Both the position numbers and the translations under genes were made by a program. This document shows positions 1 to 64,000 of a stretch of 64,000 bases of DNA, piece by piece. Each line of letters starts with the position of its first letter. Within the stretch, counting starts at the first letter, position 1. Source of the stretch: an uncultured Acidobacteriota bacterium (GTDB lineage: Bacteria; Actinomycetota; Acidimicrobiia; Spongiisociales; ZC4RG35); the NCBI GenBank assembly GCA_963789135.1, contig CAWBJJ010000008.1, positions 15,720-79,719 of the forward strand. The letters are read 5' to 3'. The notes beneath the pieces were generated by a model, which saw nothing but the letters and a program-made list of their open reading frames with translations, did not search any database and was not told the origin of the DNA.

Positions 1-2
1 AC

Positions 3-131
3 AACCTGCTCTCCAACGCGATCAAGTTCACCCCGACCGAGGGGCGGGTGCGCGTCGTACTCCGCACGGCCGGCCATTCCGCGGAGATCGACGTGATCGA
101 CAGCGGTGTCGGCATCGGCGAGGATCTTCCC
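3..131 (+). other. 3-prime fragment of a sensor histidine kinase (HATPase_c region), truncated at junction
   Basis: Frame 3 reads NLLSNAIKFTPTEGRVRVVLRTAGHSAEIDVIDSGVGIGEDLP (typical HATPase_c N/G1 boxes) then degenerates into Pro/Arg-rich nonsense until a stop at 422; window starts inside the gene. Confidence 0.5.
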
Positions 132-291
132 GGACATGGGTGTGGATGTGCACCACCACTTCCTCCCCCACCCCGGGCAACGCGGCCACCGCACGCGGGG
201 TCATCGTCACCTCGTAACCGACTCCACTCGCCTCGAGACAGACCAACTCACTGCGCTTGGAGACGAGAACCCCGCGCAGACGACCGATCAC
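121..291 (-). pseudogene. ruvA: Holliday junction helicase RuvA, N-terminal 57 aa only (truncated at junction)
   Basis: MIGRLRGVLVSKRSELVCLEASGVGYEVTMTPRAVAALPGVGEEVVVHIHTHVREDP matches RuvA domain I; after REDP the frame becomes Arg-rich nonsense and no other frame continues RuvA; start codon overlaps ruvC stop as in ruvCAB operons. Confidence 0.6.
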
Positions 292-770
292 CGGCTCATC
301 TCCAGGGGTGCGGCACGCAGGTGGCAGAGAGCGATAGCCAGGGCGTCGGCGGCGTCTGCCGGCTGTGGCGGCTCGGCGAGTCGCAGGAGGCGGGCCACCA
401 TTTGTTGGATCTGAGCCTTTGAAGCGGCTCCATCACCCGTGATCGCCGACTTCACCGCGGTCGGGACATACTCCGACACCGGAAGTCCGGCCTTGGCAGC
501 AGCGAGCATCGCCACTCCCGACGCCCTACCCACGGAGATCGCAGTCTGCAGGTTGCGATTGGTGAATACCGTCTCCAGGGCGACGACGTCGGGCTTCGCC
601 TCGGCGATGACCTGAGTCAGGCCGGCGAACAACTCTGCGAGACGATCGGACATTGCGGCCTCAGGATCGGTGCGGATCACGCCGGCCATGACGCCGACAG
701 GCGGATGACCGCCCTGAACGACGGCGTATCCCGTCGTAGACAGCCCGGGATCGATTCCCAACACGAACAT
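288..770 (-). CDS. ruvC: crossover junction endodeoxyribonuclease RuvC
   Basis: MFVLGIDPGLSTTGYAVV... RuvC N-terminal catalytic motif; ATG at 768-770 chosen over the longer 251-aa ORF whose first 91 aa are Arg/Gly-rich. Confidence 0.85.
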   Translation of the reverse strand: MFVLGIDPGLSTTGYAVVQGGHPPVGVMAGVIRTDPEAAMSDRLAELFAGLTQVIAEAKPDVVALETVFTNRNLQTAISVGRASGVAMLAAAKAGLPVSEYVPTAVKSAITGDGAASKAQIQQMVARLLRLAEPPQPADAADALAIALCHLRAAPLEMSR

Positions 771-821
771 ATGTTTGGTGAGAGTAGGCGACGCCTGGGC
801 CCAAAGCGCGACAATCCCGAG

Positions 822-1244
822 ATGGAACAACGACTCAGCTTGGTCACTCTCGGGGTGTCCGACCTCACAAGGGCCCGCAACTTCTACAAGGCATTGGGGT
901 GGGTCCCCGCCGCAAGCCCGAGCGACGACGTGGCCTTCTTCCAGGCCGGCGGAATGGTCATGGCTCTGTGGAGTCGTGCCGAGTTGGAGGCAGACAGCGG
1001 CGTTGTCGATGGCGGAGGTTGGGGTGGAGTGACACTGGCTCACAACGTCCGGTCGCCTTCAGAGGTGGACGGTGTGATCGAAGAGGCTCGTTCTGCCGGC
1101 GCCACGATCGCCCGTGAGCCCGCGGCGACGTTCTGGGGCGGCTACTCAGGTGTTTTCGTCGACCTCGACGGGCATCCCTGGGAGGTAGCGCACAATCCGG
1201 ACTGGCCCCTCGACGACGACGGCGCGGTTCGACTGCCGGGATAG
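822..1244 (+). CDS. VOC (glyoxalase/bleomycin-resistance) family protein
   Basis: MEQRLSLVTLGVSDLTRARNFYKALGW... glyoxalase-like fold signature; divergent from ruvC. Confidence 0.7.
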   Translation: MEQRLSLVTLGVSDLTRARNFYKALGWVPAASPSDDVAFFQAGGMVMALWSRAELEADSGVVDGGGWGGVTLAHNVRSPSEVDGVIEEARSAGATIAREPAATFWGGYSGVFVDLDGHPWEVAHNPDWPLDDDGAVRLPG

Positions 1245-1262
1245 TCACAATCCGGGCAAGAG

Positions 1263-1289
1263 AAAGGCGCCCCATCGAGGGGCGCCTTT
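1263..1289. terminator. bidirectional hairpin between convergent genes
   Basis: perfect 11-bp inverted repeat AAAGGCGCCCC-ATCGA-GGGGCGCCTTT between the VOC gene (+) and the GlsB gene (-). Confidence 0.5.
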
Positions 1290-1306
1290 CCGAGAGTGGT
1301 AGCGGG

Positions 1307-1564
1307 TCAGACCGTGCTTCGGTTGCCTACCGATCGATAGGCCAGCAAGGCGATGATCGCACCGACCACGGATCCGATGATCCCGGCGGTGGTCACGTCC
1401 CACTGCCCGTCGAACAGCAGGTTCCCGAGGAAACCACCCACCAACGAACCGACGAGGCCCAACAGCATCGTGCCGAGGATCCCCATCGGGTCGGAACCGG
1501 GCACCAACGCCCTTGCGATCAGCCCGGCGATGAGCCCGACCAGCAGCCAAATCAGAATGCCCAT
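1307..1564 (-). CDS. GlsB/YeaQ/YmgE family stress-response membrane protein
   Basis: 85 aa, Gly-rich two-helix membrane protein MGILIWLLVGLIAGLIARALVPG... Confidence 0.75.
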   Translation of the reverse strand: MGILIWLLVGLIAGLIARALVPGSDPMGILGTMLLGLVGSLVGGFLGNLLFDGQWDVTTAGIIGSVVGAIIALLAYRSVGNRSTV

Positions 1565-1633
1565 GTCTTACCTCCTGGATACGTCTAGGACGTCGATTGG
1601 ATACCCGTAGGAGGCGACGCCGAAAACAAGGAT

Positions 1634-2383
1634 TCAGACTTCTTCGAGGACGCGTTCCATGACATCGTCGTCGATGTCGTAGTTGGAAAACACCGCCTGG
1701 ACGTCGTCGAGATCGTCGAGAGCGTCGATCAGGCGCAGCAGGCGGCGGGCATCGGACTCCCCCACCGGGACGGTGGTCGACGGGAGTTGGGTGACGTCCG
1801 CCGAGCCGATCTCGACGCCCGCCGTCTCCATTGCGGTGCGCACCGCCTGGAGATCGCCTGGATTGGTGACCACCTCGAACCATTGCTCTCCCACGTCCCG
1901 CACGTCGTCGGCGCCGGCGTCGAGCGCCGCCAGCATCACCTCGTCCTCACCACCCTTGGCCTCGATCAGGCCCTTCTGGGTGAAGAGGTAACCCACCGAA
2001 CCCGGTTCGCCAAGGCTGCCACCGGCCCGGGTGAAGGTGGACCGAACGTCGGACGCCGCTCGGTTGCGATTGTCCGTGAGGATCTGCACGTACAGGGCGA
2101 CACCACCAGGGCCGTATCCTTCGTACCAAATCTCCTCGTAGTGAGCGCCCTCGACTTCGCCTGTTCCCCGCTTCACGGCCCGGTCGATGTTGTCGTTGGG
2201 CATTGATGCGGCTTTCGCCTTGAAGATGGCGGTGGCCAGTGTGGGATTGAACTCGGGGTTGCCGCCGCCCTCCCGCGCCGCGATCTCGATGGCCTTGGCC
2301 AGTTTCCCGAAGAGCTTGCCCCGGGCCGCGTCCTGACGGCCCTTGCGGTGCTTGATGTTCGCCCACTTCGAGTGCCCTGACAT
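1634..2383 (-). CDS. yebC: YebC/PmpR family DNA-binding transcriptional regulator
   Basis: MSGHSKWANIKHRKGRQDAARGKLFGKLAKAI... canonical YebC N-terminus; upstream of ruvC as in actinobacteria. Confidence 0.9.
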   Translation of the reverse strand: MSGHSKWANIKHRKGRQDAARGKLFGKLAKAIEIAAREGGGNPEFNPTLATAIFKAKAASMPNDNIDRAVKRGTGEVEGAHYEEIWYEGYGPGGVALYVQILTDNRNRAASDVRSTFTRAGGSLGEPGSVGYLFTQKGLIEAKGGEDEVMLAALDAGADDVRDVGEQWFEVVTNPGDLQAVRTAMETAGVEIGSADVTQLPSTTVPVGESDARRLLRLIDALDDLDDVQAVFSNYDIDDDVMERVLEEV

Positions 2384-2392
2384 CTCAGCTCC

Positions 2393-2956
2393 TCAGATCA
2401 GGTCCAACAGCATCCGGTGGATCCGGCTGTCGCCGGTCAGTTCGGGATGGAACGACGTGGCGAGGATCCGGTCCTGGCGAACCATCACCGGGTGCTCGCC
2501 GACGCTCGACATGACCTCGACTTCGGAGCCGACCTTCTCCACCCACGGAGCCCGGATGAACACCGCATGGAAGGGCCCGTCGAGAGTGTCGATCTCCAGG
2601 TCCGCCTCGAAGGAGTCGTTCTGGCGGCCAAATGCATTGCGCCGGACCACCACGTCGAGAGCGCCGAGCAGAGGCTGATCGCCGTCGGTGACCGCACCTG
2701 CGAGGAAGATCATCCCCGCACAGGTCCCGTAGACCGGCAGACCGCCGTCGATTGACTCCCGCAGAGGGTCGAGGAGCCCGAATCGGACCGCCATCTTCCC
2801 GATGGTCGTCGACTCCCCGCCAGGAATGACCAGCGCGTCGATCGCGTCGATCTGTTCCGGTTTCTTCACCGCGAGCGCGCCTACCCCCAGGGAATCGAGG
2901 ATCGTCAGATGCTCGCGAACGTCCCCTTGCAAGGCGAGGACGCCGACGGTGCTCAT
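2393..2956 (-). CDS. pdxT: pyridoxal 5-phosphate synthase glutaminase subunit PdxT
   Basis: VGVLALQGDVREH...GTCAGMIFLA class I glutamine amidotransferase, PdxT-type. Confidence 0.9.
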   Translation of the reverse strand: MSTVGVLALQGDVREHLTILDSLGVGALAVKKPEQIDAIDALVIPGGESTTIGKMAVRFGLLDPLRESIDGGLPVYGTCAGMIFLAGAVTDGDQPLLGALDVVVRRNAFGRQNDSFEADLEIDTLDGPFHAVFIRAPWVEKVGSEVEVMSSVGEHPVMVRQDRILATSFHPELTGDSRIHRMLLDLI

Positions 2957-2957
2957 G

Positions 2958-3866
2958 TCACCATCCCCGGCCGGCGAGACGCTCCGAATCGGTCAACGTT
3001 CCCAGTTCTATCCCGGGCATGGCCTCGCCCAGGCCCCGGGAAACCTTGGCCACAACCTCGGGCTCGTTCCAGAAGGTGGTGGCCTCGACGATGGCCCGCG
3101 CGTACGCATCGGGGTTCGAGCTCTTGAAGATCCCCGAGCCGACGAAAACCCCGTCGACTCCGAGCGACATCATCAGGGCGGCGTCAGCAGGGGTGGCAAT
3201 GCCACCGGCCGCGAAGTTGACAACCGGGAGCTTGCCCAGAGATGCGACCTCGCGGACCAGCTCGAAGGGAGCCTGATGATCCCGGGCCGCAGACATCAGT
3301 TGCGCCTCGTCGAGCTGGGTCAGCGTCCGCATCTCATTGGTCACCGTGCGCATGTGGCGCACTGCTTCCACGACGTTCCCGGTGCCGGCCTCACCCTTGG
3401 TCCGGATCATGGCGGCTCCTTCACCGATGCGGCGCAGAGCCTCGCCCAGGTTGCGGGCGCCACAGACGAATGGGGTAGTGAAGGCCCACTTGTCGACGTG
3501 ATGATCTTCGTCGGCAGGGGTGAGCACCTCGGACTCGTCGATGTAGTCCACACCCAGAGACTGGAGGACCGCAGCCTCGGTGAAATGCCCGATCCGGCAC
3601 TTGGCCATGACCGGGATGGTGACCGCAGCCTGGATCTCTTCGATCTTGGTGGGATCGGCCATGCGGGCGACTCCCCCATCGCGACGTATGTCGGCGGGAA
3701 CTCGCTCCAAGGCCATCACCGCCACCGCGCCGGCTTCCTCGGCGATCTTCGCCTCTGATGCGGTGACCACATCCATGATTACCCCGCCCTTGAGCATTTC
3801 GGCGAGGCCTCTCTTCACACGATCTGTACCGGTTTCCACGGAAGGCTCCATTGAGGGGAAAACCAA
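2958..3866 (-). CDS. pdxS: pyridoxal 5-phosphate synthase lyase subunit PdxS
   Basis: [18 protein letters not shown]...; true start may be the internal MEPSV Met. Confidence 0.9.
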
Positions 3867-3890
3867 TGGTACAGCCTCGGCGTTGATGAT

Positions 3891-4926
3891 CTAAGAGGCT
3901 GTTTCGGCGTAAAGGGAGCGATATGAGGCCCCGACCACGCTCCAGTCGTAGCGACTCGCGATCTCCCGGCCTACTGCAGTGAGCCTCGACCGCTCCGCAG
4001 AGTCACGAAGCAGCTCGACAAGGGCTCTGGCCAGGGCATCGCTGTCACCGACCGGGAAGAATCGGGCCGCGCCCTCCGCGACCGCGACGAACGCGTCCAG
4101 GTTCGAGGAGACGACCGCGGCCCCGGCGGCCATCGCCTCGAGGAGCACGATCCCGAACGACTCGCCGCCGAGTTGTGGGGCCACGAAAACAGACGACGAG
4201 TTGAGGACCTGCGCCTTCTTGCGGTCGTTCACCCTCCCCAGCCACTCGGCGCGGTCGTCGTCGCGGTGGGCACCCATGACGGTCAGGACCGCGTCTGGCA
4301 CCTTGGCGACCACGTCGGCCCAGGCGGTGAGCAGCACCTCGAGGCCCTTGCGCGGCTCGTCGCGCCCAAGAAACGACACCCGGTACCGATCCCGCTCGAC
4401 GTCGACGCGCATCGCCTCCACATCGAGGCCGTTGGGGATGATCCGGGCTTCGAGCCGGGACGGAAGGGGCGACGCCGCGGTCTGGCTGACTGCGGTCACG
4501 GCGGCGCAATTGCCCATCACCTTGGTCAACAGCCCCCCACCCAGTCGATAGGCGAGCCTGGCTGCAGAGCCGGGGGCAGCATGGAATGTCGCCACGACCG
4601 GTGGCCCCGAGTGATTGGCAAAGAGCGACACCAGGGGCATCAGGGGCTCGTGAACGTGGAGGACGTCGAGCTCGCCGGCCACCTCGCGAAGGCGGGATCG
4701 CGATCTGGGGTCGATCGAGATCGGGACCTTGGAGCCGTTCCCGGGAATGGAGACACTCCCACCGAGGTCGATGCCGTCCACGCCTTCCGGCAGGCCCGGG
4801 GCCGAGCACCATGGGGTGATCTCCCTGCCCGCTCAAGTATCGGGCGAGTCCCAGGACCTGGGACTGGACGCCGCCCGGCACGGAGAGGTCATAGGGGCTG
4901 ACCAGCCCGATGCGCATCCCGCTCAT
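3891..4926 (-). pseudogene. pimA: phosphatidylinositol alpha-mannosyltransferase PimA (GT4), interrupted by a single-base frameshift
   Basis: N-terminus MSGMRIGLVSPYDLSVPGGVQSQVLGLARYL in frame of 4926; remainder (…LHVHEPL…GGESFGIVLLEAMAAG…) in frame of 3891..4781; shift maps to GGCCCCGGGCC run near 4792-4805; one extra G restores ...MVLGPGLPEGVDGIDLGG. Confidence 0.7.
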
Positions 4927-5798
4927 TTCCGGTCAGAGGGCCAGTTGGGCTGGACGAGGTGCCATTGCCGCGGAGCCTCGGCGATCAACTTCTCGAGGCG
5001 GTAGGCCAGCTCCTGGGTCATCGCCTGGACCTTTTCGGAGCGGGTCCCGGACTCCGGGATCGGTATTGGGGGCGTGATCACCACCCGGTGCCCCTGCCCC
5101 TCGAAATACGAGCCGACAGGGAGCAATGGAGCGCCGCTCCTGATCGCCAGCGTTGCCGGCCCCGGCGGGAGGGTGGTCCGCTCCCCGAAGAACTCCACTT
5201 CGACGCCACGACGCTTGAGATCACGGTCGGAGAGAAGGGCCACTGCCTTGTTCTCCTCCAGCGCCGTCTCCAGCTTGCGCATGACCTCGGTGCTCCCGGT
5301 GGCGAGCACGATCTCGATCCCGAACGCGGCCCGCATCTCGGTGAACCAGTTGGTGATCAGCTCGTTGGACAGGCGTTCGGCTACAGCGACCACCGGGGCT
5401 CCGGCTGTGACCGAAACCGGCGCAGCCGCCTCCCAATTCCCCATGTGTGGCAACGCAAAGATCATCCCCTTGCCCCTGTCGCGGGCGCCGGTGATCTCCT
5501 CCAGCCCGTCCACGGTGGTATTGCGCCGGATTGCGGCCACCCGGTCGGGGCGGGCCCAGAAGACCTCCGCCCAATAGCGCCCGTAGGACTCCATGACCGA
5601 GCGGGCGGCGGCCGCGGTGTCAGCGCCCTCCCCGAGCACCCGGCCCATGTGACGCTGCGTCATCTGACGGCGACCGGAGGCGAACGTGTGCCAGACCCGA
5701 CCGAAGGCCCTTCCCAATGCCAGCGCCACCGATTGGGGGAGCAGGCCGACCAGCCCCACGCCGGCCCGGAGGGCCAGATATCCCAGGAAGTCCTTCAC
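4923..5798 (-). CDS. phosphatidylinositol mannoside acyltransferase (LpxL/HtrB-family lysophospholipid acyltransferase)
   Basis: 291 aa lipid A biosynthesis acyltransferase fold; position between pgsA1 and pimA conserved in actinobacteria; GTG start overlaps pgsA stop by 1 nt. Confidence 0.8.
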   Translation of the reverse strand: MKDFLGYLALRAGVGLVGLLPQSVALALGRAFGRVWHTFASGRRQMTQRHMGRVLGEGADTAAAARSVMESYGRYWAEVFWARPDRVAAIRRNTTVDGLEEITGARDRGKGMIFALPHMGNWEAAAPVSVTAGAPVVAVAERLSNELITNWFTEMRAAFGIEIVLATGSTEVMRKLETALEENKAVALLSDRDLKRRGVEVEFFGERTTLPPGPATLAIRSGAPLLPVGSYFEGQGHRVVITPPIPIPESGTRSEKVQAMTQELAYRLEKLIAEAPRQWHLVQPNWPSDRK

Positions 5799-6382
5799 TA
5801 GAAGGAACGGTAGGTGCGGATGAACCGCGAGAAAGCGGTTAGCCAGACCAACACCACGAACACCCAGAGCATCGGCTCCACGAAGCCGAGCATCAGCCCG
5901 ACGGAGAAGACCAGCACTCGCTCCGCCCGGCCCATGAGACCGCTCCTCCCGTCGAACCCCTCTATTTCTGCCCGTGCCCTCATGTAGGGGACCAGCATTG
6001 CGCCTCCTATTGCAAGCACGATCAGGAGCAGCTCGCGGGGCTGACCGGCGCGTAGGAAGCCCAGGCCGGCGAAGGCCGCTATCTCACCCATGCGATCGAA
6101 CGCCGAGTCGAGGAAGGCTCCGCGGGGCGAGACCTGGCCCGAGGCACGGGCCACAGAGCCGTCGAGGCCGTCGAGGAGCGCACCGAGGAGCACCACTGCA
6201 GCCCCCGATCGCATGAGGCCGGACGCGATCATCACGGACCCCGTGATCACCACGGCGAGGCCGAGGAAGGTGATCATGGTTGGGGTCACACCAATCGAGG
6301 CCAGAGAGTGGCCGATCGGCTCCATAAACCGGGTGACGCGGGGGCGAACCCGCAGGTCGATCACGACTATCCAAAGTAGCAC
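5798..6382 (-). CDS. pgsA: CDP-alcohol phosphatidyltransferase (phosphatidylinositol phosphate synthase, PgsA1-like)
   Basis: ...GLDGSVARASGQVSPRGAFLDSAFDRMGE... CDP-OH transferase motif D-G-x2-A-R-x8-G-x3-D-x3-D; multi-TM. Confidence 0.8.
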   Translation of the reverse strand: MLLWIVVIDLRVRPRVTRFMEPIGHSLASIGVTPTMITFLGLAVVITGSVMIASGLMRSGAAVVLLGALLDGLDGSVARASGQVSPRGAFLDSAFDRMGEIAAFAGLGFLRAGQPRELLLIVLAIGGAMLVPYMRARAEIEGFDGRSGLMGRAERVLVFSVGLMLGFVEPMLWVFVVLVWLTAFSRFIRTYRSF

Positions 6383-6447
6383 GCGCCCGGGAACCCTGAT
6401 GCTGGCCGGCGTTAGGATCGGGGCATCGCCCCGGCAAAGGAGGTCAT

Positions 6448-8499
6448 TTGGAACCCGAGAAAGTTCGGAATGTCGCGCTGGTCGGCCACGGCGGAAGCGG
6501 TAAGACCACCCTCGCCGAGGCGCTCCTCTTCATCGGTGGCGCCACCACCAGACGCGGCTCAGTGGAACAGGGCACGACCGTTTTCGACCACGAGCCCGAG
6601 GAGATCGAGCGAACGATCTCGCTCGGGCTGGCGGTGGCCTCCCTCGAGTGGCAGGGCCACACCATCAATCTCATCGACACACCCGGATCCAGCGACTTCT
6701 CGGGTGATGCCAGGGCCACGCTCCGCGCCGCTGACCTCGCCCTATTCGTGGTCTCCGGCGTCGACGGGATCGAGGTCCAGACCGAGCAGTTGTGGAGGAT
6801 CGCAGGCGAGGAGTCGATCCCCCGCGCAGTTGTGGTCACCAAGCTCGACCGCGACCGATCTTCCTTCGAGAGGACTCTCGACCAGCTTCGTCAGGCCTTC
6901 GGCAAGGCGATTGCCCCGATTCAGGTCCCGATCGGGGCCGAGGATGGCCTATCTGGCGTGGTGCGGGTCGCCAGCGAGCGCGCCTACACCTATTCCGGCG
7001 ACGGCAAGGCCGGAACCGAGATCCCGCTCCCGGCGGAGGTCGAAGACCGGGTACACGCCGCGCACACCGCGCTCGTAGAGACAGTTGTCGAGACCGACGA
7101 CGCGATGATGGAGGCGTATTTCGAGGGCACCGAGCCCTCCCGGGAGGACATCGTGGCGACGGTGCACCGCGGGATCCTCGACGGGACCCTGCACCCGGTG
7201 ATCGTCACCTCGGCAGAGAAGCTGATCGGCATCGACCTCCTCGCCGAATTCATCGTCGACTACGGCCCCAACCCCCTGGAGCGGCCGATCCCGCGGCTCT
7301 CGTCGGGGGACAGCTTCGCCCCCGCCGTCGATGGGCCTGTGCTCGCATATGTCTTCAAGACCGTGTCCGACCCATTCGTGGGCAGGATCTCGATGTTCCG
7401 CATCTTCTCGGGGACGATCAAGGCCGATCAGGAGCTCGAGTTGGCCCGAGGGGGAAAGGTCCGGCTCCACAACCTGTTCCTGCTCCAGGGCAAGGACCAT
7501 CACGATGCGGCCGACCTCCCCGCCGGTGGGATCGGCGCGGTGGCCAAGGTGGAGAACGTGATGGTTGGCGACACGATGCGATCGCATGGCCTCAACGCCA
7601 CCGTCGAACCGGTCACCTATCCCAAGCCGGTGGCCGAGGTGGCGATTACACCGGTCTCTCATCACGACGAGGAAAAGCTGTCGACCGCCCTGCACCGAAT
7701 CGAAGAGGAAGACCCCACCCTGCGCATCGAAAGGCGGCCCGAGACCGGGGAGACGATCCTCGCCGGGCTCGGCGACAGCCACCTCGACGTGACTCTGGCC
7801 CGCATCCACCGCAAGTTCGGGGTCGAGGTCGCCTCGTCGCTGCCGGTGATCCCCTATCGGGAGACGATCACAACGTCGGGTGAGGCCGAGGGCAAGCACA
7901 AGAAGCAGAGCGGCGGCCGGGGCCAGTTCGGGGTGGCTTCGGTCAAGTTCGCCCCGTTGCCCAGAGGGTCCGGCTACGAGTACATCGATTCGATCAAGGG
8001 TGGCTCGATTCCCCGCCAGTTCATCCCGGCCGTGGACAAGGGCATCCAGGAGTCGCTGCGTCGGGGGATCCTGGCCGGTTACCCGGTGATCGACATCTCG
8101 GCCGAGGTCTACGACGGCAAGTTCCACTCGGTCGACTCCGACGAGATGTCGTTCCGAATGGCTGGCATCCAGGCGGTCAAGGCCGCCGCGATGAAACTGC
8201 GCCCAATCCTCCTCGAGCCCGTGATGAGGGTGACGGTCACGGTCCCCGAGGAGCATCTCGGCGACGTGATGGGTGACATCAACTCCAAGCGGGGCCGGGT
8301 GCTGGGCATGGAGGGCGAGGGAAACCTCAGATCGGTGGTCGCCGAGGTTCCTATGGCCGAGATCCAGCAGTACGCGGCCGAACTGCGGTCTTTGACCTCA
8401 GGACGGGGTAACTTCGAAGTCGAATTCGATCACTACGCAGAAGTGCCCCACAATGAGGCGCAGAATGTGATCGCCGCCGCTCAGTCGGCCGAAACGTAA
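6448..8499 (+). CDS. elongation factor G-like protein (EF-G2 paralog)
   Basis: 683 aa; G domain VALVGHGGSGKTTLAEALL...DTPGSSDF...TKLD; EF-G domains II-V; not adjacent to rpsL/rpsG/tuf. Confidence 0.85.
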   Translation: MEPEKVRNVALVGHGGSGKTTLAEALLFIGGATTRRGSVEQGTTVFDHEPEEIERTISLGLAVASLEWQGHTINLIDTPGSSDFSGDARATLRAADLALFVVSGVDGIEVQTEQLWRIAGEESIPRAVVVTKLDRDRSSFERTLDQLRQAFGKAIAPIQVPIGAEDGLSGVVRVASERAYTYSGDGKAGTEIPLPAEVEDRVHAAHTALVETVVETDDAMMEAYFEGTEPSREDIVATVHRGILDGTLHPVIVTSAEKLIGIDLLAEFIVDYGPNPLERPIPRLSSGDSFAPAVDGPVLAYVFKTVSDPFVGRISMFRIFSGTIKADQELELARGGKVRLHNLFLLQGKDHHDAADLPAGGIGAVAKVENVMVGDTMRSHGLNATVEPVTYPKPVAEVAITPVSHHDEEKLSTALHRIEEEDPTLRIERRPETGETILAGLGDSHLDVTLARIHRKFGVEVASSLPVIPYRETITTSGEAEGKHKKQSGGRGQFGVASVKFAPLPRGSGYEYIDSIKGGSIPRQFIPAVDKGIQESLRRGILAGYPVIDISAEVYDGKFHSVDSDEMSFRMAGIQAVKAAAMKLRPILLEPVMRVTVTVPEEHLGDVMGDINSKRGRVLGMEGEGNLRSVVAEVPMAEIQQYAAELRSLTSGRGNFEVEFDHYAEVPHNEAQNVIAAAQSAET

Positions 8500-8512
8500 G
8501 CGAGGCCGGGTC

Positions 8513-9796
8513 ATGGGCGAGGTAACAGTCAGGTACGGGGACAAGGAGATCACGCTCCCCACGATCACCGGCACCTTCGGGGACTCGGCAGTCGACATCT
8601 CCAAACTGCGCGCCGAGCTGGGGATCGCGACCATTGACAGCGGCTTCGCCAACACCGCCGAGGGCTCCTCCGGAGTGAGTTTCGTCGGTGGCGAAGAGGG
8701 CGTCCTGTCGTATCGGGGCTATCCGATCGAGCAACTGGCGGAGAAGGCCACCTTCATGGAGGTCTCCTACCTGCTCCAGTACGGCGAGCTCCCCACCAAG
8801 GATCAGTACGAGGAGTACGTCGAGTCCATCACCCGCCACACCCTGCTTCGGGAGGACATGAAGTACCTGTTCGAGGCTTTCCCCCACTCGGCGCACCCGA
8901 TGCAGATCCTGGCCGCGGGGACGTCCGCCCTGGCCAGCTACTACCCGGACGCCCTCGACCCGACGGACGAGGCGTCGGTGGACATCAGCGCCCGGCGCCT
9001 TGTCGCCAAGACCCCGACCATGATCGCCTGGTCATACAAGTACCGGGTGCACCAGCCCTACATCTACCCGGACAACGACCTCGACTACGCCTCCAGCTTC
9101 CTCAAGATGATGTTCTCGGTGCCGGCCGAGGAATACAACCCCGATCCCGTGGTCGCCAAAGTCCTCAACCTGCTTCTCATCCTCCACGCCGATCATGGTC
9201 AGAACTGCTCGACCTCGGCGGTCCGTTTGGTCGGGTCGAGTCAGGCCAACATGTTCAGCTCAGTCGCGGCTGGGATTCATGCGCTCTCCGGGCCACTGCA
9301 TGGTGGCGCCAACGAGGAGGTGCTCAACATGCTGGAGACGATCGTGGCCGACGGCGGAGACGTCTCCAAGTACGTGGCCCGGGCCAAGGACCGGAACGAC
9401 CCGTTCCGGCTGATGGGTTTCGGGCATCGGGTGTACAAGAATTTCGACCCACGGGCCCGGATCATCAAGCAGGCGAGCGACGACGTGCTGGACGCTCTTG
9501 GGGTGCAGGACCCCGCGCTCGAGGTCGCCATGGAGTTGGAGTCCCTGGCCCGGTCCGACGATTACTTCATCTCACGCAAGCTCTACCCGAACGTGGACTT
9601 CTACTCCGGGATCATCTACCGGGCAATCGGCTTCCCCAAGGACACCTTCACGGTTCTGTTCGCGTTGGGACGGCTCCCGGGATGGATCGCACAATGGCGG
9701 GAGCTGATGGCAAACCCCAAAACCCGGATCTTCAGGCCGCGCCAGCTGTATGTCGGTCCCGAGGTCCGGGACTTCGTCGAGATGCAAGACCGGTAG
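8513..9796 (+). CDS. gltA: citrate synthase
   Basis: 427 aa; ...LILHADHGQNCSTSAVRLVGSSQANMF...GFGHRVYKNFDPRA citrate synthase active-site motifs. Confidence 0.9.
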   Translation: MGEVTVRYGDKEITLPTITGTFGDSAVDISKLRAELGIATIDSGFANTAEGSSGVSFVGGEEGVLSYRGYPIEQLAEKATFMEVSYLLQYGELPTKDQYEEYVESITRHTLLREDMKYLFEAFPHSAHPMQILAAGTSALASYYPDALDPTDEASVDISARRLVAKTPTMIAWSYKYRVHQPYIYPDNDLDYASSFLKMMFSVPAEEYNPDPVVAKVLNLLLILHADHGQNCSTSAVRLVGSSQANMFSSVAAGIHALSGPLHGGANEEVLNMLETIVADGGDVSKYVARAKDRNDPFRLMGFGHRVYKNFDPRARIIKQASDDVLDALGVQDPALEVAMELESLARSDDYFISRKLYPNVDFYSGIIYRAIGFPKDTFTVLFALGRLPGWIAQWRELMANPKTRIFRPRQLYVGPEVRDFVEMQDR

Positions 9797-10288
9797 CTAA
9801 AGCCCGGGCACCGCTTCCACGTACGGCTGCTCGGCCACCGCACCGGTGACGGCGTCGACGACGACCAGGGCGCGCTGATCCGGAGGCTCGCTGGCGGAGT
9901 AGAGGACCACACTCCACCGGGGCACCGAGCGGATGCCTTTGAAGGTCACAGCCGCCGACGCGTGACCGACCGGAAAGTCGACCGCCGATCCGGCGATGCT
10001 CAAAGCCGCGTGCTCGTCGACGTTCAAAGGCCAGGATGAGGCGAACTGCCAGATGGAGAGTGCGACGAAGCCGATGGCAGGGATCCAGCCCCCGTCGATC
10101 AGGAGCAAGGAAAGGGCGGCACCGACGAGGTACACCCAACCTGAGATGCGGCGCCGGGTGGGGGACGGAAAGCGGTAAGGGCCAACCTGATTGGAGTCGA
10201 GCTCGTCCTCGATGGCGACCGAGTCGGCCAGGTCGCGCTCGATGAAGATCCCCTCCCGGTCGACGCGCCGGGGGTCTGGCTCGCTCAT
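9797..10288 (-). CDS. hypothetical membrane protein
   Basis: 163 aa, two predicted TM helices; ATGA overlap with thrS stop suggests co-transcription. Confidence 0.5.
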   Translation of the reverse strand: MSEPDPRRVDREGIFIERDLADSVAIEDELDSNQVGPYRFPSPTRRRISGWVYLVGAALSLLLIDGGWIPAIGFVALSIWQFASSWPLNVDEHAALSIAGSAVDFPVGHASAAVTFKGIRSVPRWSVVLYSASEPPDQRALVVVDAVTGAVAEQPYVEAVPGL

Positions 10289-12219
10289 TTCGCCGGCCGG
10301 GCCGCCAGATCGACGAGCCGGTTGGTGGCCTCGATGACGTCGACCCCACGAGCGTCCCGCTCCTCCCCGTAGAGCCGCAGGCCGACAGTCGAATCCTGGA
10401 TGTCCTGATCGCCGACGACCACCACCGCCGGGTGCTTCTGGCTGAGCGCACGGCGGATCTTCTCGCCAACCGTCTCCTCGCTCTCATCGATTTCGACGCG
10501 GAGGCCGGCATCTGTCATCCGGGCCCCCACCGACAGGGCGTACTCGAGATGACGGTCTGCCACCGGGATCACCGACACCTGGACCGGCGCCAGCCATGCC
10601 GGGAATGCGCCGGCGTAATGCTCGACGAGCACGCCCATGAACCGCTCCAGCGAGCCGGCCTTGGCACAGTGGATCATGTACGGGCGCTCTGAAGCGTTGC
10701 CCGAGGCGGTGTACTCCAGATCGAACCGCTCGGGCAGGGTGAAGTCGAGCTGGATCGTCGAGAGCTGCCAGCGGCGCCCGATGGCGTCCTTGACGTGCAA
10801 GTCGATCTTGGGCCCATAGAACGCCCCTTCGCCCTCCGCCACCCGGTAGGCGACTCCTCGGGCCTTCAGGGAGTCCTCCAGAGCCTTCTGGCTGAACTCC
10901 CAGCGTGACTGCTCTCCCACCGACTTCTCGGGCTGGGTGCTGAGGTCGGCGTCGAACTCGGTGAACCCGAAGTCGCGGAGCCAGGTGAGGACGAAATCGA
11001 GGTGGAGGTCGAGCTCGGACGCGAGTTGGCCCTCGGTGCAGAACGTGTGCGAGTCGTCCTGGGTGAAGCCCCTGGCCCGCAACAGGCCGTGGACGACGCC
11101 TGACTTCTCGTACCGATAGACGCTGCCCAGCTCGGAGAGCCGGATCGGGAGATCGCGATAGGAGCGTCCCCGGCTCTTGTAGATGAGGACGTGAAATGGG
11201 CAGTTCATCGGCTTCACCCGGTACTCATGACCGTGGTCCAGCTCCATGCCCGGGTACATGTTCTCGGCGTAGTAGTCGAGGTGGCCCGAGGTGTGCCACA
11301 GGTCGGCTTTGGCGAGATGAGGGGTGAAGACGAAGTCGAAACCGAACCGCTCATGGAGGGCACGGCTGTGGTCTTCGATCGTCTTGCGGAGCATCCCACC
11401 TTTGGGATGCCAGATCACCAACCCCGATCCGAGGTCGGAGGGAAAGCTGAAGAGGTCGAGGTCGGGCCCGAGGCGGCGATGATCGCGCTTCTCGGCCTCC
11501 TCGATGCGTGCCAGATGCTCTTCCAGCTGGGCAGGGGTCGGCCAGGCCGTCCCGTAGATCCGCTGCAGCTGGTCACGGCTCTCGTCTCCCCGCCAGTAGG
11601 CACCGGAGCTACGCAGGAGCCTGACGGCGCGGATCTTCCCCGTGCTCGGCAGGTGAGGTCCCCTACAGAGGTCGACGAAGTCGAGATTTCGATAGACCGT
11701 CACGTCGTCGCCCCCCGCCACCTGGTCGGGATCGACGCTCTCGATTATCTCCCTCTTGAAGGGATGGCTTGCGAACAGGTCGAGGGCCTGCTCACGATTC
11801 ATCGCTTCTCGAACGAATGGCTGGTCGGCGGCGATGATCTCGCGCATCCGGGCCTCGATCTGCTCCAGGTCCTCGGGAGTGAACGGGCGGTCGACTTTGA
11901 AGTCGTAGTAGAAGCCGTCTTCGATGGCGGGACCGATGGCGAACGTGGAGCCATCGAACAAGCCGAGAACGGCCTGGGCCAGGACGTGGGCAGACGAGTG
12001 GCGGAGGACGTCGAGCCCTTCGGGGGAATCGAGGGTGATCACCGCGAATTCACCGTCGTCTTCGATGGGACGGGCCAAATCGATCAATTGCCCATTGAGT
12101 TTTGCCGCCACCGCGGCACGCGCCAGCCCGGGGCCGATCGAGGCGGCGACCTCGCTCGCGGTCACCCCTTCGGGGTGCTCCACGGCCTTCCCATCCGGAT
12201 AATGAAGCTCTACTGGCAC
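10285..12219 (-). CDS. thrS: threonine--tRNA ligase
   Basis: TGS domain, class II aaRS motifs, anticodon-binding domain; listed ORF begins with TTG at 12294 but GTG at 12217-12219 (VPVELHYPDGKAVE) fits ThrS N-terminus. Confidence 0.9.
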   Translation of the reverse strand: MPVELHYPDGKAVEHPEGVTASEVAASIGPGLARAAVAAKLNGQLIDLARPIEDDGEFAVITLDSPEGLDVLRHSSAHVLAQAVLGLFDGSTFAIGPAIEDGFYYDFKVDRPFTPEDLEQIEARMREIIAADQPFVREAMNREQALDLFASHPFKREIIESVDPDQVAGGDDVTVYRNLDFVDLCRGPHLPSTGKIRAVRLLRSSGAYWRGDESRDQLQRIYGTAWPTPAQLEEHLARIEEAEKRDHRRLGPDLDLFSFPSDLGSGLVIWHPKGGMLRKTIEDHSRALHERFGFDFVFTPHLAKADLWHTSGHLDYYAENMYPGMELDHGHEYRVKPMNCPFHVLIYKSRGRSYRDLPIRLSELGSVYRYEKSGVVHGLLRARGFTQDDSHTFCTEGQLASELDLHLDFVLTWLRDFGFTEFDADLSTQPEKSVGEQSRWEFSQKALEDSLKARGVAYRVAEGEGAFYGPKIDLHVKDAIGRRWQLSTIQLDFTLPERFDLEYTASGNASERPYMIHCAKAGSLERFMGVLVEHYAGAFPAWLAPVQVSVIPVADRHLEYALSVGARMTDAGLRVEIDESEETVGEKIRRALSQKHPAVVVVGDQDIQDSTVGLRLYGEERDARGVDVIEATNRLVDLAARPAK

Positions 12220-12310
12220 AAGGATTATCTCGCTAGCCTGACCCGGGGCAGAGGCTAACTGCCTGTCGGAGCAGTCTGATCGGTCGCAGAGCAACGAGGG
12301 GTTTCAGGGT

Positions 12311-13141
12311 ATGGATGCACGAGAGCTGGTCACGAGCCTCAACCTGAATGGGACCGTCCGAGAGCTTTCGTCCGGAGCCAACAAGCTGTTTCGGCTCCTC
12401 GAGACCGAGAACGCGAGCACGATCGTCAAGGTTTACCCGGTCGCATCCCGGGAGCGTCGTGAGCGCCACGCCCTCGAAGCCCTGAGCGCGGCGCCCTCGG
12501 TGCCCCGCATCCTCGGCCATGGAGTCGCGGGCGAGCAGGCCTGGCTCCAGATGACCGACGGTGGCCATTGGAATCTCTCCAGCCTCCCCAAGAACATCGA
12601 TGCCGTGCAGGCATCCGGTGTCGCTTTGCGTGCCATCCACACTTCTGGAGCCCAGATCACGAACCTGGCTGCCGGGATCGACGCCGATTACGTGCTCAGC
12701 CACTATCGGTCGACGATCGAGCGGCTGGGCCGCTACCGCCGTCGCTTCGGCATGGAGCAGGTAGTGCTCGACAAGGCGCTCGAGATGGAGCCACCACTGG
12801 CCACGACACCGGTGCCGGCGCATACCAAGCCCATGCTCTCCAAGTTCGTCATCGACGAGGAGGGCAATGTGACCATCGTCGACTGGGAGTGGGCAACGCT
12901 GGCCCCTTCGGAGTGGGACCTGACCCTCACGGTCTGGCAACTCGCCCGCAGCATCGGGGAGGACGCGGCTGCAGCCTTCCGTACCGGCTACGGGGCGGAA
13001 TTGCCCGAGAGCCGCTACCGCCCCTGGGTCGCCTATCACTCGGCAATGATGATGCTCGAGGCTGCCGAGGTGCGAGAGGGCAGGCTGGGAAGCCTGCAGT
13101 ACCTGGTTGACGACCTCACCGAGGCCGTCATCGGCACCTGA
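12311..13141 (+). CDS. aminoglycoside phosphotransferase (APH) family / protein-kinase-like fold protein
   Basis: ...VTIVDWEWATLAPSEWDLTLTVW... APH-type catalytic loop. Confidence 0.7.
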   Translation: MDARELVTSLNLNGTVRELSSGANKLFRLLETENASTIVKVYPVASRERRERHALEALSAAPSVPRILGHGVAGEQAWLQMTDGGHWNLSSLPKNIDAVQASGVALRAIHTSGAQITNLAAGIDADYVLSHYRSTIERLGRYRRRFGMEQVVLDKALEMEPPLATTPVPAHTKPMLSKFVIDEEGNVTIVDWEWATLAPSEWDLTLTVWQLARSIGEDAAAAFRTGYGAELPESRYRPWVAYHSAMMMLEAAEVREGRLGSLQYLVDDLTEAVIGT

Positions 13142-13210
13142 TCCCAAATCCGCGAAATCTGTCGCTACCCGACTTAGCCTCTCATTCGCTGAGGCAAGGA
13201 GGACGGACAG

Positions 13211-13420
13211 ATGTTCGAAGTATTGGTCGCGGCCACCGCAACCACGGGTCTGTTCGCTCTTGCAAAGGGGATAAGGGGTAACCACCAATACCGGATCGAT
13301 CCACTATTGGTGATGACTCCACGGGACGAGCGGGGCGACGATCTGCCATGCCCATGGTGTTATGGGCCGACGAAGGAGGAGGACCCACGCTGCCCAGGCT
13401 GCGGAACTTCCTTCGGGTGA
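13211..13420 (+). CDS. small zinc-ribbon protein
   Basis: 69 aa with CPWC...CPGC pair; strong SD AAGGAGG 7 nt upstream of ATG. Confidence 0.4.
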   Translation: MFEVLVAATATTGLFALAKGIRGNHQYRIDPLLVMTPRDERGDDLPCPWCYGPTKEEDPRCPGCGTSFG

Positions 13421-13472
13421 GCCACTCAAGGCAAGGTACCTAAAAGGCCGATCAACATCCTATGGTGGCCTC

Positions 13473-14451
13473 GTGAACAGGGTAGGCCTGGTCCTCGGGG
13501 GTGGGGGCATTACCGGCGCCGCATATGAGATGGCAGCGCTGATGACGATCCGCCTCGCCACCGGATGGGAGCCCAACGACTCCTCGGTGGTGGTGGGCAC
13601 TTCGGGGGGTTCCTTTGTCGCTGCCCTGGTCCGCAACGACGCCCTGTCCCTCGACTCCCTGGTCCGCCCCAACGACGACCGCGAGGCGGTGACCGAACGG
13701 ATCCGTCGCCACGTCTTCACCAAGGATCCCGGAGTCCACGTCCGAAAGTGGCTGCGTCACGGGATCGTGCCCGGGATCAGGAATCCTGGGGTCACCCTTT
13801 TCCTGGGATCGCCCGCTCCTTATCACGCTGTCCGGGATCGCAGAGTGGGTGAGCACCCAGGTCGGTGAGGAAAACGCCGCCGGGTGGCCCACACGACCGA
13901 CAGCCGTAGTGGCTTACGACGTGATGAACCGGAAGCGAACGATCTTCGGCACGTCAACGGCCCCCGAGGTGGGACTGGCCGATGCTGTTGCCGCCTCATC
14001 GGCAATCCCGGTGGTTTTCCGGCCTTATCCGATCGCCGACAGCCTCTATGTGGATGGAGGGGTGGCATCGGGAACCCATGCCGACCTCGTCCTCGGCTCC
14101 GCCCGCCCCCTCGACCTGGTGCTGGTCCTGGCCCCGATGGCCGCAGAGACGCAGCGGATGCGGGCCCGCTTCCACGAGAAGATGTTCGACCGGGTGGGGC
14201 AAAGATCGCTGGCCGGTGAGGTCCGGCTCATCAAGGACGCATGGCCGGACAGCGAGGTGGTGGTGCTCAGCCCATCGCCGTCGGTGCAGAACGCAATGCG
14301 ACCCAACCCGATGGACGCTTCGCGCGCAGTCGCCACCTTCACCCGAACCCTGATTTCGATGAAGAGGACGCTGGCCCGGCCAGAGATCTGGGAGGTGCTC
14401 GAGGGCCACCTCAGCCGGAAGGTGCGAGCACGGAGCAGCGCTTCGCGCTAA
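13473..14451 (+). pseudogene. patatin-like phospholipase, interrupted by a single-base frameshift
   Basis: GLVLGGGGITGAAYE (GxGxxG) and VGTSGGSFVAAL (GxSxG) in frame 0; DGGVASGTHADL (catalytic Asp DGG) in frame 1 (13849..14451); shift near CTTTTCC 13795-13805; start uncertain (GTG 13473 or upstream). Confidence 0.7.
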
Positions 14452-14512
14452 ATCGGTTGCGTTATCGACTGATCCCTCTACTTTCTAACCACACCCGATA
14501 GGAGAGCCTCTA

Positions 14513-14872
14513 ATGGCGGTCCGCCCCACCCACTTCGAGTTCTACTCAGCCGATCCGGCGGCGACCGTCGACTTTCTGGTTAGAGCATTCGGCTGGAGAG
14601 CCGAGCAATGGGGCGACCAGGAATACTGGCTGCTGGAGACCGGGGAGGGGCCCGGGATCAACGGTGCGGTGGCTCGGGCCGGCGAAGACGGCCCCAAGAC
14701 GATGACTACCTGTGACGTGGAAGACCTCGACGCCGCGATCCAGGCGGTGGAGATCAGTGGTGGGAAACTTCTGACCGACGTGATGGAGTTTCCAGAGGTC
14801 GGGCGCTGGGTTGAGGTCGAAGGCCCGGGCGGCGAGGTGTTCGGCCTGATGGAGCCGGCGCACCGGACCTGA
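14513..14872 (+). CDS. VOC (glyoxalase-like) family protein
   Basis: 119 aa; AGGAGA SD; glyoxalase-like beta-alpha-beta-beta-beta module. Confidence 0.7.
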   Translation: MAVRPTHFEFYSADPAATVDFLVRAFGWRAEQWGDQEYWLLETGEGPGINGAVARAGEDGPKTMTTCDVEDLDAAIQAVEISGGKLLTDVMEFPEVGRWVEVEGPGGEVFGLMEPAHRT

Positions 14873-15859
14873 TCAGCCCACCGACCCCGGGTCGGTGTTC
14901 GCTCCAGATACCACGACCATGACGCTCTCTCCTGGCTTCGGCTTGTAGGCGCCGGTGGCCAGGGCGGCCAGAGGCGCCGCTGCTGCAGGCTCGGCGACCA
15001 GACGAGCTGCCTTCCAGAGCCAACTCATCGCCTCCATGACCGATCCCTCGTCGACCAGGACCGCGTCGTCGATCCATCGATTGGCGAACCATGCGTGTTC
15101 TCCGATGCGCGAGGCTCCCATCGCCGACGCAGCAATCCCTCCCACTTGGACCTCGACCGGCTGACCACTCTGCCGGGCTCGAAACAGGGTGGGGCACTGT
15201 TCTGTTTCGACTCCGATCAATCTGACGTCGTCTCTCACCCAACTGGCGATGCCCCCGATCAACCCTCCTCCACCGACCGCGACCAGGACGGTGTCGACGC
15301 CGGGGAGGTCCTCTGTCACCTCCAGAGCACAGGTGCCCTGACCGGCAACCACAGCCGCCTGGTCGTATGCGTGTGCTTGGAACGCACCGGACTGACTGGA
15401 CCAGGCAGTAGCGGCCGCCAGGGCCTCCGGATAGTGGCCGGGCACGACCCGCACTTCGGCACCGAACGCAGCGATGCCTTCCAGCTTCGCCGAGGGCGAC
15501 GTCTCGGGAACGAAGACCACCGCTGCCAGACCGAGCTCCCCCGCAGCGCGGGCTACGGCCAGACCGAAGTTGCCCCCTGAAGCGGCGACCACCCCGGCTT
15601 TCGGAACGTCGATCGAGGTGAGAAGGGAGAAAGCACCTCGGACCTTGAACGAGCCCGTGGGCTGCATCGATTCCAGCTTGAGGTGGAGGGCATACCCATC
15701 GGAGGGACCTTGGCCGATATGGACCGAAGGCGTCCGTCGCACATGTGACTGGATGCGCCGGGCGGCGGCCTCGATGTCCTCGCGAGTGACTTCCAGGGAC
15801 ACCCCGCCAGCGTAGGGCGACCCGACTGTGGAACCAGCGCCGGCTCCGGCTCGTTTCAC
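14873..15859 (-). CDS. PLP-dependent threonine/serine dehydratase (threonine ammonia-lyase family)
   Basis: ...LKLESMQPTGSFKVRGAF... PLP lysine motif; GGGGLIGG glycine loop; start may be internal GTG. Confidence 0.8.
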   Translation of the reverse strand: MKRAGAGAGSTVGSPYAGGVSLEVTREDIEAAARRIQSHVRRTPSVHIGQGPSDGYALHLKLESMQPTGSFKVRGAFSLLTSIDVPKAGVVAASGGNFGLAVARAAGELGLAAVVFVPETSPSAKLEGIAAFGAEVRVVPGHYPEALAAATAWSSQSGAFQAHAYDQAAVVAGQGTCALEVTEDLPGVDTVLVAVGGGGLIGGIASWVRDDVRLIGVETEQCPTLFRARQSGQPVEVQVGGIAASAMGASRIGEHAWFANRWIDDAVLVDEGSVMEAMSWLWKAARLVAEPAAAAPLAALATGAYKPKPGESVMVVVSGANTDPGSVG

Positions 15860-15863
15860 CCGA

Positions 15864-17315
15864 ATGGAAGGCGGGGCGACAGGGAGGCGATCCCCGCTGC
15901 TGTACGCCTCGGCTTCCGCTGCGGTGCCCGGCTGGGGTCAGATCGGTTTGGGCCGGAAGCGCATGGGAGCAGCCCTGATCAGCTCCAGCCTGGTGGTGGT
16001 CGCAAGCGGGGTCACCGTTGGCCTGGCCGAAGGCTGGCTGACGGTCGTCGGATGGCTGTTCGACCCCGACTTCCTGCTCGCCCTGGTCATCGTCAACTTC
16101 TTCATCGCATTCATCCGGGTTTGGGCCACCGGAGATGCCTGGATCGCGGCCGGTGGCGGGATCAAGCGTGTCGGTCTCGTCGTGCTGATTCTGATGGTCG
16201 CCCTCCCCCACACCGTTCTCGGCTATTACGGGTTGAGGAGCCGGGCCACTATCAACGCGGTGTTTGCCTCGGTGCCGGACATCGGGTCGGGCTCGACGGT
16301 GCAGACCACGACGACCGTTGCCTCGACTACGACCACGGTTGCTGTCACCAACCCGCTCCCGAGCCTCTTCGGGCGCGAGGCCCTCTACCCGGCGCTCACC
16401 GCACCCACGACCACGATCGCAACCACCACGACTACCACGCTCCTGATGGGTGCGGAGCGGGTGACCATACTTCTCCTCGGAGGCGACGCTGGACCTGGCC
16501 GGGGCGGGCTCCGGACCGACACCGTCATAGTGGCCTCGATCGACACCAGGACGGGGGACGCCGCTCTCTTCGGGCTCCCCCGGAACATGACCGGCTTCAC
16601 CTTCTCAGATGGCACTCCGTTTCCCGGGCTTGGCAAGGGGATGCTCAACGAGGTGTATCCCTGGGGTCGGCGCAACCCAGATGCTTTCGCCGGAGTCGAC
16701 CCTGGCGCTTCGGCGGTCAAAGACGTCGCCGCCCACCTCCTGGGGATCCCGATCGACTACTTCATCCTGGTGGAGATGGCCGGATTCGCGAGCCTCGTCG
16801 ACGTTCTGGGTGGGGTCACAGTGATGGTGCCCAGGGACATCGCCGCTCCTGTCTACGACCGGGAAGACGGCAGTTATGTCATGACGCGGATCCCGGCGGG
16901 AGCTCAGGACCTCGATGGGGATCTTGCACTCGCCTACGCCCGCAGCCGGACCGGGAGCAACGACTACTCGCGGATGGCTCGCCAACGGTGCCTGCTGGCT
17001 GCGGTTGCCGACCAGGCCGACCCGCTGAGCCTGCTCGCAGGGCTGGGCGGGCTGCTGGAGGCGATCGAGCGGAACGTGACCACCGACATCACCCCGGAGC
17101 AGATACCCGACCTGATCAATCTGGCGCCGCTCCTGGCATCGGAGCGGGTGCTGGTGGTCGGCTTCGATCGGGGCTTTAGGATCGGCCCGGTGTCAGAAGG
17201 TGCTGCCCGGCCGGACGTCGAGAAGATCCGAGCCACGGTGCAACAAGCGATCACCGATCCCGCCTCTCTCGATCCGGGACAGGGGGTCGCGATCGCATCT
17301 GAGGCTTGCGGTTGA
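15864..17315 (+). CDS. LCP family (LytR-CpsA-Psr) cell-envelope phosphotransferase
   Basis: N-terminal TM, Thr-rich linker (TTTTVASTTTTVAV...TTTIATTTTTT), LytR_cpsA_psr domain ...RTDTVIVASID...GLPRNMTG... Confidence 0.8.
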   Translation: MEGGATGRRSPLLYASASAAVPGWGQIGLGRKRMGAALISSSLVVVASGVTVGLAEGWLTVVGWLFDPDFLLALVIVNFFIAFIRVWATGDAWIAAGGGIKRVGLVVLILMVALPHTVLGYYGLRSRATINAVFASVPDIGSGSTVQTTTTVASTTTTVAVTNPLPSLFGREALYPALTAPTTTIATTTTTTLLMGAERVTILLLGGDAGPGRGGLRTDTVIVASIDTRTGDAALFGLPRNMTGFTFSDGTPFPGLGKGMLNEVYPWGRRNPDAFAGVDPGASAVKDVAAHLLGIPIDYFILVEMAGFASLVDVLGGVTVMVPRDIAAPVYDREDGSYVMTRIPAGAQDLDGDLALAYARSRTGSNDYSRMARQRCLLAAVADQADPLSLLAGLGGLLEAIERNVTTDITPEQIPDLINLAPLLASERVLVVGFDRGFRIGPVSEGAARPDVEKIRATVQQAITDPASLDPGQGVAIASEACG

Positions 17316-18604
17316 CGGTTCCATTGGACCTGGGCCCCTATCCAGACGCCGATGGGCACGACGACGCGATTCGCCATGACGACGAGGACTCTCTGGCCGG
17401 GTGGCGAGAGCATTTCGCGTTTCCCGACCCCGACCTGATCTATCTCGACGGCAACTCATTGGGGCGAATGCCGCTCGCCGCGGGCCACATCGTGACCGAT
17501 GTCGTGATCGAGCAGTGGGGGGATCGTCTGATTCGCTCCTGGAACGAGGGATGGTGGGATCTGCAGCTGAGGCTCGGTGACCTGTTGGCGCCAATCATCG
17601 GTGCCGGCCCCGGCGAGGTGATCATCTCCGACTCGACATCGGTGAACCTGTACAAGCTGGCGGCGGCGGCGGTCACCTCGTCGACCGACCGGCACACGAT
17701 CGTCACCGACGATCTCAACTTCCCGACCGACCTCTATGTCCTCGACGGAGTTGCCCGCAGCTTCGGGGAGGGCACTCGCCTGGTCGTGGTGGAGTCCGAT
17801 GGCGTCAACGGCCCCCTCGACGGACTCGCCGAGGCGATCGATGACGACACCGCGTTGGTCTCGCTCTCCCACACCGCCTTCAAGTCCGGGTACACCTACG
17901 ACATGTCTCAGGTCACAGCACTAGCGCATCGAGCCGGTGCCATCGCGCTCTGGGACACCAGTCACTCCGTTGGCGCGGTCCCGGTCGAATTGGCGGCCAG
18001 CGGCGCCGATCTCGCTGTCGGTTGCACCTACAAGTACCTCAACGGCGGGCCGGGGTCGCCGGCGTTCCTCTACGTCCGGCGCCACCTGCAGGAGTCCCTG
18101 AAAAACCCGATCACCGCCTGGTGGGGCCACGCCGACCCGTTCGCCTTCGAGCCCGGGTTCCGACCGGTCGATGGGATCCGGCGATTCCACACCGGGACCA
18201 TGCCGGTGATCTCGCTGGCCGCCATCGAAGCGGGGCTTCGAGAGGTCCTCGAGGCCGGAGTGGACCGGATCAGGGCGAAGTCCAAGGCCCTGACTGGGTT
18301 TCTGGTCGACCTCTGGGAAATCCATCTCGAGCCGCTGGGTTTCGAATTGGCCTCACCCCGGGATCCAGACGCGAGAGGCTCTCACGTCGCGCTGTCCCAT
18401 CCCGATGGGTGGCCCATCGCTCGCGCCCTGATCGAGACCGCCGCGGTCTTGCCCGACTTCCGAGCCCCCGACAGCATCAGACTGGGGCTGTCACCCCTTT
18501 ACACGAGGTTCGTCGACGTCCACACGGCCGTCATGCGGACCAAACGAGTTGTGGAGACTGGTGTCCACGAACAGTTTCGCGATGTCACGATGACGGTGAC
18601 CTGA
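17306..18604 (+). CDS. kynU: kynureninase
   Basis: ...FPDPDLIYLDGNSLG... and aminotransferase class V fold; 432 aa. Confidence 0.8.
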   Translation: MRLTVPLDLGPYPDADGHDDAIRHDDEDSLAGWREHFAFPDPDLIYLDGNSLGRMPLAAGHIVTDVVIEQWGDRLIRSWNEGWWDLQLRLGDLLAPIIGAGPGEVIISDSTSVNLYKLAAAAVTSSTDRHTIVTDDLNFPTDLYVLDGVARSFGEGTRLVVVESDGVNGPLDGLAEAIDDDTALVSLSHTAFKSGYTYDMSQVTALAHRAGAIALWDTSHSVGAVPVELAASGADLAVGCTYKYLNGGPGSPAFLYVRRHLQESLKNPITAWWGHADPFAFEPGFRPVDGIRRFHTGTMPVISLAAIEAGLREVLEAGVDRIRAKSKALTGFLVDLWEIHLEPLGFELASPRDPDARGSHVALSHPDGWPIARALIETAAVLPDFRAPDSIRLGLSPLYTRFVDVHTAVMRTKRVVETGVHEQFRDVTMTVT

Positions 18605-18605
18605 A

Positions 18606-19121
18606 ATGCCGAGCATCCTCTTCCTCTGTGTGCACAACGCGGGGCGTTCGCAGATGGCTGCCGGGTGGGCGAGAAAACTCGGTGGAGATCGGATCGAGGT
18701 CTTCTCCGGCGGCAGTGAGCCGGCCGAGGGAGTCAACAAGCAAGCCGTCGAGGCAATGGCCGAGATCGGCATCGACATCGCCAACGAAGCGCCCAAGAAA
18801 TGGTCAGACCGCGAGCTGCGAGCGGCGGACGTCGTGGTCACCATGGGATGCGGCGACACCTGCCCCGTCTATCCAGGCAAGCGCTATGTCGATTGGGAGC
18901 TGGATGATCCCTCCGGGCGCTCACTCGAAGAGGTCCGAACGATTCGGGACGAGATCGAGAAGAGGGTGCGCGCCTTGCTCTCGGAGCTGCTTCCGAACCA
19001 GGCTGGATCTCGCTACCTCGACCAGACTCAGAAGTCCCTGGACCTGACCTTCGACGCTGCCGACGCATCCAAGGCCGACATCACTTTCGAGGAGAGCGAC
19101 GAGCTGTTCGACCGAGGGTGA
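18606..19121 (+). CDS. arsC: arsenate reductase / low-molecular-weight protein-tyrosine-phosphatase family (thioredoxin-coupled ArsC)
   Basis: ILFLCVHNAGRSQMAAGW CX5R P-loop; ~35-aa acidic C-terminal extension. Confidence 0.8.
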   Translation: MPSILFLCVHNAGRSQMAAGWARKLGGDRIEVFSGGSEPAEGVNKQAVEAMAEIGIDIANEAPKKWSDRELRAADVVVTMGCGDTCPVYPGKRYVDWELDDPSGRSLEEVRTIRDEIEKRVRALLSELLPNQAGSRYLDQTQKSLDLTFDAADASKADITFEESDELFDRG

Positions 19122-19178
19122 TTGCCGCCTGTCTCACGGAGTCGCAAGCGAACGGAGAAGTGCTGGTCGCGATTTCGA

Positions 19179-19256
19179 TGGTGGGCGATACTGGACTTGA
19201 ACCAGTGACCTCTCGCGTGTGAGGCGAGCGCTCTAGCCGGGCTGAGCTAATCGCCC
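19179..19256 (-). tRNA. tRNA-Val (anticodon CAC), CCA encoded
   Basis: minus-strand cloverleaf GGGCGAT..CTCGC-CTCACAC-GCGAG..ACTGG-TTCAAGT-CCAGT-ATCGCCC-A-CCA. Confidence 0.85.
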
Positions 19257-19330
19257 ATCGGAGCCGCGAGGATACCGACGGGCCCAGGGATAGTCGATCC
19301 GTGAATCGATTGTCCGCGACATCACCGTGA

Positions 19331-19684
19331 TTGAATTCACACGTGAACCGGAGAGAGTTCGAAGCGACCGTCGACCAAGTGCTCGAGGCGCTTCCGCCGT
19401 GGGTCATCGAGCAAATCGACAATCTGCATGTGGTCGTCGACGAGCACCCTCCACCCGGAGACGAAGGTCTTCTCGGACTGTATGACGGAGTCTCTTTACC
19501 GGAGCGTTCCGCCGATTATTGGGGCGCTCTTCCCGACCGGATCGTTATCTATCGCGCTCCGCACCTCGCCCTTGGCCTGAGCAACGAGGACCTCAAAGAG
19601 GAGATCCGGAGGACCGTGCTCCACGAAATCGCCCATCACATCGGGATCGACGATGACCGGCTTTCTGAGTTGGGCTGGGACTAA
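19331..19684 (+). CDS. metallopeptidase family protein (zincin-like, HEIAHH motif)
   Basis: 117 aa ...RRTVLHEIAHHIGIDDDRLSELGWD; listed start is TTG, GTG 12 nt downstream also possible. Confidence 0.65.
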   Translation: MNSHVNRREFEATVDQVLEALPPWVIEQIDNLHVVVDEHPPPGDEGLLGLYDGVSLPERSADYWGALPDRIVIYRAPHLALGLSNEDLKEEIRRTVLHEIAHHIGIDDDRLSELGWD

Positions 19685-20076
19685 CGACGCCGGGTTTCGG
19701 GGATACCGGCCTTCTTGAGCACGTTTGCCGGCACCCCGTACTGGCGCCAGGCGGTGTAGCTGATGCCTTTGCGCTCGGAATAGGCAGCGGCGTGGGCCAC
19801 GAAGTCGGACTCGAGCTGCTCGACGTTGATCGAATCTGTTGTGGCGGACAGGGCCGATTCCAGGTCGAGGCGAGACTGAAGGAGATCGATTCGCTTCAAC
19901 GGGTCATCGACCGTGTCGAGGCTTGAATTCACCTTGGCCAACCTGGTCTCGAGACTCTGTTTGGTTACCGGCCGACCCGGCTTCCTGGACTCGATTGTGT
20001 TGAGATAGGCCTTGATGGCTCTCGACTCTTTACGCCCCTTGGCCAGGGCGTCTTTGTGCTCTTGGGACATGGCCAC
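19681..20076 (-). CDS. hypothetical protein (Lys/Arg-rich, coiled-coil-like)
   Basis: 131 aa; GAGGAGG SD upstream of GTG/ATG start. Confidence 0.5.
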   Translation of the reverse strand: MAMSQEHKDALAKGRKESRAIKAYLNTIESRKPGRPVTKQSLETRLAKVNSSLDTVDDPLKRIDLLQSRLDLESALSATTDSINVEQLESDFVAHAAAYSERKGISYTAWRQYGVPANVLKKAGIPETRRR

Positions 20077-20588
20077 GTTTTCGCCTCCTCAGGCGTTTCG
20101 ACAATGTGCCAATGGTGGCAGGAATACCGCCGCTGAGGAAAAGCGGTAGAGGAGAAAGAAACCTTCGAGTTTCTCCGGGGGTTTGTTCAGTCTGAGACTC
20201 GAAGGCGCTTTCGGAGTGTCAGAGGAAACCGTCGGTTGACTGCCCGGCCAAGCAAGCGACTGGTACACGATGAGCAGCTCGCCGTCGATCGCCTCGACCT
20301 TTAGGTGTGGGTCGACGTGACATCGGTCCCACACAGTTCCGAACGCAATCCAAGGTTTCGGCGTCCGCTAAAGGTCGCGAAACATTGCGAGTGGACCGGA
20401 GCCCCCGCGGGGTTGGGCGACAGTGGTGACTGTCAGTCAGGAGCTCGCGATCCATTGCGAGCGAGCCCTGGGTAGGTGCCGTCCCGCCTCGACCCAACCT
20501 ACACACCGTCGCGAACAGCCATTTCGAGTGTGTGTACTGCGAAAGCGTCGACGACCTTGCTTCGGGGTTCTTTGGGTAGATTCCCTCG

Positions 20589-20963
20589 ATGGGAGCAAAT
20601 CCGGATCGGGTTGGTGTCTCCGAAGAGGACATCGAGACGATCACCAAGGCAGTCCTGGACTACCTCGAAGGGTATGTGGCGGGAGATGCCCAACGACATC
20701 TCGGTTCGTACCATCCCGAAGCGGTCAAGCGTCGCTACAACCAGCACGAGGACGGTGTATTCGGGGTCGTCAACTACTCCCCGCAGACCATGGCGGACTG
20801 GGCGGCTCTCCAAACCCCGACAGAGGTTGGAGATGCTGAGATCGTGATCGATGGCGTGTACAGCGACATCGCCACCGTCAGGGTGTATTCGAAGTGGTGG
20901 GTCGACTTCATCCATGTCGTCAAGGCACGCGGATCCTGGAAGCTCTTTCACGTGACCGGCTGA
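20589..20963 (+). CDS. NTF2-like (SnoaL/lumazine-binding-like) family protein
   Basis: 124 aa; ...YSKWWVDFIHVVKARGSWKLFHV C-terminal pattern typical of NTF2-like small proteins. Confidence 0.55.
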   Translation: MGANPDRVGVSEEDIETITKAVLDYLEGYVAGDAQRHLGSYHPEAVKRRYNQHEDGVFGVVNYSPQTMADWAALQTPTEVGDAEIVIDGVYSDIATVRVYSKWWVDFIHVVKARGSWKLFHVTG

Positions 20964-21033
20964 GCTCGGAGATGATGTAGAAGCCGAAGTCGTGTGGTAC
21001 AAGACCAGCCAGAAACCTGAGAAACCGCCGAAC

Positions 21034-21416
21034 TCAGCCGCCGAGCAGGGCCTTCTGTCTGGGCCGAGAATTCCTCTTCGCTGAGAGCACCCTGGTCCAT
21101 CAGGGTCGCGAGCTTGGCTAACTCGTCACGCGTTGAGTGCGGACCCATGCCCGGATGTACTGCCCCTCCGTCTTGTTCCGATGCGCGATGTCGACGATGG
21201 CCCGGTCCTGCATGCGTGGAGCCCCGAGCGATCAAGATAGGTGAGCGCACCGACCAAGGGGAGGATGATCAGAAGGAACGTCCACCCCGCCTTGGCCCAG
21301 CCAGACAGCGTCCTGGCTGGCGGAAGATGTCCGCAAACAGGTAGATCAACAGCGAGATCCACGCGAGTAAACAGGAACATCCAGAGCATCGACCAGAACA
21401 TGTCGAGCAAAGGCAT
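21034..21416 (-). pseudogene. PLDc_N (PLD-nuclease N-terminal membrane domain) + SHOCT domain protein, two frameshifts
   Basis: MPLLDMFWSMLWMFLF...SGWAKAGWTFLLIILPLVGALTYL (PLDc_N) then ILIARG...DELAKLATLMDQGALSEEEFSAQ (SHOCT) in another frame from ~21233, and terminal QKALLGG* in a third frame from ~21065. Confidence 0.6.
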
Positions 21417-21601
21417 CGTCGTCGCTCCTATCTCAGTGGCGAAGTTGGTATGTCACCGGAGAGTAGCCCTCATGCCGAGGGCGATTTTGGCTGCCTTGCT
21501 CGGTCTAGATCCCCTGATAGGCCCCCTAGGCCCTGCAACATTCGTCAATTGCAACCTCCGAGAATCAAGAAACCCCCTGTGTTACCAGGGGGTTTCTCTT
21601 G

Positions 21602-21676
21602 TGGGCCCTACTGGACTTGAACCAGTGACCTCTTGCGTGTCGAGCAAGCGCTCTAGCCAGGCTGAGCTAAGGGCCC
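21602..21676 (-). tRNA. tRNA-Val (anticodon GAC)
   Basis: GGGCCCT..CTTGC-TCGACAC-GCAAG..ACTGG-TTCAAGT-CCAGT-AGGGCCC-A. Confidence 0.85.
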
Positions 21677-21691
21677 GTGTTCCCTCCTCAG

Positions 21692-21762
21692 AGGCGACGA
21701 CCGGAATCGAACCGGTGTGACGGGTTTTGCAGACCCGCGCCTAACCACTCGGCCACGTCGCC
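21692..21762 (-). tRNA. tRNA-Cys (anticodon GCA)
   Basis: GGCGACG..CGGGT-CTGCAAA-ACCCG..ACCGG-TTCGATT-CCGGT-CGTCGCC-U (U73 discriminator typical of tRNA-Cys). Confidence 0.85.
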
Positions 21763-21796
21763 GGTACCGGACGACTCGACCTCGGTCCGTCGTCGG

Positions 21797-21870
21797 AGCG
21801 GAAGACGGGATTCGAACCCGCGACCTCAACCTTGGCAAGGTTGCGCTCTAGCCAACTGAGCTACTTCCGC
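21797..21870 (-). tRNA. tRNA-Gly (anticodon GCC)
   Basis: GCGGAAG..CAACC-TTGCCAA-GGTTG..GCGGG-TTCGAAT-CCCGT-CTTCCGC-U. Confidence 0.85.
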
Positions 21871-21916
21871 AAAGGAGGCGGAATTGTAGCCCCCGGCGGT
21901 TTCCAACCAAACGAGC

Positions 21917-22345
21917 TCAGGAGCCCGTGGAGCCGAACCCTCCGCTCCCCCGATCGGTCTCATCGAGCTCGGAGACCTCGGTCCACTCCACAACAGGCAC
22001 CGGGACCACCGTGAGTTGAGCGATCCGATCTCCCCGGGAGAAACTGACCGGATCAGTGCCGTGGTTGATCAGAATCACCGCCACCTCACCCCGATAACCG
22101 GAGTCGATGAGCCCGGGACCGTTGACCACACCGATGCCCGAACGCAGTGCGTGCCCGCTGCGAGGAATCACCAGGCCGGCAAAACCTTCGGGGATGGCAA
22201 CGGCCACTCCGGTAGGCACTGCCATCCGCTCTCCTGGCTGAAGAACAACGTCAATTCTCGACTGAAGATCGACCGCTGCATCGCCGATATGGGATTTCAT
22301 GGGAATTCCCTGTTCCGGATCGAGGCGAGTGAAGTTAACCTGCAT
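21917..22345 (-). CDS. dut: dUTP diphosphatase
   Basis: MQVNFTRLDPEQGIPMKSHIGDAAVDL...RSGHALRSGIGVVNGPGLIDSGYRGEV...GDRIAQL dUTPase motifs I-V. Confidence 0.9.
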   Translation of the reverse strand: MQVNFTRLDPEQGIPMKSHIGDAAVDLQSRIDVVLQPGERMAVPTGVAVAIPEGFAGLVIPRSGHALRSGIGVVNGPGLIDSGYRGEVAVILINHGTDPVSFSRGDRIAQLTVVPVPVVEWTEVSELDETDRGSGGFGSTGS

Positions 22346-22399
22346 GTCGTCTGGGGATTTCGGGTGGGGTGACCTGACGACTGTAAGCGAGCCCATTCG

Positions 22400-23407
22400 A
22401 TGACTGCTAACTCGCCCGCGCCGCCGAAACGCCTGGTGCGGTGGACCTCGATGGAGTCACTCGGGTTCTTCGATGCCCCGACGTCGGCCACCGTTGCCTA
22501 TCGGCCCGATGGCGAAGTCACCGCGACCACTCTCATCAGTACACCGACCGCGCCCAGCGGAGACATGGTCAAGGATCTTTGGGAATCCACCGAGCTGGAT
22601 GCCCCCAGCCTCGCGGACTGGACACCGAGCTTCGGCGATCGGAGACGGCTCCGGGGCCGCGACTTCCGGTGGACCCGGGTCCTGTTCTCGATGGCCCTGG
22701 TGCTTGCGGTTGGGCTCGGCGCGGCGTGGCTGGCCCTCCGGCCCGCCGAAGAGGCCGAAGCATCGCTGGCGACAGTATCCGACCGCGCTGCCGACTTGGA
22801 CACCGCCCTTACCGGCCTGGACGAAGTGAGCGAGCAGGTGGCCGCCGAGCAGGACGCCACCGGGAACAGCGCATCGGCACTCTTCGATGTCGACGAGGCG
22901 GCGCGAGGGCTCTTCGACGCATCCGCGGCCCTGCCCTCTTCCCAGATCGACGCAAGGGACACCGCATCCGACGTGGCCAGCATCTCACTCGACGCCTCAC
23001 GCCGGCTCCGTGACGCTCTCGCCCTGCGCGGAGCCGTGGAATCGATGGTGGTCCCACCGATCCTGGAGAGCGACCCGGGGATGACGGACCTGGGTGGTGC
23101 CACCTTGTCGTTCACCGAGTGGAGGGCAAGCTTCGAGTCCGCGAGCCAGTCGATAACCCAGGACCTTCCCGGCGAAGTCGAGGCATCGTTCGAATCGTTC
23201 GTCGGATCCCTCGACCAAATTCAGGCCCGATACGTAGATGCGATCCGCCTCACCGATCCGGAAGGTGCGTTGGCCGCGGTCACCGACCTGGAAGCGGGCC
23301 TCGCCGCGATCCGGTACTCGATGATGTCGGCAGTCGCCGAATCAGCAGAGAATGTCGAGTCTGACCTGGTCCGGGCCCGGAACCTGATCGACCAACTACT
23401 CGGCTGA
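22400..23407 (+). CDS. hypothetical Ala/Asp-rich single-pass membrane protein
   Basis: 335 aa; one TM (VLFSMALVLAVGLGAAWLAL); syntenic position next to dut. Confidence 0.5.
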   Translation: MTANSPAPPKRLVRWTSMESLGFFDAPTSATVAYRPDGEVTATTLISTPTAPSGDMVKDLWESTELDAPSLADWTPSFGDRRRLRGRDFRWTRVLFSMALVLAVGLGAAWLALRPAEEAEASLATVSDRAADLDTALTGLDEVSEQVAAEQDATGNSASALFDVDEAARGLFDASAALPSSQIDARDTASDVASISLDASRRLRDALALRGAVESMVVPPILESDPGMTDLGGATLSFTEWRASFESASQSITQDLPGEVEASFESFVGSLDQIQARYVDAIRLTDPEGALAAVTDLEAGLAAIRYSMMSAVAESAENVESDLVRARNLIDQLLG

Positions 23408-23845
23408 TTCCAGCGCAGCGACTTCCTTCTCGAAGTCTGCCGCGTCCTGAAAATCCTTGTAGACAGAGGCGAAGCGGAGATAGGCCACTTCGTCGAGCGC
23501 CCTCAGGCGCTCCAGCACCTCATGCCCGATCTCCTCGGATGCCACCTGAGGCCCTTTCTCGCGGAGGGCGATCTCGACCTCCTCGGCGATCACCTGCACC
23601 GCGGAGCCGGAAACCGGGCGGTCGGCAAATGCAGCAGAGATCCCGGCAGCCAGCTTCGCCGACGAGAAAGCCTCCAGCCTTCCGTTTCGCTTGCGGACCA
23701 TGAGCTGGGGCTCCAAGCGCTCATACGTGGTGAAGCGGCGGTCGCAGGTCTCACAGAGACGGCGACGCCGGATCGACTGGCCGCCCTCGGCAGGCCTGCT
23801 GTCGATCACCCGGGTGTCGGGTGCGCCGCACGTGGGGCAAAGCAT
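23396..23845 (-). CDS. nrdR: transcriptional repressor NrdR
   Basis: MLCPTCGAPDTRVIDSRPAEGGQSIRRRRLCETCDRRFTTYERLE zinc ribbon + ATP-cone. Confidence 0.9.
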   Translation of the reverse strand: MLCPTCGAPDTRVIDSRPAEGGQSIRRRRLCETCDRRFTTYERLEPQLMVRKRNGRLEAFSSAKLAAGISAAFADRPVSGSAVQVIAEEVEIALREKGPQVASEEIGHEVLERLRALDEVAYLRFASVYKDFQDAADFEKEVAALESAE

Positions 23846-23871
23846 CGCCCCAGGGTAAACCGCGATCTCGC

Positions 23872-24180
23872 TCAGCCCCCCGGGATGAGTAGCACCTGGC
23901 CGGGAAATATCGATTCGCCCTCGACGCCGCTGAGCCGGACGATGTCGGATATCAGCCGGCGAACGTCCTCACCCGGCCCGGTTCTGGCGGCTGCGATCGC
24001 CCAAAGAGTGTCACCGGGCGCCACCTCGTACTCCACGGGAGTCGGGAGTGGGGCACCGGCTTCTGCAGAGCCCCCGATCATGAGGAAGACCAGGCAGATT
24101 GTCGCTGCGAACAAGGCCAGCCGGACGGACAGCTGAAGTGTTGCCTTCTGCACTTGGTCTCCCTCCTGATCGGTGTTCAT
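23872..24180 (-). CDS. LysM peptidoglycan-binding domain membrane protein (Rv2719c-like, SOS-regulated)
   Basis: TM helix + LysM (YEVAPGDTLWAIAA...VLLIPGG); ATG at 24178-24180 chosen because the longer GTG start at 24225 overlaps a LexA box. Confidence 0.7.
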   Translation of the reverse strand: MNTDQEGDQVQKATLQLSVRLALFAATICLVFLMIGGSAEAGAPLPTPVEYEVAPGDTLWAIAAARTGPGEDVRRLISDIVRLSGVEGESIFPGQVLLIPGG

Positions 24181-24206
24181 TGGGCTCTTGCTGGATGACG
24201 TTCTGA

Positions 24207-24286
24207 TCGAACGTGCGTTCGACACTCTATCGAACGAGTGTTCGGTGTCAAGTCGAACAGATGTTTGGTTTCGAACTCCTGTTCGA
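24207..24286. promoter_or_regulatory. cluster of four LexA (SOS) boxes in the lysM-lexA divergent intergenic region
   Basis: TCGAAC-GTGC-GTTCGA (24207-24222), TCGAAC-GAGT-GTTCGG (24230-24245), TCGAAC-AGAT-GTTTGG (24253-24268), TCGAAC-TCCT-GTTCGA (24271-24286); actinobacterial consensus TCGAAC-N4-GTTCGA. Confidence 0.75.
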
Positions 24287-24326
24287 TTAGCGTTTCACCC
24301 GGCACAGCGGTTTCAGGAGGAGTCAG

Positions 24327-24947
24327 ATGGTCAGCGAGCGACAGCAACAGGTTCTCGACTACATCCGGGACACGGTCAACCAGCGTGGTTATCCGCCCTC
24401 GGTACGCGAGATCGGTGAGGCGGTCGGGCTCTCCTCGCCTTCGACGGTCCACTCCCACCTCTCAGCGTTGGTGGAGGCAGGCGTCTTGCGAAGGGACCCG
24501 ACCAAGCCACGGGCGATCGTGGTGGTCGACGAATCAGCTCCGGCAACGGCGTATCGCTCCGATCGTGTCCGTGACATCCCGCTCCTGGGTCGGATCGCGG
24601 CCGGCACCCCGATCCTCGCCGCCGAGGACGTTGATGAAGTCCTGCCCCTCCCCGTCGATCTCGTCGGCAACGACCCCGTGTTCCTGCTCGAGGTCAAGGG
24701 AGATTCGATGATCGGCGCCGGCATCTTCCCTGGAGACCTGGTCGCCATCCGCAGTCAAAAGGACGCTCACGATGGCGAGATAGTCGCCGCCCTGATCGAC
24801 GGCGAAGAGGCGACCGTCAAGCGGCTGCGCCGGATCGACGGCAAGGTGGTCCTCGAGTCGGAGAATCCGAACTACGAGCCGATGGTCTTCACCGATGGTG
24901 TCGAGCTGATCGGGAAAGTGGTCAGCGTCCTCCGCCGCTACCCCTGA
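24327..24947 (+). CDS. lexA: LexA repressor
   Basis: 206 aa; wHTH N-terminus, S24 peptidase C-terminus (..GDSMIGAGI..); SD GGAGGAG. Confidence 0.9.
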   Translation: MVSERQQQVLDYIRDTVNQRGYPPSVREIGEAVGLSSPSTVHSHLSALVEAGVLRRDPTKPRAIVVVDESAPATAYRSDRVRDIPLLGRIAAGTPILAAEDVDEVLPLPVDLVGNDPVFLLEVKGDSMIGAGIFPGDLVAIRSQKDAHDGEIVAALIDGEEATVKRLRRIDGKVVLESENPNYEPMVFTDGVELIGKVVSVLRRYP

Positions 24948-25687
24948 TCCCAGGCTCCCCGGAACGAATACTCGGCAGGGCCGGTCAGCCAGCCGATCCC
25001 GTCCCTGATCTCGACCGCTCCGCTACCCCCGGGGACTTTCACCGTGACCGCACCGTCCTCGCCGCCCAGAGCGACTGCGGCCGAAGCCACCATCCCGGTG
25101 CCGCAGGCCAGGGTCTCGCCAATCCCCCGCTCCCAAACCCTCATGATCACGGTGTCACCGGCGATCGAGATGAACTCCACATTGCAGCCGGTGTCGAACC
25201 CGGCCTCCTTGGCGACCAGCGGACCGAGCACTGAGAGGTCGATCACTCCGGGATCGTCGACCACTCGCACTGCATGGGGATTGCCCACATCGACCAGGTG
25301 GTAGACCTCGCCGTCCACCGTCTCTTCCCCTTCGAGCAGGGGAGGACCGATCTCTGCCTCGACCATGTCGCCCTTGATCCTCACCTGGCGCAGGCCGGCC
25401 GGGGTGTCGACTCCGAACTCGTCGGAGGCGGCCCAACCGTTGTCCCGGGCGAGACGAGCGACGCAACGCAGTCCGTTGCCACACATCTCGGCGGGGCTGC
25501 CGTCGGCATTCCAATAATCCATGACGATCGGAGCGCCGGGGGTGACAACCAGGATCCCATCGGCACCTACTCCGAAGCGACGGTCACAGACCCGTGCCAC
25601 CTCGTGCGGGTCGAGCCGGGCCGGGCCTTCGATGACCACGAAGTCGTTGCCCAGCCCCTGCATCTTGGTGAATTCGAACCTGCTCAA
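24938..25687 (-). CDS. dapF: diaminopimelate epimerase
   Basis: FTKMQGLGNDFVV ... GNPHAV ... CGTG catalytic cysteines. Confidence 0.9.
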   Translation of the reverse strand: MSRFEFTKMQGLGNDFVVIEGPARLDPHEVARVCDRRFGVGADGILVVTPGAPIVMDYWNADGSPAEMCGNGLRCVARLARDNGWAASDEFGVDTPAGLRQVRIKGDMVEAEIGPPLLEGEETVDGEVYHLVDVGNPHAVRVVDDPGVIDLSVLGPLVAKEAGFDTGCNVEFISIAGDTVIMRVWERGIGETLACGTGMVASAAVALGGEDGAVTVKVPGGSGAVEIRDGIGWLTGPAEYSFRGAWDQG

Positions 25688-26571
25688 CCCAATGCCTCCA
25701 GGGCTCGGACGGCCCGTGCTTCGATGTCGTCGACCCAGGGTATCCAGCGTATCCGCGGGTCTCGCTGAAACCAGGTGCGCTGCTTGCGCGACAGCCTCCT
25801 GGTGTTGGCAGCCGCCAGCCGAAACGCCTCGTCGATGCTGGTCTCCCCGTCGAGCGCTGCCAGCACCTCCCGATAGCCCACTGCACGACTCGCCACCCGG
25901 CCCAGACGGTGGCGCAGGCCTTCGACCTCCTCCACCAGCCCTCCGGCCCTCATCGCAGCCAATCGAGCATCCACCCGACCCTCCAGGGACTCTCCGGGGT
26001 CGATACCCACTGCGGTGAACTCGAGCTCGGGCACGAAACGACGGATGTCGTCTGCCTCTGCACTCGACGCCCTCCGGCTCGGAGTCTCCCCGGTGAGGCG
26101 GAGGATCTCCAGGGCGCGGATCGCCCGCCTCGAATTGGCCAGGTCGACATGGGCCTCCGCGCTCGGGTCGGCGCCGACCAACTCCGCGACCACATCTTCC
26201 AAGGGCATCGCTTCCAATTCGAGGCGCATTGCGGGATCGGTCGGAGCGAAGCTCATCGGGTCCACCAGGGACCGGAAATGAAGGCCGGAGCCACCGCTGA
26301 TCAGCAGGGCCGGTGCATTGGAAGTCTCCATCACCGTTCTCGCCAACCGACGGAAGGCCGCTACCGAGAAGTCATCTTCGGGTTCGACGACGTCGATCAT
26401 GTGGTGGGGCACTCCCCGGCGCTCCACCAGATTGGGTTTGGCGGTGCCGATATCCATCCCCCGGTACACCTGCACCGAGTCCACTGAGATGACTTCCGCT
26501 CCGAGTGTGGCGGCGATGCGGACGGCTAACTCGCTCTTGCCGGATGCCGTCGGCCCGAGCAGGGCCAACAC
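25684..26571 (-). CDS. miaA: tRNA dimethylallyltransferase
   Basis: LLGPTASGKSELAV P-loop, ...DSVQVYRGMDIGTAKP...; GTG start 5 nt after miaB stop. Confidence 0.9.
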   Translation of the reverse strand: MLALLGPTASGKSELAVRIAATLGAEVISVDSVQVYRGMDIGTAKPNLVERRGVPHHMIDVVEPEDDFSVAAFRRLARTVMETSNAPALLISGGSGLHFRSLVDPMSFAPTDPAMRLELEAMPLEDVVAELVGADPSAEAHVDLANSRRAIRALEILRLTGETPSRRASSAEADDIRRFVPELEFTAVGIDPGESLEGRVDARLAAMRAGGLVEEVEGLRHRLGRVASRAVGYREVLAALDGETSIDEAFRLAAANTRRLSRKQRTWFQRDPRIRWIPWVDDIEARAVRALEALG

Positions 26572-26576
26572 CCGGG

Positions 26577-27965
26577 TCAGACCGGGCTCCCCACCAGGTG
26601 ATGTGCCTTTGCCTCATCGACCCTGACATGAAGGAAGGAGCCCGCTTCGTAGAGCCCGGGAACGTGCACCAGCTTCCCGCTTCGGGTACGCGTGGTGGCG
26701 ATCCCGGGATCCTTGCGCGACGGCCCTTCGCTGAGCACCTCGACCTCCGCTCCCACCAGGGCCAGGTTCGCAAGGCGCGAGCTGGCGTCCTGTAGCTCTA
26801 CGAGGCGGGCGAACCGCTCCCGAATCACGTGGTCGGGGACAAATCGATCCTGGAACGACGCCGCCGCGGTGCCCGGGCGTGGCGAGAAGATGAACATGAA
26901 CGCCGAGTCGTAGCCGGCTTCCTCGACCACCTCGAGGGTCAACTCGAAGTCTTCGTCTGTCTCCCCGGGGAATCCGACGATCACATCTGTCGAAACCGCC
27001 AAGCCCGGGATCAACTCCCGAGCCATCGCCAGCCGATCCATGTACTTGGCGCGGGTGTAACCCCGGTGCATCGCAGCCAGTATTCGGTCCGAGCCCGATT
27101 GCAACGGGAAGTGGAGCTGCTCGCAGACTGCCTCGGTCTCGGCCATGGCACGGGCTACTTCCTCACGAAAGTCGTTGGGGTGGGGGCTGGTGAAGCGAAC
27201 TCTTCGTATCCCCTCGACGTCGCCCACCCGACGAAGCAACTCGGCGAAGATCGGGCGCCTCTTGCCGTCGATGGCCAGGTCCCGCCCGTAGGTGTCCACG
27301 TTCTGTCCGAGCAGGGTGACCTCGACCACTCCCTGGCCAGCCAATTCTTCGACCTCGCGCACCACGTCGCCGGGGCGGCGCGATACCTCGACGCCCCGCA
27401 CCGAGGGAACTATGCAGAAGGTGCAGGTGTTGTTGCAGCCCACCTGGATCGATACCCAGGCCGAGTGCTGTAACTCTCGGCGTGCCGGTAGGGACGATGG
27501 CATCGCCTGTAACTCGTCGACCACTTCCGTGATTGGCCCCCAGTGCTCCACGTGGTCGATCAGGTCGAGCACCCGGTCCAAGTTGTGGGTTCCCATCACC
27601 ACGTCGACCCAGGGGGCTCGCTCCCGCACCAGCTCCCGGTCCTTCTGGGCGGCACAGCCCCCGACCACCAGAAGCATCCCCGGGTTGAGGTCCTTTATCT
27701 CCTTGAGCTGGCCAAGGTTCCCGTACATCCGGTTGTCGGCGTTCTCCCGGATCGTGCAGGTGTTGATGTAGACGACGTCAGCGGTATCGAGGCCCTCTGC
27801 CCGGGTCATCCCGTCAACCTCGAACAGTCCGGCGATCCGCTCCGAGTCGTGCTCGTTCATCTGGCACCCGAAGGTGCGTATGAAATAGCTCTTCCCGAGC
27901 CGGGTCGGGAGCCGGCGGGCGGGTTGGCGCAGCTTTGGGGTGGAGAGGAGGACGGTCTGGGTCAT
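26577..27965 (-). CDS. miaB: tRNA-2-methylthio-N6-dimethylallyladenosine synthase
   Basis: MTTase N domain FIRTFGCQMNEHDSE, radical SAM CxxxCxxC (GCNNTCTFC), TRAM domain. Confidence 0.9.
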   Translation of the reverse strand: MTQTVLLSTPKLRQPARRLPTRLGKSYFIRTFGCQMNEHDSERIAGLFEVDGMTRAEGLDTADVVYINTCTIRENADNRMYGNLGQLKEIKDLNPGMLLVVGGCAAQKDRELVRERAPWVDVVMGTHNLDRVLDLIDHVEHWGPITEVVDELQAMPSSLPARRELQHSAWVSIQVGCNNTCTFCIVPSVRGVEVSRRPGDVVREVEELAGQGVVEVTLLGQNVDTYGRDLAIDGKRRPIFAELLRRVGDVEGIRRVRFTSPHPNDFREEVARAMAETEAVCEQLHFPLQSGSDRILAAMHRGYTRAKYMDRLAMARELIPGLAVSTDVIVGFPGETDEDFELTLEVVEEAGYDSAFMFIFSPRPGTAAASFQDRFVPDHVIRERFARLVELQDASSRLANLALVGAEVEVLSEGPSRKDPGIATTRTRSGKLVHVPGLYEAGSFLHVRVDEAKAHHLVGSPV

Positions 27966-27973
27966 GTGCGGCC

Positions 27974-29518
27974 TCAGCGAGCGAAATCGGTGGCCCGAAA
28001 CTCCCGTATCACCGTCACCTGGATCTGGCCCGGGTACTGGAGGTCCTCCTCGAGTTTACGGGCGATCCTCCTCGAAAGCTCTCGAGCTTCGAGGTCACCC
28101 ACTGCGCCCGGATCGACGACCACTCGCACCTCCCGGCCGGCCTGGAGTGCGAAGACGTGATCGACACCGGGAAACTCGAGCGCCAGCGTCTCCAGGCGCT
28201 CCAGACGCTTGACGTATCCCTCGAGCGTCTCACGACGGGCGCCGGGGCGGGCTGCGGAAACCGCGTCCGCGGCCTGCACGATCACGGCAAGGATGGTGCG
28301 CGGCTCGACCTCGTTGTGGTGGGCCTCGATCCCGTGGACCACTGCCGGGTCCTCCTCGAAGCGACGGGCGATCTCGGCGCCGATCAGAGCATGGGACCCC
28401 TCCACCTCGTGGGTCACCGCCTTGCCGATGTCGTGGAGCAAAGCGGCACGCTTCACCGGTGCGGGATCGATGCCGAGCTCGGAGGCGAGCATCGAGGCGA
28501 TGTGGGCGGTCTCTACCAGATGGTTGAGGACGTTCTGCCCGTAAGAGGTGCGGTACTTGAGCCGTCCCATCAGGGTGACCAGTTCGGAGTGCATCCGGGA
28601 CACCCCGGCCTCGACCAGGGCCCACTCCCCGGCGTCCTTGATGCTCTGCTCAACCTCGTCCCGGGCCTTCTCGTAGGCCTCTTCGATCGACGCCGGGTGG
28701 ATCCGGCCGTCGGCGACCAGGCGCTCCACGGTGATCCTGGCCACCTCGCGGCGCACCGGGTCGAACGACGACACCGACACCGCTTCCGGGGTGTCGTCGA
28801 CGATCAGGTTGGTTCCGGTAACCGATTCGAGATGGCGGATGTTGCGGCCTTCACGGCCAATGATCCGGCCCTTCATGTCATCAGAGGGGAGCTGGATGAC
28901 CGAAACCGTGGTCTCGGTGACCACCTCCGACGCCAGCCGCTGGATTGCAGTGGCCAGGATGCGCCGGGCCCTCCGGTCAGCCTCCTCGCGTGCCTTTATC
29001 TCCAGGTCGCGGACGACGATCATCGCCTCCCGCCGGGCCTCGTCTTCCACCTGAGCAAGCATCTCGGTCTTGGCGGCATTGACGTCGATTCCCGCGACCT
29101 GCTCCAGCCGATACCGGGCCTCCTCCTTGAGTCGCTCCACCTGACCCCGGGAGTCGTTGAGCTCTTCCTCGCGGTCGATGAGCATCTTCTCCCGCTGCGC
29201 CAGGTTCGAGGCACGCTGGTCGAGGGTCTCCTCACGCTGGGCGAGGCGGTTCTCCAGGCTGGATGCCTCGAGCCGGCGGTGTTCGAGGTTGGCCTCCTCG
29301 CGTTCGCGATAGGTCTCTGCCTTGGCCCGCCCCTCTTCCTCTGCCTTGGCGAGTATTCGTTGCGCGTCGAGGCGAGCACTGGTGATCGCGTCCTCGGCCG
29401 AGACCCCATCACGTTCGTGACGTCGGGCAATCGCGAGACGGGCAATGAGGTAGCCGAATCCGAGGCCGATGGCGACCCCGAGGACTATCAGTCCGATCGT
29501 CACCACGGTGTTGCTCAT
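27974..29518 (-). CDS. rny: ribonuclease Y
   Basis: N-terminal TM, coiled-coil, KH domain (GRIIGREGRNIR), HD domain (LLHDIGKA...H) ; 514 aa. Confidence 0.85.
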   Translation of the reverse strand: MSNTVVTIGLIVLGVAIGLGFGYLIARLAIARRHERDGVSAEDAITSARLDAQRILAKAEEEGRAKAETYREREEANLEHRRLEASSLENRLAQREETLDQRASNLAQREKMLIDREEELNDSRGQVERLKEEARYRLEQVAGIDVNAAKTEMLAQVEDEARREAMIVVRDLEIKAREEADRRARRILATAIQRLASEVVTETTVSVIQLPSDDMKGRIIGREGRNIRHLESVTGTNLIVDDTPEAVSVSSFDPVRREVARITVERLVADGRIHPASIEEAYEKARDEVEQSIKDAGEWALVEAGVSRMHSELVTLMGRLKYRTSYGQNVLNHLVETAHIASMLASELGIDPAPVKRAALLHDIGKAVTHEVEGSHALIGAEIARRFEEDPAVVHGIEAHHNEVEPRTILAVIVQAADAVSAARPGARRETLEGYVKRLERLETLALEFPGVDHVFALQAGREVRVVVDPGAVGDLEARELSRRIARKLEEDLQYPGQIQVTVIREFRATDFAR

Positions 29519-29549
29519 CGCGGTCCTTCCCCCGGAGTTGGAAACAAAC

Positions 29550-29574
29550 GTGCCGAGCCCATAGGACTCGGCAC
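29550..29574 (-). terminator. putative recA intrinsic terminator
   Basis: hairpin GTGCCGAG-cccatagga-CTCGGCAC followed on the minus strand by GTTTGTTTCC. Confidence 0.45.
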
Positions 29575-29719
29575 ACGAAAGGAATCAGCGGCAAAAGCGG
29601 GCAGGATCACCCTGGGGCCTTGTCGCTCCTCCTCATGATGTTCTCGGTCTCCGGTCTTTCAGTTCAAAGGTGAATTCGTGTGCAGCCTGGATGCTACACC
29701 CGGATCCCGGATCCGGATA

Positions 29720-30760
29720 TCACTCCTCGAGCGGAGCGGCGTCCTCGGAAACCGGCTCTTCGCTGACCGCTTCGGTCTCGCTAGGAGCAAGCAGCTCGTA
29801 GACCTTGGCCTGGAGTTGCATCGCGACCTCGGGATTCTCCCTCAGGAATCGCTTGGCATTCTCCCGACCCTGGCCCAACTGATCCTCGTCGAAGGTGAAC
29901 CAGGCGCCACTCTTCTTGACCACACCGTGATCGACGGCCACATCGAGGAGACTGCCCTCACGGGAGATCCCCTGGCCGAACATGATGTCGAATTCGGCGA
30001 GACGGAAGGGGGGAGCCATCTTGTTCTTGGCCACCTTGACCTTGACCCGGTTCCCGACACTTTCCGTGCCGTCCTTGATGGTTTCCACGCGTCGGATGTC
30101 GAGGCGGACCGTTGAATAGAACTTGAGCGCCCGCCCCCCAGGGGTTACCTCCGGGCTCCCATAGATCACACCTATCTTTTCCCGGAGTTGGTTGATGAAG
30201 ACCGCGGTGGTCCGTGACTTGTTCAGGTTCCCGGCCAGCTTGCGCAGCGCCTGGGACATGAGCCGGGCCTGAAGCCCGACATGGGAGTCGCCCATCTCCC
30301 CCTCGATCTCGGCCCGGGGAACCAGGGCGGCGACCGAGTCGATCACCAGGACATCGAGTGCGCCGGAGCGGATCAGCATGTCGGCGATCTCCAGGGCCTG
30401 TTCCCCGGTGTCGGGCTGGGAGATGAGCAACTCGTCGACGTCGACCCCGATCGCCTTGGCATAGACCGGGTCGAGAGCGTGCTCGGCATCGATGAAGGCA
30501 GCGATGCCCCCGTTGCGTTGCGCCTCGGCGACGATGTGAAGGGCAAGACTGGTCTTGCCCGAGCTCTCCGGGCCGTAGAGCTCGACGATGCGCCCACGAG
30601 GCACCCCGCCGATTCCCAAGGCAAGGTCGAGGGAGAGGGCCCCGGTGGAGATCACGTCCACTTTCTGGTTCGCGGCCTCCCCCATCTTCATGATGGCCCC
30701 CTTGCCGAATTGGCGTTCGATCTGGCTCAACGCCATTTCCAGGGCTTTGTCACGTTCCAC
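29720..30760 (-). CDS. recA: recombinase RecA (no intein)
   Basis: [12 protein letters not shown] Walker A, ...[19 protein letters not shown]..., full-length 346 aa. Confidence 0.95.
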
Positions 30761-30840
30761 TTCGGCTCCTTCTTCCAGTCCTAACGGTCAACGTATCCAC
30801 CGGCTGGGACAGGAACTGTCCTGAGTCGTTTGATAATAGA

Positions 30841-30856
30841 CCGAACATGTGTTCGT
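30841..30856. promoter_or_regulatory. LexA (SOS) box upstream of recA
   Basis: cCGAAC-ATGT-GTTCGt 80-95 nt upstream of recA start on the minus strand. Confidence 0.6.
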
Positions 30857-30864
30857 GAGTGGTA

Positions 30865-31416
30865 TTACCGGGTCAGGGAGAGAGATTCAAGTGCCTCGTA
30901 TCGCGCCCCGCCTTGACCCAGATGGGACCGAAAGACGACGACGGTGTCGCATCTCCACGCAATGTCGACCTCGCCGACCGCTGCCAGCAACTCGCTGACG
31001 TCGATCTGGGGCCGGATCCGACTCAGGGTGAGGTGGGCCCGGAAAGGGCGCTCCTCCGGCTCGAGACCGGCTTCCTGCGCCGCCTCCTCGGCCAGCTCCG
31101 CCAACGCGGCGAGCTCTTCCTCTCCCCCGCTCAGGCCAGCCCACAGCACAGTTGCCCGGCGCGGGTTGGGGAACGCGCCGAGAGCGGACAGTCGGAGATC
31201 GAGCACCCGACCGAGGTCCATGGAGTCGAGGGCGGCGACGAATCGCTCGTAGGTGACCTCGTCGACGGATCCCAGGAAGCGCAAAGTGAGGTGCCAGTTC
31301 TCCGGCGGGACCGGCCGGCCCGGGATGACGTGGCCTGCGAGTCGGTCCTCCAGCGCCAGCCTGGCTTCGACGCTGAGCGGAACCGCAGCGAAGACCCGGG
31401 CTAGTCCGTCCACCAC
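30865..31416 (-). CDS. thpR: RNA 2',3'-cyclic phosphodiesterase (ThpR/LigT, 2H phosphoesterase)
   Basis: two H-x-T-x motifs (WHLTLRFLG and AHLTLSRI); GTG starts at 31413/31416 overlapping cinA stop; part of a spurious 632-aa ORF. Confidence 0.75.
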   Translation of the reverse strand: MVDGLARVFAAVPLSVEARLALEDRLAGHVIPGRPVPPENWHLTLRFLGSVDEVTYERFVAALDSMDLGRVLDLRLSALGAFPNPRRATVLWAGLSGGEEELAALAELAEEAAQEAGLEPEERPFRAHLTLSRIRPQIDVSELLAAVGEVDIAWRCDTVVVFRSHLGQGGARYEALESLSLTR

Positions 31417-32661
31417 TGGTTGAGTAGAGCGAGCCGGGTCAGATGGAGCGCCGCCGTCGTCCCGTAGGCGCGCACCCGCTCCCGGTCGCCGCTGAACCGG
31501 ATCTCCCGGCCCCGGGCCTGGTATGGGGTGGCGATGCCGATGACCACTGTCCCCGCCGGCTTCTCCAACTCCTCGGGGCCGGCCGAGCCGGTCACCGCCA
31601 CCGCGACATCGACCTCGAGGAGGGAACGAGCGCCCTCCGCCATCGCCACCGCGGTCTCGACGTTGACCACCTCGTCGACATCGGCGACCCCGAGCAGCCG
31701 CTGCTTCAAGTCCGGGTGGTAGGCGACCAGTCCCCCTTTGACCACCGCCGATGAGCCAGGCAGGTCCGTGAGCCGGGCCGCGACCAGTCCCCCGGTCATC
31801 GACTCCGCGGTCCCGATGGTGTAACCGAGGTCGGAGAGGAGCCGCAACAAGACGCGCTCGATGATCTCGTCGTCGGCGCCGAACACGCTGCCGCCGAGAC
31901 GGGAGCGCACCTCGTCCTCTATCGGATCGATGAGTCGCCTCGCCTCGCCGGGGCTCGACGCCTTGGCGGTGATCCTGACTTTGATCTCCGAGGCCGATGC
32001 GAGGAAGGCGATCGACGGGTTGGTGTGCCCGGTGTACAGGTCGTCGAGGAGCTCGGCCACCTCGGACTCGGGCCGGCCCCAGGTCCGGATCACCCGGCTC
32101 GCAATCACCTGGTCGGTTCCGGCTGCGGCCACCAGCCGTGGGTATCACCTCGGCCTCGAGCAGGTGTTCCATCTCGGCGGGAACGCCAGGCACGCAGAAG
32201 ATCCACTTCCCTTCGTGCTCCAGGGCAAGGCCAGGGGCGGTCCCTCTCGGATTGGCGAGGAGCTCGGCGCCGGCAGGGTGAAATGCCTGGCGCAGGTTGC
32301 TCTCCGGCATGTCCCTCCCCCGCCGAGACCACCACTCCTCGAGATGCTTTGCGTACCCCTCGTCGTACTCCATCGTGAGTCCTGTTGCCGCGCACACCGC
32401 TTCCCGGGTCAGGTCGTCCTGTGTGGGCCCGATCCCGCCGGTGATGAAGACCGCATCAGCTCGCGCCATGGCAATCCGGATCGCGGAGGCGATGCGGTCG
32501 ATGTTGTCGCCGACGGTCTGCTGGTAGTGGGCATCGAGCCCGTGCTCGGCGAGGGCCGCGCCCATGGTCGAAGTGTTGGAGTTGACGATCTGGCCGAGCA
32601 GCAACTCGGTGCCCACTGCGATCACCTCGACGATCACGATTCCGGCCGACTTTGGCCGCAT
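31401..32661 (-). pseudogene. cinA: competence/damage-inducible protein CinA (MoCF-binding N domain + CinA_C), single frameshift
   Basis: N domain IVIVEVIAVGTELLLGQIVNSN...GVPAEMEHLLEAEVIP in frame of 32661; continuation ...DQVIASRVIRTWGRPESEVAELL...CinA_C in frame of 32132; shift near 32133-32145; ATG 4 nt after rimO stop. Confidence 0.75.
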
Positions 32662-32665
32662 GTCG

Positions 32666-33979
32666 TCAAGGCGGGCCAACCATTGCTTCCATGTCGGGGC
32701 CGTAGACCCCGACGTATTCGACATCGACCCAGTCCCCCACGGTCCCCCGGTCGAGTCGGACAACTCCGTCGATCTCGGGAGCCTGGCGATGGCTCCGCCC
32801 TACCGGAACCCCGTCCTCCACCTGGTCGACCAGGACCCGGTCGTTGCGACCGACCCACTCGGAGTTGCGGTGCTCGGTCATCTCGTCCTGGATCCGTGAC
32901 AGGTGGCGCAGCCTTTCCATGGCGACGTCCCGCGGAACCTGGTCATCCATCGTCGCTGCCGGCGTGCCCGGCTCCGCCGAGTAGGGGAAGAAGCCGGCCC
33001 AGTCCAGGAGTGCTTCGTCGAGGAAATCTGCGAGCAGGTCGACGTCGTCTTCGGTCTCTCCGGGGAAGCCCACGATGAACGATGAGCGCAGTGCCGACTC
33101 GGGATCGAGCTCCCGGATCCTTGCGATCAGGGCGAGGTGCTTCTCGGTGTTCCCCGGGCGCTTCATCCGGCGCAACAGACCGCCCGAGACGTGCTGCAGG
33201 GAGAGGTCGAAGTAGGGCGCGACCTTCGGATCGGAAGTCATCACCTCGAGAAGCCGCTCCCGGATCTCCCGGGGATGGAGGTAGAGGAGGCGCAGCCGCT
33301 TCAGCCCGTCGACGTCGGAAACGAAAGACAAGAGGTCGGGAAGCCCCCCTGGCGCCTGGATGTCACGGCCGTAAGCGGCGAGGTCCTGGGCGACCAGGAC
33401 CACCTCACTGACCCCTCCCGCGACCAGTCCAACCAACTCCTCACGAATCTCGGTGGGCCGCCGGGAGCGCTGCTTGCCGCGGATCGAGGGGATGGCGCAA
33501 AAGGTGCACGGCTTGTCGCATCCCTCCGCGACCTTGAGATACGCATACGGCAGCCCTGACACCGGGCGCCCGGTGGCGTGGAGGATGTCCATCGCCGGGC
33601 GACGGCGAATCTCGACCGGCCGCCAGTTGGTGAGGCCATCGATGACTCCCACCAGTTCCCCGTAGCGGTCGATCCCCAGGACCGCATCGACCTCCGGCAA
33701 CGCGGACTCGACTTCGGAGCCGAACCTCTGCGCCATGCAGCCGATGACGATGGAGCGGGCTCCGGAGCGCTTGCGCTCCTCCAATTCCAGGATCGCCTCG
33801 ACGGACTCCGCCCGGGCTTCCTCGATGAAGGCGCAGGTGTTGACCATCACGACGTCGGCGTCCTCCGGGGAGTCGGCCAGGGAGTAGCCGGCCTCGAAGA
33901 GCATGGCGGTCACCTTCTCCGAGTCGACCTGGTTCTTGGCGCAGCCGAGCGTTGTGAGCCAAACGGTGGGAGAAGCCAT
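32666..33979 (-). CDS. rimO: 30S ribosomal protein S12 methylthiotransferase RimO
   Basis: MTTase N domain WLTTLGCAKNQVDSE, radical SAM CDKPCTFC, TRAM; 437 aa. Confidence 0.9.
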   Translation of the reverse strand: MASPTVWLTTLGCAKNQVDSEKVTAMLFEAGYSLADSPEDADVVMVNTCAFIEEARAESVEAILELEERKRSGARSIVIGCMAQRFGSEVESALPEVDAVLGIDRYGELVGVIDGLTNWRPVEIRRRPAMDILHATGRPVSGLPYAYLKVAEGCDKPCTFCAIPSIRGKQRSRRPTEIREELVGLVAGGVSEVVLVAQDLAAYGRDIQAPGGLPDLLSFVSDVDGLKRLRLLYLHPREIRERLLEVMTSDPKVAPYFDLSLQHVSGGLLRRMKRPGNTEKHLALIARIRELDPESALRSSFIVGFPGETEDDVDLLADFLDEALLDWAGFFPYSAEPGTPAATMDDQVPRDVAMERLRHLSRIQDEMTEHRNSEWVGRNDRVLVDQVEDGVPVGRSHRQAPEIDGVVRLDRGTVGDWVDVEYVGVYGPDMEAMVGPP

Positions 33980-34111
33980 GTCTTCAGCCTATGACCGGTG
34001 CGGCAGCCCCGGCCGACCGGCGTCTGTTCGACCCGAGGTGTAGTCCTCCGACGAGCTCGGTCGGCAGAAGACTGAGGGCTGCTGAGGGTCGAAGTCGGCC
34101 GGCAATCAAAA

Positions 34112-34366
34112 CTAAGCGCGGTTGGCCTCGACCACAGCCAGCAGAGGCCCTGGAGCGACGGCGTCGGCAAGGGTGTTCCAGGTCGCGGTGGTCACGGTCC
34201 CATCCTCCTCGATCTGAGAGCAGGCGAGATAGATGGCGTCGGCGAGTGGGCCGATGCTGTGGTCGACGTCGTAGGCCGCAGCCACCGCCGAGCGGGCCCC
34301 GTCCACGTCGTCACGCGCCACGGCCCTGATCGCCTCTTCGGCGAAAGCCTCGGCCTTGGAGTCCAT
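34112..34366 (-). CDS. small hypothetical protein (84 aa)
   Basis: MDSKAEAFAEEAIRAVARDD...; TGATG start/stop overlap with upstream GAPDH-like gene; the longer 261-aa ORF N-terminus is Arg-rich nonsense. Confidence 0.45.
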   Translation of the reverse strand: MDSKAEAFAEEAIRAVARDDVDGARSAVAAAYDVDHSIGPLADAIYLACSQIEEDGTVTTATWNTLADAVAPGPLLAVVEANRA

Positions 34367-35421
34367 CAGATCTCGCGGAACAAATAGCGCCGCAGGATGT
34401 CGAGACGGTCTTCCATCTGGTCCGAGTCCAGGTACCAGAGCATGGCGGCCACCGTCGACAGCAGTGGGTTCCCGTCCTGGGGGGTGAAGGAGAACCCGAC
34501 CACTTCGTTGCCGTTGCGGACGGCAAGCGTGTCGAGGGCGACCACGGTCTGGCTCATGATTCGCCCGTAGTAGCCGTGATCCCTCCCGAACGAGAACACC
34601 TGGTTGGCCGACTTCTTGTGGGTGACCGCGACCCGGGTGTTGGCCATCAGCCGTTCCTTCGCCTCGTCGACCGTGATCTCCTCGTCGAGCGTCAGGGAGA
34701 AGTGGATGGAGTGCATGTACTGGCTGTTCAATTTGAGCGCTGAGGAGTACAGGTTGAGGTCGTAGTCGAGTGTGCCGAACAACTCGTGGGCGTCCCGGGC
34801 GTGATGGGTGCCGAACCTGGGGTCCTTGTGAGCCTCGACGGTGGGGCTGGCGACGAAGCCGCTGTCCTGGGAGATGTCGTTTGCCCTGCGGATGCACAGG
34901 AAGCGCCCGTCGGTCAGGTGATTGGTCCCATCCCCGTCCATCGCCAGGCTGCGCACCAGCACCGCGATGTTGTGTGTGTTGCAGGACACGATCTGCAGGA
35001 ACTTGTCCTCCCCCTTGACCAGGGCCGCGTCATTGATCCCCCGGGCGTACATCTTTCCGAAGCCGAACTCCGAGCCCTGGGCCATGAACCCGATCGGGCC
35101 GTCGGCGCTGTTGTAGAACTCGTCCTTCATCTCGTTGCCTACCGGGGTGCAGTCGATGACCACGGTGGCCCGCTCGATGGCCTCCCGGGTCTCATACTTG
35201 GGGGCGTGCCCCAACTCCTCGAACGCCGCCCGGGCGTCGTCGTCAACTGAAAGGACCGCGCCCCGACTGACCAGGTCGTTGACCTTGGCCCGCTCGGTGA
35301 GGAGCGGGGTCCGCTTGTGGAAGGTGACTTCGTCGATACCGAAATGGTCGCGATTGTCGGCGAGGAGGCCGATCAAGGGCTCGCCGATGGTTCCGGTGCC
35401 CACCACGTGGACGATCTTCAT
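34366..35421 (-). CDS. type II (archaeal-type) glyceraldehyde-3-phosphate dehydrogenase family protein
   Basis: MKIVHVVGTGTIGEPL Rossmann N-terminus; VVIDCTPVG; catalytic IVSCNTHN (SCNT motif of type II GAPDH); HH dyad. Confidence 0.65.
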   Translation of the reverse strand: MKIVHVVGTGTIGEPLIGLLADNRDHFGIDEVTFHKRTPLLTERAKVNDLVSRGAVLSVDDDARAAFEELGHAPKYETREAIERATVVIDCTPVGNEMKDEFYNSADGPIGFMAQGSEFGFGKMYARGINDAALVKGEDKFLQIVSCNTHNIAVLVRSLAMDGDGTNHLTDGRFLCIRRANDISQDSGFVASPTVEAHKDPRFGTHHARDAHELFGTLDYDLNLYSSALKLNSQYMHSIHFSLTLDEEITVDEAKERLMANTRVAVTHKKSANQVFSFGRDHGYYGRIMSQTVVALDTLAVRNGNEVVGFSFTPQDGNPLLSTVAAMLWYLDSDQMEDRLDILRRYLFREI

Positions 35422-35492
35422 GGTTCCTCCGCGGAACTAGGGCTGTTTCCGGAAGTCCAGATTACCCGGCCCGGGATGCTGCCAACAGGCCA

Positions 35493-36349
35493 CTATCCGA
35501 GCAGGACGGTGGCCACCGGGATCGCTCGCTCACACGTCGAATTGTCGAAGACCTCTGCACCCTCGTTCTCCTCGAAACCGAGAACCGTGACGTACACGAC
35601 CCGGTCATCCGATCGGGCGAAGACCCCGCCCGATGCGGTGAAGCCAACGTCGACGCAGAAGGCCTCCTCACCGAGGCCGGGGACGTCCTCGCCCCGGAAG
35701 GCGTCGGTCTCCACGGTGAGGGTCCCGGAGTCGGTAGTGGTCTGGGACACGATCTCTCCGTCGGCGACCGCGGCCCACGAGGCGAACACGTCGGCCGCAT
35801 CGCTGCCGTCGTACACCGAGATCCAGATCTGAACGGTCGAGTTGTCGCCGCTGATGAAGCATGAGGGGGAGTCGCTGAGGAGACGGGTGTCCTGGATCAC
35901 CCCGAGTAACTCGCCGATCAAGCTGTCCCCTGAGGCAGCCTCCACCTCCTCGCCGACTGCGGCCGAAGCTTCCTCGTTGGTCATGAACGGGCACGACTCC
36001 GAGGAGAAGGACTCTTCGACCTCGTCGCCGATGCTGCGGAAGACGAAGAAGATCCCGATCACGGCGATCACCCCCAATGCGACGATGATCGCTCCGCCGA
36101 TGATGGCCGCCTTGGCGCAGCCGCTCATCCCGGTGCTGATCGGCTCACCGAGTACCGGTGGCGTGGCAGCCGGTTGAACCGGCGGCGGGACGGCAGGGGG
36201 CGGTGGTGGCTGCTCTGGTGGCGGGGGCGGCGGGTCGGGGGCGGCGGTGGTTGGCCCGGGTCGGGGGGCGTCTCCGGCTGGCCCGGCACTTGTGGCGGCG
36301 GGCCGGGCTCCGGTGTTTCCTCGGGTGGGTTCGGGCCTTCGGTGGTCAT
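35493..36349 (-). CDS. proline-rich N-terminal, single-pass membrane protein with extracytoplasmic domain (start/frame uncertain)
   Basis: TM AKAAIIGGAIIVALGVIAVIGIFFVF and C-terminal domain in frame of 36368; ATG-initiated Pro/Glu-rich MTTEGPNPPEETPEPGPPPQVPGQPETPPDPGQPPPPP in frame of 36349; possible -1 shift in CCGCCGCCCCCG tract, or internal start at MSGCAKAA. Confidence 0.45.
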
Positions 36350-36409
36350 CTCGGGCGAACCTACACAAAGGCCCGAGGCCCAGTGCCGGATCGCCCCGAG
36401 GGTTCGCTC

Positions 36410-37687
36410 TTAGAACTGCTCCTCTTCGGTGGAGCCGACGAGGGCGAGTGTGGCGGCCGCGCCTCCGGACACCGCCTGGCTGACGAGGTCGAAGTAGCCG
36501 GCGCCGACCTCGCGCTGGTGGCGGGTCGCGGTGTAGCCCTCCTCCTCCATGGCGAACTCACGGTCCTGGAGCTCGACATAGGCGGTCATCCCGTTCTCCC
36601 CGTAGCCCCGCGCCAGCTCGAACATCGAAGCGTTGAGGGCGTGGAACCCGGCCAGAGTTATGAACTGATAGCGATAGCCCATCGTCCCCAGCTCCTTTTG
36701 GAAGGTGGCGATGGTCCCCGGGTCGAGGTGCTTCGACCAGTTGAACGACGGTGAGCAGTTGTAGGCCAGCATCTTCCCCGGATGCTCGGCGTGGATCGCC
36801 TCGGCGAACTCCCTGGCCTCGTCGAGGTCGGGTCGGGAGGTCTCGCACCAGAGCAAGTCGCAGTATGGGGCGTAGGCGAGGCCCCGGGCGATTGCCGATT
36901 CCAGCCCACCACTGACCCGGAAGAAGCCCTCGGCGGTCCGCTCTCCGGTGACGAAGCGGCGGTCCCGGTCGTCGACGTCGGAGGTGAGCAGCGTCGCCGA
37001 GTTGGCGTCGGTCCTGGCAACGAGCACCAGGGGGACATCGAGGACGTCCGCCGCGAGCCGGGCCGCCTGAAGGGTGCGGATGTGCTGCCCGGTGGGCACC
37101 AGGACCTTTCCCCCCATATGGCCGCACTTCTTCTCCGAGGCCAGCTGGTCTTCGAAGTGGACTCCTGCGGCCCCGGCCTCGATGAAGCTCTTGGTCAGCT
37201 CGAAGACGTTGAGCGGGCCGCCGAACCCGGCCTCTCCGTCGGCCACGATGGGCACGAACCAATCGATGTCCCTACCTCCCTCCGACCAGTCGATCTGGTC
37301 GGCGCGGCGCAAGGCGTTGTTGAGCCTCTTCACCAGTGCCGGCGCCGAGTTCGCCGGATACAGCGACTGGTCGGGATAGACCTCCCCGGCGAGGTTCCCG
37401 TCACCGGCCACCTGCCATCCGGACAGGTAGATCGCCTCCAGCCCTGCCTTGACCATCTGCGTCGCCTGTCCGCCACTGATCGCCCCCAGGGCGTTGACGT
37501 AGTCGCGGGTCGTCAACAGCTCCCAGAGCTTGCCCGACATCCGGTTGGACAGCGTGTGCTGCTCCCGAATGCTGCCTCGCAGCCGAACCACCTCCTCGGC
37601 GGTGTAGTCGCGGGAGACTCCCTCCCACCGCGGGTTGTCGTTCCATGACGCCGCGAGTCGGCCTGCCTCGTTGTTGCTCTGTGTCAT
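36410..37687 (-). CDS. aceA: isocitrate lyase
   Basis: catalytic KKCGHMGGK motif; 425 aa. Confidence 0.9.
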
Positions 37688-37697
37688 CCGTTGCTCC

Positions 37698-39251
<1,554 letters not shown>

Positions 39252-39302
39252 AAGAACGCAGTCTCTTCTGTCGGTGGTAGCCTGGATGGCTATGTTAGGG
39301 CA

Positions 39303-39318
39303 AAGAACTGCAGAACTT
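39303..39318. promoter_or_regulatory. candidate RamB-type operator in aceB-ramB divergent promoter region
   Basis: AAGAACTGCAGAACTT (direct AGAACT repeat) plus AAGAACGCAG at 39261-39270; resembles corynebacterial RamB site A(A/G)AACTTTGCAAA only loosely. Confidence 0.3.
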
Positions 39319-39335
39319 ATGCTTGGCGGCAAGTT

Positions 39336-40784
39336 GTGAGCCAGGCCACTGCGCTCGATCCCCTGATCCTGGGTCGAAGGCTGCGTCACCACCGCCGAGC
39401 CCGAGGTCTCACACTCGATCAACTGGGCGAGATCGTCGGCAAGCCGGCGCCGTATCTCTCATTGCTCGAGAACGGGAAGAAGGAGCCCCGTATCAACCTG
39501 ATCGTCGAGCTCGCCACCGCCCTCGAGGTCGACGTAAGCGAGCTCCTCGAGCCCACTCCCCCCAACAAGCGCGACGCCCTCGAGATCGCCCTCCTCCGCT
39601 CCCAGGAGTCGGCCTTGTTCGACACGCTCGACCTCCCCGCCTTGAAGCCGAGCTCACGGATGGACACCGAGACCCTCACCCACCTGGTTGGCCTGCACGA
39701 GGCGCTCCGCCACCGTTCGGGGCTCAGCGGCGCCGGATCCGAGGACGTGCGTCGGGCCAATGGCCAGGTCCAGGCCTGGCTGACCGCCGGCGACGGGTAT
39801 CTGGAGTTGGTGGAATCGGTGGCCAGGGACGCCCTGAAGTCGAGCGGCTACACCGGGGAAGGCCCCTTCTCCTCGCGCAACCTGCTCGATCTCGCCGCCA
39901 GCGCCGGGTTCGTGATCAACCCAATCGACGACATGCCCCTCTTCGCCCGTTCCGTCATCGACCTCGACCATCGTCGCGTCTACATCGCTCAGCGCGACGA
40001 GCTCCGCACCCGTCAGGCCCGCAAGGCCGTGCTCCAGACCCTGGCCGGGTTCCTCCTCGACCACGAGACCGAGCCCGACCTCGACACCTTCCTCCGGCAG
40101 CGGGTGGAGACCGCCTATTTCGCGGCTGCGGTCCTCGCCCCCGAATCGGCGGTGCTCCCCAAGCTCCTCGAGGCGAAAGACCGTCACGACCTCGACGTCG
40201 AAGACGTGAAGGAGTTGTTCTACCTGTCGTACGAGATGGCGGCCTGGCGTACCGCCAACCTGGCCACCAGGCACCTCGGGATCCAATGCCACCTGCTGGT
40301 GAGCGACCGGATGGGGAGGGTGATCAAGGGGTACGCCAATGACGGTGTTCCCGTCCCCCGTGACGATCACGGCGGTATCGAGACCCAGAAATTGTGTCGC
40401 AGATGGGGTGCGAGGCTCACCTTCGAGTCCCACGAGCGCTTTGGCACCCACCACCAGTACACGGACACCCCGAATGGCACCTTCTTCTGCACGACCCACG
40501 TCGAGGCGGGACGGGAGCCGGCCCCGGCGATAACCCTGGGAGTCGCCTTTGCGGATGCCCGCTGGTTCCGGGGGCGAGAGACCGAGAACCGGGAGACGTC
40601 CACCTGCCCGGATCCCAGTTGCTGTCGGATGCCGTCCGAAGACCTCGTCGAGAAGTGGTCGAACAAGGTGATCGTCTCCGCCCGATCACAGAACCGGATC
40701 CTGGGGCTGCTCGCCCCCGACCCCTACCCCGACCTCGACCTACCCGAGGTCCTCGGGATGGTCGAGGCCCACTCGGGGGACTGA
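39336..40784 (+). CDS. ramB: XRE-family regulator with IrrE-like/DUF2083 domains (RamB / short-chain fatty acyl-CoA regulator ScfR type)
   Basis: [30 protein letters not shown]; divergent from aceB-aceA as in Mycobacterium/Corynebacterium; GTG start at 39336. Confidence 0.75.
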
Positions 40785-42258
40785 CTATCGGCTTTGGGTC
40801 ACGAACTCCCTGAGGTGGCCGGCCAGGGCGACCAGCGACGGCTGGTGGACGTACATCATGTGACCGGCCTCGTAGTACTCCATGCGGATGTTGTCCCGTA
40901 CCGAAGGGTCGAGCCCCATGTGATCGAAGGTGTGCTCCGTGGCGAAATGGGGCGTGGCCAGGTCGTAGTACCCGTTGGCCACGAAAACCCGGGTCCGCGG
41001 TGACCGGGCGAGGAGGTCTCGGAGGCTCTCCGATGGTGTTGACGTACCGGTTCTTGAACTCCTCGTAGTCCCAGGACTCGTTGACCTCCATCGACAACGA
41101 CTTGTAGAACGACTCGTTCTCGTAGCCGAGCTCATGGCGGAGCAGGTCGTTGAGGGCTGAGGTGAACTGACCCATCATCTGATCCCCGCTGGGATCGCTC
41201 TCCAGCACGTCGCCGTCGGGAAAGCGGTCGACACCCTTGTATCGGGAGTCGAGCCGGCCCACCGTGCGACGCTCGGCGCGCAGCAACTCCTTGCAGAACC
41301 TCATGATGTGGACTCTGAGGTCGTACACGTCGAGATAACCGCGATCGAGCCCGGTGAGCGCCTGGAGCCGATCGAGCACCCGGTCGCGTTCGGCGGCGTC
41401 GATCCGGTCTCCCTGCATCAACGCCGACGCGTACTCCCCGATGGCGAACTCCTCGGCCTCGTCGAGCACCTCTCGCAACGGCCTCGCTTGGCGCTCATCA
41501 TCGAGGCGGTCGTGGTACCAGGCGGTGGCTGTGTACGTGGGGAGGTGGAGAGGGAACGGGAGGTCGTTGCCGGGGTGGAACACACCGGTCCCCTTCTCGG
41601 TGGCGATGGTCTGGAAGTTGAGAGCGACGGAGATGAGGATGACCCCGTTGAGCTCGACACCCTGCTTCGAGAACAACTGGTTGGCGATCGCCGCCCCCCG
41701 GGTAGTGCCGTAGCTCTCGCCGGCCAAGTACTTGGGAGAGGACCAGCGCCCATTCCGATTCAGGTAGGTGACGATGAACTCGGTGAAGGCGTCTATGTCT
41801 CGGGAGAAGTGGTGGTACTCGCCCTCTTTGTCCTTGGGCGAGGCGGTGCTGAAGCCGGTGCCGACCGCATCGACCAGGACCACGTCGGCCACGTCGAGCA
41901 TCGAGTGCTCGTTGTCGATTAGGCGGCCCGGGGTGCGGACCGCGAAACCTTCGTCGTCGAGCTCCACCCGCTTCGGGCCGAGCAGCCCGAGGTGAAGCCA
42001 GACCGTGGATGAGCCCGGCCCTCCGTTGAAGGCGAACACCACCGGCCGATCGGCGGGGTCGGCGTCGTCTTCGGTGTACGAGACGTAGAAGAAAGCGGCC
42101 CTTCGCTCCTCGCCGGTCCCTACCGAAATGGTGGCCGCGGTGGCTGTGTAGGAGACGTCACGTTTTCCGAACTTCCCCCGGTACTGCTTGGAGACCGCCT
42201 TCTCCTCGACCTCGATCGGGGCTGCCTTCTCATCGGCGGCCTCGGGCTCTTCAGGCAA
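40785..42258 (-). pseudogene. S10 family serine carboxypeptidase-like protein, single frameshift
   Basis: ...VFAFNGGPGSSTVWLHLG...YLAGESYGTTRGAAIA (GESYG nucleophile) in frame of 42258; C-terminus ...RVFVANGYYDLATPHFATEHTFDH...YYEAGHMMYVHQP in frame of 40785..41135; shift near 41035-41045; TTG start 2 nt after CMD stop. Confidence 0.65.
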
Positions 42259-42821
42259 CGGGCCGCTCCCGCCCGTCGGTCGCGATCCACTCTTCGCGGT
42301 CAACCCCCAGGCCGTCGGCGACCCTATTGATGTAGTTGAAGTAGGCGACCACCTGGACCGCACTCGATATCGCCGCGTCGTCGAACCCGTGGCCCCTCAG
42401 GGTCGCGATCTCCGATTCGTCGACCGTGGCGTTCGCCCAGGTCAGCTTCTGGGCGAAGGCGACCAGACGCGCGATCGGCATCGTCCATGTCCGCCGTCTT
42501 CCAGTCGTCCATGATCCGGTCGACCATCAACTGGTCCTCGACCTCATCTCGGTAGTCGTGCCAGTGGGCGATGGTGCAATAGCGCGTGGAGTTTGCGCTG
42601 GAAGTCACCGCAGCCAGCAGCTCCCGCTGGGCCCGCGTCAACGGAGAGGGCCCGAACATGACCTCCCGGTAGAGGCGCATCGATTCCCTGAGCACTGCGG
42701 GAAGCTGGCCCTGTACCGAGACGATGTTCCAGATCCGACCGGCCCGGCCGATGGCGGCGTCGTACTCTTCTTTGAGGACTCCGGTCGCCTCGTCGTAGGG
42801 GATGACTGGGACGTGTGCCAT
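42251..42821 (-). pseudogene. carboxymuconolactone decarboxylase (CMD/AhpD-like, peroxidase-related) family protein, single frameshift
   Basis: ...PLTRAQRELLAAVTSSANSTRYCTIAHW... in frame of 42821; C-terminus ...LVAFAQKLTWANATVDESEIATLRGHGFDDAAISSAVQVVAYFNYINRVADGLGV in frame of 42251..42481; deleting one T near 42468 restores DWKTADMDDADRA-LVAFAQKLT. Confidence 0.65.
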
Positions 42822-42824
42822 CTG

Positions 42825-44174
42825 TCAGCCCGCCAGGAAGAGCGCCGGCTCTTCCAGATTCTCGATCACCATGGCCATGAACCTCCTACCTTGGGCTCCG
42901 TCGATCACCCGGTGATCGTAGGAGAGCGAAAGCGGCATCAAGGGGGCGATGTCCAACTCGCCGTCGACCGCCACGACCTTCTCCTTGGCCCGTCCAATGG
43001 AGAGGATCGAGGTCGTCCCGTAAGGCACGATCGGGGTCCCGTGACCGCCGCCCACAGCACCGATGTTGGTGACCGTGAAGGTCTGGCCGCTCAGCTCGTC
43101 AGGAGCCAGCGATCGTGATTTGGCCCCATCCCCGAGACGTCGCACCTCGGCGGCCAACTCGAGCACGCCCTTGGAGTCGGCGTCGTCGATGACCGCCACC
43201 AAGAGCCCGTCGGGGGTATCGACGGCGATGCCGATGTCGTGAGAGGCGTGAACCACGAGCTCGTCACCGTCGATGGTGGCGTTGAACTCGGGGAATGCCA
43301 CGAGTGCCGGTATCACCGCCTTGATCACCAGCGCCTCGATCGGGATCTTCGAGTCGTGTCGGGCACCCAGGGCAGATCTGACTTCGAGGAGTCGGCTGGC
43401 GTTGACGTCGTCGAACGTGGTCACGTGAGGGATCTCCGCCCAGCTCTTCGCCATGTTGGCGGCGATGGTGCGGCGGAGCCGGGACATGGGCCGGCGCTCG
43501 TCTCCCACGGCCGCTGATTCGGGCTCGGGCTCCGGCTCGGATTCCAACTCTGGCTCCGGCTCCGGCTCGGGAACAGATTCAGGTCGCGCCTCGGGTTCGG
43601 GCTCGTGATCAGATTCAGGTTGCGCCTCGGGCTGCGCGCTCGGGAACAGATTCAGGTCGCGCCTTGGCCTCGGGCTCGGGCTTCGGGAGAAGCCGATGCC
43701 CCTTCGGCTGCCGCCAGGACGTCTTCGCGTGTGATCCGGCCGTCGGCACCGCTCGCGGTGACCGCAGCCAGGTCGATGCCCATTTCGCGGGCCAGCTTGC
43801 GCACCAGGGGCAGGGCCTTGACAGCCCCGGCATCTGTCGACACGGCCTCGGAACGATCGCCGAGCTCTTCGGCCTCCTCGCTCAGGGTTCCCACGATGGG
43901 GGCAGCGGAAGCCGTCGCCGGGAGCTTCGACCTCACCCGGCTCGCCGATCACCACCAGGACCGAGCCGACGGCAATCGTCTCCCCTTCGGCTCCTCCGTG
44001 ACGGAGCACGATCCCGGCATATGGAGAAGGGATCTCGACCACAGCCTTGTCGGTCTCCACCTCGACCACCGGTTGGTCGGCTTCGACCCGCTCCCCCTCG
44101 GGGATGAGCCAGCGCACTATCTCAGCCTCGGTCAAGCCCTCGCCGATGTCGGGCAGCCTGAATTCTTTGGGCAA
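42825..44174 (-). pseudogene. bkdC: branched-chain alpha-keto acid dehydrogenase E2 (dihydrolipoamide acyltransferase), three frameshifts in linker regions
   Basis: lipoyl domain (VETDKAVVEIPSPYAGIV) and catalytic domain (…HDIGIAVDTPDGL…SYDHRVIDGA) share one frame; peripheral subunit-binding domain [31 protein letters not shown] is in another (43652..43936); shifts near 43907-43915, 43668-43680, 43622-43631. Confidence 0.75.
43561..43670. repeat. three tandem ~36-37 bp repeats inside E2 linker coding region
   Basis: GAACAGATTCAGGTCGCGCCTCGG (43561), GATCAGATTCAGGTTGCGCCTCGG (43597), GAACAGATTCAGGTCGCGCCTTGG (43634); encode PEA(R/K)PESVPEP-type linker repeats; units 2 and 3 are 37 nt. Confidence 0.6.
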
Positions 44175-45152
44175 CTAGTCCTCCAACGTCTTCTCTGCCG
44201 CCTGCATGATCCGGTCGACGCTGGGAAGGTAATGACCCTCGGACCGCTTCAGGGGAAAGACAGTGTCCCACCCGGTCACCCGGCGCACCGGAGCCAACAG
44301 CGAATAGAAGGCCTGCTCCTGGATCGAGGCCGCGATCTCGCCGCCAAGGCCACCGGTGCGGGGAGCCTCATGGATGACCACCACCCTCCCCGTTTTCTGG
44401 GCCGAGGCCACGATTCCGGTCATGTCCAGCGGGGAAAGCGTCTGCACGTCGAGGACCTCCACCGAAACCCCACCGTCTTCGAGCACAGCGGCTGCTGCGC
44501 GGGTCTCCTTCATCATCGCCCCCCATGAGATCAGGGTGATGTCCTTGCCCTGCCGCTCCACGCGGACCGGCCCGATCTCGGTCGTGTAGTAGATGTCCGG
44601 GACCTCTTCCTTGACCGCCCGATAGAGCCGGATCGGCTCCAGGAACACCACCGGGTCGGGGTCTTCGATGGCGGCGAGCAGCAGGCCACGGGCGTTGTGA
44701 GGAGTAGAAGGGACGACCACCTTGAGCCCGGGGATGTGGGAGTAGATGGCCTCGGTCGACTCGGAGTGATGCTCGGCGGCGCCGATCCCGCCACCAAAGG
44801 GGATCCGGATCACCAACGGCGCGGTGAATCGATGGTCCGAGCGGTTACGGATCCGAGCGACGTGGTTGATGATCTGGTCGTAGGCCGGATAGGAGAAACC
44901 GAGGAACTGGATCTCGGCGACCGGTCGCAGCCCGGCAATCGCCATCCCGAAAGCTGCGCCGACGATGCCCGACTCGGCGACCGGGGTGTCATACACCCGC
45001 GACGCGCCGTATTTCTCCATGAGCCCGTCGGTGATCCGGAAGACCCCACCGGTGCGCCCGATGTCCTCGCCGAGGAGCACCACCCTCTGATCGGATTCGA
45101 GAGCGGTGTCCAGGGCTCCGTTCAGAGCCTGGGCCAGGGTGACCACGCTCAT
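44175..45152 (-). CDS. bkdB: alpha-keto acid dehydrogenase E1 component beta subunit
   Basis: MSVVTLAQALNGALD...transketolase-like pyrimidine-binding and C-terminal domains; ATGA overlap with E1 alpha. Confidence 0.9.
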   Translation of the reverse strand: MSVVTLAQALNGALDTALESDQRVVLLGEDIGRTGGVFRITDGLMEKYGASRVYDTPVAESGIVGAAFGMAIAGLRPVAEIQFLGFSYPAYDQIINHVARIRNRSDHRFTAPLVIRIPFGGGIGAAEHHSESTEAIYSHIPGLKVVVPSTPHNARGLLLAAIEDPDPVVFLEPIRLYRAVKEEVPDIYYTTEIGPVRVERQGKDITLISWGAMMKETRAAAAVLEDGGVSVEVLDVQTLSPLDMTGIVASAQKTGRVVVIHEAPRTGGLGGEIAASIQEQAFYSLLAPVRRVTGWDTVFPLKRSEGHYLPSVDRIMQAAEKTLED

Positions 45153-46168
45153 GTCGAGGCCTCCCCGAGTTGGGAGCGCAGGGGCGTGGTGGGCTCGGAA
45201 TACATCCGGGCGAACATCTCGTCGATCGTCGGCTGCGGGTAGGCCTCGGCCCGAGCCACAGCCTCTTCGATGACCGCGGAAGCCTTCTGCTCCAGCTCCT
45301 CCTGCCATTCGGGGGTCCAGCCCCTCGCCTTCTCGAGGAGGACCCGGATCCGGATCATTGGGTCCTTCTCCCGCCACTGCTCGGCTATCGACTCGTCGCG
45401 GTATCGGCCAGGGTCGTCCGAAGTGGTGTGCGGGCCCAGGCGATAGGTGACCGCTTCGATCAGGGCCGGCCCCCCGCCCTTCCGCGCCGACTCCACAGCC
45501 TCGCGCACCGCGACCAGGACCGCGGCCACGTCGTTGCCGTCCACCTCGACCCCGGTCATCCCATAGCTGTCCGCCTTGCCTGCGATCGATGACGATCGGG
45601 TCTGCTCCGAGCGGGGATAGGAGATGGCGAACTGGTTGTTCTGGCAGAAGAAGACGGTGGGGGTGTCGAATACCGCGGCGAAGTTCATCGCCTCGTGGAA
45701 GTCGCCCTCCGAGGTGGCCCCGTCGCCAAAGGAGGTCAGAGCGACGCGGTCGCTGCCCTGGAGGCGCTCTGCCCACGCCAGCCCGACGGCATGGATCATG
45801 TGCCCGCCTACGGTGATGGACGGGGGAAGGACGTTGACCCCTTCTGGGGCCTTGCCACCCCGCTCGTCACCGGTCCGCCCTGCGATCAGCAGCTCCCAGG
45901 GATACCCGGCCCGCCACATGAGCGCAGCGTCGCGGTAGGTCCCAGCGACCCAGTCGTCGGCGCGAAGGGCCGCCGCCGCCCCGATCTGGGCGGCTTCCTG
46001 GCCTTCGAACGGGGCGTAGGTGGCAAGCCGGCCCTGGCGTTGCATCGCCATGCACTTCTGGTCGTAGGTGCGGGCCTCGACCATGTCGGCGTAGAGCCCG
46101 CGCATCTCCTCGAGGGTTATCGGGAGTCGATCCCGAACCGACCCGTCAGGATTGATCAGGCTGAACAT
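45149..46168 (-). CDS. bkdA: alpha-keto acid dehydrogenase E1 component alpha subunit (TPP-dependent)
   Basis: ...SFGDGATSEGDFHEAMNFAAV... TPP-binding GDG-x25-N motif. Confidence 0.9.
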   Translation of the reverse strand: MFSLINPDGSVRDRLPITLEEMRGLYADMVEARTYDQKCMAMQRQGRLATYAPFEGQEAAQIGAAAALRADDWVAGTYRDAALMWRAGYPWELLIAGRTGDERGGKAPEGVNVLPPSITVGGHMIHAVGLAWAERLQGSDRVALTSFGDGATSEGDFHEAMNFAAVFDTPTVFFCQNNQFAISYPRSEQTRSSSIAGKADSYGMTGVEVDGNDVAAVLVAVREAVESARKGGGPALIEAVTYRLGPHTTSDDPGRYRDESIAEQWREKDPMIRIRVLLEKARGWTPEWQEELEQKASAVIEEAVARAEAYPQPTIDEMFARMYSEPTTPLRSQLGEAST

Positions 46169-46226
46169 TCGGCGGCGAGACTATCGGTCGATCGCTGGAT
46201 GGAGAAGGCCGGGAACCAGCCGACCC

Positions 46227-47012
46227 TCAGATCGAAGCCGGCCTTTGCTCCGGGGCCGGAGCCGGAGTTGGGCCGCTGCGAAGGCTGTACAGACCCACGG
46301 CTGTCGACACCAGCAGGGCGCCGAGCCCCCAGACCAGGCCCCATGCCGCGGCGAGGGCAACCGTGGCGACGGCGGCCTGGACCCCGAACATCACCAACCG
46401 GGATGCAGGCTCGAGGTCGGTGAGACGACGGTGGAGTGAGTGCAGGTTCTCGATGCTGGTCGCCCCGGACCCGAGGAATATCGCGAGGCCGCGCACGGTG
46501 CCGAAGACGACCCCGAGCAGGATCGCCTGGGCCGGCGAGCCGCTGAGGATGGCGATCAGGACCGTGACGTAGACCGCGGTGGTGACGATGTAAGTGGCGA
46601 GGCCGACGCCGATCTGCCATCCAAAGCCGGTCCCGTAGACCCAGGCCCGGTAGTTGTCGAGCCAGAACCGGTCGACCTGACGTCCGTGCCGGGGCAGCTG
46701 GAACCCTCCCACCCCGAGATCCGAGAAGACGCTGACCACGGTGAACAGCCCGGCGATTGCAAGAGCGACTTCAGGTGCGAGATCGGCCATCCCCACCGGG
46801 ATCGCGATCAGGGCGGCCACACCACCCAGTGTCAGCCCTCCGGCGAGCGCCCCGATCAGGTACCAGGGCACCGTGGCCCAGTAACTGCGGTTGCGGCCAC
46901 GCTCGGTCACCGGGGTGATGGTTGAGAGCATCGACAGCCCGCACGGCGACCAGGTGGAGCGGGCGGCGGCGGCGACGGCGACGACGAGACCGAGGGTGAG
47001 GAGGAGGCTCAT
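46227..47012 (-). CDS. hypothetical integral membrane protein
   Basis: 261 aa, ~8 TM helices; WSPCG motif near N-terminus; no confident family assignment. Confidence 0.5.
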   Translation of the reverse strand: MSLLLTLGLVVAVAAAARSTWSPCGLSMLSTITPVTERGRNRSYWATVPWYLIGALAGGLTLGGVAALIAIPVGMADLAPEVALAIAGLFTVVSVFSDLGVGGFQLPRHGRQVDRFWLDNYRAWVYGTGFGWQIGVGLATYIVTTAVYVTVLIAILSGSPAQAILLGVVFGTVRGLAIFLGSGATSIENLHSLHRRLTDLEPASRLVMFGVQAAVATVALAAAWGLVWGLGALLVSTAVGLYSLRSGPTPAPAPEQRPASI

Positions 47013-47097
47013 GAAGTCGTGGGGCTGCTTCGCATTTGGGGCGGGCGGCCAAAACTACCACAGGTCACGGATTGGCCCTACCCACCGCAGGGCCCGA

Positions 47098-49374
47098 TCA
47101 GACCTCGACCTGCTGCCGGGCCAGCACCTCTTCCAACTCTTCGACCGTCATCAGCACCTCGCGTGCCTTGCTCCCCTGCGACGGACCGACGACGCCCTGG
47201 CGCTCCAACATGTCCATCATCCGGCCTGCCCGGGCGAACCCGATGCGGAGCTTGCGCTGCAGCATCGATGTGGAGCCCAACTGGCTGCGCACCACCATCT
47301 CCATCGCCTCCCGGGCGAGGGCGGCGTCCTCGGCATCTTCTTCTTCGACCTGGGCGGCCGCCGCCGAAGCGGCAGCCACCTCGAGTACTTCCTGGTCCTT
47401 GTAGACCGCGTCCTGCTGCTTACGGACCCACTCGACGATGGCCTGGACCTCGCTCTCCCGGACCCAGGCCCCCTGGATCCGCTGGGCGCGGGGCTCCTTG
47501 GCGGTGACCACCAGCATGTCGCCCATCCCCACAAGCTTCTCGGCACCGGACCCGTCGAGGATCACCCTGCTGTCGGTCTGCGAGGCGACGCTGAATGCGA
47601 GGCGGCTCGGGATGTTGGCCTTGATCACACCGGTGATCACGTCGACAGATGGGCGCTGGGTGGCGATCACGAGGTGGATCCCGACGGCGCGGGCCATCTG
47701 GGCGATCCGGACCACCGACTCCTCGACCTCCCGCCCGGCAACCATCATCAGGTCGTTGAGCTCGTCGATGATGATCACGATGTAGGGGAAGCGATCGAAG
47801 CCATCGGGGTCGAGCCCGCCGATATCGAGCTTCTCCCGGTATCCCTCGATGTCGCGGACCTTGGCGTCGGCCAGCAGGTCATAGCGGCGGTCCATTTCGG
47901 CGACCGCCCACTTCAGGGCGTCGTTGGCCTTCTTGGGGTTGGTGATGACCTTGGTGAGGAGATGGGGAACCCCGTTGTACTGGCCCAGCTCCACTCGCTT
48001 CGGGTCGACCATGATCAGCCGCACGTCATCGGGATGGGTGCGCATCAACAGGGACGTGACGATCGAGTTGATGCACGACGACTTGCCGGCCCCGGTGGCC
48101 CCGGCGATGAGGACATGGGGCAGCTCGGAGAGGTTGAGCAGCTTGGAGTCCCCGGAGATGTCCATGCCCAGGCCCACGGTCAAGGGATGGGCCGGGATCG
48201 CCGCCTCCGGACTGGAGAGGATGTCGCCCAGTGAGACCAGCCTCCGCTTGTTGTTGGGAACTTCGACTCCGATCGCCGACTTCCCGGGGATGGGAACCAG
48301 GAGACGGACGTCTGGCGTGGCCAACGCGTAGGCGATGTCGTGGGACAGGCTCGACACTCGATTCACCTTGACTCCGGGCGCCAGTTCCACCTCGTATCTG
48401 GTCACGGTGGGGCCGGGGACGATCTTGGTCAGGGCGGCGTCGACACCGTGCTGGGTCAGGGTCTCCTCCAGCTGACGGGCGGTTTCCTCGAGCGAGCGTC
48501 GGTTCACCTCTCCGCCGGTGCCGGCATCGAGGAGGCTGAGCGGCGGGAGCCGGTAGCCGGTGGTGGTGAGATCTACGACCACAGGCTTCTTCACCGGCAG
48601 CGCCGCAGTGGCCGGCTTATCTGTCTTGGGACGGGACGGCTTGGGACGCTCGTGCCGGCCCTTGGCCGGGCCGTCCACCGTCATCGGGCCGATCGCGACA
48701 TGAGCCGGTGCCTTGGGCTTGGGCGTTGGTGAAGTCAATGCCTTCGCAGCCTCCCGGAACGATCGGAACGCGCCACTCACTCCAAGGAACAACTCACGAA
48801 CGCTGGTGTGGGTGGCAACGAGGACCCCCATCGCCATCATCGACACCAGGACGACAAACGCACCCCAGTGCCCGAGGACGCGGCGCAACGGGAACGCGAG
48901 CAACGATCCGACGGCGCCGCCCCTCTCCTTGACCAGTTCGATGTTGGGCATGAGGGCGACCGCCCCGGTGAGCAGATGGAACAACGCCAGTGAGCCGATG
49001 AAGGCGGCGATGCTCCCCGCGACCAGGCGACGTGCGCCTTCCCGGGGCTTTCCGGTGATCAGTGCGAGCCCGACGCCGATCAGGGCAAGCGGCACCGCAT
49101 ATCGCCAGACGCCAAAGAGGAACAAGCTCGCAGTCTCGATGCCTTCTCCAAACGGGCCCGCCAGATCGACGAACGCCAGGATGATCAAGATGGCGATGAC
49201 TATGAGGAACAGGCCCCAGACGTCATCGGTCTGGCGACCCAGAGTTGTCCGAACGTATTCACGACCCGCCACCAGCTTCTGGCGGAACGTGCCCTTCTTC
49301 GGCTTGGTCTTTTTCGCTGTGGACACCCGTCTCCGCCCGGAGGAACCCTTCCGGGTGGGTGTCCTTGTTGGCAT
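47098..49374 (-). CDS. ftsK: DNA translocase FtsK/SpoIIIE
   Basis: N-terminal TM segments, linker, motor domain with Walker A GATGAGKS and Walker B IIIDE, C-terminal gamma wHTH; 758 aa. Confidence 0.9.
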   Translation of the reverse strand: MPTRTPTRKGSSGRRRVSTAKKTKPKKGTFRQKLVAGREYVRTTLGRQTDDVWGLFLIVIAILIILAFVDLAGPFGEGIETASLFLFGVWRYAVPLALIGVGLALITGKPREGARRLVAGSIAAFIGSLALFHLLTGAVALMPNIELVKERGGAVGSLLAFPLRRVLGHWGAFVVLVSMMAMGVLVATHTSVRELFLGVSGAFRSFREAAKALTSPTPKPKAPAHVAIGPMTVDGPAKGRHERPKPSRPKTDKPATAALPVKKPVVVDLTTTGYRLPPLSLLDAGTGGEVNRRSLEETARQLEETLTQHGVDAALTKIVPGPTVTRYEVELAPGVKVNRVSSLSHDIAYALATPDVRLLVPIPGKSAIGVEVPNNKRRLVSLGDILSSPEAAIPAHPLTVGLGMDISGDSKLLNLSELPHVLIAGATGAGKSSCINSIVTSLLMRTHPDDVRLIMVDPKRVELGQYNGVPHLLTKVITNPKKANDALKWAVAEMDRRYDLLADAKVRDIEGYREKLDIGGLDPDGFDRFPYIVIIIDELNDLMMVAGREVEESVVRIAQMARAVGIHLVIATQRPSVDVITGVIKANIPSRLAFSVASQTDSRVILDGSGAEKLVGMGDMLVVTAKEPRAQRIQGAWVRESEVQAIVEWVRKQQDAVYKDQEVLEVAAASAAAAQVEEEDAEDAALAREAMEMVVRSQLGSTSMLQRKLRIGFARAGRMMDMLERQGVVGPSQGSKAREVLMTVEELEEVLARQQVEV

Positions 49375-49436
49375 GTAGCTGAAAACAATACATCGCCATT
49401 GGCTTTGGCTAATGGCATGCGATTCAGGGACAGCGA

Positions 49437-49967
49437 TCAGGGGCGGAGAATGGTGATCCCGCCTCCCGCTGCGATCACCGACGAAGCCAGGTGCCCGGTC
49501 CCGCCCGGCCCGTCACCGCCCTTCCCGTCCCAGAGGAATATGCCCTGCAGCCTGCCTCCTGCCTGCCTCGCCTCGGTCAGCATCCTCTCCGAGTTGAGGG
49601 TGTGCGGGTCATCCGCTCCGAACATGTCAGGGCTGGGGCCGACCACCTCGACCCGTTGGTCGTTGATGACCATGTAGAACGACTTCACCCATTCCTCACC
49701 GGCGAAGCGGACGGATTCCTCGAGGAATTCCTCCTGACCTCGGGGCAGGAAAGCGGAGAGCCTGCGATCGCTCTTCAGCCACTCCTCGGCGAATAGGAGG
49801 TCTCCCCCGCAGGCGAGCCCCGTGATAGCGCTCACGTCAGGGCCATCGATGAGCCAGATGGCGTCGGCGATGTCCCGCCTCACCTGATGCACTCGCTCCG
49901 GCGGGAAGCGCGGGGGTTGACGGCCGGGAGCATCGACCATGTGCCCGGCAAATAGGACCACCTCCAC
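49437..49967 (-). CDS. LOG/SLOG-like Rossmann-fold protein (predicted nucleotide-binding/processing)
   Basis: VVLFAGHMVD strand + ITGLACGGDLLFAEE Gly-rich loop + C-terminal DGPGGTGHL resembling LOG-family PGGxGT motif; assignment by pattern only. Confidence 0.4.
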   Translation of the reverse strand: MEVVLFAGHMVDAPGRQPPRFPPERVHQVRRDIADAIWLIDGPDVSAITGLACGGDLLFAEEWLKSDRRLSAFLPRGQEEFLEESVRFAGEEWVKSFYMVINDQRVEVVGPSPDMFGADDPHTLNSERMLTEARQAGGRLQGIFLWDGKGGDGPGGTGHLASSVIAAGGGITILRP

Positions 49968-49987
49968 TTCCGAATCGTACGGGTGTT

Positions 49988-51562
49988 TCAGTGGCGAGCG
50001 GCCTTGTGACGCCCGTACTCCTCGCGGATCGCCTTGATCGTGATCCCCTCGTTGGCCTGGTAGGTCGCCGACGGGTCATCGAGCCGGCGCATCTTGGCGT
50101 CCCCGGCGTGGTGCACCGCCATCAGCTGCCATGCCTGGTTGAAGACAGGGCTTCCCGAGCTGCCGCCCTCGGTCGGGGCGGTGTAATGCACCCGAAAGCT
50201 CTCCGCGTCATAGGCGAGGAGGTCGTTGCCCCGAATTGAGAACTTGAGCCCTCCCCCGGCCGGGTGGCCGATCACATAGACGTACGCCCCTTCGGTGACC
50301 GGCTGGGGGACCTGGGCGACCTCTATAGGCTGGGTGATGGCCGCCTCGGGCCCCGGGAAGCTGAGGAACGTGACGTCGCAGGTCTCGGGCGGCGAACTCC
50401 AGACGCACTCCATCCCCGTGAGCACGAGATCGGCCCCGTCGACCGACTTGGTCACATCGAAAACGGCCTGGGCCTCGCCAGGGAGCAACTTGCCCACTCC
50501 GGGCTCGGGGCTGCAGACGTGGGCATTGGTGATGAGGATCGGCGACTCCCCGAGCTCGGGATCGAGCAAGGAGCCGCGGACCAGGAAGCCGGTCCCCCAG
50601 GGCTCACCGGAAGCGTCGGTGATCTTGGCCACCGACTCGGCGCACTGCAGCCCTCTCAGCAGGTGGTTGTAGCCCACAGGCAGTGCGGTCCCGAAGATCT
50701 TCTCCAACTGGCCCGGCGAAGTGGGCAACTCGACCTGCGCTGCCCCTCCCAGCTGAAGCTGGCTGTCGGCCATGGCCACCAGGATCGGGTGATGGGGCTC
50801 GAGCTCCCAGATGTCGACCAACTGGCGACGGAGGCTCCGCATCTCGAACGAGGTGACACTGCGACTGGTCGAGAGCTGTTCGGCCGCCGCCACCGCTTCC
50901 TTCTCGGCACCCTCGTCACCGAGAGCGACCAGCGCTTCGATCTCGGTGCTCCGGTCCCACACCGAGCGCAGTTCGGGGTCCTTGTCGCGGGCCAGGCCCA
51001 GGACCTCTCTGGTCAAGGTTGTTGTGTCGACCGCGTCCGACAGTTCGATGCCGTCGCGCTTCGCCCGGCAGGTCAATGCGAGGAGGTTCACGCCATGCCA
51101 GGCGGGGTCGGTGCCACCCTCGTAGCCGGCGCGATAAGCATCGATAGCGCCTACCAAGTCCTCGGAACGGCCCCCGTCGACGAAACGCTCCTTTCGGAGC
51201 CGGCCCATCAGCCCGAGCACCTCGCCCTTCGCCGTGTCGTCGTCGATCGACAGCAAGGACTCGGCGAGCGCCAGGTCGGCGGCGTGAAACGCCCCGATCT
51301 CGATCAACGCCTGGCAATAGCGGCGGCGGGCACCGGCGCCGACCGCCCCCACCGCCAGTGCGGCCTCCCCGACGTCGATGACGTGGTTGAACTCACGCCT
51401 CTTCTCGAGCAAGGCCATGACCTCACCAGCATCTTCCGGGGTGACCGATCCTTCCCACACCTTGGCCCGGACGTCGTCGACCGCGGCCGAGAGGTCTTCG
51501 GGCTTGCCCGAATCGAGGCTGGCTTGAAGCCGCTCACCCAGCGGCGAGTCGAGAAGACCCAT
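49988..51562 (-). CDS. TPR-like helical N-domain fused to trypsin-like (S1) serine peptidase
   Basis: C-terminal ...GTGFLVRG...ITNAHV (His)...GADLVL (Asp)...GGSSGSPVF (Ser); ~290-aa alpha-helical repeat N-terminus. Confidence 0.7.
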   Translation of the reverse strand: MGLLDSPLGERLQASLDSGKPEDLSAAVDDVRAKVWEGSVTPEDAGEVMALLEKRREFNHVIDVGEAALAVGAVGAGARRRYCQALIEIGAFHAADLALAESLLSIDDDTAKGEVLGLMGRLRKERFVDGGRSEDLVGAIDAYRAGYEGGTDPAWHGVNLLALTCRAKRDGIELSDAVDTTTLTREVLGLARDKDPELRSVWDRSTEIEALVALGDEGAEKEAVAAAEQLSTSRSVTSFEMRSLRRQLVDIWELEPHHPILVAMADSQLQLGGAAQVELPTSPGQLEKIFGTALPVGYNHLLRGLQCAESVAKITDASGEPWGTGFLVRGSLLDPELGESPILITNAHVCSPEPGVGKLLPGEAQAVFDVTKSVDGADLVLTGMECVWSSPPETCDVTFLSFPGPEAAITQPIEVAQVPQPVTEGAYVYVIGHPAGGGLKFSIRGNDLLAYDAESFRVHYTAPTEGGSSGSPVFNQAWQLMAVHHAGDAKMRRLDDPSATYQANEGITIKAIREEYGRHKAARH

Positions 51563-51567
51563 GCGTG

Positions 51568-52536
51568 TCAGATACCGAGGCCCTGGCGGACCGCTGCCTG
51601 CACCACCTGCTGCCGGAAGTACTTCCCGGACGGATGCCGGAATGCACCTCCGTTCGACACCACCTCGTCGACCACCTCAGGCTGCCGCTTGCGCTTGTAG
51701 TCGTTGGCGAGAAGCGGGTCGGCGGCGCATACCGGGTCGAGGCGGTCGACCACATTGACCCAGCGCGGAAGCTCGTCGGGAAAGCCGTCGTCCTTCGACC
51801 ATTCCGGCTTCAGGTTGTGCTGGACCTCGGACAGCCCCAGTGGTGTGCCGAGCGTGATCAGCATGTCGACCTTCTTGGTGTCGGCCACGCGCTTCAGGCA
51901 GTCATAGGCGATCACCGAACCAAGACTGTGGGCGACCACGACGTGGGGGCTGCCGTCGATCTCGCCGAGGTCGCCGACGAAGCGCTTCCGGACCTCGTCG
52001 CGGACCTTGAAATTGGCCCCGGCTCGCGGTGAGTGGCTGGAGTTGAACAGGTAGTGGTGGACGTCACGGAGCAGCACCCGCATCATCGGCCTCTTGATGA
52101 ACCAGGGAAGCGGCACCGCCTCCAGTGCCGAGGCCGCGGCCACGCGGGCTTGGGCCGCGACCGGAGGGTCTTGACCGCCGGCCTCGACAGGATGGGTCGC
52201 CTGCTCGATGTCGTCGGGGTGGTCGAGGTCGAGGTCCGAGATCATCGACTCGATGAAGGCCTTCTCCTCACCGCTGGCCGAGTCGATGTAGGACTCGTCG
52301 ACCTCAGTCAGGGCACCGGGCTCGACTCCCTCGTATTCGATCGACTCCTGAGCGCCAGGGGCATCGGTGGCCGCCGCGTACATCACATCCGCCCAATACA
52401 CCATGGATGAAGTCACCCCGTAGACGTCGAGATCGACACCGTCACCACCGTCGGCGAGATCCCGCTTCCAGGAGCTGAGCAAGCGAGCCGGCGAAGGCTG
52501 GTTCATGATGCCGTGAACGAAGGTGATGTGGCCCAT
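51568..52536 (-). CDS. alpha/beta-hydrolase fold esterase/lipase (DUF676/PGAP1-like)
   Basis: ITFVHGIMN (oxyanion HG), VVVAHSLGS (GxSxG nucleophile elbow), ITLGTPLG; long acidic insert; GAGGAGG SD. Confidence 0.65.
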   Translation of the reverse strand: MGHITFVHGIMNQPSPARLLSSWKRDLADGGDGVDLDVYGVTSSMVYWADVMYAAATDAPGAQESIEYEGVEPGALTEVDESYIDSASGEEKAFIESMISDLDLDHPDDIEQATHPVEAGGQDPPVAAQARVAAASALEAVPLPWFIKRPMMRVLLRDVHHYLFNSSHSPRAGANFKVRDEVRKRFVGDLGEIDGSPHVVVAHSLGSVIAYDCLKRVADTKKVDMLITLGTPLGLSEVQHNLKPEWSKDDGFPDELPRWVNVVDRLDPVCAADPLLANDYKRKRQPEVVDEVVSNGGAFRHPSGKYFRQQVVQAAVRQGLGI

Positions 52537-52551
52537 CGAGTCCCTCCTCTT

Positions 52552-53526
52552 CTACGTCGAGCCTAGGTCGACGCCCTCGTACTGATACCCGCTGTTGTCA
52601 CCTTCGACGTCCATCTCGATGGTCCCGGTCGGGATCCGGGCACATCCCCCGTCACTGTCGCCGCCCGCCGAGAAGTTCTCGATCACATAGGCGACCAGTG
52701 GTGTCTCATCGGGGCTCGGGCTGCCCCCGGTCGAGCTGAACCCGTCCGGAAAGTCGTCAGAGCAGTCGACGGTCACCGGGGAAGAGAGTTGAGGCCCGGG
52801 AACGTCGATCTGGACGGAGCTTGCGTCTGCCGTCCCATCGATCCTCGCCCCCTCGGTCTCACTGAGCTCGAACAACAACGCGAAGCTGTGGCGGGCTCCC
52901 TGGTATCCGAGGCTGGTGGGCACCGGCGGCTGGATCCATCGGTCCGGCGGGTAGCCCTGGCGCTCGGCTTCAGCGGTGACGAAGTACTCGTGATTCTGCA
53001 CGCCCAACTCGACGGCGAACCCCTCATCGCCCCCGGCGACGCATGTCGCACTGCCGCCCACCGGGATCGGGTCGAGGGAGCACACGTCTTCGCCGAGATC
53101 CGAACCGTCGAACCCTGAGATCTCCAGGCCGACCACGGTCCCGTTGAGCTGGTCGAGGTTCTCGACGGTGAACTGGACCCAGTAGCGGGGGCTTCCGAGC
53201 TGGGGAACGGACTCCGCCGAGAACCCCGCCGGGAGGAATGGGCCCCCGGCCGACTCACCTACCGCCACAGAGATGAGCACCGACCCCGCGCCTCCTGTGA
53301 AGTCGAACACCGCGGCAGCGATCACCGGGGGCAGGGTTGCCGGGGGCGAGGAGTCGGTGGTGTTCGTCGCCTCCGACGTCGTGGTCTCCTGGCCGGCAGT
53401 GGTCGTCGTCGCCGGATCGACGCTGGTGGTGGTGCTTGCTCCGGTTGTGGTGCTCGCTTCACTCTCGCCGGCGCAGGCGGCGAGTGCCAGGCACAGGGCC
53501 AGGGTCGATGCAATGGTGCGCTTCAT
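52552..53526 (-). CDS. secreted lipoprotein with Thr-rich linker and beta-rich domain
   Basis: MKRTIASTLALCLALAACAG lipobox (LAAC); TTTGASTTTSVDPATTTTAGQETTTSEATNTT linker; GAGGAG SD. Confidence 0.6.
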   Translation of the reverse strand: MKRTIASTLALCLALAACAGESEASTTTGASTTTSVDPATTTTAGQETTTSEATNTTDSSPPATLPPVIAAAVFDFTGGAGSVLISVAVGESAGGPFLPAGFSAESVPQLGSPRYWVQFTVENLDQLNGTVVGLEISGFDGSDLGEDVCSLDPIPVGGSATCVAGGDEGFAVELGVQNHEYFVTAEAERQGYPPDRWIQPPVPTSLGYQGARHSFALLFELSETEGARIDGTADASSVQIDVPGPQLSSPVTVDCSDDFPDGFSSTGGSPSPDETPLVAYVIENFSAGGDSDGGCARIPTGTIEMDVEGDNSGYQYEGVDLGST

Positions 53527-53575
53527 CCCGTACTCCTCACCCCGGAGTTGGGGGGCCACCACCCTACGCGGTCAC

Positions 53576-55637
53576 TTACGGCGCAGGGCACACGACGGTG
53601 TCGATCGGGTCGCCGGGGAGGCTGTTCGCCTCCTCCAGATACGCGTCCGCGGTGTCGCTCAGTCCCAGACCGCACTCGTAGACGAAAGCCAGCGCCATGA
53701 AGAATTCGCGCTTGCTGTCGAGGTCCGGGGCGATCTCGGAGGCAGTCTCGAACTCGGCTATGGCAGCCTCGTTGTCCTCGTCGAGTAAGTGGACGGAGCC
53801 GAGGGTGGCGTGGGCGTCCGCGGCGACATCCAACAACCTGGGCTCGGACTCGATCACCGGCATCAGTGCATCGACAAGCGTCACGAACCTCTCGCCGCCG
53901 CTCGACACCATGGTTGTTCAGGCAGAGATTGATCCGTGCCATCTCGAGCCGCGATCTCTCCGGGAGAAACGAGAACTCGGGGGCCTCCATGAGGGCCACC
54001 TCGTCGAATCCGGCGATGGCGGCTTCGAGCCCTTCGACGTCCCCGGCGCCAGTTCCGCCGCAGGCCGCTCCCTTGGCGCGCTGAAATCCGACCTCCGCCA
54101 GTCCAAAGTGGGCCCGGGCGTAGTCGGGCTCCAGCTCGAGGGCTCGTTGGAAATACCCCTCGGCATCGTCGAGATCCTCCTGCAGGCCGCTCACGTTTCC
54201 CAGGAGATTGAAGACAACTTCCTTGCCATTGCTGTCGACCCTCGACCCGGGCCAGTCGATCGACGCTTGAACGAAGCGCTCCTCAGCCTGGTCGAAGTCA
54301 CCGAGCTGATAGAAGCTGAGCCCGATCGCGAGCTCGGTCAACGCCGTGATCTTGGGTCCCAGGCGCTGGGCGGCGATGCTCAGAGTCCCGGGGTCTGTGC
54401 TGAGAATGGTCTGGTCGTCCATTGCATAGGCGCCGGCGAGCTCCTTGGCGCCGGTCAGACCGCGGTCCGAGATGAAGAACTCGGTGGTGAGCAAGGGCGC
54501 GCCGTTCTCGGTGTCCAGGGTGCCGTAGACGACCACGTCGGCGGCGACTCTCGAGGCGAGCTCGGCCGCTTCCTGGGCCCGTTCCTCTGGGGTGTCCCCC
54601 GCCAGAGGCCCTACCTCGTCAGGACCGGCCACCGCCACCTCGACGTCGGTCTCTTCGGCCACCGCCTCGTCGATTTGGCGGTACAAGGTCTCGGAGACAC
54701 TCGAGGCCGACTCGCCAGTCGACGCGAACTCGGCAACCGCGATGTTGAAATCACCCCCGATTGGCCCCAGTGTCACCACGACGTTGGCTGTGGCCGCCGA
54801 CTCGGCCCCATCCTCGTCCCGAACGGTGAAGCCAAACGAGTCCGGTCCTCGATAACGGGATGGGCCGGTGTAGGAGATCAGGCCACCACCCAGATCGGCG
54901 ATGCTGCCGCCATGCGTCGACTCGTTGTCGACCGTGACCGACAACTCGCCGGAAGCGTCATCCTCGACCCATTCGAGAAGATCGATCTCGGTGGGAATGT
55001 CCCCGATCGCGGTCACCGCCTCCGGAGTGATGGATGGTGGCCGATTGCCCCGAACTACGAGCGCCACACCGAGCACCGCGATTATCAGGACTGCCGCGCC
55101 CAGCCAGGCCCACAGCGGGAACCCGTGCCATCGGCGACGCCAGCCTCCGATGTGGTCGATCAGGTTGTCGACGTCGTCGTCGAATCGATCCGGTCGCACC
55201 GTGACCGCCTGACGGCCAGGCAGGGTCTGCAGCGGCTCGGGCAGTTGGTCGGCGGTGGGCAGGTCGGCGTCTCCGACCAGGACCGGGATCACCTGAACCC
55301 GCCCCATCTCCAGCGCGATGGCGATCTCCCTACGCACCCAGTCTTCAGGGTTGTCGAGACGGCGCTTGCCCCCGGCGTCGGCGGCTAGCCAGTCGGGGCC
55401 GATGATCGCCAGCAGGACATCACTCCTGGCGAGTGCCTCATCCAGAGTGGTGGCGAAGTCCTGACCGGGAGGGATGGTCTCGTGATCAAGCCAGATCGCC
55501 TTGCTCGCGTAGTAATCGGTGAGCGCGGCATGAAGCCGGCCCGCATGTCCTCCCGCATCACTCCGGCGATAGCTGATGAAGATGTCCGGGCTGGCCAGAC
55601 CGCGTTTGATCGAGGCGATCAGTCCAATGCAGAGAAT
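53576..55637 (-). pseudogene. TIR domain - TM - cadherin/Ig-like - TPR repeat protein (one frameshift near C-terminus; no canonical start codon)
   Basis: TIR: SPDIFISYRRSDAGGHAGRLHAALTDYY...LLAIIGPDWLAADAGGKRRLDNPEDWVRREIAIALEMGRVQVIPVLV; TM FPLWAWLGAAVLIIAVLGVALVV; Ig-like LSVTVDNESTHGGSIADLGGGLISYTGP...DSFGFTVRDEDG...VVVTLGP; TPR ...YFQRALELEPDYARAHFGLAEVGF; C-terminal 111 aa continue in frame of 53576..53911 (shift ~53900-53912). Confidence 0.65.
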
Positions 55638-57177
55638 CTACCGCCCGGTCGCCGTCGGCTCCCCGACCGCCAGTTCGAGGCACGCTTTCACTGCGTCGTC
55701 TGCGCGCTCATCATCAGGCACCTCGATGATCGTCGGGCGACCGCCGGCCGAGAGCGAGCCCAGCGTGCCTTCGAGGAGCTCGTCGTCGGTCGTGGCGTCC
55801 ACCAGGAATACCGCTCTGTCGAGGGCGCCCTCTCCGGCCAGCATCTCGATCTCGACGAGGCATCCCTGGTTGTCCGGCCCGAAATCGCGCAGGTCCATGA
55901 GCACCGAATGGCTCATACGCAGCAGCTCGACGACCGCCAACCGCCAGGTGTCGTCGAAGCAGAAGAACTCTTCGACCCGATATCTCGCGTCCGGGTCCTG
56001 GCGCACGACGAGCGATTCGCGCCGCTGCTCGAGAGTGGCCGGCGAATCCACGAAGAGGCGGGGCAGGTCACCGCTGAGGAACGTGAGGAACTCGTCCGGC
56101 TCCACAGAAGCGACCGCGAGGTCCGGGCCACCGATCATCCGCACCGGGCCCAGGTAGCGCCATTGGGCGCTGATCCGGTCCAGGAGTCGCTGGGCGCCCC
56201 GTCGAGGAGAGAACACCCGGAGAACGAGCAGGGCTGCCGGCGCCGAGGGTTTCCGATGGACCACCCGGTAGAGGACCAGGGCCAGGGCGCCCATGGCGAT
56301 GAAGACCGCCATGCCGGCAGCGAAGGCCCAGCCGTCGGTTGGCCTGATGCCGGCCGAGGAGTCGATCGCGAAGACGAAGAACACCGACCCGAGCAGGAGC
56401 ATTTGGTCCGAGAACCCGCTGCCGCGGTACCAGGCGGCGAGAAGCCGGCCGACGAGTACCGCCAGGACCAGCGAGCCTACGAACCCGGCGGCGACACCGA
56501 ACAGGAGCAGATTGGCGTCGCCCCAGTCGATGATCGGGCCTGACGCTGTGATCAACAGGTAGATGGCCTGGGCCCCGGCGATCGCGGCCATCACCGTGCC
56601 GAGGACCAGGGGGCCAACACCCCGGAGGGGCCGCGTCAGGAAGGCGACGACCGCCAACGTCGGGATCAAACTCCACACCCACAGCTCGAACGGCAAGAAC
56701 GGGCCGCTTCCCGCGAACCAACCAGCCGCCATCAGCAAGAGGACGTATATCCCGATGGAGGCCAGCAACCAGCGCCGGGCCCCGCCGGTGACGATCCAGG
56801 TCCCGATCACCGCCGGCCAGGCATAGATCACCGTGAAGACCGTCACTCGGTAGATGGAGAGAGCGATGTCGTTCCAGGTGAGCAGGAGGATGGAAAAGCA
56901 GATGCCTGTGACCACCGCGACCGCGATCACGACCCCGACATTGACCCACACCCCGCGGGGCCTGGTGTCCTGCGGTGACCGCGGGCTTCGACAGGGGTAT
57001 AGGCGAAGTTTGCGAGGCGGCCGGGGCGGCATCGGCCGTTGCTCCACGCCGTTCCATGAGGCGCCGGATCGAGCTCCGGTAGCGACGGAGCAAGAGCCAT
57101 GTGATGGGCAGGGCGAGCACCGCGGCCACCAGGGCGAGGATGAGGGGGATCCCGCCCAGGAACGCCATATCGCTCAT
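55638..57177 (-). pseudogene. polytopic (~12 TM) membrane protein with ~190-aa cytoplasmic C-terminal domain, one frameshift
   Basis: ATG 57177 with GGAGG SD: MSDMAFLGGIPLILALVAAVLALPITWLLL... in one frame, continues ...VWVNVGVVIAVAVVTGICFSILLL... in frame of 57047 (shift ~56970-56990 in GGCCCCGCGGGG); ends at TAG 55638-55640 that is in frame with the downstream TIR domain. Confidence 0.55.
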
Positions 57178-57204
57178 TGGCCTCGCCTCCGCGGCTCGGG
57201 TCGT

Positions 57205-58839
57205 CTAGAGCTCCATCACCACCGGGACGATCACCGGCTTGCGCGCGGTTTCCGCGCGGATCACCTTGCCCACCGCGGACCGAACCGTCTTCTGCAGCTC
57301 TCCAATGTCACTGCGCCCCGCAGCGTGCTCTTCGATCGCTTGGCGCACTGCTTCCGCCGACTTCTCCAGGACGGCGGTCGGGTCGTCCATGAGGCCGTGG
57401 CTGTCGAGGTCGGGGCCGTAGAGGATCTCGCCGGTGTCGTGGTCGATCCCCACGGTGACCACGACCACGCCCTCATCCGCGAGATGGGAGCGGTCGCGGA
57501 GCACCGCAGACTGAACGTCCCCTACAGCCGATCCATCGAGATACACGTAGCCGGCGGGGACAGCCCGGCGCTCCACCATCGTCTTCTTCCCATCGAGGAT
57601 CACCCGGTCGCCGTCTTCGAGGACGTCGACGTGGCGAATGCCCATCGTCCTCGCCAGCTCGGCATGGGCGTGGAGGTGCCGGTACTCGCCATGTACAGGC
57701 ACGAAAGCCCGGGGCCGCAACAGGTTGAGGAAGGTCAGCAACTCCTCGCGGTTGGCGTGACCTGAGACGTGGACGTCGGCGTTCTGGCCGTGGACCACCC
57801 GCGCGCCGCGTCGCATCAGGTTGGAGATCACCTTGGAAACTGCGCTCTCGTTGCCGGGTATCGGCTTTGCCGAAATGAGGACGGTGTCTTCGGGGCCGAG
57901 CTCGACGAACCGGTGACGCCCCTGGGACATGAGGGAGAGAGCAGCGAAGGGCTCGCCCTGGCTTCCGGTGGTGATCATCATCTGCTTGTCCAGCGGCAGC
58001 TTCTCGAGCTCGCTGATGTCGACCAGCGACTTCTCGGGGACCGTGAGAAGCCCCAGCTCCTTGGCCAGCACCGTGTTGCGCTGCATCGAGCGGCCGAAGA
58101 AGGCGATCTTCCGACCCGAGGCGATGCCTGCGTCGACGATCTGCTGGACCCGGTGGATATGAGAGGAGAAACAGGCGGCGAACACCCTCCCCGGGGCGTC
58201 ACGCACGATGTCGGCAATGGGACGGCCAACCGAGCTCTCCGATGGCTCGAATCCTGGCTTCTCGGCGTTGGTCGAATCGGCGAGCAGCAGGCGAACCCCG
58301 CGGCGGCCCAGGGTGGCGAAGGCAGGCAGGTCGGTTGGCACCTGATCGATCGGAGTCGGGTCGAGCTTGAAGTCCCCGGAATGGACGATCACGCCCTCCG
58401 GAGTGTCGAGGGCCACGGCAGCGGCCTCGGGGACCGAGTGGCTGACAGGGATCAGCTGAAAGCGGAACGGCCCATGGTCAGTCCAATTCTTGAATCCAAC
58501 GACACGGAGGTCGGCCTCCACGCCCAGCTCGTCGATCCTCCCCCTGGCAAGCTCCATGCTGAGCCTGGTCCCATAGACCGGCACCGGAACCGCCTTGAGG
58601 AAGTAGGCGAGAGCGCCGGTGTGGTCCTCGTGGCCATGGGTGATGATCACGCACTCGACGTCCTTGGAGCGGGCCGCGAGCCAGGACCAGTCGGGGAATA
58701 CGAGATCGACGCCGAGCATGTCCTCTTCGGGAAACATGAGGCCGCAGTCGATCAATGCGATCTTCCCGGCGATCTCCACGGCGGCGCAGTTGCGACCGAT
58801 CTCCCCCAGGCCCCCGAGAAACGTGACGGAGACGCTCAC
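57205..58839 (-). CDS. rnj: ribonuclease J
   Basis: metallo-beta-lactamase HxHxDH (ITHGHEDHTGAL), beta-CASP and C-terminal domains; GTG start overlapping dapA stop (GTGA). Confidence 0.85.
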   Translation of the reverse strand: MSVSVTFLGGLGEIGRNCAAVEIAGKIALIDCGLMFPEEDMLGVDLVFPDWSWLAARSKDVECVIITHGHEDHTGALAYFLKAVPVPVYGTRLSMELARGRIDELGVEADLRVVGFKNWTDHGPFRFQLIPVSHSVPEAAAVALDTPEGVIVHSGDFKLDPTPIDQVPTDLPAFATLGRRGVRLLLADSTNAEKPGFEPSESSVGRPIADIVRDAPGRVFAACFSSHIHRVQQIVDAGIASGRKIAFFGRSMQRNTVLAKELGLLTVPEKSLVDISELEKLPLDKQMMITTGSQGEPFAALSLMSQGRHRFVELGPEDTVLISAKPIPGNESAVSKVISNLMRRGARVVHGQNADVHVSGHANREELLTFLNLLRPRAFVPVHGEYRHLHAHAELARTMGIRHVDVLEDGDRVILDGKKTMVERRAVPAGYVYLDGSAVGDVQSAVLRDRSHLADEGVVVVTVGIDHDTGEILYGPDLDSHGLMDDPTAVLEKSAEAVRQAIEEHAAGRSDIGELQKTVRSAVGKVIRAETARKPVIVPVVMEL

Positions 58840-59732
58840 AGGCCTTGCAGAGCCCCAACCGCCTTTTCGATGGCTATCAGTGTCTCCTCGGAGGCATCGA
58901 CCAATGGCAGGCGAACCGAGCCCACCGTTTCCCAGAGCCGGTTCATCGCACCCTTCACCGGGGTCGGGTTGGTCTCGAGGAAACACGCCTCACACAAGGG
59001 CAGCAACTCGTGATGGATGCTTCGGGCAATGTCCATCTCACCGGCCAGGGCGGCTTCGACCATGGCCGCCACCCGCCGCCCGGCGAGGTGGCTGATCACC
59101 GAGACCACGCCGATCGCACCGACAGCCATCATCGGCCAGGTGTGCGAATCCTGGCCGCTGTACACCGGCAGGGCAGGGATTCGGTTCACGGTCTGGCTGG
59201 TGAAGTCGACATCCATCACCGCGTCTTTCACAGCAACGATGTTCTCGTGCCGACTGAGCCGGTCCAGGGTCTCGAGCTCGATGAGACGGCCGGTCCGATT
59301 GGGGATGTTGTAGAGCAGCACCGGGACCCCGACGTCTGCGATCGCCTCGAAGTGGGCGACCAGGCCCGACTGGCCCGGCTTGTTGTAATAGGGGGTCACG
59401 GCGAGGGCTCCATGGCAACCGATCTCGCCGGCGCGCCTGGTCAATTCGATCGACTCGGCGGTGTCGTAGCTACCGGTCCCGGCGACCACCATCGTCTTCT
59501 TCCCGGAGACCGAGTCGAGGACCGTCTTGTACAGCGCGAGCTTCTCGGCGGCGCTCAGTGTCGGAGACTCGCCGGTGGTACCGGTGACCACCAGGGTGTC
59601 CGAGCCCTGATCTGCCAGGTATCGCGCCAGGCGCCATGCCTTCTCGTGATCGACCGCGCCGGAATCGGTGAACGGCGTGATCATCGCGGTGGCGACGTGG
59701 CCGAAGGGGGCTTTGGAGTCGAGGCTCACCAC
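58836..59732 (-). CDS. dapA: 4-hydroxy-tetrahydrodipicolinate synthase
   Basis: ...TAMITPF...VVTGTTGESPTLS...; Schiff-base lysine region; 298 aa. Confidence 0.9.
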   Translation of the reverse strand: MVSLDSKAPFGHVATAMITPFTDSGAVDHEKAWRLARYLADQGSDTLVVTGTTGESPTLSAAEKLALYKTVLDSVSGKKTMVVAGTGSYDTAESIELTRRAGEIGCHGALAVTPYYNKPGQSGLVAHFEAIADVGVPVLLYNIPNRTGRLIELETLDRLSRHENIVAVKDAVMDVDFTSQTVNRIPALPVYSGQDSHTWPMMAVGAIGVVSVISHLAGRRVAAMVEAALAGEMDIARSIHHELLPLCEACFLETNPTPVKGAMNRLWETVGSVRLPLVDASEETLIAIEKAVGALQGL

Positions 59733-59766
59733 ATCAGGCTACCGCTCGACCGACTAGAACGACCCC

Positions 59767-61251
59767 ATGGAGCTCAGACTCCCCGCTCCCAGCCTCCTCG
59801 TCCTGATCGGCCCGTCCGGATCGGGGAAATCGACCTGGGCCGGTGAGCACTTCGGCGAGGAGAGTGTCGTGGCCTCGGACCGGCTCCGGGCCATGGTCGG
59901 CGCCGGCGAGGAAGACCGCCGAGCGGGCACTGCCGCCTTCGAGATCCTGGAGCGGATCGTCACGGAAAGGCTGGGACGGGGCCTGGCCACGGTCGTGGAC
60001 ACACTGGGATTCGACCGGGAGCGACGGGTGGGCTGGGTGCGGCAGGCCCACGCCGCCGGAATCCCGGCGATCGCGGTGGTCTTCGAGACCCCACCCGAGG
60101 AGTGCGAGCGGCGGAACGCCTCACGGCGCAAACCCCTGCCCAAAGATGTGCTCCGCAAGCAGATCGCCCGGTTCAACTCCGTCCTCCTCGAATTGCCCGA
60201 GGATGGGTTCGATCGGGTGATCACCGAGCAGCCGGTGGCTTTGGTCCCTCCGGCACTCGCCTCGACTCCCCTCTCCAAGCCCAGGCCGGCGCGGGACGGC
60301 GGCCACAGCTTCGGGTTGACCGTGTCCCGATTCGACTGGGGCGACCGGCCGGAGAGCATGGCCACGGACCTGGCCCGGATCGCGAGCGCAGCGGAAGGGG
60401 CGGGATTCCGCGACCTGTGGGTCATGGATCACTTTCGTCAGATCCCCAGCATCGGGAGGGCCTGGGAGGACATACCCGAGAGCTACACCACCCTCGGTTT
60501 CCTGGCCGGCGTCACCAGCCGGATCCGGCTCGGAGCCCTGGTCACCGGCATCACCTATCGCAATCCCGCCCTGCTCGGGAAGATGATCGCCACGCTCGAC
60601 GTGCTCTCCTTGGGCCGGGCAAACTGCGGTTTGGGGCTGGGATGGAATGCCGAGGAGCACCGGGGATACGGATGGGAGTTCCCCCCGGTCCCCCAGAGGT
60701 ACCAGCTCCTCGAGGACACCCTGGAGATGCTTCCGCTGCTCTGGGGCAAAGGCACTCCGTCGTACCAGGGCCGTCTCTTCTCGGCATCGGAGCTGATTTG
60801 CTACCCGAGGCCGATCCAGGAGCACATCCCGATCACTATCGGGGGATCCGGGGAGCGTCGCACCCTGAAGCTGGTGGCCCGACACGGGAACGCATGCAAC
60901 CTCTTTGGCAAGCCGGAGGTGGTGGCGCGCAAGGTCGAGGTCCTCCGCCAACACTGTCTGGACGAAGGTCGCGACCCGGGTGAGATCGAGGTGACCCACC
61001 TAATCACCGCGATGGTGGGCTCGAACCGCAAGGAGTTGGGAGCACGGGTGGATTCGGCCCGGGGCCGTGACCAGACCGCCGAGGATTTCGCAGCCCGGGC
61101 AAACGCGGGGACCGTCGATGACTTCAGCTACCTCGTGGAGGCCTATCGGGAGGCGGGTGCCTCACACACCATCGTCTCGATACCCGACGTGTCTCATGCC
61201 GGGAGCGTCGAGGAGTTCGGGCCGCTGATCACACGTTTCGATGGGTCTTAG
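59767..61251 (+). CDS. fusion protein: P-loop kinase (AAA_33/polynucleotide-kinase-like) + LLM-class F420-dependent oxidoreductase
   Basis: N-term LVLIGPSGSGKSTWAGEHF Walker A; C-term luciferase-like monooxygenase TIM barrel (...DLWVMDHF...LGLGWNAEEH...). Confidence 0.7.
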   Translation: MELRLPAPSLLVLIGPSGSGKSTWAGEHFGEESVVASDRLRAMVGAGEEDRRAGTAAFEILERIVTERLGRGLATVVDTLGFDRERRVGWVRQAHAAGIPAIAVVFETPPEECERRNASRRKPLPKDVLRKQIARFNSVLLELPEDGFDRVITEQPVALVPPALASTPLSKPRPARDGGHSFGLTVSRFDWGDRPESMATDLARIASAAEGAGFRDLWVMDHFRQIPSIGRAWEDIPESYTTLGFLAGVTSRIRLGALVTGITYRNPALLGKMIATLDVLSLGRANCGLGLGWNAEEHRGYGWEFPPVPQRYQLLEDTLEMLPLLWGKGTPSYQGRLFSASELICYPRPIQEHIPITIGGSGERRTLKLVARHGNACNLFGKPEVVARKVEVLRQHCLDEGRDPGEIEVTHLITAMVGSNRKELGARVDSARGRDQTAEDFAARANAGTVDDFSYLVEAYREAGASHTIVSIPDVSHAGSVEEFGPLITRFDGS

Positions 61252-61283
61252 ACTCGGCCCGACACGTTCTCGATGGAGGTTCG

Positions 61284-61865
61284 ATGGCTGTCACTTCGAC
61301 GATGCTGGCTCTTGGGACGCAGGCTCCCGACTTCAAGCTGACCGACACGGTCTCGGGGCGCCCTGTCTCGTTGTCCGATTTCGACGACAAGCAGGCTCTG
61401 CTCGTCATGTTCATCTGCACCCATTGCCCGTACGTGAAGCACGTTCGCACCGAGTTGGCCAGGCTGGGCCGCGACTTTCAGGGCACCGGACTCGGGATCG
61501 TCGCGATCTCGTCGAATGACCCTGAGACCCATCCGGAAGACTCGCCGGAGAACTTGAAGGCCGAGGCCGAAACTCAGGGATACCTGTTCCCGTTCCTCTT
61601 TGATGAGGACCAGGAGGTCGCGGCGGCTTTCACCGCGATGTGCACACCCGACTTCTTCCTCTTCGGGCCGGAGCGAGCACTGGTCTATCGAGGCCAACTC
61701 GACGACTCCCGCCCCAGCAACGATGCTCCGGTCACCGGGGCCGACCTCCGGGCCGCGATCGACGCGGTGCTGGGCGGGGCCGAGGTGAGCGCCGATCAGC
61801 GACCATCTATGGGCTGTTCCATCAAGTGGAAGAGCGGCAACACTCCCGCCTACTTCATCCGCTGA
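61284..61865 (+). CDS. thioredoxin-fold redoxin (AhpC/TSA family) protein
   Basis: APDFKLTDTVSGRPVSLSDF...LVMFICTHCPYV CxxC in redoxin context. Confidence 0.7.
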   Translation: MAVTSTMLALGTQAPDFKLTDTVSGRPVSLSDFDDKQALLVMFICTHCPYVKHVRTELARLGRDFQGTGLGIVAISSNDPETHPEDSPENLKAEAETQGYLFPFLFDEDQEVAAAFTAMCTPDFFLFGPERALVYRGQLDDSRPSNDAPVTGADLRAAIDAVLGGAEVSADQRPSMGCSIKWKSGNTPAYFIR

Positions 61866-61895
61866 TCCGCTTCAACACACGAGGAAACCACAGAC

Positions 61896-62405
61896 ATGGC
61901 AAACCAATACCCGGCCGCCCCTGACCTCGTCATCGACCTCGACAAGACCTATACCGCGACCCTGGACACCAACCACGGGACGATCGAGATCGAGTTCGAT
62001 GCGGTGCGTTCACCGATCGCGGTCAACAACTTCGTCCACCTGAGCCGAGACGGCTACTACGACGGGGTCATCTTCCACAGGGTCATCGAGGACTTCATGA
62101 TCCAGGGTGGCGATCCCACCGGGACCGGCACCGGTGGGCCGGGCTACAAGTTCCGTGACGAGCTGGAGGGCGAAGGCAGCTACAGCCGGGGCACGGTGGC
62201 CATGGCCAACGCCGGGCCCAACACCAACGGCTCGCAGTTCTTCATCTGCCACCGCGACGTGGGGCTCCCCCATTCCTACACCATCTTCGGCAAGGTCACC
62301 TCGGGAATCGACGTGGTGGATTCCATCGCCGGGACCGAGACCGACCGTCGGGACCGACCCACCAAAGACGCTGTTATCAACAGCGTTTCCGTGACAGAGA
62401 ACTAA
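61896..62405 (+). CDS. ppiB: peptidyl-prolyl cis-trans isomerase, cyclophilin type
   Basis: ...GYYDGVIFHRVIEDFMIQGGDPTGTGTGGPGY...GTVAMANAGPNTNGSQFFI cyclophilin signature. Confidence 0.9.
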   Translation: MANQYPAAPDLVIDLDKTYTATLDTNHGTIEIEFDAVRSPIAVNNFVHLSRDGYYDGVIFHRVIEDFMIQGGDPTGTGTGGPGYKFRDELEGEGSYSRGTVAMANAGPNTNGSQFFICHRDVGLPHSYTIFGKVTSGIDVVDSIAGTETDRRDRPTKDAVINSVSVTEN

Positions 62406-62556
62406 CTGCTCTGTTATGCTCCCGGCGCTGTTGCTGCCTCGGCGGCGACTCGTTCTGATTTCCCTGTTCTGAATGACTGGGCTGAGGACAAGGGTCGTAC
62501 CGGACAATGCGACGAAATGCCCCGAAAGGGCCAGCTAGGACAAGGACCAGTCACAG

Positions 62557-62835
62557 ATGAACATCTACGTCGGAAACCTGCCGTTCAATGCGACGGCACA
62601 GGACCTCGAGAGCCTGTTCGGCGAATACGGGACCGTCGAGTCGGCGGCCATCATCAACGACCGTGAAACCGGGCGTTCGCGCGGCTTCGGGTTCGTCGAG
62701 ATGCCGAACGAGGAGGGCTCCAAGGCCATCTCGGAGCTCGACGGGCACGATTACAACGGTCGTGCTCTGAAGGTGAACGAGGCCAGGCCCCGCGAAGACG
62801 CGGCCCCCGTCGCTGAGGAGGCCCGCTCAGCCTGA
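62557..62835 (+). CDS. RRM-type RNA-binding protein
   Basis: RNP2 IYVGNL and RNP1 RGFGFVEM; 92 aa; ~150-nt 5-prime UTR. Confidence 0.8.
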   Translation: MNIYVGNLPFNATAQDLESLFGEYGTVESAAIINDRETGRSRGFGFVEMPNEEGSKAISELDGHDYNGRALKVNEARPREDAAPVAEEARSA

Positions 62836-63633
62836 GCGATCCCGGTGCTGATGCCGGCCGCCAACCGGTCGATGTGCCGGGTCATCGATGAAGAGCCTGC
62901 GACCCTCGCCATGGAGCAGGTTCGGCCCGTAAGCCGCTGACAGGTTCTCCCCTGTGAGAACCAGCTCGGGCGGTCCCGAAGCGATGACGCGGCCTGACAG
63001 GAGTACCACATGACCCGCCACCTGTGCTTCGTCCAGGTCGTGTGTGGTCATGATGACGGTGCACCCCCTGGTGGTCTCATCGTGGATCACCGCGTCGATT
63101 GCTTGCGCTGACATCAAGTCGAGTCCCGTCAGCGGCTCGTCGAGAAGGAGGACGTCGTGCTCCTGAGCAAGCCCTTGGGCCACGATCACCCGTTGGCGCT
63201 GACCTGCTGACAGTTCACCAAGGTGGCGATCGGCGACGTCAGCGACCTCCATCCGGGCCATGGCGGTTTCGACAGCTGCGCGATCGCCTGAACCCAGTCG
63301 ACGGCCGTGCGCCGCTGTGGTGTATCGGCCCATGGTGACCACCTCGCGCACTGTGATTGGCAGTGTCGGGTTGACCCTGGTGGTTTGCAGCACGTAAGCA
63401 ATCGAGCGCCGGCCGTCACGTGCACCCGGATGTTCGATGGTCCCGGATCGGGGTGCGATGAGGCCCGCGATCGCATTGAGCAGGGTCGACTTGCCGGACC
63501 CGTTTGGCCCGATCAGGGTCGTCATGCCACCCGCAGGAATGGCGAAATCGGAGTGATCGACGGCAACCTTCGATCCATAAGCGAGCACGACCTCCCGGCC
63601 GATGACGGCGGCGGTCACCGGCATTTGGAGCAC
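62827..63633 (-). CDS. znuC: metal (zinc/manganese) ABC transporter ATP-binding protein
   Basis: Walker A GPNGSGKST, signature LSAGQRQRV, Walker B LLLDEP; adjacent to Fur-family regulator. Confidence 0.8.
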   Translation of the reverse strand: MLQMPVTAAVIGREVVLAYGSKVAVDHSDFAIPAGGMTTLIGPNGSGKSTLLNAIAGLIAPRSGTIEHPGARDGRRSIAYVLQTTRVNPTLPITVREVVTMGRYTTAAHGRRLGSGDRAAVETAMARMEVADVADRHLGELSAGQRQRVIVAQGLAQEHDVLLLDEPLTGLDLMSAQAIDAVIHDETTRGCTVIMTTHDLDEAQVAGHVVLLSGRVIASGPPELVLTGENLSAAYGPNLLHGEGRRLFIDDPAHRPVGGRHQHRDRSG

Positions 63634-64000
63634 CGTCCGGCAACCTCGAGCGAATGGCTGCTTGCGGTGAACTGCGAGAGATCAGACACCCTGCCCACTA
63701 GACGCTCCAGTTCCCCCTCGAGCCCTCCGGGGAGCTCGAAGTCATCCACGACGCCGCACTCCAGGCAGATCAGGTGGTGATGGTGCCCCGCTAGCCATTC
63801 TGCGATCTCGTAGCGGGTGACGCCCTTGGTGCTGTGGTGGGGCTCGACGACCCCCGCCCCTTCGAGGACCGCCAGGGTTCGGTAGACCGATGAGACCGGG
63901 ACCATCCCGCCCAGATCTCCGTGCAATTCGGCCGCAGATCGCGGCCCTCCGGCCCGCTGCAGCTCATCCACGACCAACTTCCGCCCACTCGTGAAGCGAA
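63615..64000 (-). CDS. zur: Fur family transcriptional regulator (Zur-like), 5-prime end beyond window
   Basis: ...HHHHLICLECGVVDDF...CSKC metal-site motifs; in-frame sequence continues to window edge (RFTSGRKLVVDELQ). Confidence 0.75.
   Translation of the reverse strand, partial: RFTSGRKLVVDELQRAGGPRSAAELHGDLGGMVPVSSVYRTLAVLEGAGVVEPHHSTKGVTRYEIAEWLAGHHHHLICLECGVVDDFELPGGLEGELERLVGRVSDLSQFTASSHSLEVAGRCSKCR

Follow-up and report, generated by a model that had tools for sequence, protein, structure and literature searches.

Inter-genome chimeric contigs and chimeras at contig tips are found in metagenome assemblies, and they are the type of error that GUNC and similar tools are built to detect. 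Of these tools, GUNC is cited in PMC12313526. The window analyzed here, by which we mean the whole stretch of 64,000 nucleotides whose first lines are given above, resembles such contigs in three respects: sequences of unrelated taxa meet with no homology between them, they do so at the very edge of the sequence, and close relatives retain the wild-type gene order. It differs from them in the size of the foreign piece, which at only 124 nt is too short for composition- or marker-based chimera detectors; only the fact that both sides are recognizable gene fragments brought it to light. In all likelihood the join arose as an artifact of sequencing or assembly and is neither a biological deletion of ruvAB nor another biological feature. 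The left end of the window is made up as follows:

Positions 1 to 124 (reading frame from 3), plus strand: HATPase_c fragment from the middle of the domain, derived from a PAS-PAS-HisKA-HATPase_c sensor kinase of Nocardioidaceae type.
Positions 124 to 125, strand not applicable: junction, joined bluntly, the inferred parents having 0-1 nt in common.
Positions 125 to 291, minus strand: 5' part of an Acidimicrobiia ruvA, codons 1-56, comprising most of the RuvA_N OB-fold domain and stopping after ...HTHVRED.
Positions 288 to 770, minus strand: intact ruvC, directly upstream of ruvA and from the same Acidimicrobiia genome (Pfam RuvC 1-148/148, E 1.5e-47).

The first-pass annotation had described a truncated ruvA abutting a histidine-kinase fragment, and Pfam matches to HATPase_c and RuvA_N bear out that two truncated, convergent genes meet near base 125. 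The plus strand translates from 3 to 131 as NLLSNAIKFTPTEGRVRVVLRTAGHSAEIDVIDSGVGIGEDLP, beyond which only proline- and glycine-rich nonsense is encoded, and its Pfam match covers HATPase_c positions 12-52 of 111 (E 7.6e-8). The kinase fragment spans the N box to the G1 box (...DNLLSNAIKFTP...SAEIDVIDSGVGIGE-D) and is cut twice, on the left by the window edge and on the right by the join, with 41 codons left. Neither the F and G2 boxes of HATPase_c nor a HisKA phospho-acceptor domain was found in the window, and the sensor kinase is incomplete. From N box to G1 box the fragment resembles the PAS-PAS-HisKA-HATPase_c kinases of the Nocardioidaceae (Nocardioides scoriae, Marmoricola sp. Leaf446, MET0839432.1), with 81-88% amino acid and 82-88% nucleotide identity. 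In contrast to this family, it comprises only the 41 codons and lacks the invariant continuation E(E/D)P-D(A/Q)LFERLFR...PGAGLGLTI.

On the minus strand, translation from position 291 gives MIGRLRGVLVSKRSELVCLEASGVGYEVTMTPRAVAALPGVGEEVVVHIHTHVREDP and nonsense afterwards, with 291-121 reading MIGRLRGV...HIHTHVREDP. Known RuvA proteins carry the Pfam domains RuvA_N, HHH_5 and RuvA_C, and codons 1-56 of the window agree with these in encoding a good RuvA_N domain, the OB-fold (PF01330 positions 1-55 of 61, E 6.7e-17). Residues 1-56 were also the only part of the RuvA from locus L001 that tblastn aligned to the window. Unlike full RuvA, the window does not encode the HhH domain II or the C-terminal RuvB-binding domain III, both of which are present in the relatives L082 and L083. 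Their absence results from the change to foreign DNA at the join and is not evidence for a degenerate gene. As had been noted before, neither ruvA nor the kinase gene continues in any reading frame, judging from the translations of all frames. The rest of ruvA as well as ruvB, queA, tgt, apt and relA were looked for in the whole window and none were found. The earlier remark that ruvB is missing from the window is thus correct, but it is uninformative because the sequence ends 124 nt beyond the join.

Bases from 125 onward are assigned to an Acidimicrobiia genome. The RuvC encoded next to the truncated gene is up to 85% identical to those of Acidimicrobiia MAGs among the GTDB species representatives, while matches in a large protein collection reached 100% (P0002), 97% (P0122, JGI) and 91% (P0003). 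The identical protein P0002 is encoded on a contig of 125,785 nt from NCBI and ENA. Positions 125-9981 of the window are collinear with L083 and L082 at 83-86% nucleotide identity (85.6% over 8.7 kb to L083), and positions 125-1580 are collinear with the JGI contig L084 at 89.5% over 1.46 kb. The genes near ruvC are pdxS, pdxT, yebC and a gene for a Transgly_assoc membrane protein, all on the minus strand, together with a glyoxalase-family gene on the plus strand. With the exception of a variable slot between yebC and ruvC, this layout agrees with that of Acidimicrobiia relatives, and as in these, ruvA of the window has its canonical place next to ruvC, downstream of pdxS-pdxT-yebC. In L082 and L083 the order is ruvC-ruvA(189 aa)-ruvB-queA-tgt-yajC-secD/F-(apt)-relA, and in L001 it is ruvC-ruvA-ruvB-queA-tgt followed by apt and relA, with secD/F not identified in the latter. 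The closest readable relative is L084, with a RuvC 97% identical to that of the window and the same glyoxalase neighbor. Its ruvA reads ...CAC GTC CGG GAA GAC GAG ATC AGC CTC TAC GGG TTC... (HVREDEISLYGF...) and stays open to codon 97, where the contig ends.

Several further features were seen in these sequences. The yebC-ruvC slot (window 790-1300; L083 9084-9929; L082 8775-9900; L084 729-1202) differs among close relatives. Between the Transgly_assoc gene and ruvC, a glyoxalase/VOC gene (PF00903) divergent from ruvC is found in the window (822-1244, plus strand) and in L084, while the slot holds a DUF222-HNH endonuclease gene in L083 and unannotated ORFs in L082. The ruvC and ruvA genes overlap by 4 bases (288-291), the TGA stop of ruvC (290-288) and the GTG start of ruvA (291-289) being fused as GTGA, and a single base (2957) lies between the end of pdxS (2958) and the start of pdxT (2956). 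Both arrangements are typical of translational coupling and are kept in the relatives. All tRNA genes of the window lie on the minus strand, with tRNA-Val(CAC) alone at 19179-19256 and three closely spaced genes, Val(GAC)-Cys(GCA)-Gly(GCC), at 21601-21870; besides these four, no Rfam family reached the gathering score within the window. In distant Acidimicrobiales a convergent sensor kinase and an OmpR-type response regulator are inserted after ruvB, between ruvB and yajC (L063 12226-14888; L046 about 5392-5511; L059 about 12661-12780), an arrangement absent from closer relatives.

For the kinase side, a word-indexed protein search with the 43-residue fragment returned a single match, P0001, which is a 43-aa gene fragment on the ENA contig L081; such a search is too insensitive with a short query for its lack of further matches to count as a negative. 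At the DNA level, bases 1-124 match the kinase gene of L081 at 88% identity, that of L086 at 85.5% and that of L085 at 82.6%. The L081 kinase is frameshifted; a stitched version was used as protein query and the best 120 matches were examined. These 120 matches constitute one PAS-PAS-HisKA-HATPase_c family, and all named members among them are Nocardioides, Marmoricola or Propionibacteriales, including N. scoriae (88% identical to the stitched kinase) and Marmoricola sp. Leaf446 (89%). The window fragment itself shares 86% amino acid identity with P0133 and 84% with several other members of the family, and up to 36 of its 41 residues are identical in members of the 90% cluster of MET0839432.1, whose NCBI title is 'MAG: PAS domain S-box protein [Marmoricola sp.]'. 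As an unbiased control, an exhaustive HMMER search of 1.84 billion representatives was carried out with the fragment, and only P0260 (81%) exceeded 63% identity. This protein is a frameshifted member of the same Nocardioidaceae kinase family.

The genomic context of these kinases is conserved as well. In L085 and L086 the order is atpD-atpC-DUF2550-adenosyltransferase-murA-STAS-methylmalonyl-CoA-mutase-kinase, and L081 follows it without an annotated DUF2550; nucS lies downstream of the kinase in L081 and L086, while the L085 contig stops before this point. The three kinase loci have a GC content of 69-71%, compared with 65% for the window. Similarly, GC3 amounts to 37/40 (92.5%) in the fragment and 92-95% in the Nocardioidaceae kinases versus 80% in the genes of the window (binomial p=0.03). 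The close family matches and the GC3 together identify the fragment as Nocardioidaceae DNA (class Actinomycetes) on an Acidimicrobiia genome, both classes being Actinomycetota, and bases 1-124 are accordingly attributed, on sequence similarity, to a histidine-kinase gene of the Nocardioides/Marmoricola type. The best database kinase is 88% identical to the fragment and no identical sequence was among the matches; when JGI metagenome contigs were scanned for exact copies of a 28-mer (97-124) and a 38-mer (3-40), each pattern gave 0 matches.

A separate observation concerns the quality of the kinase records. In L081 (ENA contig_39123, 8900-10350) several frameshifts split the kinase gene into small called genes, and P0260 is affected likewise. 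The frameshifts in both look like the indel error of long-read assemblies rather than pseudogenes, and such frameshift-broken kinase fragments become representatives in protein collections.

The position of the junction was derived from alignments on both sides. When the window was compared by blastn with the ruvC loci of 80 Acidimicrobiia, position 125 was the end point of more than 25 independent alignments, and the alignments to the three closest relatives (L082, L083 and L084) all begin there. The kinase alignments stop at 124 for L081 and L086, while the L085 alignment reaches 132 through mismatches only. Ungapped identities on either side of the junction were as follows:

Window 291 to 125 against Acidimicrobiia ruvA (L084, L083, L082): 86-89%.
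Window 124 to 1 against the continuation of Acidimicrobiia ruvA: 25%.
Window 1-124 against Nocardioidaceae kinase DNA: 84-86% (88% to L081).
Window 125-291 against the continuation of the Nocardioidaceae kinase: 26-27%.

At the join, the kinase DNA of all three loci continues as GA(A/G) GA(C/T) CCN GAC, as in GGC GAG GAA GAC CCT GAC in L086 and GGT GAG GAG GAT CCC GAC in L085. At the same site the window reads GGC GAG GA (join) T CTT CCC GGA C, and here TCTTCCCGGAC is the reverse complement of the ruvA sequence GTC CGG GAA GA. On the protein level, the kinase family invariably continues after GIG with (E/D/A/V)(E/D)(D/E/Q/N)P-D(A/Q)LFERLFR, and the Leu found at the 'EDLP' position of the window occurs in 0/120 of the best 120 family matches. 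On the ruvA strand the window reads ...CAT GTC CGG GAA GAT (join) CCT CGC CGA TGC, while the ruvA genes of relatives proceed at this point as GA[C] GAG ATC/ATG AGC (E57). Of the 57 RuvA residues previously taken as correct, those of codons 1-56 stand. Codon 57 is CCT (Pro) in the window but GAG in the relatives and is therefore not native ruvA.

Taken from relatives that are 83-89% identical, these comparisons place the junction between 124 and 125, with 0-1 nt probably shared by the parents. The ruvA-derived part would end at 125; had the parental Asp codon been GAT instead of the GAC of the relatives, it would end at 124. It is the comparison of native ruvA GAG ATC AGC with native kinase GA(A/G) GA(C/T) CCN that yields the 0-1 shared nt. 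The 12-nt microhomology at 120-131 reported in the first-pass annotation does not hold up, as ruvA homology ends at 125 and kinase homology at 124. It appeared because each gene had been translated a few codons into the sequence of the other, which shows how two frames read through a chimeric join can mimic microhomology. The locus is similar to the junctions of microhomology-mediated end joining or deletion in that two truncated genes abut without filler; in contrast to these, its parents share 0-1 nt with no multi-nucleotide stretch and come from different replicons.

A search for adapter or linker sequence (TruSeq, Nextera, ONT) at the join gave no match, and neither filler nor a run of N or a spacer was present. 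No mobile-element gene or repeat adjoins the join within the window. The GATC at 123-126, which the join divides into GA and TC, was considered as a restriction-ligation scar and rejected as coincidence, given that the ruvA of L084 has a GATC 5 nt further on (GAC GAG ATC) and that only 1/3 of the kinase relatives has GATC at this site.

The join between 124 and 125 is very probably an artifactual chimera of the DNA of two organisms, situated at the end of an Acidimicrobiia contig. The blunt inter-class join, its distance of 124 nt from the edge and the wild-type ruvA of a near-identical relative are together read as a chimeric artifact, and a sharp, non-homologous join fits a chimera formed by ligation or assembly. 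Such an artifact had been offered earlier as an alternative, and it is now favored by the different taxonomic origin and composition of the two sides, as seen in assembly or library chimeras. About 124 nt of a kinase gene of the Nocardioides/Marmoricola type would have become attached bluntly to an Acidimicrobiia contig that stops inside ruvA. The source may have been a chimeric template or read, formed for example when a short and a long fragment were ligated in library preparation. This template or read would have extended past the point where the Acidimicrobiia contig truly ends, and the assembler would have retained the protruding part as a contig tip, the start of the window presumably being that contig end. 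This would be the most likely route, given how library preparation and assemblers generally behave. Under this explanation ruvA and ruvB would not have been deleted, and the remaining part of ruvA as well as ruvB would sit on another contig. Both taxa were found in assemblies with neighboring ENA analysis accessions (ERZ25039469, ERZ25039555, ERZ25039556 and ERZ25039594), which makes their co-occurrence in the source sample plausible; as part of the same explanation, the two parents would be co-occurring soil bacteria.

The different classes of the two sides and a blunt join that lacks filler, with 0-1 nt common to the parents, would also be expected if the record consisted of concatenated bin contigs, a contaminating Nocardioidaceae contig ending at 124 and the Acidimicrobiia contig starting at 125, with no molecule or assembler ever having joined them. 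MAG bins are often contaminated. Nevertheless, such a record boundary is improbable, since the window would have to start 124 nt before the contig boundary by chance, and a join so near the edge, if unrelated to a sequence end, would have a chance of about 0.2-0.4%. The missing run of N or spacer argues in the same direction, as does the RuvC-bearing contig, which with its 125,785 nt could account for the whole window alone. A real and recent inter-class transfer, on the other hand, would look no different from the chimera within the window. Nocardioidaceae DNA would then have been end-joined into an Acidimicrobiia ruvA, inactivating it and possibly ruvB, and the assembly would have broken just inside the insert. 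The seamless sequence without adapter is consistent with such an event, and so is the good conservation of the in-frame fragment, as expected of a recent transfer; where strains differ at a true insertion, an assembly could also break close to the junction. We nevertheless consider this very improbable: a core recombination gene is a priori seldom the target of an insertion from another class, ruvA is intact in the closest relative L084 as far as its contig extends, and there is no mobile-element gene or repeat beside the join in the window. Furthermore, the join lies at the position expected of a tip artifact and nothing positive sets a transfer apart from a chimera.

The first-pass annotation had also suggested a microhomology-mediated deletion or rearrangement that destroyed ruvA and ruvB, which within one genome would have joined a kinase gene to ruvA with the loss of ruvB. 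Some grounds for this exist in the three distant Acidimicrobiales L063, L046 and L059 (RuvC ~52% identical), which have a convergent kinase and response regulator right after ruvB, and a local 1.7-kb deletion could in principle produce the geometry of the window. A local deletion of this kind, joining ruvA to a kinase convergent with ruvB, was rejected, because the kinases of these three loci are only 47-60% identical to the fragment versus 81-88% for the Nocardioidaceae family and because queA, not a kinase, follows ruvB in the closest relatives. In addition, the shared sequence amounts to 0-1 nt and not 12, and the GC3 of the fragment is unlike that of the host genes. A deletion within one genome would call for flanks from the same replicon, a shared stretch of several nucleotides and ancestral neighbors, and none of these was found. 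The kinase family is located between MM_CoA mutase and nucS, while ruvA is followed by ruvB-queA-tgt-yajC-secDF-apt-relA in the closest relatives. With flanks from different classes, and with genes that are not neighbors in the close relatives of either lineage, a deletion or rearrangement of this kind is hardly credible.

If the join were real, it would represent a rare inter-class capture of DNA disrupting Holliday-junction resolution, and a true inter-class transfer would make this organism a natural ruvA-null, possibly ruvB-null, uncultured Acidimicrobiia lineage; nothing here favors a real join over an artifact. The artifactual chimera, in contrast, amounts to a quality flag, according to which the Acidimicrobiia genome should not be credited with the first 124 bases. 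Inferences on gene content or pathways should likewise disregard the apparent loss of ruvA and ruvB, and on these data neither gene should be recorded as absent from the organism.

Follow-up and report, generated by a model that had tools for sequence, protein, structure and literature searches.

Single-base frame changes in nine genes of a soil Acidimicrobiia contig as probable consensus errors of long-read metagenome assembly

The window analysed here, a whole stretch of 64 kb from an Acidimicrobiia contig, contains nine genes in which the reading frame changes at least once, with 16 net frame changes in total, which corresponds to about 15% of its genes. The changes were found by a codon-usage Viterbi segmentation, Pfam scans of the separate frames and frameshift-aware protein-to-DNA alignment against intact orthologues. 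The preliminary description had counted about 14 single-base shifts in conserved genes, with no premature stops and a downstream frame that still reads as good protein, and this picture held, as the corrected reading frames of the shifted genes are free of internal stop codons and match their orthologues. The affected genes are the following.

3891 to 4926, minus strand: GT4 glycosyltransferase, pimA-like, with one net +1 change at about 4791-4800
13473 to 14451, plus strand: patatin-like phospholipase, with a single extra base at 13829, CACGC[T]GTCC
21034 to 21416, minus strand: PLDc_N-SHOCT small membrane protein, with six frame changes in 380 nt; 126 aa when corrected
31401 to 32661, minus strand: cinA, with MoCF_biosynth, CinA_KH and CinA domains and an extra base at about 32138-32142, CCCA[C]GG
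40785 to 42363, minus strand: S10-family serine carboxypeptidase-like protein, with an extra base at 41034, ACAC[C]ATCGG
42251 to 42821, minus strand: carboxymuconolactone decarboxylase (CMD) family protein, with an extra base at 42467, GCGT[C]TGG
42825 to 44174, minus strand: dihydrolipoamide acyltransferase (E2) of a BCKDH-type 2-oxoacid dehydrogenase operon, with three +1 changes at about 43922, 43681 and 43632
53576 to 55637, minus strand: TIR_2-Big_9-TPR protein, with one +1 change at about 53879, RREVRD[G]LVDALMPVIE
55638 to 57177, minus strand: multi-pass membrane protein (described earlier as a 12-TM protein) with a soluble C-terminal domain and no Pfam match, with one +1 change at about 56946-56979

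The glycosyltransferase gene changes frame after its first 44 codons, about 300 codons following in the new frame, and the Pfam Glyco_transf_4 match of the long fragment begins at model position 53. Its alignment with the intact 344-aa orthologue of L082 extends over 346 codons, with an identity of 82% and one single-base insertion, and in the DNA alignment the window has one extra base. The gene follows those of a CDP-alcohol phosphatidyltransferase and a lipid A-type acyltransferase in a conserved order, which fits a putative pimA-like role. It had been presented as pimA in a mycobacterial setting; the shift and the likely function stand, but not the setting, as the contig belongs to Acidimicrobiia. 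In the patatin gene, the matches to positions 1-112 and 127-188 of the Pfam Patatin model are in different frames. The gene is intact (325 aa) in L081, a JGI short-read contig with 95% nucleotide identity, and in L082 and L083 as well. Over 7.1 kb the window and L081 differ by 344 substitutions and two single-base gaps, of which one, the patatin site, is the only coding indel.

The PLDc_N-SHOCT gene, located in the window by its PLDc_N sequence pattern, had been credited with two shifts but has six. Four are +1 changes (21368, 21236, 21214 and 21058), and those at about 21312 and 21149 can each be read as -1 or as two +1. Frameshift-aware alignment to six homologues gave the same six sites, and the gene was also read in three frames. 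When corrected, it matches 125-126-aa proteins with PF13396 and PF09851 over 100% of its own length, with 77% identity to P0237. In cinA the frame of the N-terminal domain differs from that of the KH and CinA domains, the insertion falls at one common place against L003, L024 and L029, the DNA alignments agree with it, and no stop interrupts the merged translation. The S10 gene changes frame exactly at 41033-41035 in comparison with at least 15 relatives; it shows a one-base insertion against L001, L002, L009 and L010, and DNA alignment with eight relatives places that insertion in the window alone. The CMD gene has one such insertion against L001, L002 and L063, and in DNA alignments with both Nanopore and JGI relatives the extra base occurs only in the window. 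The corrected 189-aa CMD protein matches 80 JGI metagenome loci without a break.

The three shifts reported earlier for E2 were recovered as three single-base insertions against each of L003, L009 and L005. Together these displace the E3-binding domain and part of a PE-rich linker from the frame, which is then restored: Biotin_lipoyl and 2-oxoacid_dh share a frame, E3_binding lies in another, and in the three-frame reading the offset goes from 2 to 0, to 1 and back to 2. A 36-nt tandem repeat spans 43564-43680. The TIR protein has TIR_2, Big_9 and TPR matches in its main frame and further TPR matches in the frame of 53579-53917, so that its final 100 or so residues, TPR as well, are found in the next frame; the shift was also read from the three frames and from comparison with L001. 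In the membrane protein the first 75 or so codons are in another frame, and there is one inserted base against six homologues. Corrected to 512 aa, it matches homologues of 516-547 aa over 97-100% of its own length. Its product in the public record, P0123, is a 464-aa fragment with 86% coverage, and the frame error is thus present in the deposited record.

Several other candidate sites were rejected. A shift in 46227-47012, suggested by the Viterbi segmentation and comparison with L001, belongs to L001; the three-frame reading gives an intact 261-aa membrane protein in the window, and the L001 ORF used at 46.2-46.5 kb is partly a wrong-frame shadow ORF. A shift at about 52793, seen only against L001, is a +1 insertion in that genome, and the lipoprotein ORF of the window (52552-53562) is intact. 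Two shifts in the TIR gene relative to L001, at about 54486 and 54047, are also L001's own, and the window frame bears TPR Pfam matches there. The TIR insertion of the window and an independent one in L001 are 9 nt apart, which is unexpected for purely random errors. Events at 44163-44176, 45145-45164, 3840, 8515, 12304, 37697 and 39272 are gene-boundary artefacts of stop-to-stop ORF queries. For the Pro-rich membrane protein that had been mentioned as possibly shifted we found no frame change, and the candidate ORFs lacking Pfam matches are uninterrupted.

No relative whose sequence extends over any of the 16 sites is shifted there, and the comparison with related genomes that had been asked for shows intact versions throughout. 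The closest relatives have 84-95% nucleotide identity to the window, L081 being the one at 95%, and none is of the same strain, so that at any single site a very recent real mutation would be compatible with them. When JGI metagenomes were scanned with the corrected CMD protein for the S10/CMD/E2 cluster of the same species, only relatives of at most 88% amino acid identity were found.

The lesions are of one kind. Each is a single-base indel, and nonsense codons and larger deletions are absent. At least 14 of the 16 net changes are +1; the two net -1 changes are the ambiguous ones in PLDc_N-SHOCT. At five sites, all among the +1 changes, DNA alignment resolves a one-base insertion. The earlier link to homopolymers did not survive when the shift positions were checked against the runs of the window, since there is no excess over background: runs of at least four bases lie within 7 nt of 2 of the 16 sites, no better than chance against a background of 12.5%, and the window has 145 runs of 5-6 bases, which the 16 shifts leave untouched. 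Nor did the contexts of the shift sites hold any slippery motifs, heptamers or repeat tracts. Every shift being a single base with good protein downstream, one could think of programmed recoding, through ribosomal frameshifting or transcriptional slippage, or of phase variation. We consider this hardly credible, as the orthologues are unshifted in all relatives, slippery sites are lacking, and nine unrelated genes would have to share the mechanism, two of them with three or six successive events. Programmed frameshifting of the prfB and dnaX type is known in bacteria, and the likeness is limited to a single-base frame change within a functional gene; conservation in orthologues and a slippery site are both missing here, and many unrelated genes are involved.

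The shifted genes evolve under purifying selection before and after the shift, as do their intact neighbours. Their dN/dS is 0.10-0.17 against 0.04-0.23 in the neighbours, and where the parts upstream and downstream of a shift were compared the values were 0.18/0.16, 0.13/0.09, 0.15/0.10 and 0.07/0.17. The window has a coding density of about 93% (added up manually over the Viterbi segments), and the housekeeping genes recA, rny, miaA/B, thrS and ftsK have full-length Pfam coverage.

These results bear on whether the genes are genuine, recent pseudogenes, produced by a burst of single-base insertions under a mutator state or relaxed selection. The shifts do exist in the deposited sequence, several of the affected genes are accessory (patatin, CMD, TIR, 12-TM and PLDc_N-SHOCT), and dN/dS is blind to events younger than the split from relatives that are 84-95% identical. 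We nevertheless find such an origin very unlikely. Nonsense codons are absent from the 16 lesions, an outcome with a probability of about 0.03 if, as we assume, 20% of inactivating point lesions are nonsense, and 14 insertions among 16 is improbable (p about 0.002) even against equal numbers of insertions and deletions. Spontaneous indels in bacteria are deletion-biased. What decay should leave behind, a mixture of lesion types, relaxed constraint and a lowered coding density, is absent in all three respects, and there are no larger deletions. Among the broken genes is the pimA-like one in its conserved operon, while E2 with three shifts and the 380-nt gene with six otherwise have protein sequences typical of their families, and a like pattern occurs privately in other Nanopore MAGs and is absent from all 54 of the other assemblies from the same class. 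Reductive decay as in Mycobacterium leprae leaves many pseudogenes, and the window resembles it in that many conserved genes are interrupted. It differs in the absence of nonsense codons, large deletions and loss of constraint (dN/dS about 0.1), in its coding density, and in having free-living soil bacteria with intact copies as relatives.

A mixed case is also unlikely, in which most shifts are assembly errors and PLDc_N-SHOCT is a real decaying pseudogene in a strain-variable segment beside a tRNA cluster. It would account for six indels within 380 nt next to a 375-nt ORF (20589-20963) that is intact, and the segment 20184-21567 is missing from the closest relative and lower in GC, as expected of a dispensable islet. 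However, the corrected protein is full length and stop-free, shares 77-80% identity with its best homologue and keeps the conserved family motifs, and decay that had lasted long enough for six indels should also have brought many unconstrained substitutions. The indel density of 1.6% is that to be expected of near-raw Nanopore sequence.

Evidence on the role of technology comes from a census of 67 related loci, 13 from Microflora Danica (MFD) and 54 others, in which a private frameshift was counted when at least eight other loci supported it. In the MFD loci there are 28 private frameshifts in 169 kb of testable sequence, with 6 of the 13 loci affected, whereas the 54 others, loci from the same class with a technology inferred from contig names (k141_, NODE_), have no strongly supported private frameshift in 581 kb testable (binomial p 8e-19, Fisher p 2e-5). 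The MFD events, like those in the window, favour +1 (24 against 7 -1) and lie at non-homopolymer sites. By the same criterion the window has four private frameshifts in 21 kb testable, and its frameshift rate and signature match those of the MFD MAGs. The rate of 16 changes in 64 kb has no near counterpart among the 54 non-MFD loci. The occurrence of frameshifts therefore follows the sequencing and assembly pipeline, not phylogeny. The nearest relatives of the window are MFD MAGs made of Flye contigs, the closest being the genome of L001 and L082 at 84% nucleotide identity, which has private shifts of its own elsewhere (in genes for a kynureninase, a lipoprotein, a membrane protein and a TIR protein). 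From these relatives, and from its proteins, deposited at ENA and NCBI on a 125,785-bp contig, we infer that the window probably derives from an assembly of the Nanopore-only type.

The most rational explanation, which we hold to be very probable, is that the frameshifts are consensus errors of a long-read-only metagenome assembly of a soil Acidimicrobiia, most likely with Nanopore reads, Flye and Medaka, and not mutations of the organism. The artefact reading had already been preferred to pseudogenes in the preliminary description, and constraint, lesion type, intact relatives and the technology census all support it. The MFD long-read MAGs were assembled with Flye (--meta --nano-hq) and one round of Medaka, with Methods that describe no short-read polishing step, and their authors mention Nanopore-associated errors in MAGs of low coverage (PMC12313526). 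With R10.4 chemistry a coverage of about 40x is required for a near-finished consensus (PMC9262707). Errors would arise where reads are thin or the population is mixed, and this would explain why they cluster in PLDc_N-SHOCT, part of a 1.4-kb segment that varies between strains, and in the repetitive linker of E2. An account by low coverage alone needs a sharp local boundary at PLDc_N-SHOCT, since only some 70 nt separate this gene, broken six times, from the intact 124-aa ORF at 20589-20963.

The window shares with Nanopore-only MAGs (Flye and Medaka, e.g. MFD) the private single-base indels in conserved genes, about one per 4-6 kb, which occur in MAGs of that pipeline but are missing from the short-read assemblies of relatives, the insertion bias and the non-homopolymer context. 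The literature on such errors stresses homopolymers and low-GC archaea, whereas here we have non-homopolymer insertions in a genome of 65% GC. The textbook Nanopore error is a homopolymer deletion, unlike the pattern here. The classical homopolymer indels of 454, Ion Torrent and Nanopore R9.4.1 likewise give single-base frameshifts that truncate predicted proteins, but the window has no homopolymer excess, with 0 of 145 runs of 5-6 affected, and has insertions, not deletions.

The bases at the sites suggest how such insertions might come about. We compared the adjacent base pairs with the alleles of relatives at the four DNA-resolved sites for which several relatives were at hand (cinA, S10, CMD and patatin). 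At cinA, S10 and CMD the window has two neighbouring bases where each relative has just one of them, as synonymous alleles (AGG/CGG, ACA/ACC and TTG/CTG), while at the patatin site only one of the two bases occurs in relatives. We hypothesize that polishing put the two alleles of a SNP consecutively into the consensus; the support from the five DNA-resolved sites is suggestive, and we estimate p at roughly 0.02-0.2. Shifts are invariably set at codon boundaries by the frameshift-aware alignment, and its placements can therefore not test this idea. One may also imagine real insertions, with the Acidimicrobiia population and, independently, its relatives from the same survey having just come under an insertion-biased, non-homopolymer +1 process that inactivates genes, the source of which might be an error-prone polymerase or an intercalating agent. 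This we regard as highly improbable; a weaker version, that the sites are SNPs within the population which the polisher wrote as two bases, is more likely than real insertions. If it is true, strain polymorphism could be traced in Nanopore MAGs by using their frameshift positions as markers, and the errors would represent a fixable failure of polishing in mixed populations.

The consensus errors are a warning about data quality and not a piece of biology, and the value of the finding is practical. About 15% of the genes of the window are mis-called in the public record, for example as a 464-aa fragment of a protein of about 512 aa, and surveys of pangenomes, metabolism or defence systems would count the pimA-like gene, cinA, E2, TIR and patatin as missing, truncated or pseudogenes. 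The residual errors of such MAGs being mostly +1 and outside homopolymers, filters that are aware of homopolymers will miss them. Frameshift correction, guided by a reference or by short reads, is thus needed ahead of any analysis.

The window holds 16 net frame changes across nine genes (GT4, patatin, PLDc_N-SHOCT, cinA, S10, CMD, BCKDH-type E2, TIR-Big_9-TPR and 12-TM), and the corrected frames of these nine are free of in-frame stops, in agreement with the preliminary description, which had reported frameshifts in conserved genes without nonsense codons. Candidate in-gene frame switches were taken from a codon-usage Viterbi segmentation, by which about 93% of this densely coding window (65% GC) is in a coding frame, and were then put to three tests: a Pfam scan of each frame separately, tblastn with the ORFs of relatives, and a custom frameshift-aware protein-to-DNA alignment that pins every event and its direction. 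Relative to intact orthologues, 14 of the 16 changes are net +1 and two are net -1, and at five sites (patatin, cinA, S10, CMD and GT4) one extra base is directly visible in DNA alignments. Individual features are:

Patatin gene: extra base, CACGC[T]GTCC, from DNA alignment
PLDc_N-SHOCT gene: 21416-21034, minus strand, six frame changes, read by eye
cinA: extra base, CCCA[C]GG, from DNA alignment
S10 gene: extra base, ACAC[C]ATCGG, from DNA alignment
CMD gene: extra base, GCGT[C]TGG, from DNA alignment

According to Pfam, cinA has MoCF_biosynth in one frame and CinA_KH and CinA in another, the patatin gene has model positions 1-112 and 127-188 in separate frames, the GT4 ORF is without its N-terminus, and the TPR repeats of the TIR-Big_9-TPR ORF run on into another frame. 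With tblastn, 11 loci switch frame at about 32140 in cinA, at least 15 loci do so exactly at 41033-41035 in S10, and at least 11 at 42466-42468 in CMD. The corrected 12-TM protein spans 97-100% of its 516-547-aa homologues; the product in the public record (P0123) is a 464-aa fragment, and the shift is therefore already in the deposited sequence and not a later addition. A further shift had been thought possible in a Pro-rich membrane protein, but none was found, the ORFs at 46227-47012 and 52552-53562 being intact in the window; the shifts considered at these two places were rejected, as they belong to a relative, L001.

The events are clustered, with six within 380 nt and five within 2.9 kb (variance-to-mean ratio about 3 in 2-kb bins, calculated by hand). 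PLDc_N-SHOCT, which had been credited with two shifts, has six; the frameshift-aware alignment with six homologues gave the same sites as reading by eye; its indel density of 1.6% is near the raw-read level, and the corrected protein of 126 aa matches PLDc_N+SHOCT proteins of 125-126 aa end to end. The gene belongs to a stretch of 1.4 kb (20184-21567) that the closest relative lacks: there the alignment of L082, a locus of the same MAG as L001, stops at 20184 and restarts at 21567. This segment has a lower GC (about 0.60), adjoins a tRNA-Val/Cys/Gly cluster (21601-21870), contains an intact 124-aa ORF (20589-20963) besides the shifted gene, and looks like a small strain-variable islet. It is a misfit that the intact ORF is only about 70 nt from a gene broken six-fold. 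In E2, Biotin_lipoyl and 2-oxoacid_dh are in one frame and the intervening E3_binding in another (Pfam), 24 loci switch frame at about 43900-43950 (tblastn), and the frame path goes from offset 2 to 0, 1 and back to 2, that is, the three shifts first noticed are seen as three +1 steps. The Pro/Glu-rich linker between the E3-binding and catalytic domains is encoded by a 36-nt tandem repeat (43564-43680; 3.2 copies, 81% matches), and of the last two shifts one is at the edge of the repeat and one inside it.

That the shifts are genuine inactivating lesions has to be weighed against several observations. Measured against the L001/L082 genome (dS about 0.6), dN/dS of the shifted genes (GT4 0.17, patatin 0.11, S10 0.14, CMD 0.10) can be set beside 0.04 to 0.23 for intact neighbours, and constraint downstream of the shift equals that upstream; this rules out old pseudogenes, very recent ones lying outside its reach. 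The sixteen 1-nt indels are accompanied by neither nonsense codons nor larger deletions, and the core genes recA, rny, miaA, miaB, dapF, lexA, nrdR, ftsK, thrS, isocitrate lyase and malate synthase are full length by Pfam. If 20% of inactivating point lesions are assumed to be nonsense, the absence of any among 16 has p ~0.03, which argues against real inactivation. Indels in bacteria are deletion-biased, and here 14 of 16 are insertions (p ~0.002 against a 50:50 expectation). We consider a genuine burst of +1 mutations very improbable. Comparison with close relatives, suggested at the outset as a check, points the same way: a JGI metagenome contig, L081, is 95.1% identical at the nucleotide level over window 7357-14488, with 344 substitutions and two 1-nt gaps, one intergenic and the other the patatin shift, and its patatin gene is intact (325 aa), while the corrected CMD protein has a single unbroken match at 80 JGI metagenome loci. 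At window 13143, in the spacer just past an APH-family gene, GGG stands against GG in L081, which could be error or polymorphism alike.

Sequence matches place the host as a soil Acidimicrobiia bacterium, represented by MAGs only, and not a mycobacterium, because the E1-alpha protein (45152-46168, minus strand), searched against species-representative genomes, matches Acidimicrobiia-type MAGs throughout, with L001 (MFD00962.bin.2.113) on top at 93% aa identity, because L001 is colinear with the window at 84% DNA identity across 35180-55249, and because ThrRS has a 100% match (P0001) on a 125,785-bp contig deposited in NCBI and ENA, besides one of 99% on a JGI contig of 7.1 kb. The order CDP-alcohol phosphatidyltransferase, acyltransferase, GT4, pdxS, pdxT and yebC, with thrS close by, is a conserved actinobacterial arrangement, and the label pimA given earlier is therefore reasonable by synteny, but its mycobacterial setting does not hold. 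Several Microflora Danica (MFD) MAG records (L001, L002, L007, L063) are titled 'uncultured Acidobacteriota bacterium', and their closest relatives, including neighbours 80-93% identical, carry the Acidimicrobiia label; this is probably an inconsistency of taxonomy labels in the deposits.

A census took in the window and 67 related loci, every sequence of 9 kb or longer (68 in total), with a private frameshift defined as a frame change in one locus that is backed by ORFs of at least eight others. The 13 MFD loci had 28 in 169 testable kb, across six MAGs, against none in the 581 testable kb of the 54 other loci (binomial p 8e-19; Fisher p by locus 2e-5), whose contigs bear names typical of short-read assemblers (k141_, NODE_) and which include one chromosome-level MAG. 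With four in 21 testable kb the window is inside the MFD range, and it shares the MFD base-level signature (24 +1 against 7 -1, in non-homopolymer contexts). One MFD locus, L012, had up to 15 in the census and about 22 events in 21 kb, spread throughout. The MAG of L001 and L082 has private shifts of its own in different genes: kynureninase is split at L082 3615-4910 (177 + 243 aa, against 428 aa in the related locus L083), and L001 is shifted at about 1203, 1385, 2464 and 17236, in a lipoprotein, a membrane protein and the TIR protein. The MFD long-read MAGs are Nanopore-only, assembled with Flye --meta --nano-hq and one Medaka round, and in those with low coverage their authors observed Nanopore-associated errors (PMC12313526); the same group had earlier found that a near-finished R10.4 consensus requires roughly 40x coverage (PMC9262707).

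In the TIR gene, the window's insertion (53879, GAC[G]CTT) and an independent +1 G in the Nanopore MAG locus L001 (about 1385, GAA[G]GCG) are 9 nt apart, a proximity hinting at a systematic error that depends on context, perhaps on a methylation motif. Within 55337-55640, the TIR ORF opens straight after the 12-TM stop codon, and upstream of its TIR domain none of ATG, GTG and TTG occurs; a start at the earliest canonical codon (GTG, 55337) would truncate the domain. The ATC at 55610-55608 would, were it ATG, give MKRGLASPDIFISYRRSD, and may be either a rare start codon or the product of a substitution error. Together, 49988-55637 encodes a TPR-S + Trypsin_2 protease, an alpha/beta hydrolase, a lipoprotein and the TIR_2-Big_9-TPR protein, and is possibly a locus of the conflict or defence type; the PADLOC matches of the TIR domain are weak (SAVED-TIR and ThsB, E 3e-7 to 7e-6), and no known defence system was matched there. 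Elsewhere, the stretch 36410-40784 has an intact glyoxylate-shunt pair, isocitrate lyase (36410-37687) with malate synthase (37698-39422), adjoined by an intact divergent HTH_3 regulator of about 450-500 aa.

Because of the matching error signature, the ENA/NCBI provenance and the MFD MAGs being nearest, we infer that the shifts are most likely errors made at the consensus or polishing stage of a metagenome assembly built from long reads only. The preference for indel errors over pseudogenes thus stands, but not the homopolymer reason given for it, as a run of at least four within 7 nt occurs at just 2 of the 16 sites, against a background of 12.5%, and the 145 runs of 5-6 bases in the window are all unaffected. 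The clusters would fall at places with poor or mixed read support, for PLDc_N-SHOCT in a segment missing in the closest relative, beside the tRNA cluster and with raw-read-like indels, and for E2 in the repetitive linker. In cinA, S10 and CMD, where relatives have one or the other of two bases as synonymous alleles (AGG/CGG, ACA/ACC and TTG/CTG), the window carries both side by side, and the extra patatin base falls on the wobble position of an Ala codon. One possibility, no more than suggestive with so few sites, is that polishing put both alleles of a population SNP into the consensus. The frameshifts are not a biological feature, and the contig should be frameshift-corrected before any gene-content, pseudogene or defence-system calls are made.

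Follow-up and report, generated by a model that had tools for sequence, protein, structure and literature searches.

SARM1/TIR-1, an NAD+ hydrolase with the catalytic residue E642, matches the TIR domain described here best, both in sequence and in fold. The two share FISYRR, the BB-loop Asp, Gly and Phe, and a Glu in the first turn of helix alpha-C, where DWVRREIAIAL resembles DWVHKEIVTAL. However, identity is only about 24%, the host here is bacterial, and the protein lacks the autoinhibitory ARM and tandem SAM domains expected of a SARM1 orthologue. Moreover, its TIR is N-terminal, appears tethered to a transmembrane helix and an extracytoplasmic sensor, and has a longer loop between beta-C and alpha-C (PDWLAADAGGKRRLDNPE).

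The enzymatic TIR proteins of bacteria (AbTir, TIR-STING, SPARTA TIR-APAZ and ThsB) likewise carry a TIR_2 domain with a conserved Glu, and proteins of this kind are among our Foldseek matches (7uxu, 9lmq, 8qlp and 8spo). In contrast to those systems, STING, APAZ/Ago, ThsA SIR2/Macro-SLOG and SAVED are all absent here, and the predicted membrane-receptor architecture and the operon are unlike theirs. The locus does not qualify as Thoeris, since the PADLOC ThsB match is partial (residues 19–84, E 9e-6) and no neighbour matches the PADLOC ThsA models. The NCBIfam ThcB4 match of 36.9 bits is far below the cutoff of 220.

Toll-like receptors resemble the protein in having a solenoid or Ig ectodomain, one transmembrane helix and an intracellular TIR domain. 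However, the order is reversed here (N-terminal TIR, predicted type II topology), the ectodomain consists of TPR and Big_9 rather than LRR, and by its residues the TIR belongs with the enzymes, not the adaptors. The resemblance is an analogy, in which shared ancestry would be limited to the TIR fold.

Initiation at AUU is rare, the E. coli gene infC being one example. In M. tuberculosis the -10 element is TANNNT, centred 7–12 bp upstream of the transcription start site (PMC3898074). Mycobacterial leaderless initiation uses a 5' AUG or GUG, and AUU and AUC are named as rare bacterial initiators (PMC9094748). The locus described below is like actinobacterial leaderless mRNAs in its TANNNT hexamer, a candidate -10 located 6–7 nt before the proposed first codon. 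The mRNAs described so far start with AUG or GUG, whereas this clade has AUC or AUU at that position, conserved clade-wide.

A SARM1-like TIR domain in a predicted membrane protein

A TIR domain had been predicted in a 64,000-nucleotide stretch of DNA (the window), with motif coordinates given without a strand. These fit the minus strand, on which translation of 57047->53523 gives ...GLASPDIFISYRRSDAGGHAGRL...NPEDWVRREIAIALEMGRVQVIPVLVGDA..., and the opening of the domain, DIFISYRRSD, is at 55586..55557. The domain is genuine and SARM1-like. Pfam TIR_2 matches residues 19–159 with 57.8 bits (cutoff 28, E 2e-15) over profile positions 1–121 of 122, SARM1 TIR domains are the 19 best phmmer matches among all PDB sequences (best E 4e-6), and SARM1/TIR-1 TIR domains fill the first 32 places of the Foldseek list of PDB structures (E 2e-9, target TM 0.75–0.85). 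The AlphaFold model (pLDDT 91) has strands at 7–10, 36–38, 62–67, 103–109 and 133–135 with helices between them; these strands, beta-A to beta-E, and the TIR structures found throughout the Foldseek list correspond to the flavodoxin-like TIR fold. Features of the encoded protein are as follows.

55161..55583, minus strand: TIR domain (Pfam TIR_2, PF13676), SARM1-like, predicted cytoplasmic (Pfam, phmmer, AlphaFold, Foldseek)
55557..55586, minus strand: beta-A motif DIFISYRRSD (translation), with F, Y, R and R invariant among 61 TIR_2 relatives
55455..55487, minus strand: BB-loop region DHETIPPGQDF (phmmer alignment to SARM1 D594...G601...F603)
55311..55343, minus strand: alpha-C motif DWVRREIAIAL (translation, phmmer alignment, AlphaFold model)
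55326..55328, minus strand: putative catalytic Glu, codon GAG, equivalent to SARM1 E642 (phmmer alignment, conservation)
55053..55109, minus strand: predicted single transmembrane helix AWLGAAVLIIAVLGVALVV (hydropathy scan)
54771..55046, minus strand: extracytoplasmic Ig-like domain, Big_9/Cadherin_5 (Pfam E 1e-8)
54078..54383, minus strand: ectodomain TPR repeats (Pfam TPR_1 and TPR_2 above cutoff)
53879..53882, minus strand: frame-shifting insertion of a single base, an additional G behind GAC (compared as protein with P0001 and P0002, aligned as DNA with L005 and L004)
53576..53911, minus strand: C-terminal TPR part in the shifted frame, ending ...DTVVCPAP* (translation, Pfam, protein comparison)

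As judged from its sequence, the TIR is the N-terminal cytoplasmic part of a single-pass (type II) membrane protein of about 685 residues. The TIR begins approximately 15 residues from the N-terminus and is followed by the transmembrane helix, the extracytoplasmic Big_9 Ig-like domain, a region without assignment, and the TPR repeats; TIR_2, Big_9/Cadherin_5 and TPR are the only Pfam domains in the protein. WRRRWHG precedes the helix, which argues for a TIR on the inside and a C-terminus on the outside.

The conserved gene module

The TIR gene belongs to a module that is conserved across Acidimicrobiia-type metagenome-assembled genomes in differing flanking contexts. In the window the flanks are housekeeping genes (RNase J and FtsK). 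The genes neighbouring the TIR gene are listed here.

55638..57177, minus strand: upstream membrane protein with nine transmembrane helices (9-TM) and a cytoplasmic Rossmann-like C-terminal domain, hypervariable (comparison across loci)
52552..53526, minus strand: lipoprotein with lipobox LAAC and a Thr-rich linker, conserved module member (sequence, synteny)
51568..52536, minus strand: alpha/beta-hydrolase-like protein with an AHSLGS nucleophile elbow, conserved module member
49988..51562, minus strand: TPR-S sensor domain with a trypsin-like peptidase, conserved module member (Pfam TPR-S 49 bits, Trypsin_2 61 bits; synteny)
49437..49967, minus strand: 176-aa protein of an uncharacterised family, conserved module member

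The 9-TM protein has no Pfam match. Its gene forms a hypervariable cassette with sharp boundaries, a pattern typical of conflict-driven diversification. Any roles given to the partners in the module are guesses. Motifs alone had suggested that the 176-aa protein might be a SLOG/LOG-like nucleotide sensor; this assignment was discarded, as neither Pfam, PADLOC, NCBIfam nor PDB sequences support it, even with a 47-sequence profile. PADLOC identified no known defence system, and the matches from PADLOC and NCBIfam are limited to sub-threshold TIR or protease hits. Searches with tblastn for a link to mobile elements returned only isolated TIR domains from plasmids and nothing from phages, and a scan of metagenome contigs yielded only two loci. 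In the literature we found nothing specific on TPR-S/TIR/trypsin systems or on transmembrane bacterial TIR sensors.

The start of translation

The TIR frame opens 18 codons before IFISYRR (10 loci). Neither the window nor nine of ten clade relatives have an ATG, GTG or TTG ahead of the TIR, and the lone canonical codon found there among clade relatives is a synonymous TTG in L029. The start-less N-terminal half is under purifying selection, with dN/dS values of 0.09–0.30 over its 97 start-less codons. Database gene calls begin inside the TIR, after FISYRR, in 50 of 60 cases, because the genes have no ordinary start and a conserved ATC or ATT instead. A start at the first canonical codon of the window, GTG 55337 (VRREI...), was rejected: it would delete strands A–C, the first canonical codon sits at many different places in the relatives, and the codons upstream of it are those under purifying selection. 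Three elements near the opening of the frame are relevant to the start.

55635..55640, minus strand: TAGATT hexamer, putative actinobacterial -10 (TANNNT) (conservation in loci)
55626..55628, minus strand: ATT (Ile), proposed non-canonical start, 6 nt past the hexamer, with IFISYRR 15 codons further on
55620..55622, minus strand: CTG at codon 6, alternative near-cognate start, overlapping the upstream TGA (CTGA) in most relatives

The TIR frame opens at the TAG of the hexamer, an in-frame stop that in the window also ends the upstream ORF. Ten loci share an invariant TAG(A/G)TT hexamer; L032 has TAGAGT, whose TAG is out of frame, and three outgroups have TACAGT, 8–10 nt before an ATG. In total, a TANNNT hexamer lies 6–10 nt upstream of the start position in 14 of 15 loci, L032 included. 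In the frame of the upstream gene the hexamer reads as a T-ending Ser or Gly codon followed by an AGR Arg codon; GC3 exceeds 0.80 in the strongest ORFs of the window. The proposed start codon is ATC in nine loci and ATT in two, located 6–7 nt past the TANNNT, and the two codons preceding it are hypervariable among loci. It aligns with the ATG of the outgroups, where I-G-L-R corresponds to M-G-[VL]-R (L031, L033 and L034), and in L035 the first of two close ATGs is at the same distance.

The spacing of TAGATT, 6 nt and ATT is of the leaderless type, and the pattern is kept in 11 clade loci. This geometry matches that of the mycobacterial leaderless promoters of PMC3898074, and TAGNNT-N6-RTG is also present at two other genes in the window. 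The first codon, however, would be AUU (AUC in relatives) rather than AUG or GUG. The arrangement suggests a leaderless mRNA whose translation starts at AUY, at 55628-55626; our literature search returned no precedent for such a start. A promoter and terminator scan of the E. coli type found nothing, and its model is uninformative for an actinobacterial promoter. No conserved RNA structure was apparent at the 5' end (RNAalifold -3.7 kcal/mol, no covariation), and Rfam has no match in 49000-58000.

The strongest alternative places the start at codon 6, where ribosomes that end the 9-TM gene at its TGA would re-initiate on the overlapping CUG, much as at the classic ATGA and GTGA overlaps, such that the amount of TIR protein would be tied to that of its upstream partner. 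The upstream gene does end at the TGA within ATC GGA CTG A in six of the eight loci that have it, and L029 has TTGA there, with the TTG called as the start by NCBI. However, the upstream ORF ends before the CTG in the window and L001, the upstream gene is absent in L032 and the outgroups, and the outgroup Met matches codon 4 instead. Codon 6 itself is CTG, TTG or CTC among loci, with CTC confined to those from which the upstream gene has been deleted (L002/L003 and L030). This change of the third base is as expected if the overlap matters; but CTC is unable to initiate, and the gene in these loci is intact, with a dN/dS of 0.12 against L029. We regard re-initiation at codon 6 as doubtful, with a modest chance of being correct.

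Integrity of the window copy

The original prediction mentioned neither the missing canonical start of the domain nor the C-terminal frameshift of this copy. The gene in the window could be a decaying pseudogene, in which case its Glu, though kept, would no longer serve a function in the host organism. It has no canonical start, the one-base insertion shifts its frame at about 53880, and the adjoining upstream gene shows two apparent frame changes, one of them between 57043 and 56900. Given the frameshift and these frame changes, the window allele could be non-functional. However, the start-less state is common to the whole clade and under purifying selection, 571 codons run uninterrupted from the ATT to the frameshift, and homologues are still matched by both frames after the shift. 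In addition, L004 and L005, which are the nearest relatives, belong to assemblies where several frameshifts occur at differing positions: L005 is repeatedly broken, and in L004 RNase J is split into two calls. This points to assembly error. The frameshift near 53880 may be either assembly error or decay; the pseudogene interpretation as a whole is improbable.

The putative catalytic pocket

The original prediction had placed a catalytic Glu at 55326-55328 by likening DWVRREIAIAL to the SARM1 segment DWVHKEIVTAL. The position is exact (codon GAG at 55328..55326, minus strand), and phmmer aligns the two segments column for column. With SARM1 residue numbers counted from T561 in the 7knq numbering, the aligned Glu is E642 and the Trp is W638. 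W-V-R-R-E lies in the first turn of helix alpha-C in the confident model (pLDDT 91), and nothing in the comparison puts the Glu outside the pocket. The Glu is retained in 55 of 55 orthologues and 60 of 61 wider TIR_2 relatives. Bacterial TIR_2 domains as a rule retain this residue, and its presence is ordinary in itself; the Glu is necessary for TIR activity without being sufficient.

The residues that we take to line the SARM1 pocket are Y, R and R in FISYRR, an Asp that follows beta-B, the Gly of the BB loop with the next Phe, and the Trp before the Glu. Residues of this type are present in the window copy as SYRR, LD, PG, DF and DW in the phmmer alignment to SARM1. Among the 61 TIR_2 relatives, F/Y/R/R are conserved in 60–61, the D and the G in 61 each and the F in 54, while the position of the Trp is aromatic in 51. 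The retained Glu, Trp, BB-loop Asp, Gly and Phe, and beta-A Y-R-R show by alignment a TIR of the SARM1-like enzymatic type. A catalytically competent domain, an NAD+ glycohydrolase or cyclase, is most likely, because its nearest relatives in sequence and fold are SARM1, the Glu corresponds to E642, and this Glu is present in every orthologue.

TIR domains can also serve purely as adaptors, and the one described here might be a non-catalytic scaffold for protein-protein assembly, like the MyD88/MAL adaptors or the bacterial Tcp mimics. The TIRs of MAL, MyD88 and TLRs do appear lower in the Foldseek list. However, the closest neighbours in both sequence and structure belong to an enzyme, and near-invariance of the Glu and the substrate-contacting residues is unexpected for a pure scaffold, such that this role is decidedly improbable.

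Relation to the upstream gene

That TAG read-through or a -1 frameshift fuses the 9-TM and TIR proteins into one giant polypeptide is exceedingly improbable: the upstream ORF is in the TIR frame in the window and L001, and in the window a single TAG separates them, but there are two stops in that frame in L001 and L027, the upstream gene is in another frame in six loci and absent from L002, L030 and L032, the TAG is out of frame in L032, no slippery heptamer is conserved, and the TAG is followed by two hypervariable codons. On comparison of 15 loci, we rejected the idea that the upstream ORF encodes the N-terminal part of the TIR protein.

Proposed mechanism and significance

The explanation that we favour as a whole, and consider somewhat probable, is a membrane TIR NADase sensor with a leaderless AUU start. 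By analogy with other TIR enzymes, the ectodomain would activate the TIR domains by gathering them on the cytoplasmic side of the membrane. The active TIR would then deplete NAD+ or make an ADPR-derived signal for its conserved neighbours, of which the 9-TM Rossmann-like protein, the alpha/beta hydrolase, the TPR-S-trypsin protease and the 176-aa protein are candidate recipients. Translation would begin at the AUU (AUC in relatives) at 55628-55626, at or beside the 5' terminus of a leaderless transcript whose -10 element is the TAGATT at 55640-55635, and the weak start may keep a potentially toxic enzyme scarce.

A broader proposal is more tentative. An Acidimicrobiia-type clade may possess a 'bacterial Toll-like' sensor with a SARM1-like NADase, in which the ancestral ATG was replaced by a leaderless AUC or AUU that selection has kept and that throttles the enzyme. 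We put this forward as a possibility that falls short of even chances.

The catalytic Glu alone would make this one more probable TIR NADase, a routine observation, and its context carries more weight. If the proposal is true, nature provides in this family a conserved example of leaderless initiation without AUG, and a TIR domain hidden from standard gene callers. Approximately five-sixths of the database calls for the family start inside the TIR, and many are named just 'TPR repeat protein', with the consequence that the family is missed when bacterial TIR enzymes are surveyed. The family also offers a clean comparative case of non-canonical initiation, in which the outgroup Met corresponds to ATC or ATT with a -10-like element ahead. 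Finally, a TIR enzyme wired to an Ig/TPR extracytoplasmic sensor would couple events at the cell envelope to NAD+ chemistry inside the cell, combining the logic of a Toll-like receptor with the chemistry of SARM1.

A candidate NAD+-cleaving TIR domain

The TIR feature is carried by the minus strand, where translation from 57047 to 53523 reads GLASPDIFISYRRSDAGGHAGRLHAALTDYYASKAIWLDHETIPPGQDFATTLDEALARSDVLLAIIGPDWLAADAGGKRRLDNPEDWVRREIAIALEMGRVQVIPVLVGDA... and contains the following elements.

55586..55557, minus strand, DIFISYRRSD (translation)
55343..55311, minus strand, DWVRREIAIAL (translation)
55328..55326, minus strand, GAG codon of the alpha-C glutamate (translation)

The domain matches the Pfam family TIR_2 over residues 19-159 (57.8 bits against a cutoff of 28, E 2e-15), and in a phmmer search of all PDB sequences the 19 best matches are SARM1 TIR domains (best E 4e-6). 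The original prediction placed a catalytic glutamate at 55326-55328, in a segment resembling SARM1 DWVHKEIVTAL, and expected an enzymatic TIR. The position is exact, and phmmer pairs ...nPEDWVRREIAIAL... with ...cKDWVHKEIVTAL..., gap-free over that stretch, aligning the glutamate with SARM1 E642 and the tryptophan with W638 (numbering from T561 of 7knq). An AlphaFold model of the domain (61-sequence alignment, pLDDT 91, pTM 0.87) has the canonical strand/helix order, and helix alpha-C opens with W-V-R-R-E. Structural comparison with SARM1 and AbTir had also been proposed; a Foldseek search of the PDB places SARM1/TIR-1 chains at ranks 1-32 (E 2e-9 to 4e-7, target TM 0.75-0.85), with TIR-STING, AbTir, MAL, RPS4 and SPARTA below them. 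Every orthologue with sequence at this column (55 of 55) has the alpha-C glutamate, as do 60 of 61 less closely related TIR_2 sequences. Also invariant or near-invariant in TIR relatives are F, Y, R and R of FISYRR, an aspartate past beta-B, the BB-loop glycine and the next phenylalanine. As far as computation goes, the Pfam, phmmer, AlphaFold and Foldseek results and glutamate conservation thus support a putative NAD+-cleaving TIR, as predicted. Because the same glutamate is the norm among bacterial TIR_2 domains, its retention is unsurprising, and the finding is an ordinary one that adds one probable member to a known enzymatic type. The unexpected value of the locus lies in an absent start codon and a receptor-like architecture.

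Receptor-like architecture

C-terminal to the TIR domain, the sequence WRRRWHG is followed by a single strong hydrophobic helix (55109..55053, minus strand) and then by two Pfam features.

55046..54771, minus strand, Big_9/Cadherin_5 Ig-like domain
from 54383, minus strand, TPR repeats

The region of ~130 residues between them has no Pfam match. The positive charges N-terminal of the helix predict that the TIR domain is cytoplasmic, as is NAD+, and that the Ig/TPR part is extracytoplasmic. Full-length homologues of 675-715 residues are annotated in Acidimicrobiia MAGs. In the window the gene has one extra base at ~53882-53879, and the C-terminal TPR part resumes in an ORF at 53911..53576. The closest relative, locus L005, has another +1 five codons later and several further frameshifts elsewhere, and in L004 RNase J is broken into two gene calls. 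The extra base near 53880 in the window may plausibly be an assembly artefact.

A missing start codon

The ORF listing opens the TIR ORF at GTG 55337, within the TIR domain, and the window has no ATG, GTG or TTG from the in-frame TAG (55640..55638) to this codon. The start-less state is common to relatives at 53-91% protein identity in ENA, JGI and NCBI assemblies. In ten loci the open frame begins exactly 18 codons ahead of IFISYRR, behind an invariant TAG, as TAG (A/G)TT nnn nnn ATC(ATT) GGA CTN ...; the sole canonical codon among them is TTG at codon 6 of L029, synonymous with the CTG/CTC of the others. Among database gene calls for the family, 50 of 60 start past the F of FISYRR, and many lack a TIR annotation. 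Pairwise dN/dS of 0.09-0.30, with dS up to 1.4, leaves little doubt that these 97 start-less codons are translated.

Behind the TAG, two codons are hypervariable across loci (LC, LP, QH, LR, AR, GP, PR), and the codon after them reads ATC at nine loci, ATT at the other two (ATY, codon 4; ATT 55628-55626 in the window). The isoleucine aligns with the initiator methionine of three outgroup loci, which start ATG GGA GTC AGG (L034), ATG GAT TTA CGA GGC TGG (L033) and ATG GGA TTG (L031); the clade counterpart is ATC GGA CTG AGA TCC TGG. A fourth outgroup, L035, has two close ATGs (ATG TCA ATG CGA), the first of which matches the L034/L033 ATG in distance to IFISYRR.

The hexamer TAG(A/G)TT is separated from ATY by 6 nt and matches the actinobacterial -10 consensus TANNNT. 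In L032 the hexamer is TAGAGT, the spacer is 7 nt and the TAG is out of frame, and therefore the hexamer is not conserved as a stop codon. TACAGT lies 8-10 nt ahead of the ATG in L031, L034 and L035. Read as codons of the upstream gene, the hexamer gives a T-ending Ser/Gly codon and an AGA/AGG Arg codon, which, against GC3 above 0.80 in the strongest ORFs of the window, argues for constraint at the DNA level. In M. tuberculosis, 73% of primary TSSs have a TANNNT centred 7-12 bp upstream, and leaderless transcription applies to a quarter of genes and to most toxin-antitoxin modules (PMC3898074). The best reading of these sequences is that the start codon changed from an ancestral ATG to ATY on a leaderless or near-leaderless mRNA. 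Described mycobacterial leaderless mRNAs begin with AUG or GUG (PMC9094748), so an AUY start would be unusual. Initiation at AUY would presumably be weak, which may suit a potentially toxic NADase.

The open frames of two further minus-strand genes of the window, dapA among them, open directly with TAGNNT-N6-RTG (33979 and 59729-59732; TAGGCT or TAGCCT, then 6 nt, then ATG or GTG). This geometry is as expected for leaderless transcripts and suggests that the host uses such mRNAs.

The upstream gene and alternative starts

The gene upstream, encoding a 9-TM protein, is a sharply bounded divergent cassette (57106..55649, minus strand, against 4532..5960 in L005). DNA identity between the window and L005 is mostly 0.80-0.93 in its flanks, 0.58-0.73 or unalignable across the gene, and rises abruptly to 0.95 on reaching the TIR 5' end. 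At the protein level, identity to all homologues is ~51-53%, regardless of genome relatedness. Compared with its homologues, the window copy of the gene appears to change frame twice: at 57043..56900 (minus strand), with the first 45 residues, from ATG 57177, read in a different frame from the remainder, and at 55641..55660 (minus strand), where a 1-nt indel ends the ORF at TAG, whereas most relatives end at TGA seven codons later. The gene is deleted in L002/L003 (about 6700-7810) and in L030 (4350-4520), where short remnants match residues 49-67 and 494-528. These relatives keep both the TIR gene and the TAGGTT...ATC element, with CTC in place of CTG at codon 6.

These loci bear on the main rival to the ATY start, re-initiation at CTG codon 6 coupled to the upstream gene's stop. 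Codon 6 overlaps the upstream TGA in six of eight loci (CTGA; TTGA in L029). However, L002/L003 and L030, which have lost the upstream gene, carry CTC, yet their TIR gene is intact and conserved, and it is codon 4, not codon 6, that pairs with the outgroup methionine. With either codon the initiator would be non-canonical. Fusion of the upstream protein to the TIR protein by TAG read-through or -1 frameshifting was rejected: L001 and L027 have second stops, the upstream gene is in other frames or absent at further loci, the TAG of L032 is out of frame, and a conserved slippery site is absent.

A conserved gene module

A multi-gene module around the TIR gene recurs amid differing flanking genes across loci; in the window it is flanked by RNase J and FtsK and has six members.

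57177..55638, minus strand, 9-TM protein
55628..53576, minus strand, TIR/TM/Big_9/TPR protein
53526..52552, minus strand, lipoprotein, ~320-336 aa
52536..51568, minus strand, alpha/beta-hydrolase-like protein, ~320 aa
51562..49988, minus strand, TPR-S + Trypsin_2 protein, ~522 aa
49967..49437, minus strand, 176-aa protein

Elsewhere the module often adds a Peptidase_M15_4/PG_binding_1 protein and a second small TIR_2 protein (extension genes at L028 12485-14293, L030 10158-11974, L029 12694-13509 and L001 13424-14428), both absent from the window, L004 and L005. L001 also encodes an FHA-TIR protein on the opposite strand. The more distant L031, L034 and L035 have only the TIR gene, then a 331-339-aa gene at the position of the clade's lipoprotein. 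PADLOC recognised no known defence system at the module.

At no fewer than seven loci the module includes the 176-aa protein, whose family (400+ proteins) matched nothing in Pfam, NCBIfam, PADLOC or PDB sequences. Three motifs are invariant in it (F-x-G-H-M-x-D, A-C-G-x-D-L-x-F and G-x-G-P-G-G), and they are reminiscent of LOG/SLOG nucleotide-binding proteins. The alpha/beta-hydrolase-like protein has an HG motif near the N-terminus, an AHSLGS nucleophile elbow and weak matches to LCAT/PGAP1-type lipases, and could be a lipid-directed effector.

Proposed role

The sequence shows a SARM1-like, predicted cytoplasmic TIR domain, its predicted catalytic constellation intact, joined to an Ig/TPR ectodomain through a single TM helix, within a conserved module. 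The domain is predicted to work like those of SARM1, AbTir and ThsB. The protein lacks the ARM and SAM domains of SARM1 and is therefore not its orthologue; nor is the locus Thoeris, since ThsA is absent and scores fall far below cutoffs. The receptor layout resembles that of Toll-like receptors by analogy only. Clustering through the ectodomain may assemble a composite TIR active site, as in other TIR enzymes, and the assembled TIR would then deplete NAD+ or pass an ADPR-derived signal to the conserved neighbour proteins; the non-AUG start would hold expression of the protein low. Such a system may act against phages, respond to envelope stress or have another role. The glutamate is of a known kind; the locus as a whole varies on that kind through its putative membrane-receptor architecture, the accompanying module and a start that is non-canonical across the clade.

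Follow-up and report, generated by a model that had tools for sequence, protein, structure and literature searches.

In Escherichia coli, AUC and AUU initiate translation at ~1-2% of the level of AUG, with the N-terminal Met confirmed for AUC, and infC and pcnB are natural cases of AUU starts (bioRxiv 10.1101/063800). Start codons of the AUC/AUU type are discriminated against by IF3 (PMC2268962). In coupled overlapping gene pairs, the two products are often subunits of a single complex (PMC6728339, PMC10666635), and a stop-to-start distance of -8 to +10 nt is predictive of termination-reinitiation coupling (PMC10666635). The locus described here lies on the minus strand of a stretch of 64,000 nucleotides (the window, by which we mean the whole stretch of DNA that was analysed), and we hold it likely, with a probability of roughly 75%, that it contains two separate genes, the second of which encodes a TIR-Ig-TPR protein translated from a near-cognate AUU that is AUC in nearly all orthologues. 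To our knowledge, confirmed natural AUC starts are very rare, and in E. coli only two non-canonical starts have been confirmed, both AUU; a literature search for natural bacterial AUC starts returned mainly mitochondrial and eukaryotic papers. Non-canonical starts as such are already known (infC), and the TIR family would add a further case.

As with infC (which encodes IF3) and pcnB of E. coli, the ORF of an essential domain here lacks a canonical start and has a conserved near-cognate AUN codon in its place. However, the codon of the TIR gene is AUC in 26 of 27 sequences and AUU only in the sub-lineage of the window and in L164/L165; the product is a TIR membrane protein rather than a factor in translation or RNA processing, which leaves no obvious autoregulatory loop; and the proposed start lies within the 3' end of another gene. 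With coupled pairs of the ATGA or TGATG type the locus shares a co-directional, conserved arrangement in which stop and start lie a few nt apart, but its restart codon is not ATG, GTG or TTG, the overlap seen most often is 10 nt instead of 4 or 1 nt, and the upstream gene has been lost from a third of the TIR loci while the start site was kept.

The preliminary description placed the TIR domain directly in frame after the TAG of the upstream gene, with no ATG, GTG or TTG to start it, and the ORF list and the translation bear this out (Table 1). The upstream ORF ends in ...GEPTATGR-TAG and the same frame then reads ILCIGLIASIKRGLASPDIFISYRRSD; between the TAG and the TIR core stand the codons ATT CTC TGC ATT GGA CTG ATC GCC TCG, continued by ATC AAA CGC GGT CTG GCC AGC CCG GAC, 18 codons in all. 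The earliest canonical in-frame start after the TAG is the GTG at 55337, 100 codons in and within the TIR domain. With ATG, GTG and TTG together making up 7.0% of the codons in the reference genes of the window, a run of 100 codons free of them has P ~7e-4, and one of 18 codons has P ~0.27, which is unremarkable alone. The junction is no assembly artefact, because it is identical (GGGCGG TAG ATT CTC TGC ATT GGA CTG ATC) in L163, a JGI metagenome contig that was assembled independently and shares 93.9% nucleotide identity with the window over 2.8 kb. The shared GGG-TAG junction also rules out a sequencing error in the GGG homopolymer ahead of the TAG. Removing one G before the TAG gives the usual family tail of the upstream protein, GGRFSALD*, ending at the TGA further on, and since L163 also carries the GGG-TAG junction, the extra G is a real, lineage-specific insertion. 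The upstream gene of the window stops at the in-frame TAG because of this 1-nt insertion, specific to the sub-lineage, which leaves the usual TGA unused; the adjacency of the TAG and the TIR ORF in one frame is incidental and without special meaning.

Table 1. Features at the junction and in the two genes, with positions in the window
Feature	Position	Strand	Remark
Upstream partner gene, polytopic membrane protein	55638..57177	-	True start ATG 57177
Weak Shine-Dalgarno-like stretch GACCGGGCGGTAGAT	55636..55650	-	Window anti-SD score -9.6
In-frame TAG	55638..55640	-	Window stop of the upstream membrane gene
Proposed start codon ATT (AUU) of the TIR-Ig-TPR gene	55626..55628	-	Fourth codon after the TAG
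TGA in +1 frame, inside GGA-CTG-ATC	55619..55621	-	Where the upstream gene usually ends in orthologues
Predicted translated leader G-L-I-A-S-I-K-R-G-L-A-S-P-D	55584..55625	-	Conserved residues, pN/pS 0.35-0.50
TIR domain (Pfam TIR_2)	55161..55583	-	E = 2e-15
One predicted transmembrane helix, C-terminal to the TIR domain, FPLWAWLGAAVLIIAVLGVALVV	55053..55121	-	Read from hydrophobic sequence, without a dedicated TM predictor
Bacterial Ig-like domain (Big_9 / Cadherin_5)	54771..55046	-	Pfam
TPR-containing C-terminal region	53576..54383	-	Pfam; broken by a 1-nt frameshift near 53901-53906

The upstream protein, at first described as having 12 transmembrane segments, has instead ~10 predicted helices and a conserved cytoplasmic alpha/beta domain at its C-terminus, as judged from an AlphaFold2 model. 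ORF finders begin the gene at GTG 57047 because, compared with L163, one inserted nt near 56968 breaks the frame. The protein has no Pfam family match and no PDB sequence match, and a Foldseek comparison of the model (pLDDT 87) with the PDB returned nothing significant (best E ~2e-3, TM ~0.2). One reading in the preliminary description was a fusion protein of ~1,200 aa interrupted by a nonsense substitution or a sequencing error. A single membrane-TIR fusion, whether ancestral and since broken or still produced through programmed readthrough of the TAG or frameshifting, would fit the frame shared by the two ORFs in the window, L163, L002 and L010. Yet the 86 homologues of the upstream protein span 261-681 aa and all lack a TIR domain; homologues at greater distance (P0001-P0004) terminate at the equivalent point, right after that C-terminal domain; the independent assembly has the same TAG; and loci that have lost the upstream gene still carry the TIR gene. 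Stop-codon readthrough is contradicted by the upstream gene of most orthologues, which is in the +1 frame with its TGA downstream of the start (in ~15 loci a TGA at +7 from the A of the ATC closes an upstream ORF of 524-565 codons), and by L002 and L010, in which two stops stand at the junction (TGA CGG TAG). No slippery heptamer occurs from the TAG to the TGA, and codons 2-3 past the TAG are hypervariable. The missing heptamer, together with a frame relationship that varies (0 or +1), contradicts -1 frameshifting out of the upstream frame. The fusion in any of these forms is, in our judgement, scarcely credible. Among the orthologues the genes are always two, one half of what the preliminary description had named as refuting evidence; the canonical TIR start that made up the other half is absent.

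In loci where the upstream gene is intact, its stop falls at -18, -12, -2, +7 or +19 from the A of the ATC. The stop lies 9 nt upstream of the start in the window and 15 nt upstream in L002 and L010; most loci have a 10-nt overlap, L018 a 1-nt overlap (TGATC) and L093 one of 22 nt. The commonest overlap is just outside the range of -8 to +10 nt given above, and the window and L018 are inside it. Termination-reinitiation coupling is plausible on these spacings. The upstream gene is intact in ~20 of 30 loci and deleted or reduced to a remnant in ~10, which retain the ATC site, and since the start site is kept after the loss of the upstream gene, coupling cannot be obligatory.

Our core-clade comparison comprised 27 distinct orthologous sequences, drawn from at least 14 GTDB species representatives together with JGI metagenome contigs, and their common pattern is TAG (A/G)TT nnn nnn ATC GGA CTG. 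The start column holds ATC in 26 and ATT in one (the sub-lineage of the window), with ATG, GTG and TTG in none; L163 and L164/L165, which were fetched later and stand outside this comparison, all have ATT there. The 18-codon leader is free of ATG, GTG and TTG in 26 of the 27, and 25 keep the TAG 12 nt ahead of the start codon and in frame with the TIR ORF, whatever the end point of the upstream gene. In most loci this conserved TAG is read as aGT AGg (Ser-Arg) in the +1 frame of the upstream gene, and both the TAG and the ATC site are retained where that gene has been deleted (L083, L017). The ORF is bounded by the TAG, and no other universal near-cognate codon occurs before codon +2. At the homologous position outgroups have ATG (L013, ATG GGA TTG; L094, ATG GGA GTC; L098, ATG GAA ATC; L166, ATG TCA ATG). 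Rare non-canonical initiation, which the preliminary description listed among its readings, is supported by this family-wide occurrence of ATC or ATT where outgroups have ATG. Divergence within the family is deep, with protein identity down to ~50% and synonymous sites near saturation. ATC is the usual preferred Ile codon in high-GC genomes, and ATT encodes Ile as well, so the retention of ATC alone is not diagnostic. The C-terminus of the upstream protein (...SD*) overlaps ATC-GGA-CTG-A and is a partial confounder of its conservation.

Protein-level constraint sets in at the ATC/ATT codon. In the TIR frame, pN/pS is 0.95 for codons -15 to -5 and 0.86 for codons -3 to -1, and from the start codon on it is 0.50 (codons 0 to +14), falling to 0.35 for codons +7 to +14; the N-terminal half of the TIR domain, gapless in 31 loci, has a value of 0.29. 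Amino acids are conserved from the ATC onward, with synonymous variation at several positions of the leader: Leu as CTG, CTC or TTG, Lys as AAA or AAG, Arg as CGT, CGC or CGA, and Gly as GGT, GGC or GGA. A pseudogene that has lost its start is contradicted for the family by the value of 0.29 and by a start-less state that is common to the whole clade. Other columns of the leader are also always near-cognate (+6 ATC/CTG, +10 CTG, +15 ATC/GTC and +17 ATC/ATA), and the exact position of the start is therefore inferred. Initiation could in principle occur at one of these other codons (CUG at +2, AUC/CUG at +6, CUG at +10, AUC at +15 or +17): the CUG at +2 overlaps the upstream TGA as CTGA and so resembles the classic 4-nt ATGA overlap, L016 has a TTG at +2 that gene callers use (P0020), the columns +6, +10 and +17 never depart from near-cognate codons, and the NCBI annotation of P0023 begins at the ATC of IF-I-SY. 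However, codon +2 is CTG in 19 sequences, TTG in one and CTC, which is no near-cognate start, in seven of the 27, all of them synonymous Leu codons, so the CUG of the CTGA overlap is ruled out as a universal start; a start at +15 or +17 would remove the first beta-strand of the TIR domain; the outgroup ATG aligns with codon 0; and pN/pS is 0.35-0.5 over codons 0 to +14 versus ~0.9 just upstream. We regard a start elsewhere in the leader as rather improbable, and the AUC/AUU at codon 0 as the better supported site.

The TIR_2 profile matched residues 19-159 after the TAG over profile positions 1-121 of 122, so that a complete domain starts 18 codons beyond the stop. Gene callers nevertheless begin 38 of the 69 database clusters of the family at scattered codons within the TIR domain. 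Were they right, translation would start at an internal GTG, TTG or ATG and the N-terminal half of the TIR domain would be an untranslated remnant, but the annotated positions are non-homologous between species (codon 29, 44, 46, 61, 70-72, 80 or 97), the skipped region is the gapless and constrained N-terminal half described above, and the Pfam match runs from the first position of the profile; we give internal initiation next to no weight. Entries that begin inside the domain are what the AUC/AUU start predicts, and gene finders routinely lose half of the TIR domain in this way. As a consequence, more than half of the public entries of the family lose their TIR annotation and are labelled just 'tetratricopeptide repeat protein', and a receptor-like bacterial TIR protein (cytoplasmic TIR, one transmembrane helix, external Ig and TPR) would be hidden from domain-based surveys.

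By sequence, the closest solved relatives of the domain are the NADase TIR domains of SARM1 (E ~4e-6). The motif of the first beta-strand, (D)VFISYRR, is conserved, and within DWV(H/R)(K/R)E the Glu of DWVRRE (55328-55326), invariant in the family alignment, aligns with the Glu of DWVHKE in SARM1, which is catalytic there (E642). The protein is probably NAD-cleaving in the manner of SARM1; unlike SARM1, it has its TIR domain at the N-terminus, followed by one transmembrane helix, Ig-like and TPR regions, and it has no ARM or SAM domains. A likeness to Thoeris ThsB and other TIR defence effectors is confined to weak PADLOC TIR matches (E 1e-5 to 1e-7, over ~65 residues). In contrast to Thoeris, the locus is without ThsA or another partner from a known system, and its neighbourhood is a housekeeping one (dapA, RNase J ... 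FtsK), conserved across species, rather than a variable island. A PADLOC scan of four neighbouring proteins for known anti-phage defence systems gave no significant match. The weak, partial and generic TIR matches, the lack of partners and the housekeeping context speak against a known defence system.

If initiation is at codon 0, the protein would begin fMet-Gly-Leu-Ile-Ala-Ser-Ile-Lys-Arg-Gly-Leu-Ala-Ser-Pro-Asp-Ile-Phe-Ile-Ser-Tyr, the initiator tRNA reading AUC or AUU with a third-base mismatch. By analogy with infC and pcnB, output is expected to be low, at ~1-2% of AUG going by the E. coli reporters, and sensitive to IF3 proofreading. Ribosomes terminating on the upstream membrane-protein gene could aid initiation, and in the majority class an imperfect Shine-Dalgarno sequence, GAAAGUAGGU, 7-8 nt upstream may be a further aid. 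The equivalent stretch of that class, GAAAGTAGGT, 7-8 nt before the ATC, scores ~-10 kcal/mol, better than ~91% of random 20-mers, with a generic anti-SD and not the 16S of the window's organism; by the same measure the ATT-class loci L001, L002, L004 and L010 are no better than random. Support for a strong Shine-Dalgarno sequence on the generic anti-SD is thus moderate at most, and absent in the ATT class of the window. For 12 loci, RNAalifold found -7 kcal/mol and no compensatory pairs around the start, and so no conserved RNA structure there.

A weak start might serve to hold a probably NAD-cleaving, SARM1-like TIR protein at low abundance and to link it to its membrane partner. More speculatively, and as a long shot, one could envision the weak AUC/AUU start, with stops in two frames (TAG at -12, TGA at +7), as a translational gate that keeps a SARM1-like TIR receptor near silent and stoichiometrically tied to the membrane partner, to be de-repressed when proofreading of start codons fails (as on depletion of IF3, under stress in ribosome assembly or when a phage takes over translation). 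In that case, the fidelity of initiation would itself be the cell's input to a TIR signalling or suicide pathway. Canonical codons have been gained in some leaders (TTG at +2 in L016; GTG at -3, TTG at +2 and TTG at +10 in L164/L165), and this suggests that a canonical start is tolerated, which makes selection for weakness itself less likely. On our preferred reading of an AUC/AUU start, the TIR gene would be neither a broken fusion nor a readthrough product but a member of a widespread Acidimicrobiia family in which a non-canonical start has been kept over deep divergence. With dozens of independent sequences, outgroups that have ATG, and some lineages that retain the upstream partner and others that lack it, the family is a ready-made comparative system for studying the reasons why a weak start persists and the degree to which it depends on coupling.

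Three frameshifts are private to the window, at ~56968 in the upstream gene, at ~53901 in the TPR region and at ~41026 in an S10 peptidase gene; our scan for frame breaks was noisy in this high-GC window, and an RNase Y gene that it flagged proved intact. These frameshifts may be assembly errors or decay, and with one in each of the two genes, the copy in the window may be non-functional in this genome. Alternatively, then, the TIR gene and its partner could be pseudogenes decaying in this genome, which would make the missing start moot here. The two lesions that set the locus apart from close relatives (the insertion at ~56968 and the frameshift at ~53901-53906) fall within one stretch of 3.6 kb, as such decay would have it, but the third frameshift falls in the unrelated S10 peptidase gene and RNase J is split in the related assembly L001, which together point to indel errors of assembly rather than to targeted decay. 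Moreover, L163 has an intact upstream gene and an identical junction, and the lack of a canonical start is no lesion, being a family-wide trait under purifying selection. We consider decay unlikely, though a contender to be taken seriously for this one genome. The TPR frameshift near 53901-53906 does not appear in the preliminary description; orthologues P0018/P0019 are continuous across the site (NNHG(A/V)(G/D)G...), and the true C-terminus of the window's protein, ...DTVVCPAP*, is encoded in the next frame and closed by a stop at 53578-53576.

The membrane-protein gene upstream of the TIR gene ends in ...GEPTATGR and a TAG stop, past which the reading frame runs on unchanged as ILCIGLIASIKRGLASPDIFISYRRSD (window, minus strand) into a TIR domain (Pfam TIR_2, E = 2e-15, spanning residues 19-159 counted from the TAG and 1-121 of the 122 profile positions), beyond which lie a transmembrane helix, an Ig-like domain (Big_9/Cadherin_5) and TPR repeats. 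The preliminary description had reported that no canonical start lies between the TAG and the TIR domain, and this proved correct: the only near-cognate candidates for a start among the 18 codons between them are ATT, ATC and CTG, and the earliest in-frame canonical start is a GTG 100 codons in. ATG, GTG and TTG together make up 7% of codons in this genome, and the probability of a 100-codon run without any of them is ~7e-4. Judged from sequence comparison, initiation of the TIR gene is very probably non-canonical somewhere in the leader, and we estimate a probability of roughly three in four that it takes place at a near-cognate AUC/AUU codon, in the window the ATT that we designate codon 0.

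Coordinates of the junction, of frame breaks and of neighbouring features in the window and in orthologous loci (L handles)
Feature	Sequence	Position	Strand	Remark
Real start of upstream gene	window	57177-57175	minus	ATG
Extra base in upstream gene	window	near 56968		relative to L163
Stop of upstream gene	window	55640-55638	minus	TAG
Proposed start of TIR gene (codon 0)	window	55628-55626	minus	ATT
Start-codon-poor stretch	window	55628-55490	minus
Earliest in-frame canonical start	window	55337	minus	GTG
Glu of DWVRRE	window	55328-55326	minus
Frameshift in TIR-Ig-TPR gene	window	near 53901-53906	minus	GTCGA[G]CGGC, TPR region
Real stop of TIR-Ig-TPR gene	window	53578-53576	minus
End of called ORF	window	53523	minus
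S10 serine-carboxypeptidase-like gene	window	~42.3-40.4 kb	minus	frameshifted near 41026
Syntenic block	window	47098-59732
Syntenic block	L001	1668-13365
RNase J, split	L001	2564-4197		two ORFs
FHA-TIR protein	L002	11424-12428	minus	near orthologous module
TIR or TIR-like protein	L017	2234-3622	minus	462 aa
Remnant of upstream gene	L083	2226-2522
Remnant of upstream gene	L017	3795-4022

Relatives of the TIR-Ig-TPR protein number in the hundreds, chiefly in Acidimicrobiia MAGs, and orthologous loci were drawn from exact-protein look-ups (L001, L002, L163-L166), GTDB species representatives (L003-L018) and metagenome contigs, mostly from JGI (L083-L100). Common to 27 distinct core-clade sequences is the layout TAG (A/G)TT nnn nnn ATC GGA CTG ..., in which the ATC stands 15 codons before IFISYRRSD. 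Codon 0 is ATC in 26 of the 27 and ATT in one (the window, with which L163 agrees) and is never a canonical start, in support of the rare non-canonical initiation that had been listed among three possible readings. In these sequences the second and third codons past the TAG are hypervariable, and conservation of columns at the amino-acid level begins with the ATC; the leader shows synonymous variation at Leu (CTG/CTC/TTG), Lys (AAA/AAG), Arg (CGT/CGC/CGA) and Gly (GGT/GGC/GGA). Calculated by the Nei-Gojobori method in the TIR frame, pN/pS was 0.95 for codons -15 to -5 and 0.86 for codons -3 to -1, 0.50 for codons 0 to +14 and 0.35 for codons +7 to +14, and 0.29 for the N-terminal half of the TIR domain. 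In the outgroups the homologous codon is ATG (L013, ATG GGA TTG; L094, ATG GGA GTC; L098, ATG GAA ATC; L166, ATG TCA ATG). A start at CUG +2, within a CTGA overlap, was excluded for the family because seven sequences have CTC at codon +2.

Across the family, in-frame canonical starts are about ten-fold scarcer over the first 46 codons than in the remainder of the gene (8/1288, 0.6%, versus 629/10331, 6.1%, a comparison in which the relatedness of the sequences inflates the p-value), perhaps because internal starts that would compete with a weak AUC are avoided. Canonical codons have reappeared in the leader of some lineages (TTG at +2 in L016; in L164/L165, TTG at +2 and +10 as well as GTG at -3), so the weak start is not mandatory. 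AUA, AUC, AUU and CUG support initiation at ~1-2% of the AUG level in E. coli reporters, where N-terminal Met was confirmed for an AUC start, and the only confirmed natural E. coli cases are infC and pcnB, both with AUU (bioRxiv 10.1101/063800). For the SARM1-like TIR membrane protein here, the reading with the best support is that ribosomes initiate at a near-cognate AUC/AUU codon.

The adjacency of the two ORFs in one frame had also been read as a single fusion protein broken by a nonsense substitution or sequencing error. Such a fusion is ruled out by the homologues of the upstream membrane protein: none of 86 (261-681 aa) contains a TIR domain, and the more distant members (proteins P0001-P0004) end soon after the same conserved C-terminal domain. 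If the GGG run preceding the TAG is shortened by one G, the upstream protein regains the tail usual in the family, ...GGRFSALD*; because the identical GGG-TAG junction occurs in L163, a JGI metagenome contig, the G insertion is real and lineage-specific rather than an error. Readthrough of the TAG is ruled out in turn by the position of the upstream stop relative to the TIR gene, which varies in place and frame across orthologous loci: it is a TGA inside ATC-GGA-CTG-A in the +1 frame in about 15 loci, a TGA sharing one base with the ATC (TGATC) in L018, a stop 19 nt downstream of the ATC in L093, the two in-frame stops TGA CGG TAG in L002 and L010, and the in-frame TAG itself in the window and L163. 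Given these varying stops and the lineage-specific insertion, the in-frame adjacency is incidental. The preliminary interpretation was thus partly supported, non-canonical initiation being retained, fusion and readthrough discarded, and coupling possible.

Where the partner gene is intact, a non-canonical start could plausibly be coupled to upstream termination. A stop-to-start distance between -8 and +10 nt is regarded as predictive of termination-reinitiation coupling, with variable coupling at +11 to +20 nt and none above 20 nt (PMC10666635); the spacing is 9 nt in the window, a 1-nt overlap in L018 and a 10-nt overlap in most loci. Coupling is not obligatory, because the partner is absent from a third of the loci. 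IF3 suppresses both initiation at non-canonical codons and re-initiation lacking a Shine-Dalgarno (SD) sequence (PMC2268962).

In most loci the conserved TAG belongs to aGT AGg (Ser-Arg) in the conserved tail ESR(L/F)xxSD* of the upstream protein, and it is kept in L083 and L017, where the upstream gene is deleted and only a tail remnant is left. In the majority class (leader GAAAGTAGGTT...ATC) the TAG sits in GAAAGTAGGT, 7-8 nt before the ATC, which resembles an extended SD with one core mismatch; its predicted pairing with a generic anti-SD is ~-10 kcal/mol and beats ~91% of random 20-mers. For the window and the rest of the ATT class, pairing with the generic anti-SD is no better than random, and SD complementarity would lend the start modest support. 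Comparison of orthologous loci found no conserved RNA structure around the start. The remnant in the L083/L017 sub-clade consists of the last ~25-75 codons of the upstream gene (...ACLAAAGGTRVGSESRLLESDSDPG); unrelated genes now lie upstream, and the +7 TGA is gone (CTG to CTC) while TAG and ATC are retained.

Frame breaks in the TIR gene were read from a GC3 frame plot and translations. At the 1-nt frameshift in the TPR region, one frame gives ...RLEMARINLCLNNHGVE and then arginine-rich junk, and the next gives GGERFVTLVDALMPVIESEPRLLDV...CPAP*, the real C-terminus being ...DTVVCPAP*. Aligned over 2.8 kb, L163 and the window are 93.9% identical, and the one gap falls where the window has an extra base; this puts out of frame the real start of the upstream gene (MSDMAFLGG...LLLRRYRSSIRRLMERR) together with its first ~70 codons, in which a TM helix and the conserved RRYR motif are encoded. 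The S10 peptidase gene reads ...RYVNTIGE and then junk, its continuation ...SESLRDLLARSPRTRVFVANGYYDLATPHF... lying in the next frame. RNase J is split into ORFs of 286 and 258 aa in the related assembly L001, and the two closest relatives of the TIR protein (P0022 and P0057) have frameshifted tails at differing positions, findings that would fit indel errors in the MAG assemblies concerned. Because one of the three frame breaks in 64 kb affects an unrelated gene, and because RNase J is split in L001, the breaks seem to resemble indels of assembly more than targeted decay.

The best solved sequence relatives of the TIR domain are the SARM1 NADase TIR domains, and the Glu of DWVRRE, invariant in the family, corresponds in the alignment to the DWVHKE Glu of SARM1, the catalytic residue of that enzyme (E642). 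The predicted topology is receptor-like, with a cytoplasmic TIR domain, one TM helix and external Ig-like and TPR domains. The upstream partner matched no Pfam family, and its confident AlphaFold2 model (pLDDT 87, pTM 0.88), with ~ten membrane helices and a C-terminal alpha/beta domain, had no significant match in the PDB. Window and L001 share a conserved housekeeping region around the pair, with the gene order dapA, RNase J, the pair, a lipoprotein-like gene, an unknown gene, a TPR-S + Trypsin_2 protease, an unknown gene and FtsK; the downstream protease may be functionally linked to the TIR protein. A PADLOC scan returned weak generic TIR matches only, and the membrane-TIR pair forms a chromosomal module rather than a recognised island of defence genes. 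An FHA-TIR protein is encoded near the module in L002, and in L017 the gene next upstream, on the other strand, encodes a TIR or TIR-like protein beginning ...KPVVFISHKHSD.

Such an AUC or AUU start, deeply conserved in genes for SARM1-like membrane proteins with a TIR domain, would be of a kind already known, with a clear consequence for annotation of the TIR-Ig-TPR family. Only 10 of 69 orthologue clusters start upstream of the TIR core, mostly the ATG-bearing outgroups together with L016 at its TTG; 38 start at scattered codons within the TIR domain, and 21 have later starts or are fragments. With starts inside or after the domain, many entries therefore lack a TIR annotation. The NCBI record P0023, from L017, has as its start the ATC in IF-I-SY, which gives a product MSYRRSD...; the NCBI pipeline thus used a non-canonical start, two codons into the first TIR beta-strand, and not the conserved upstream ATC.
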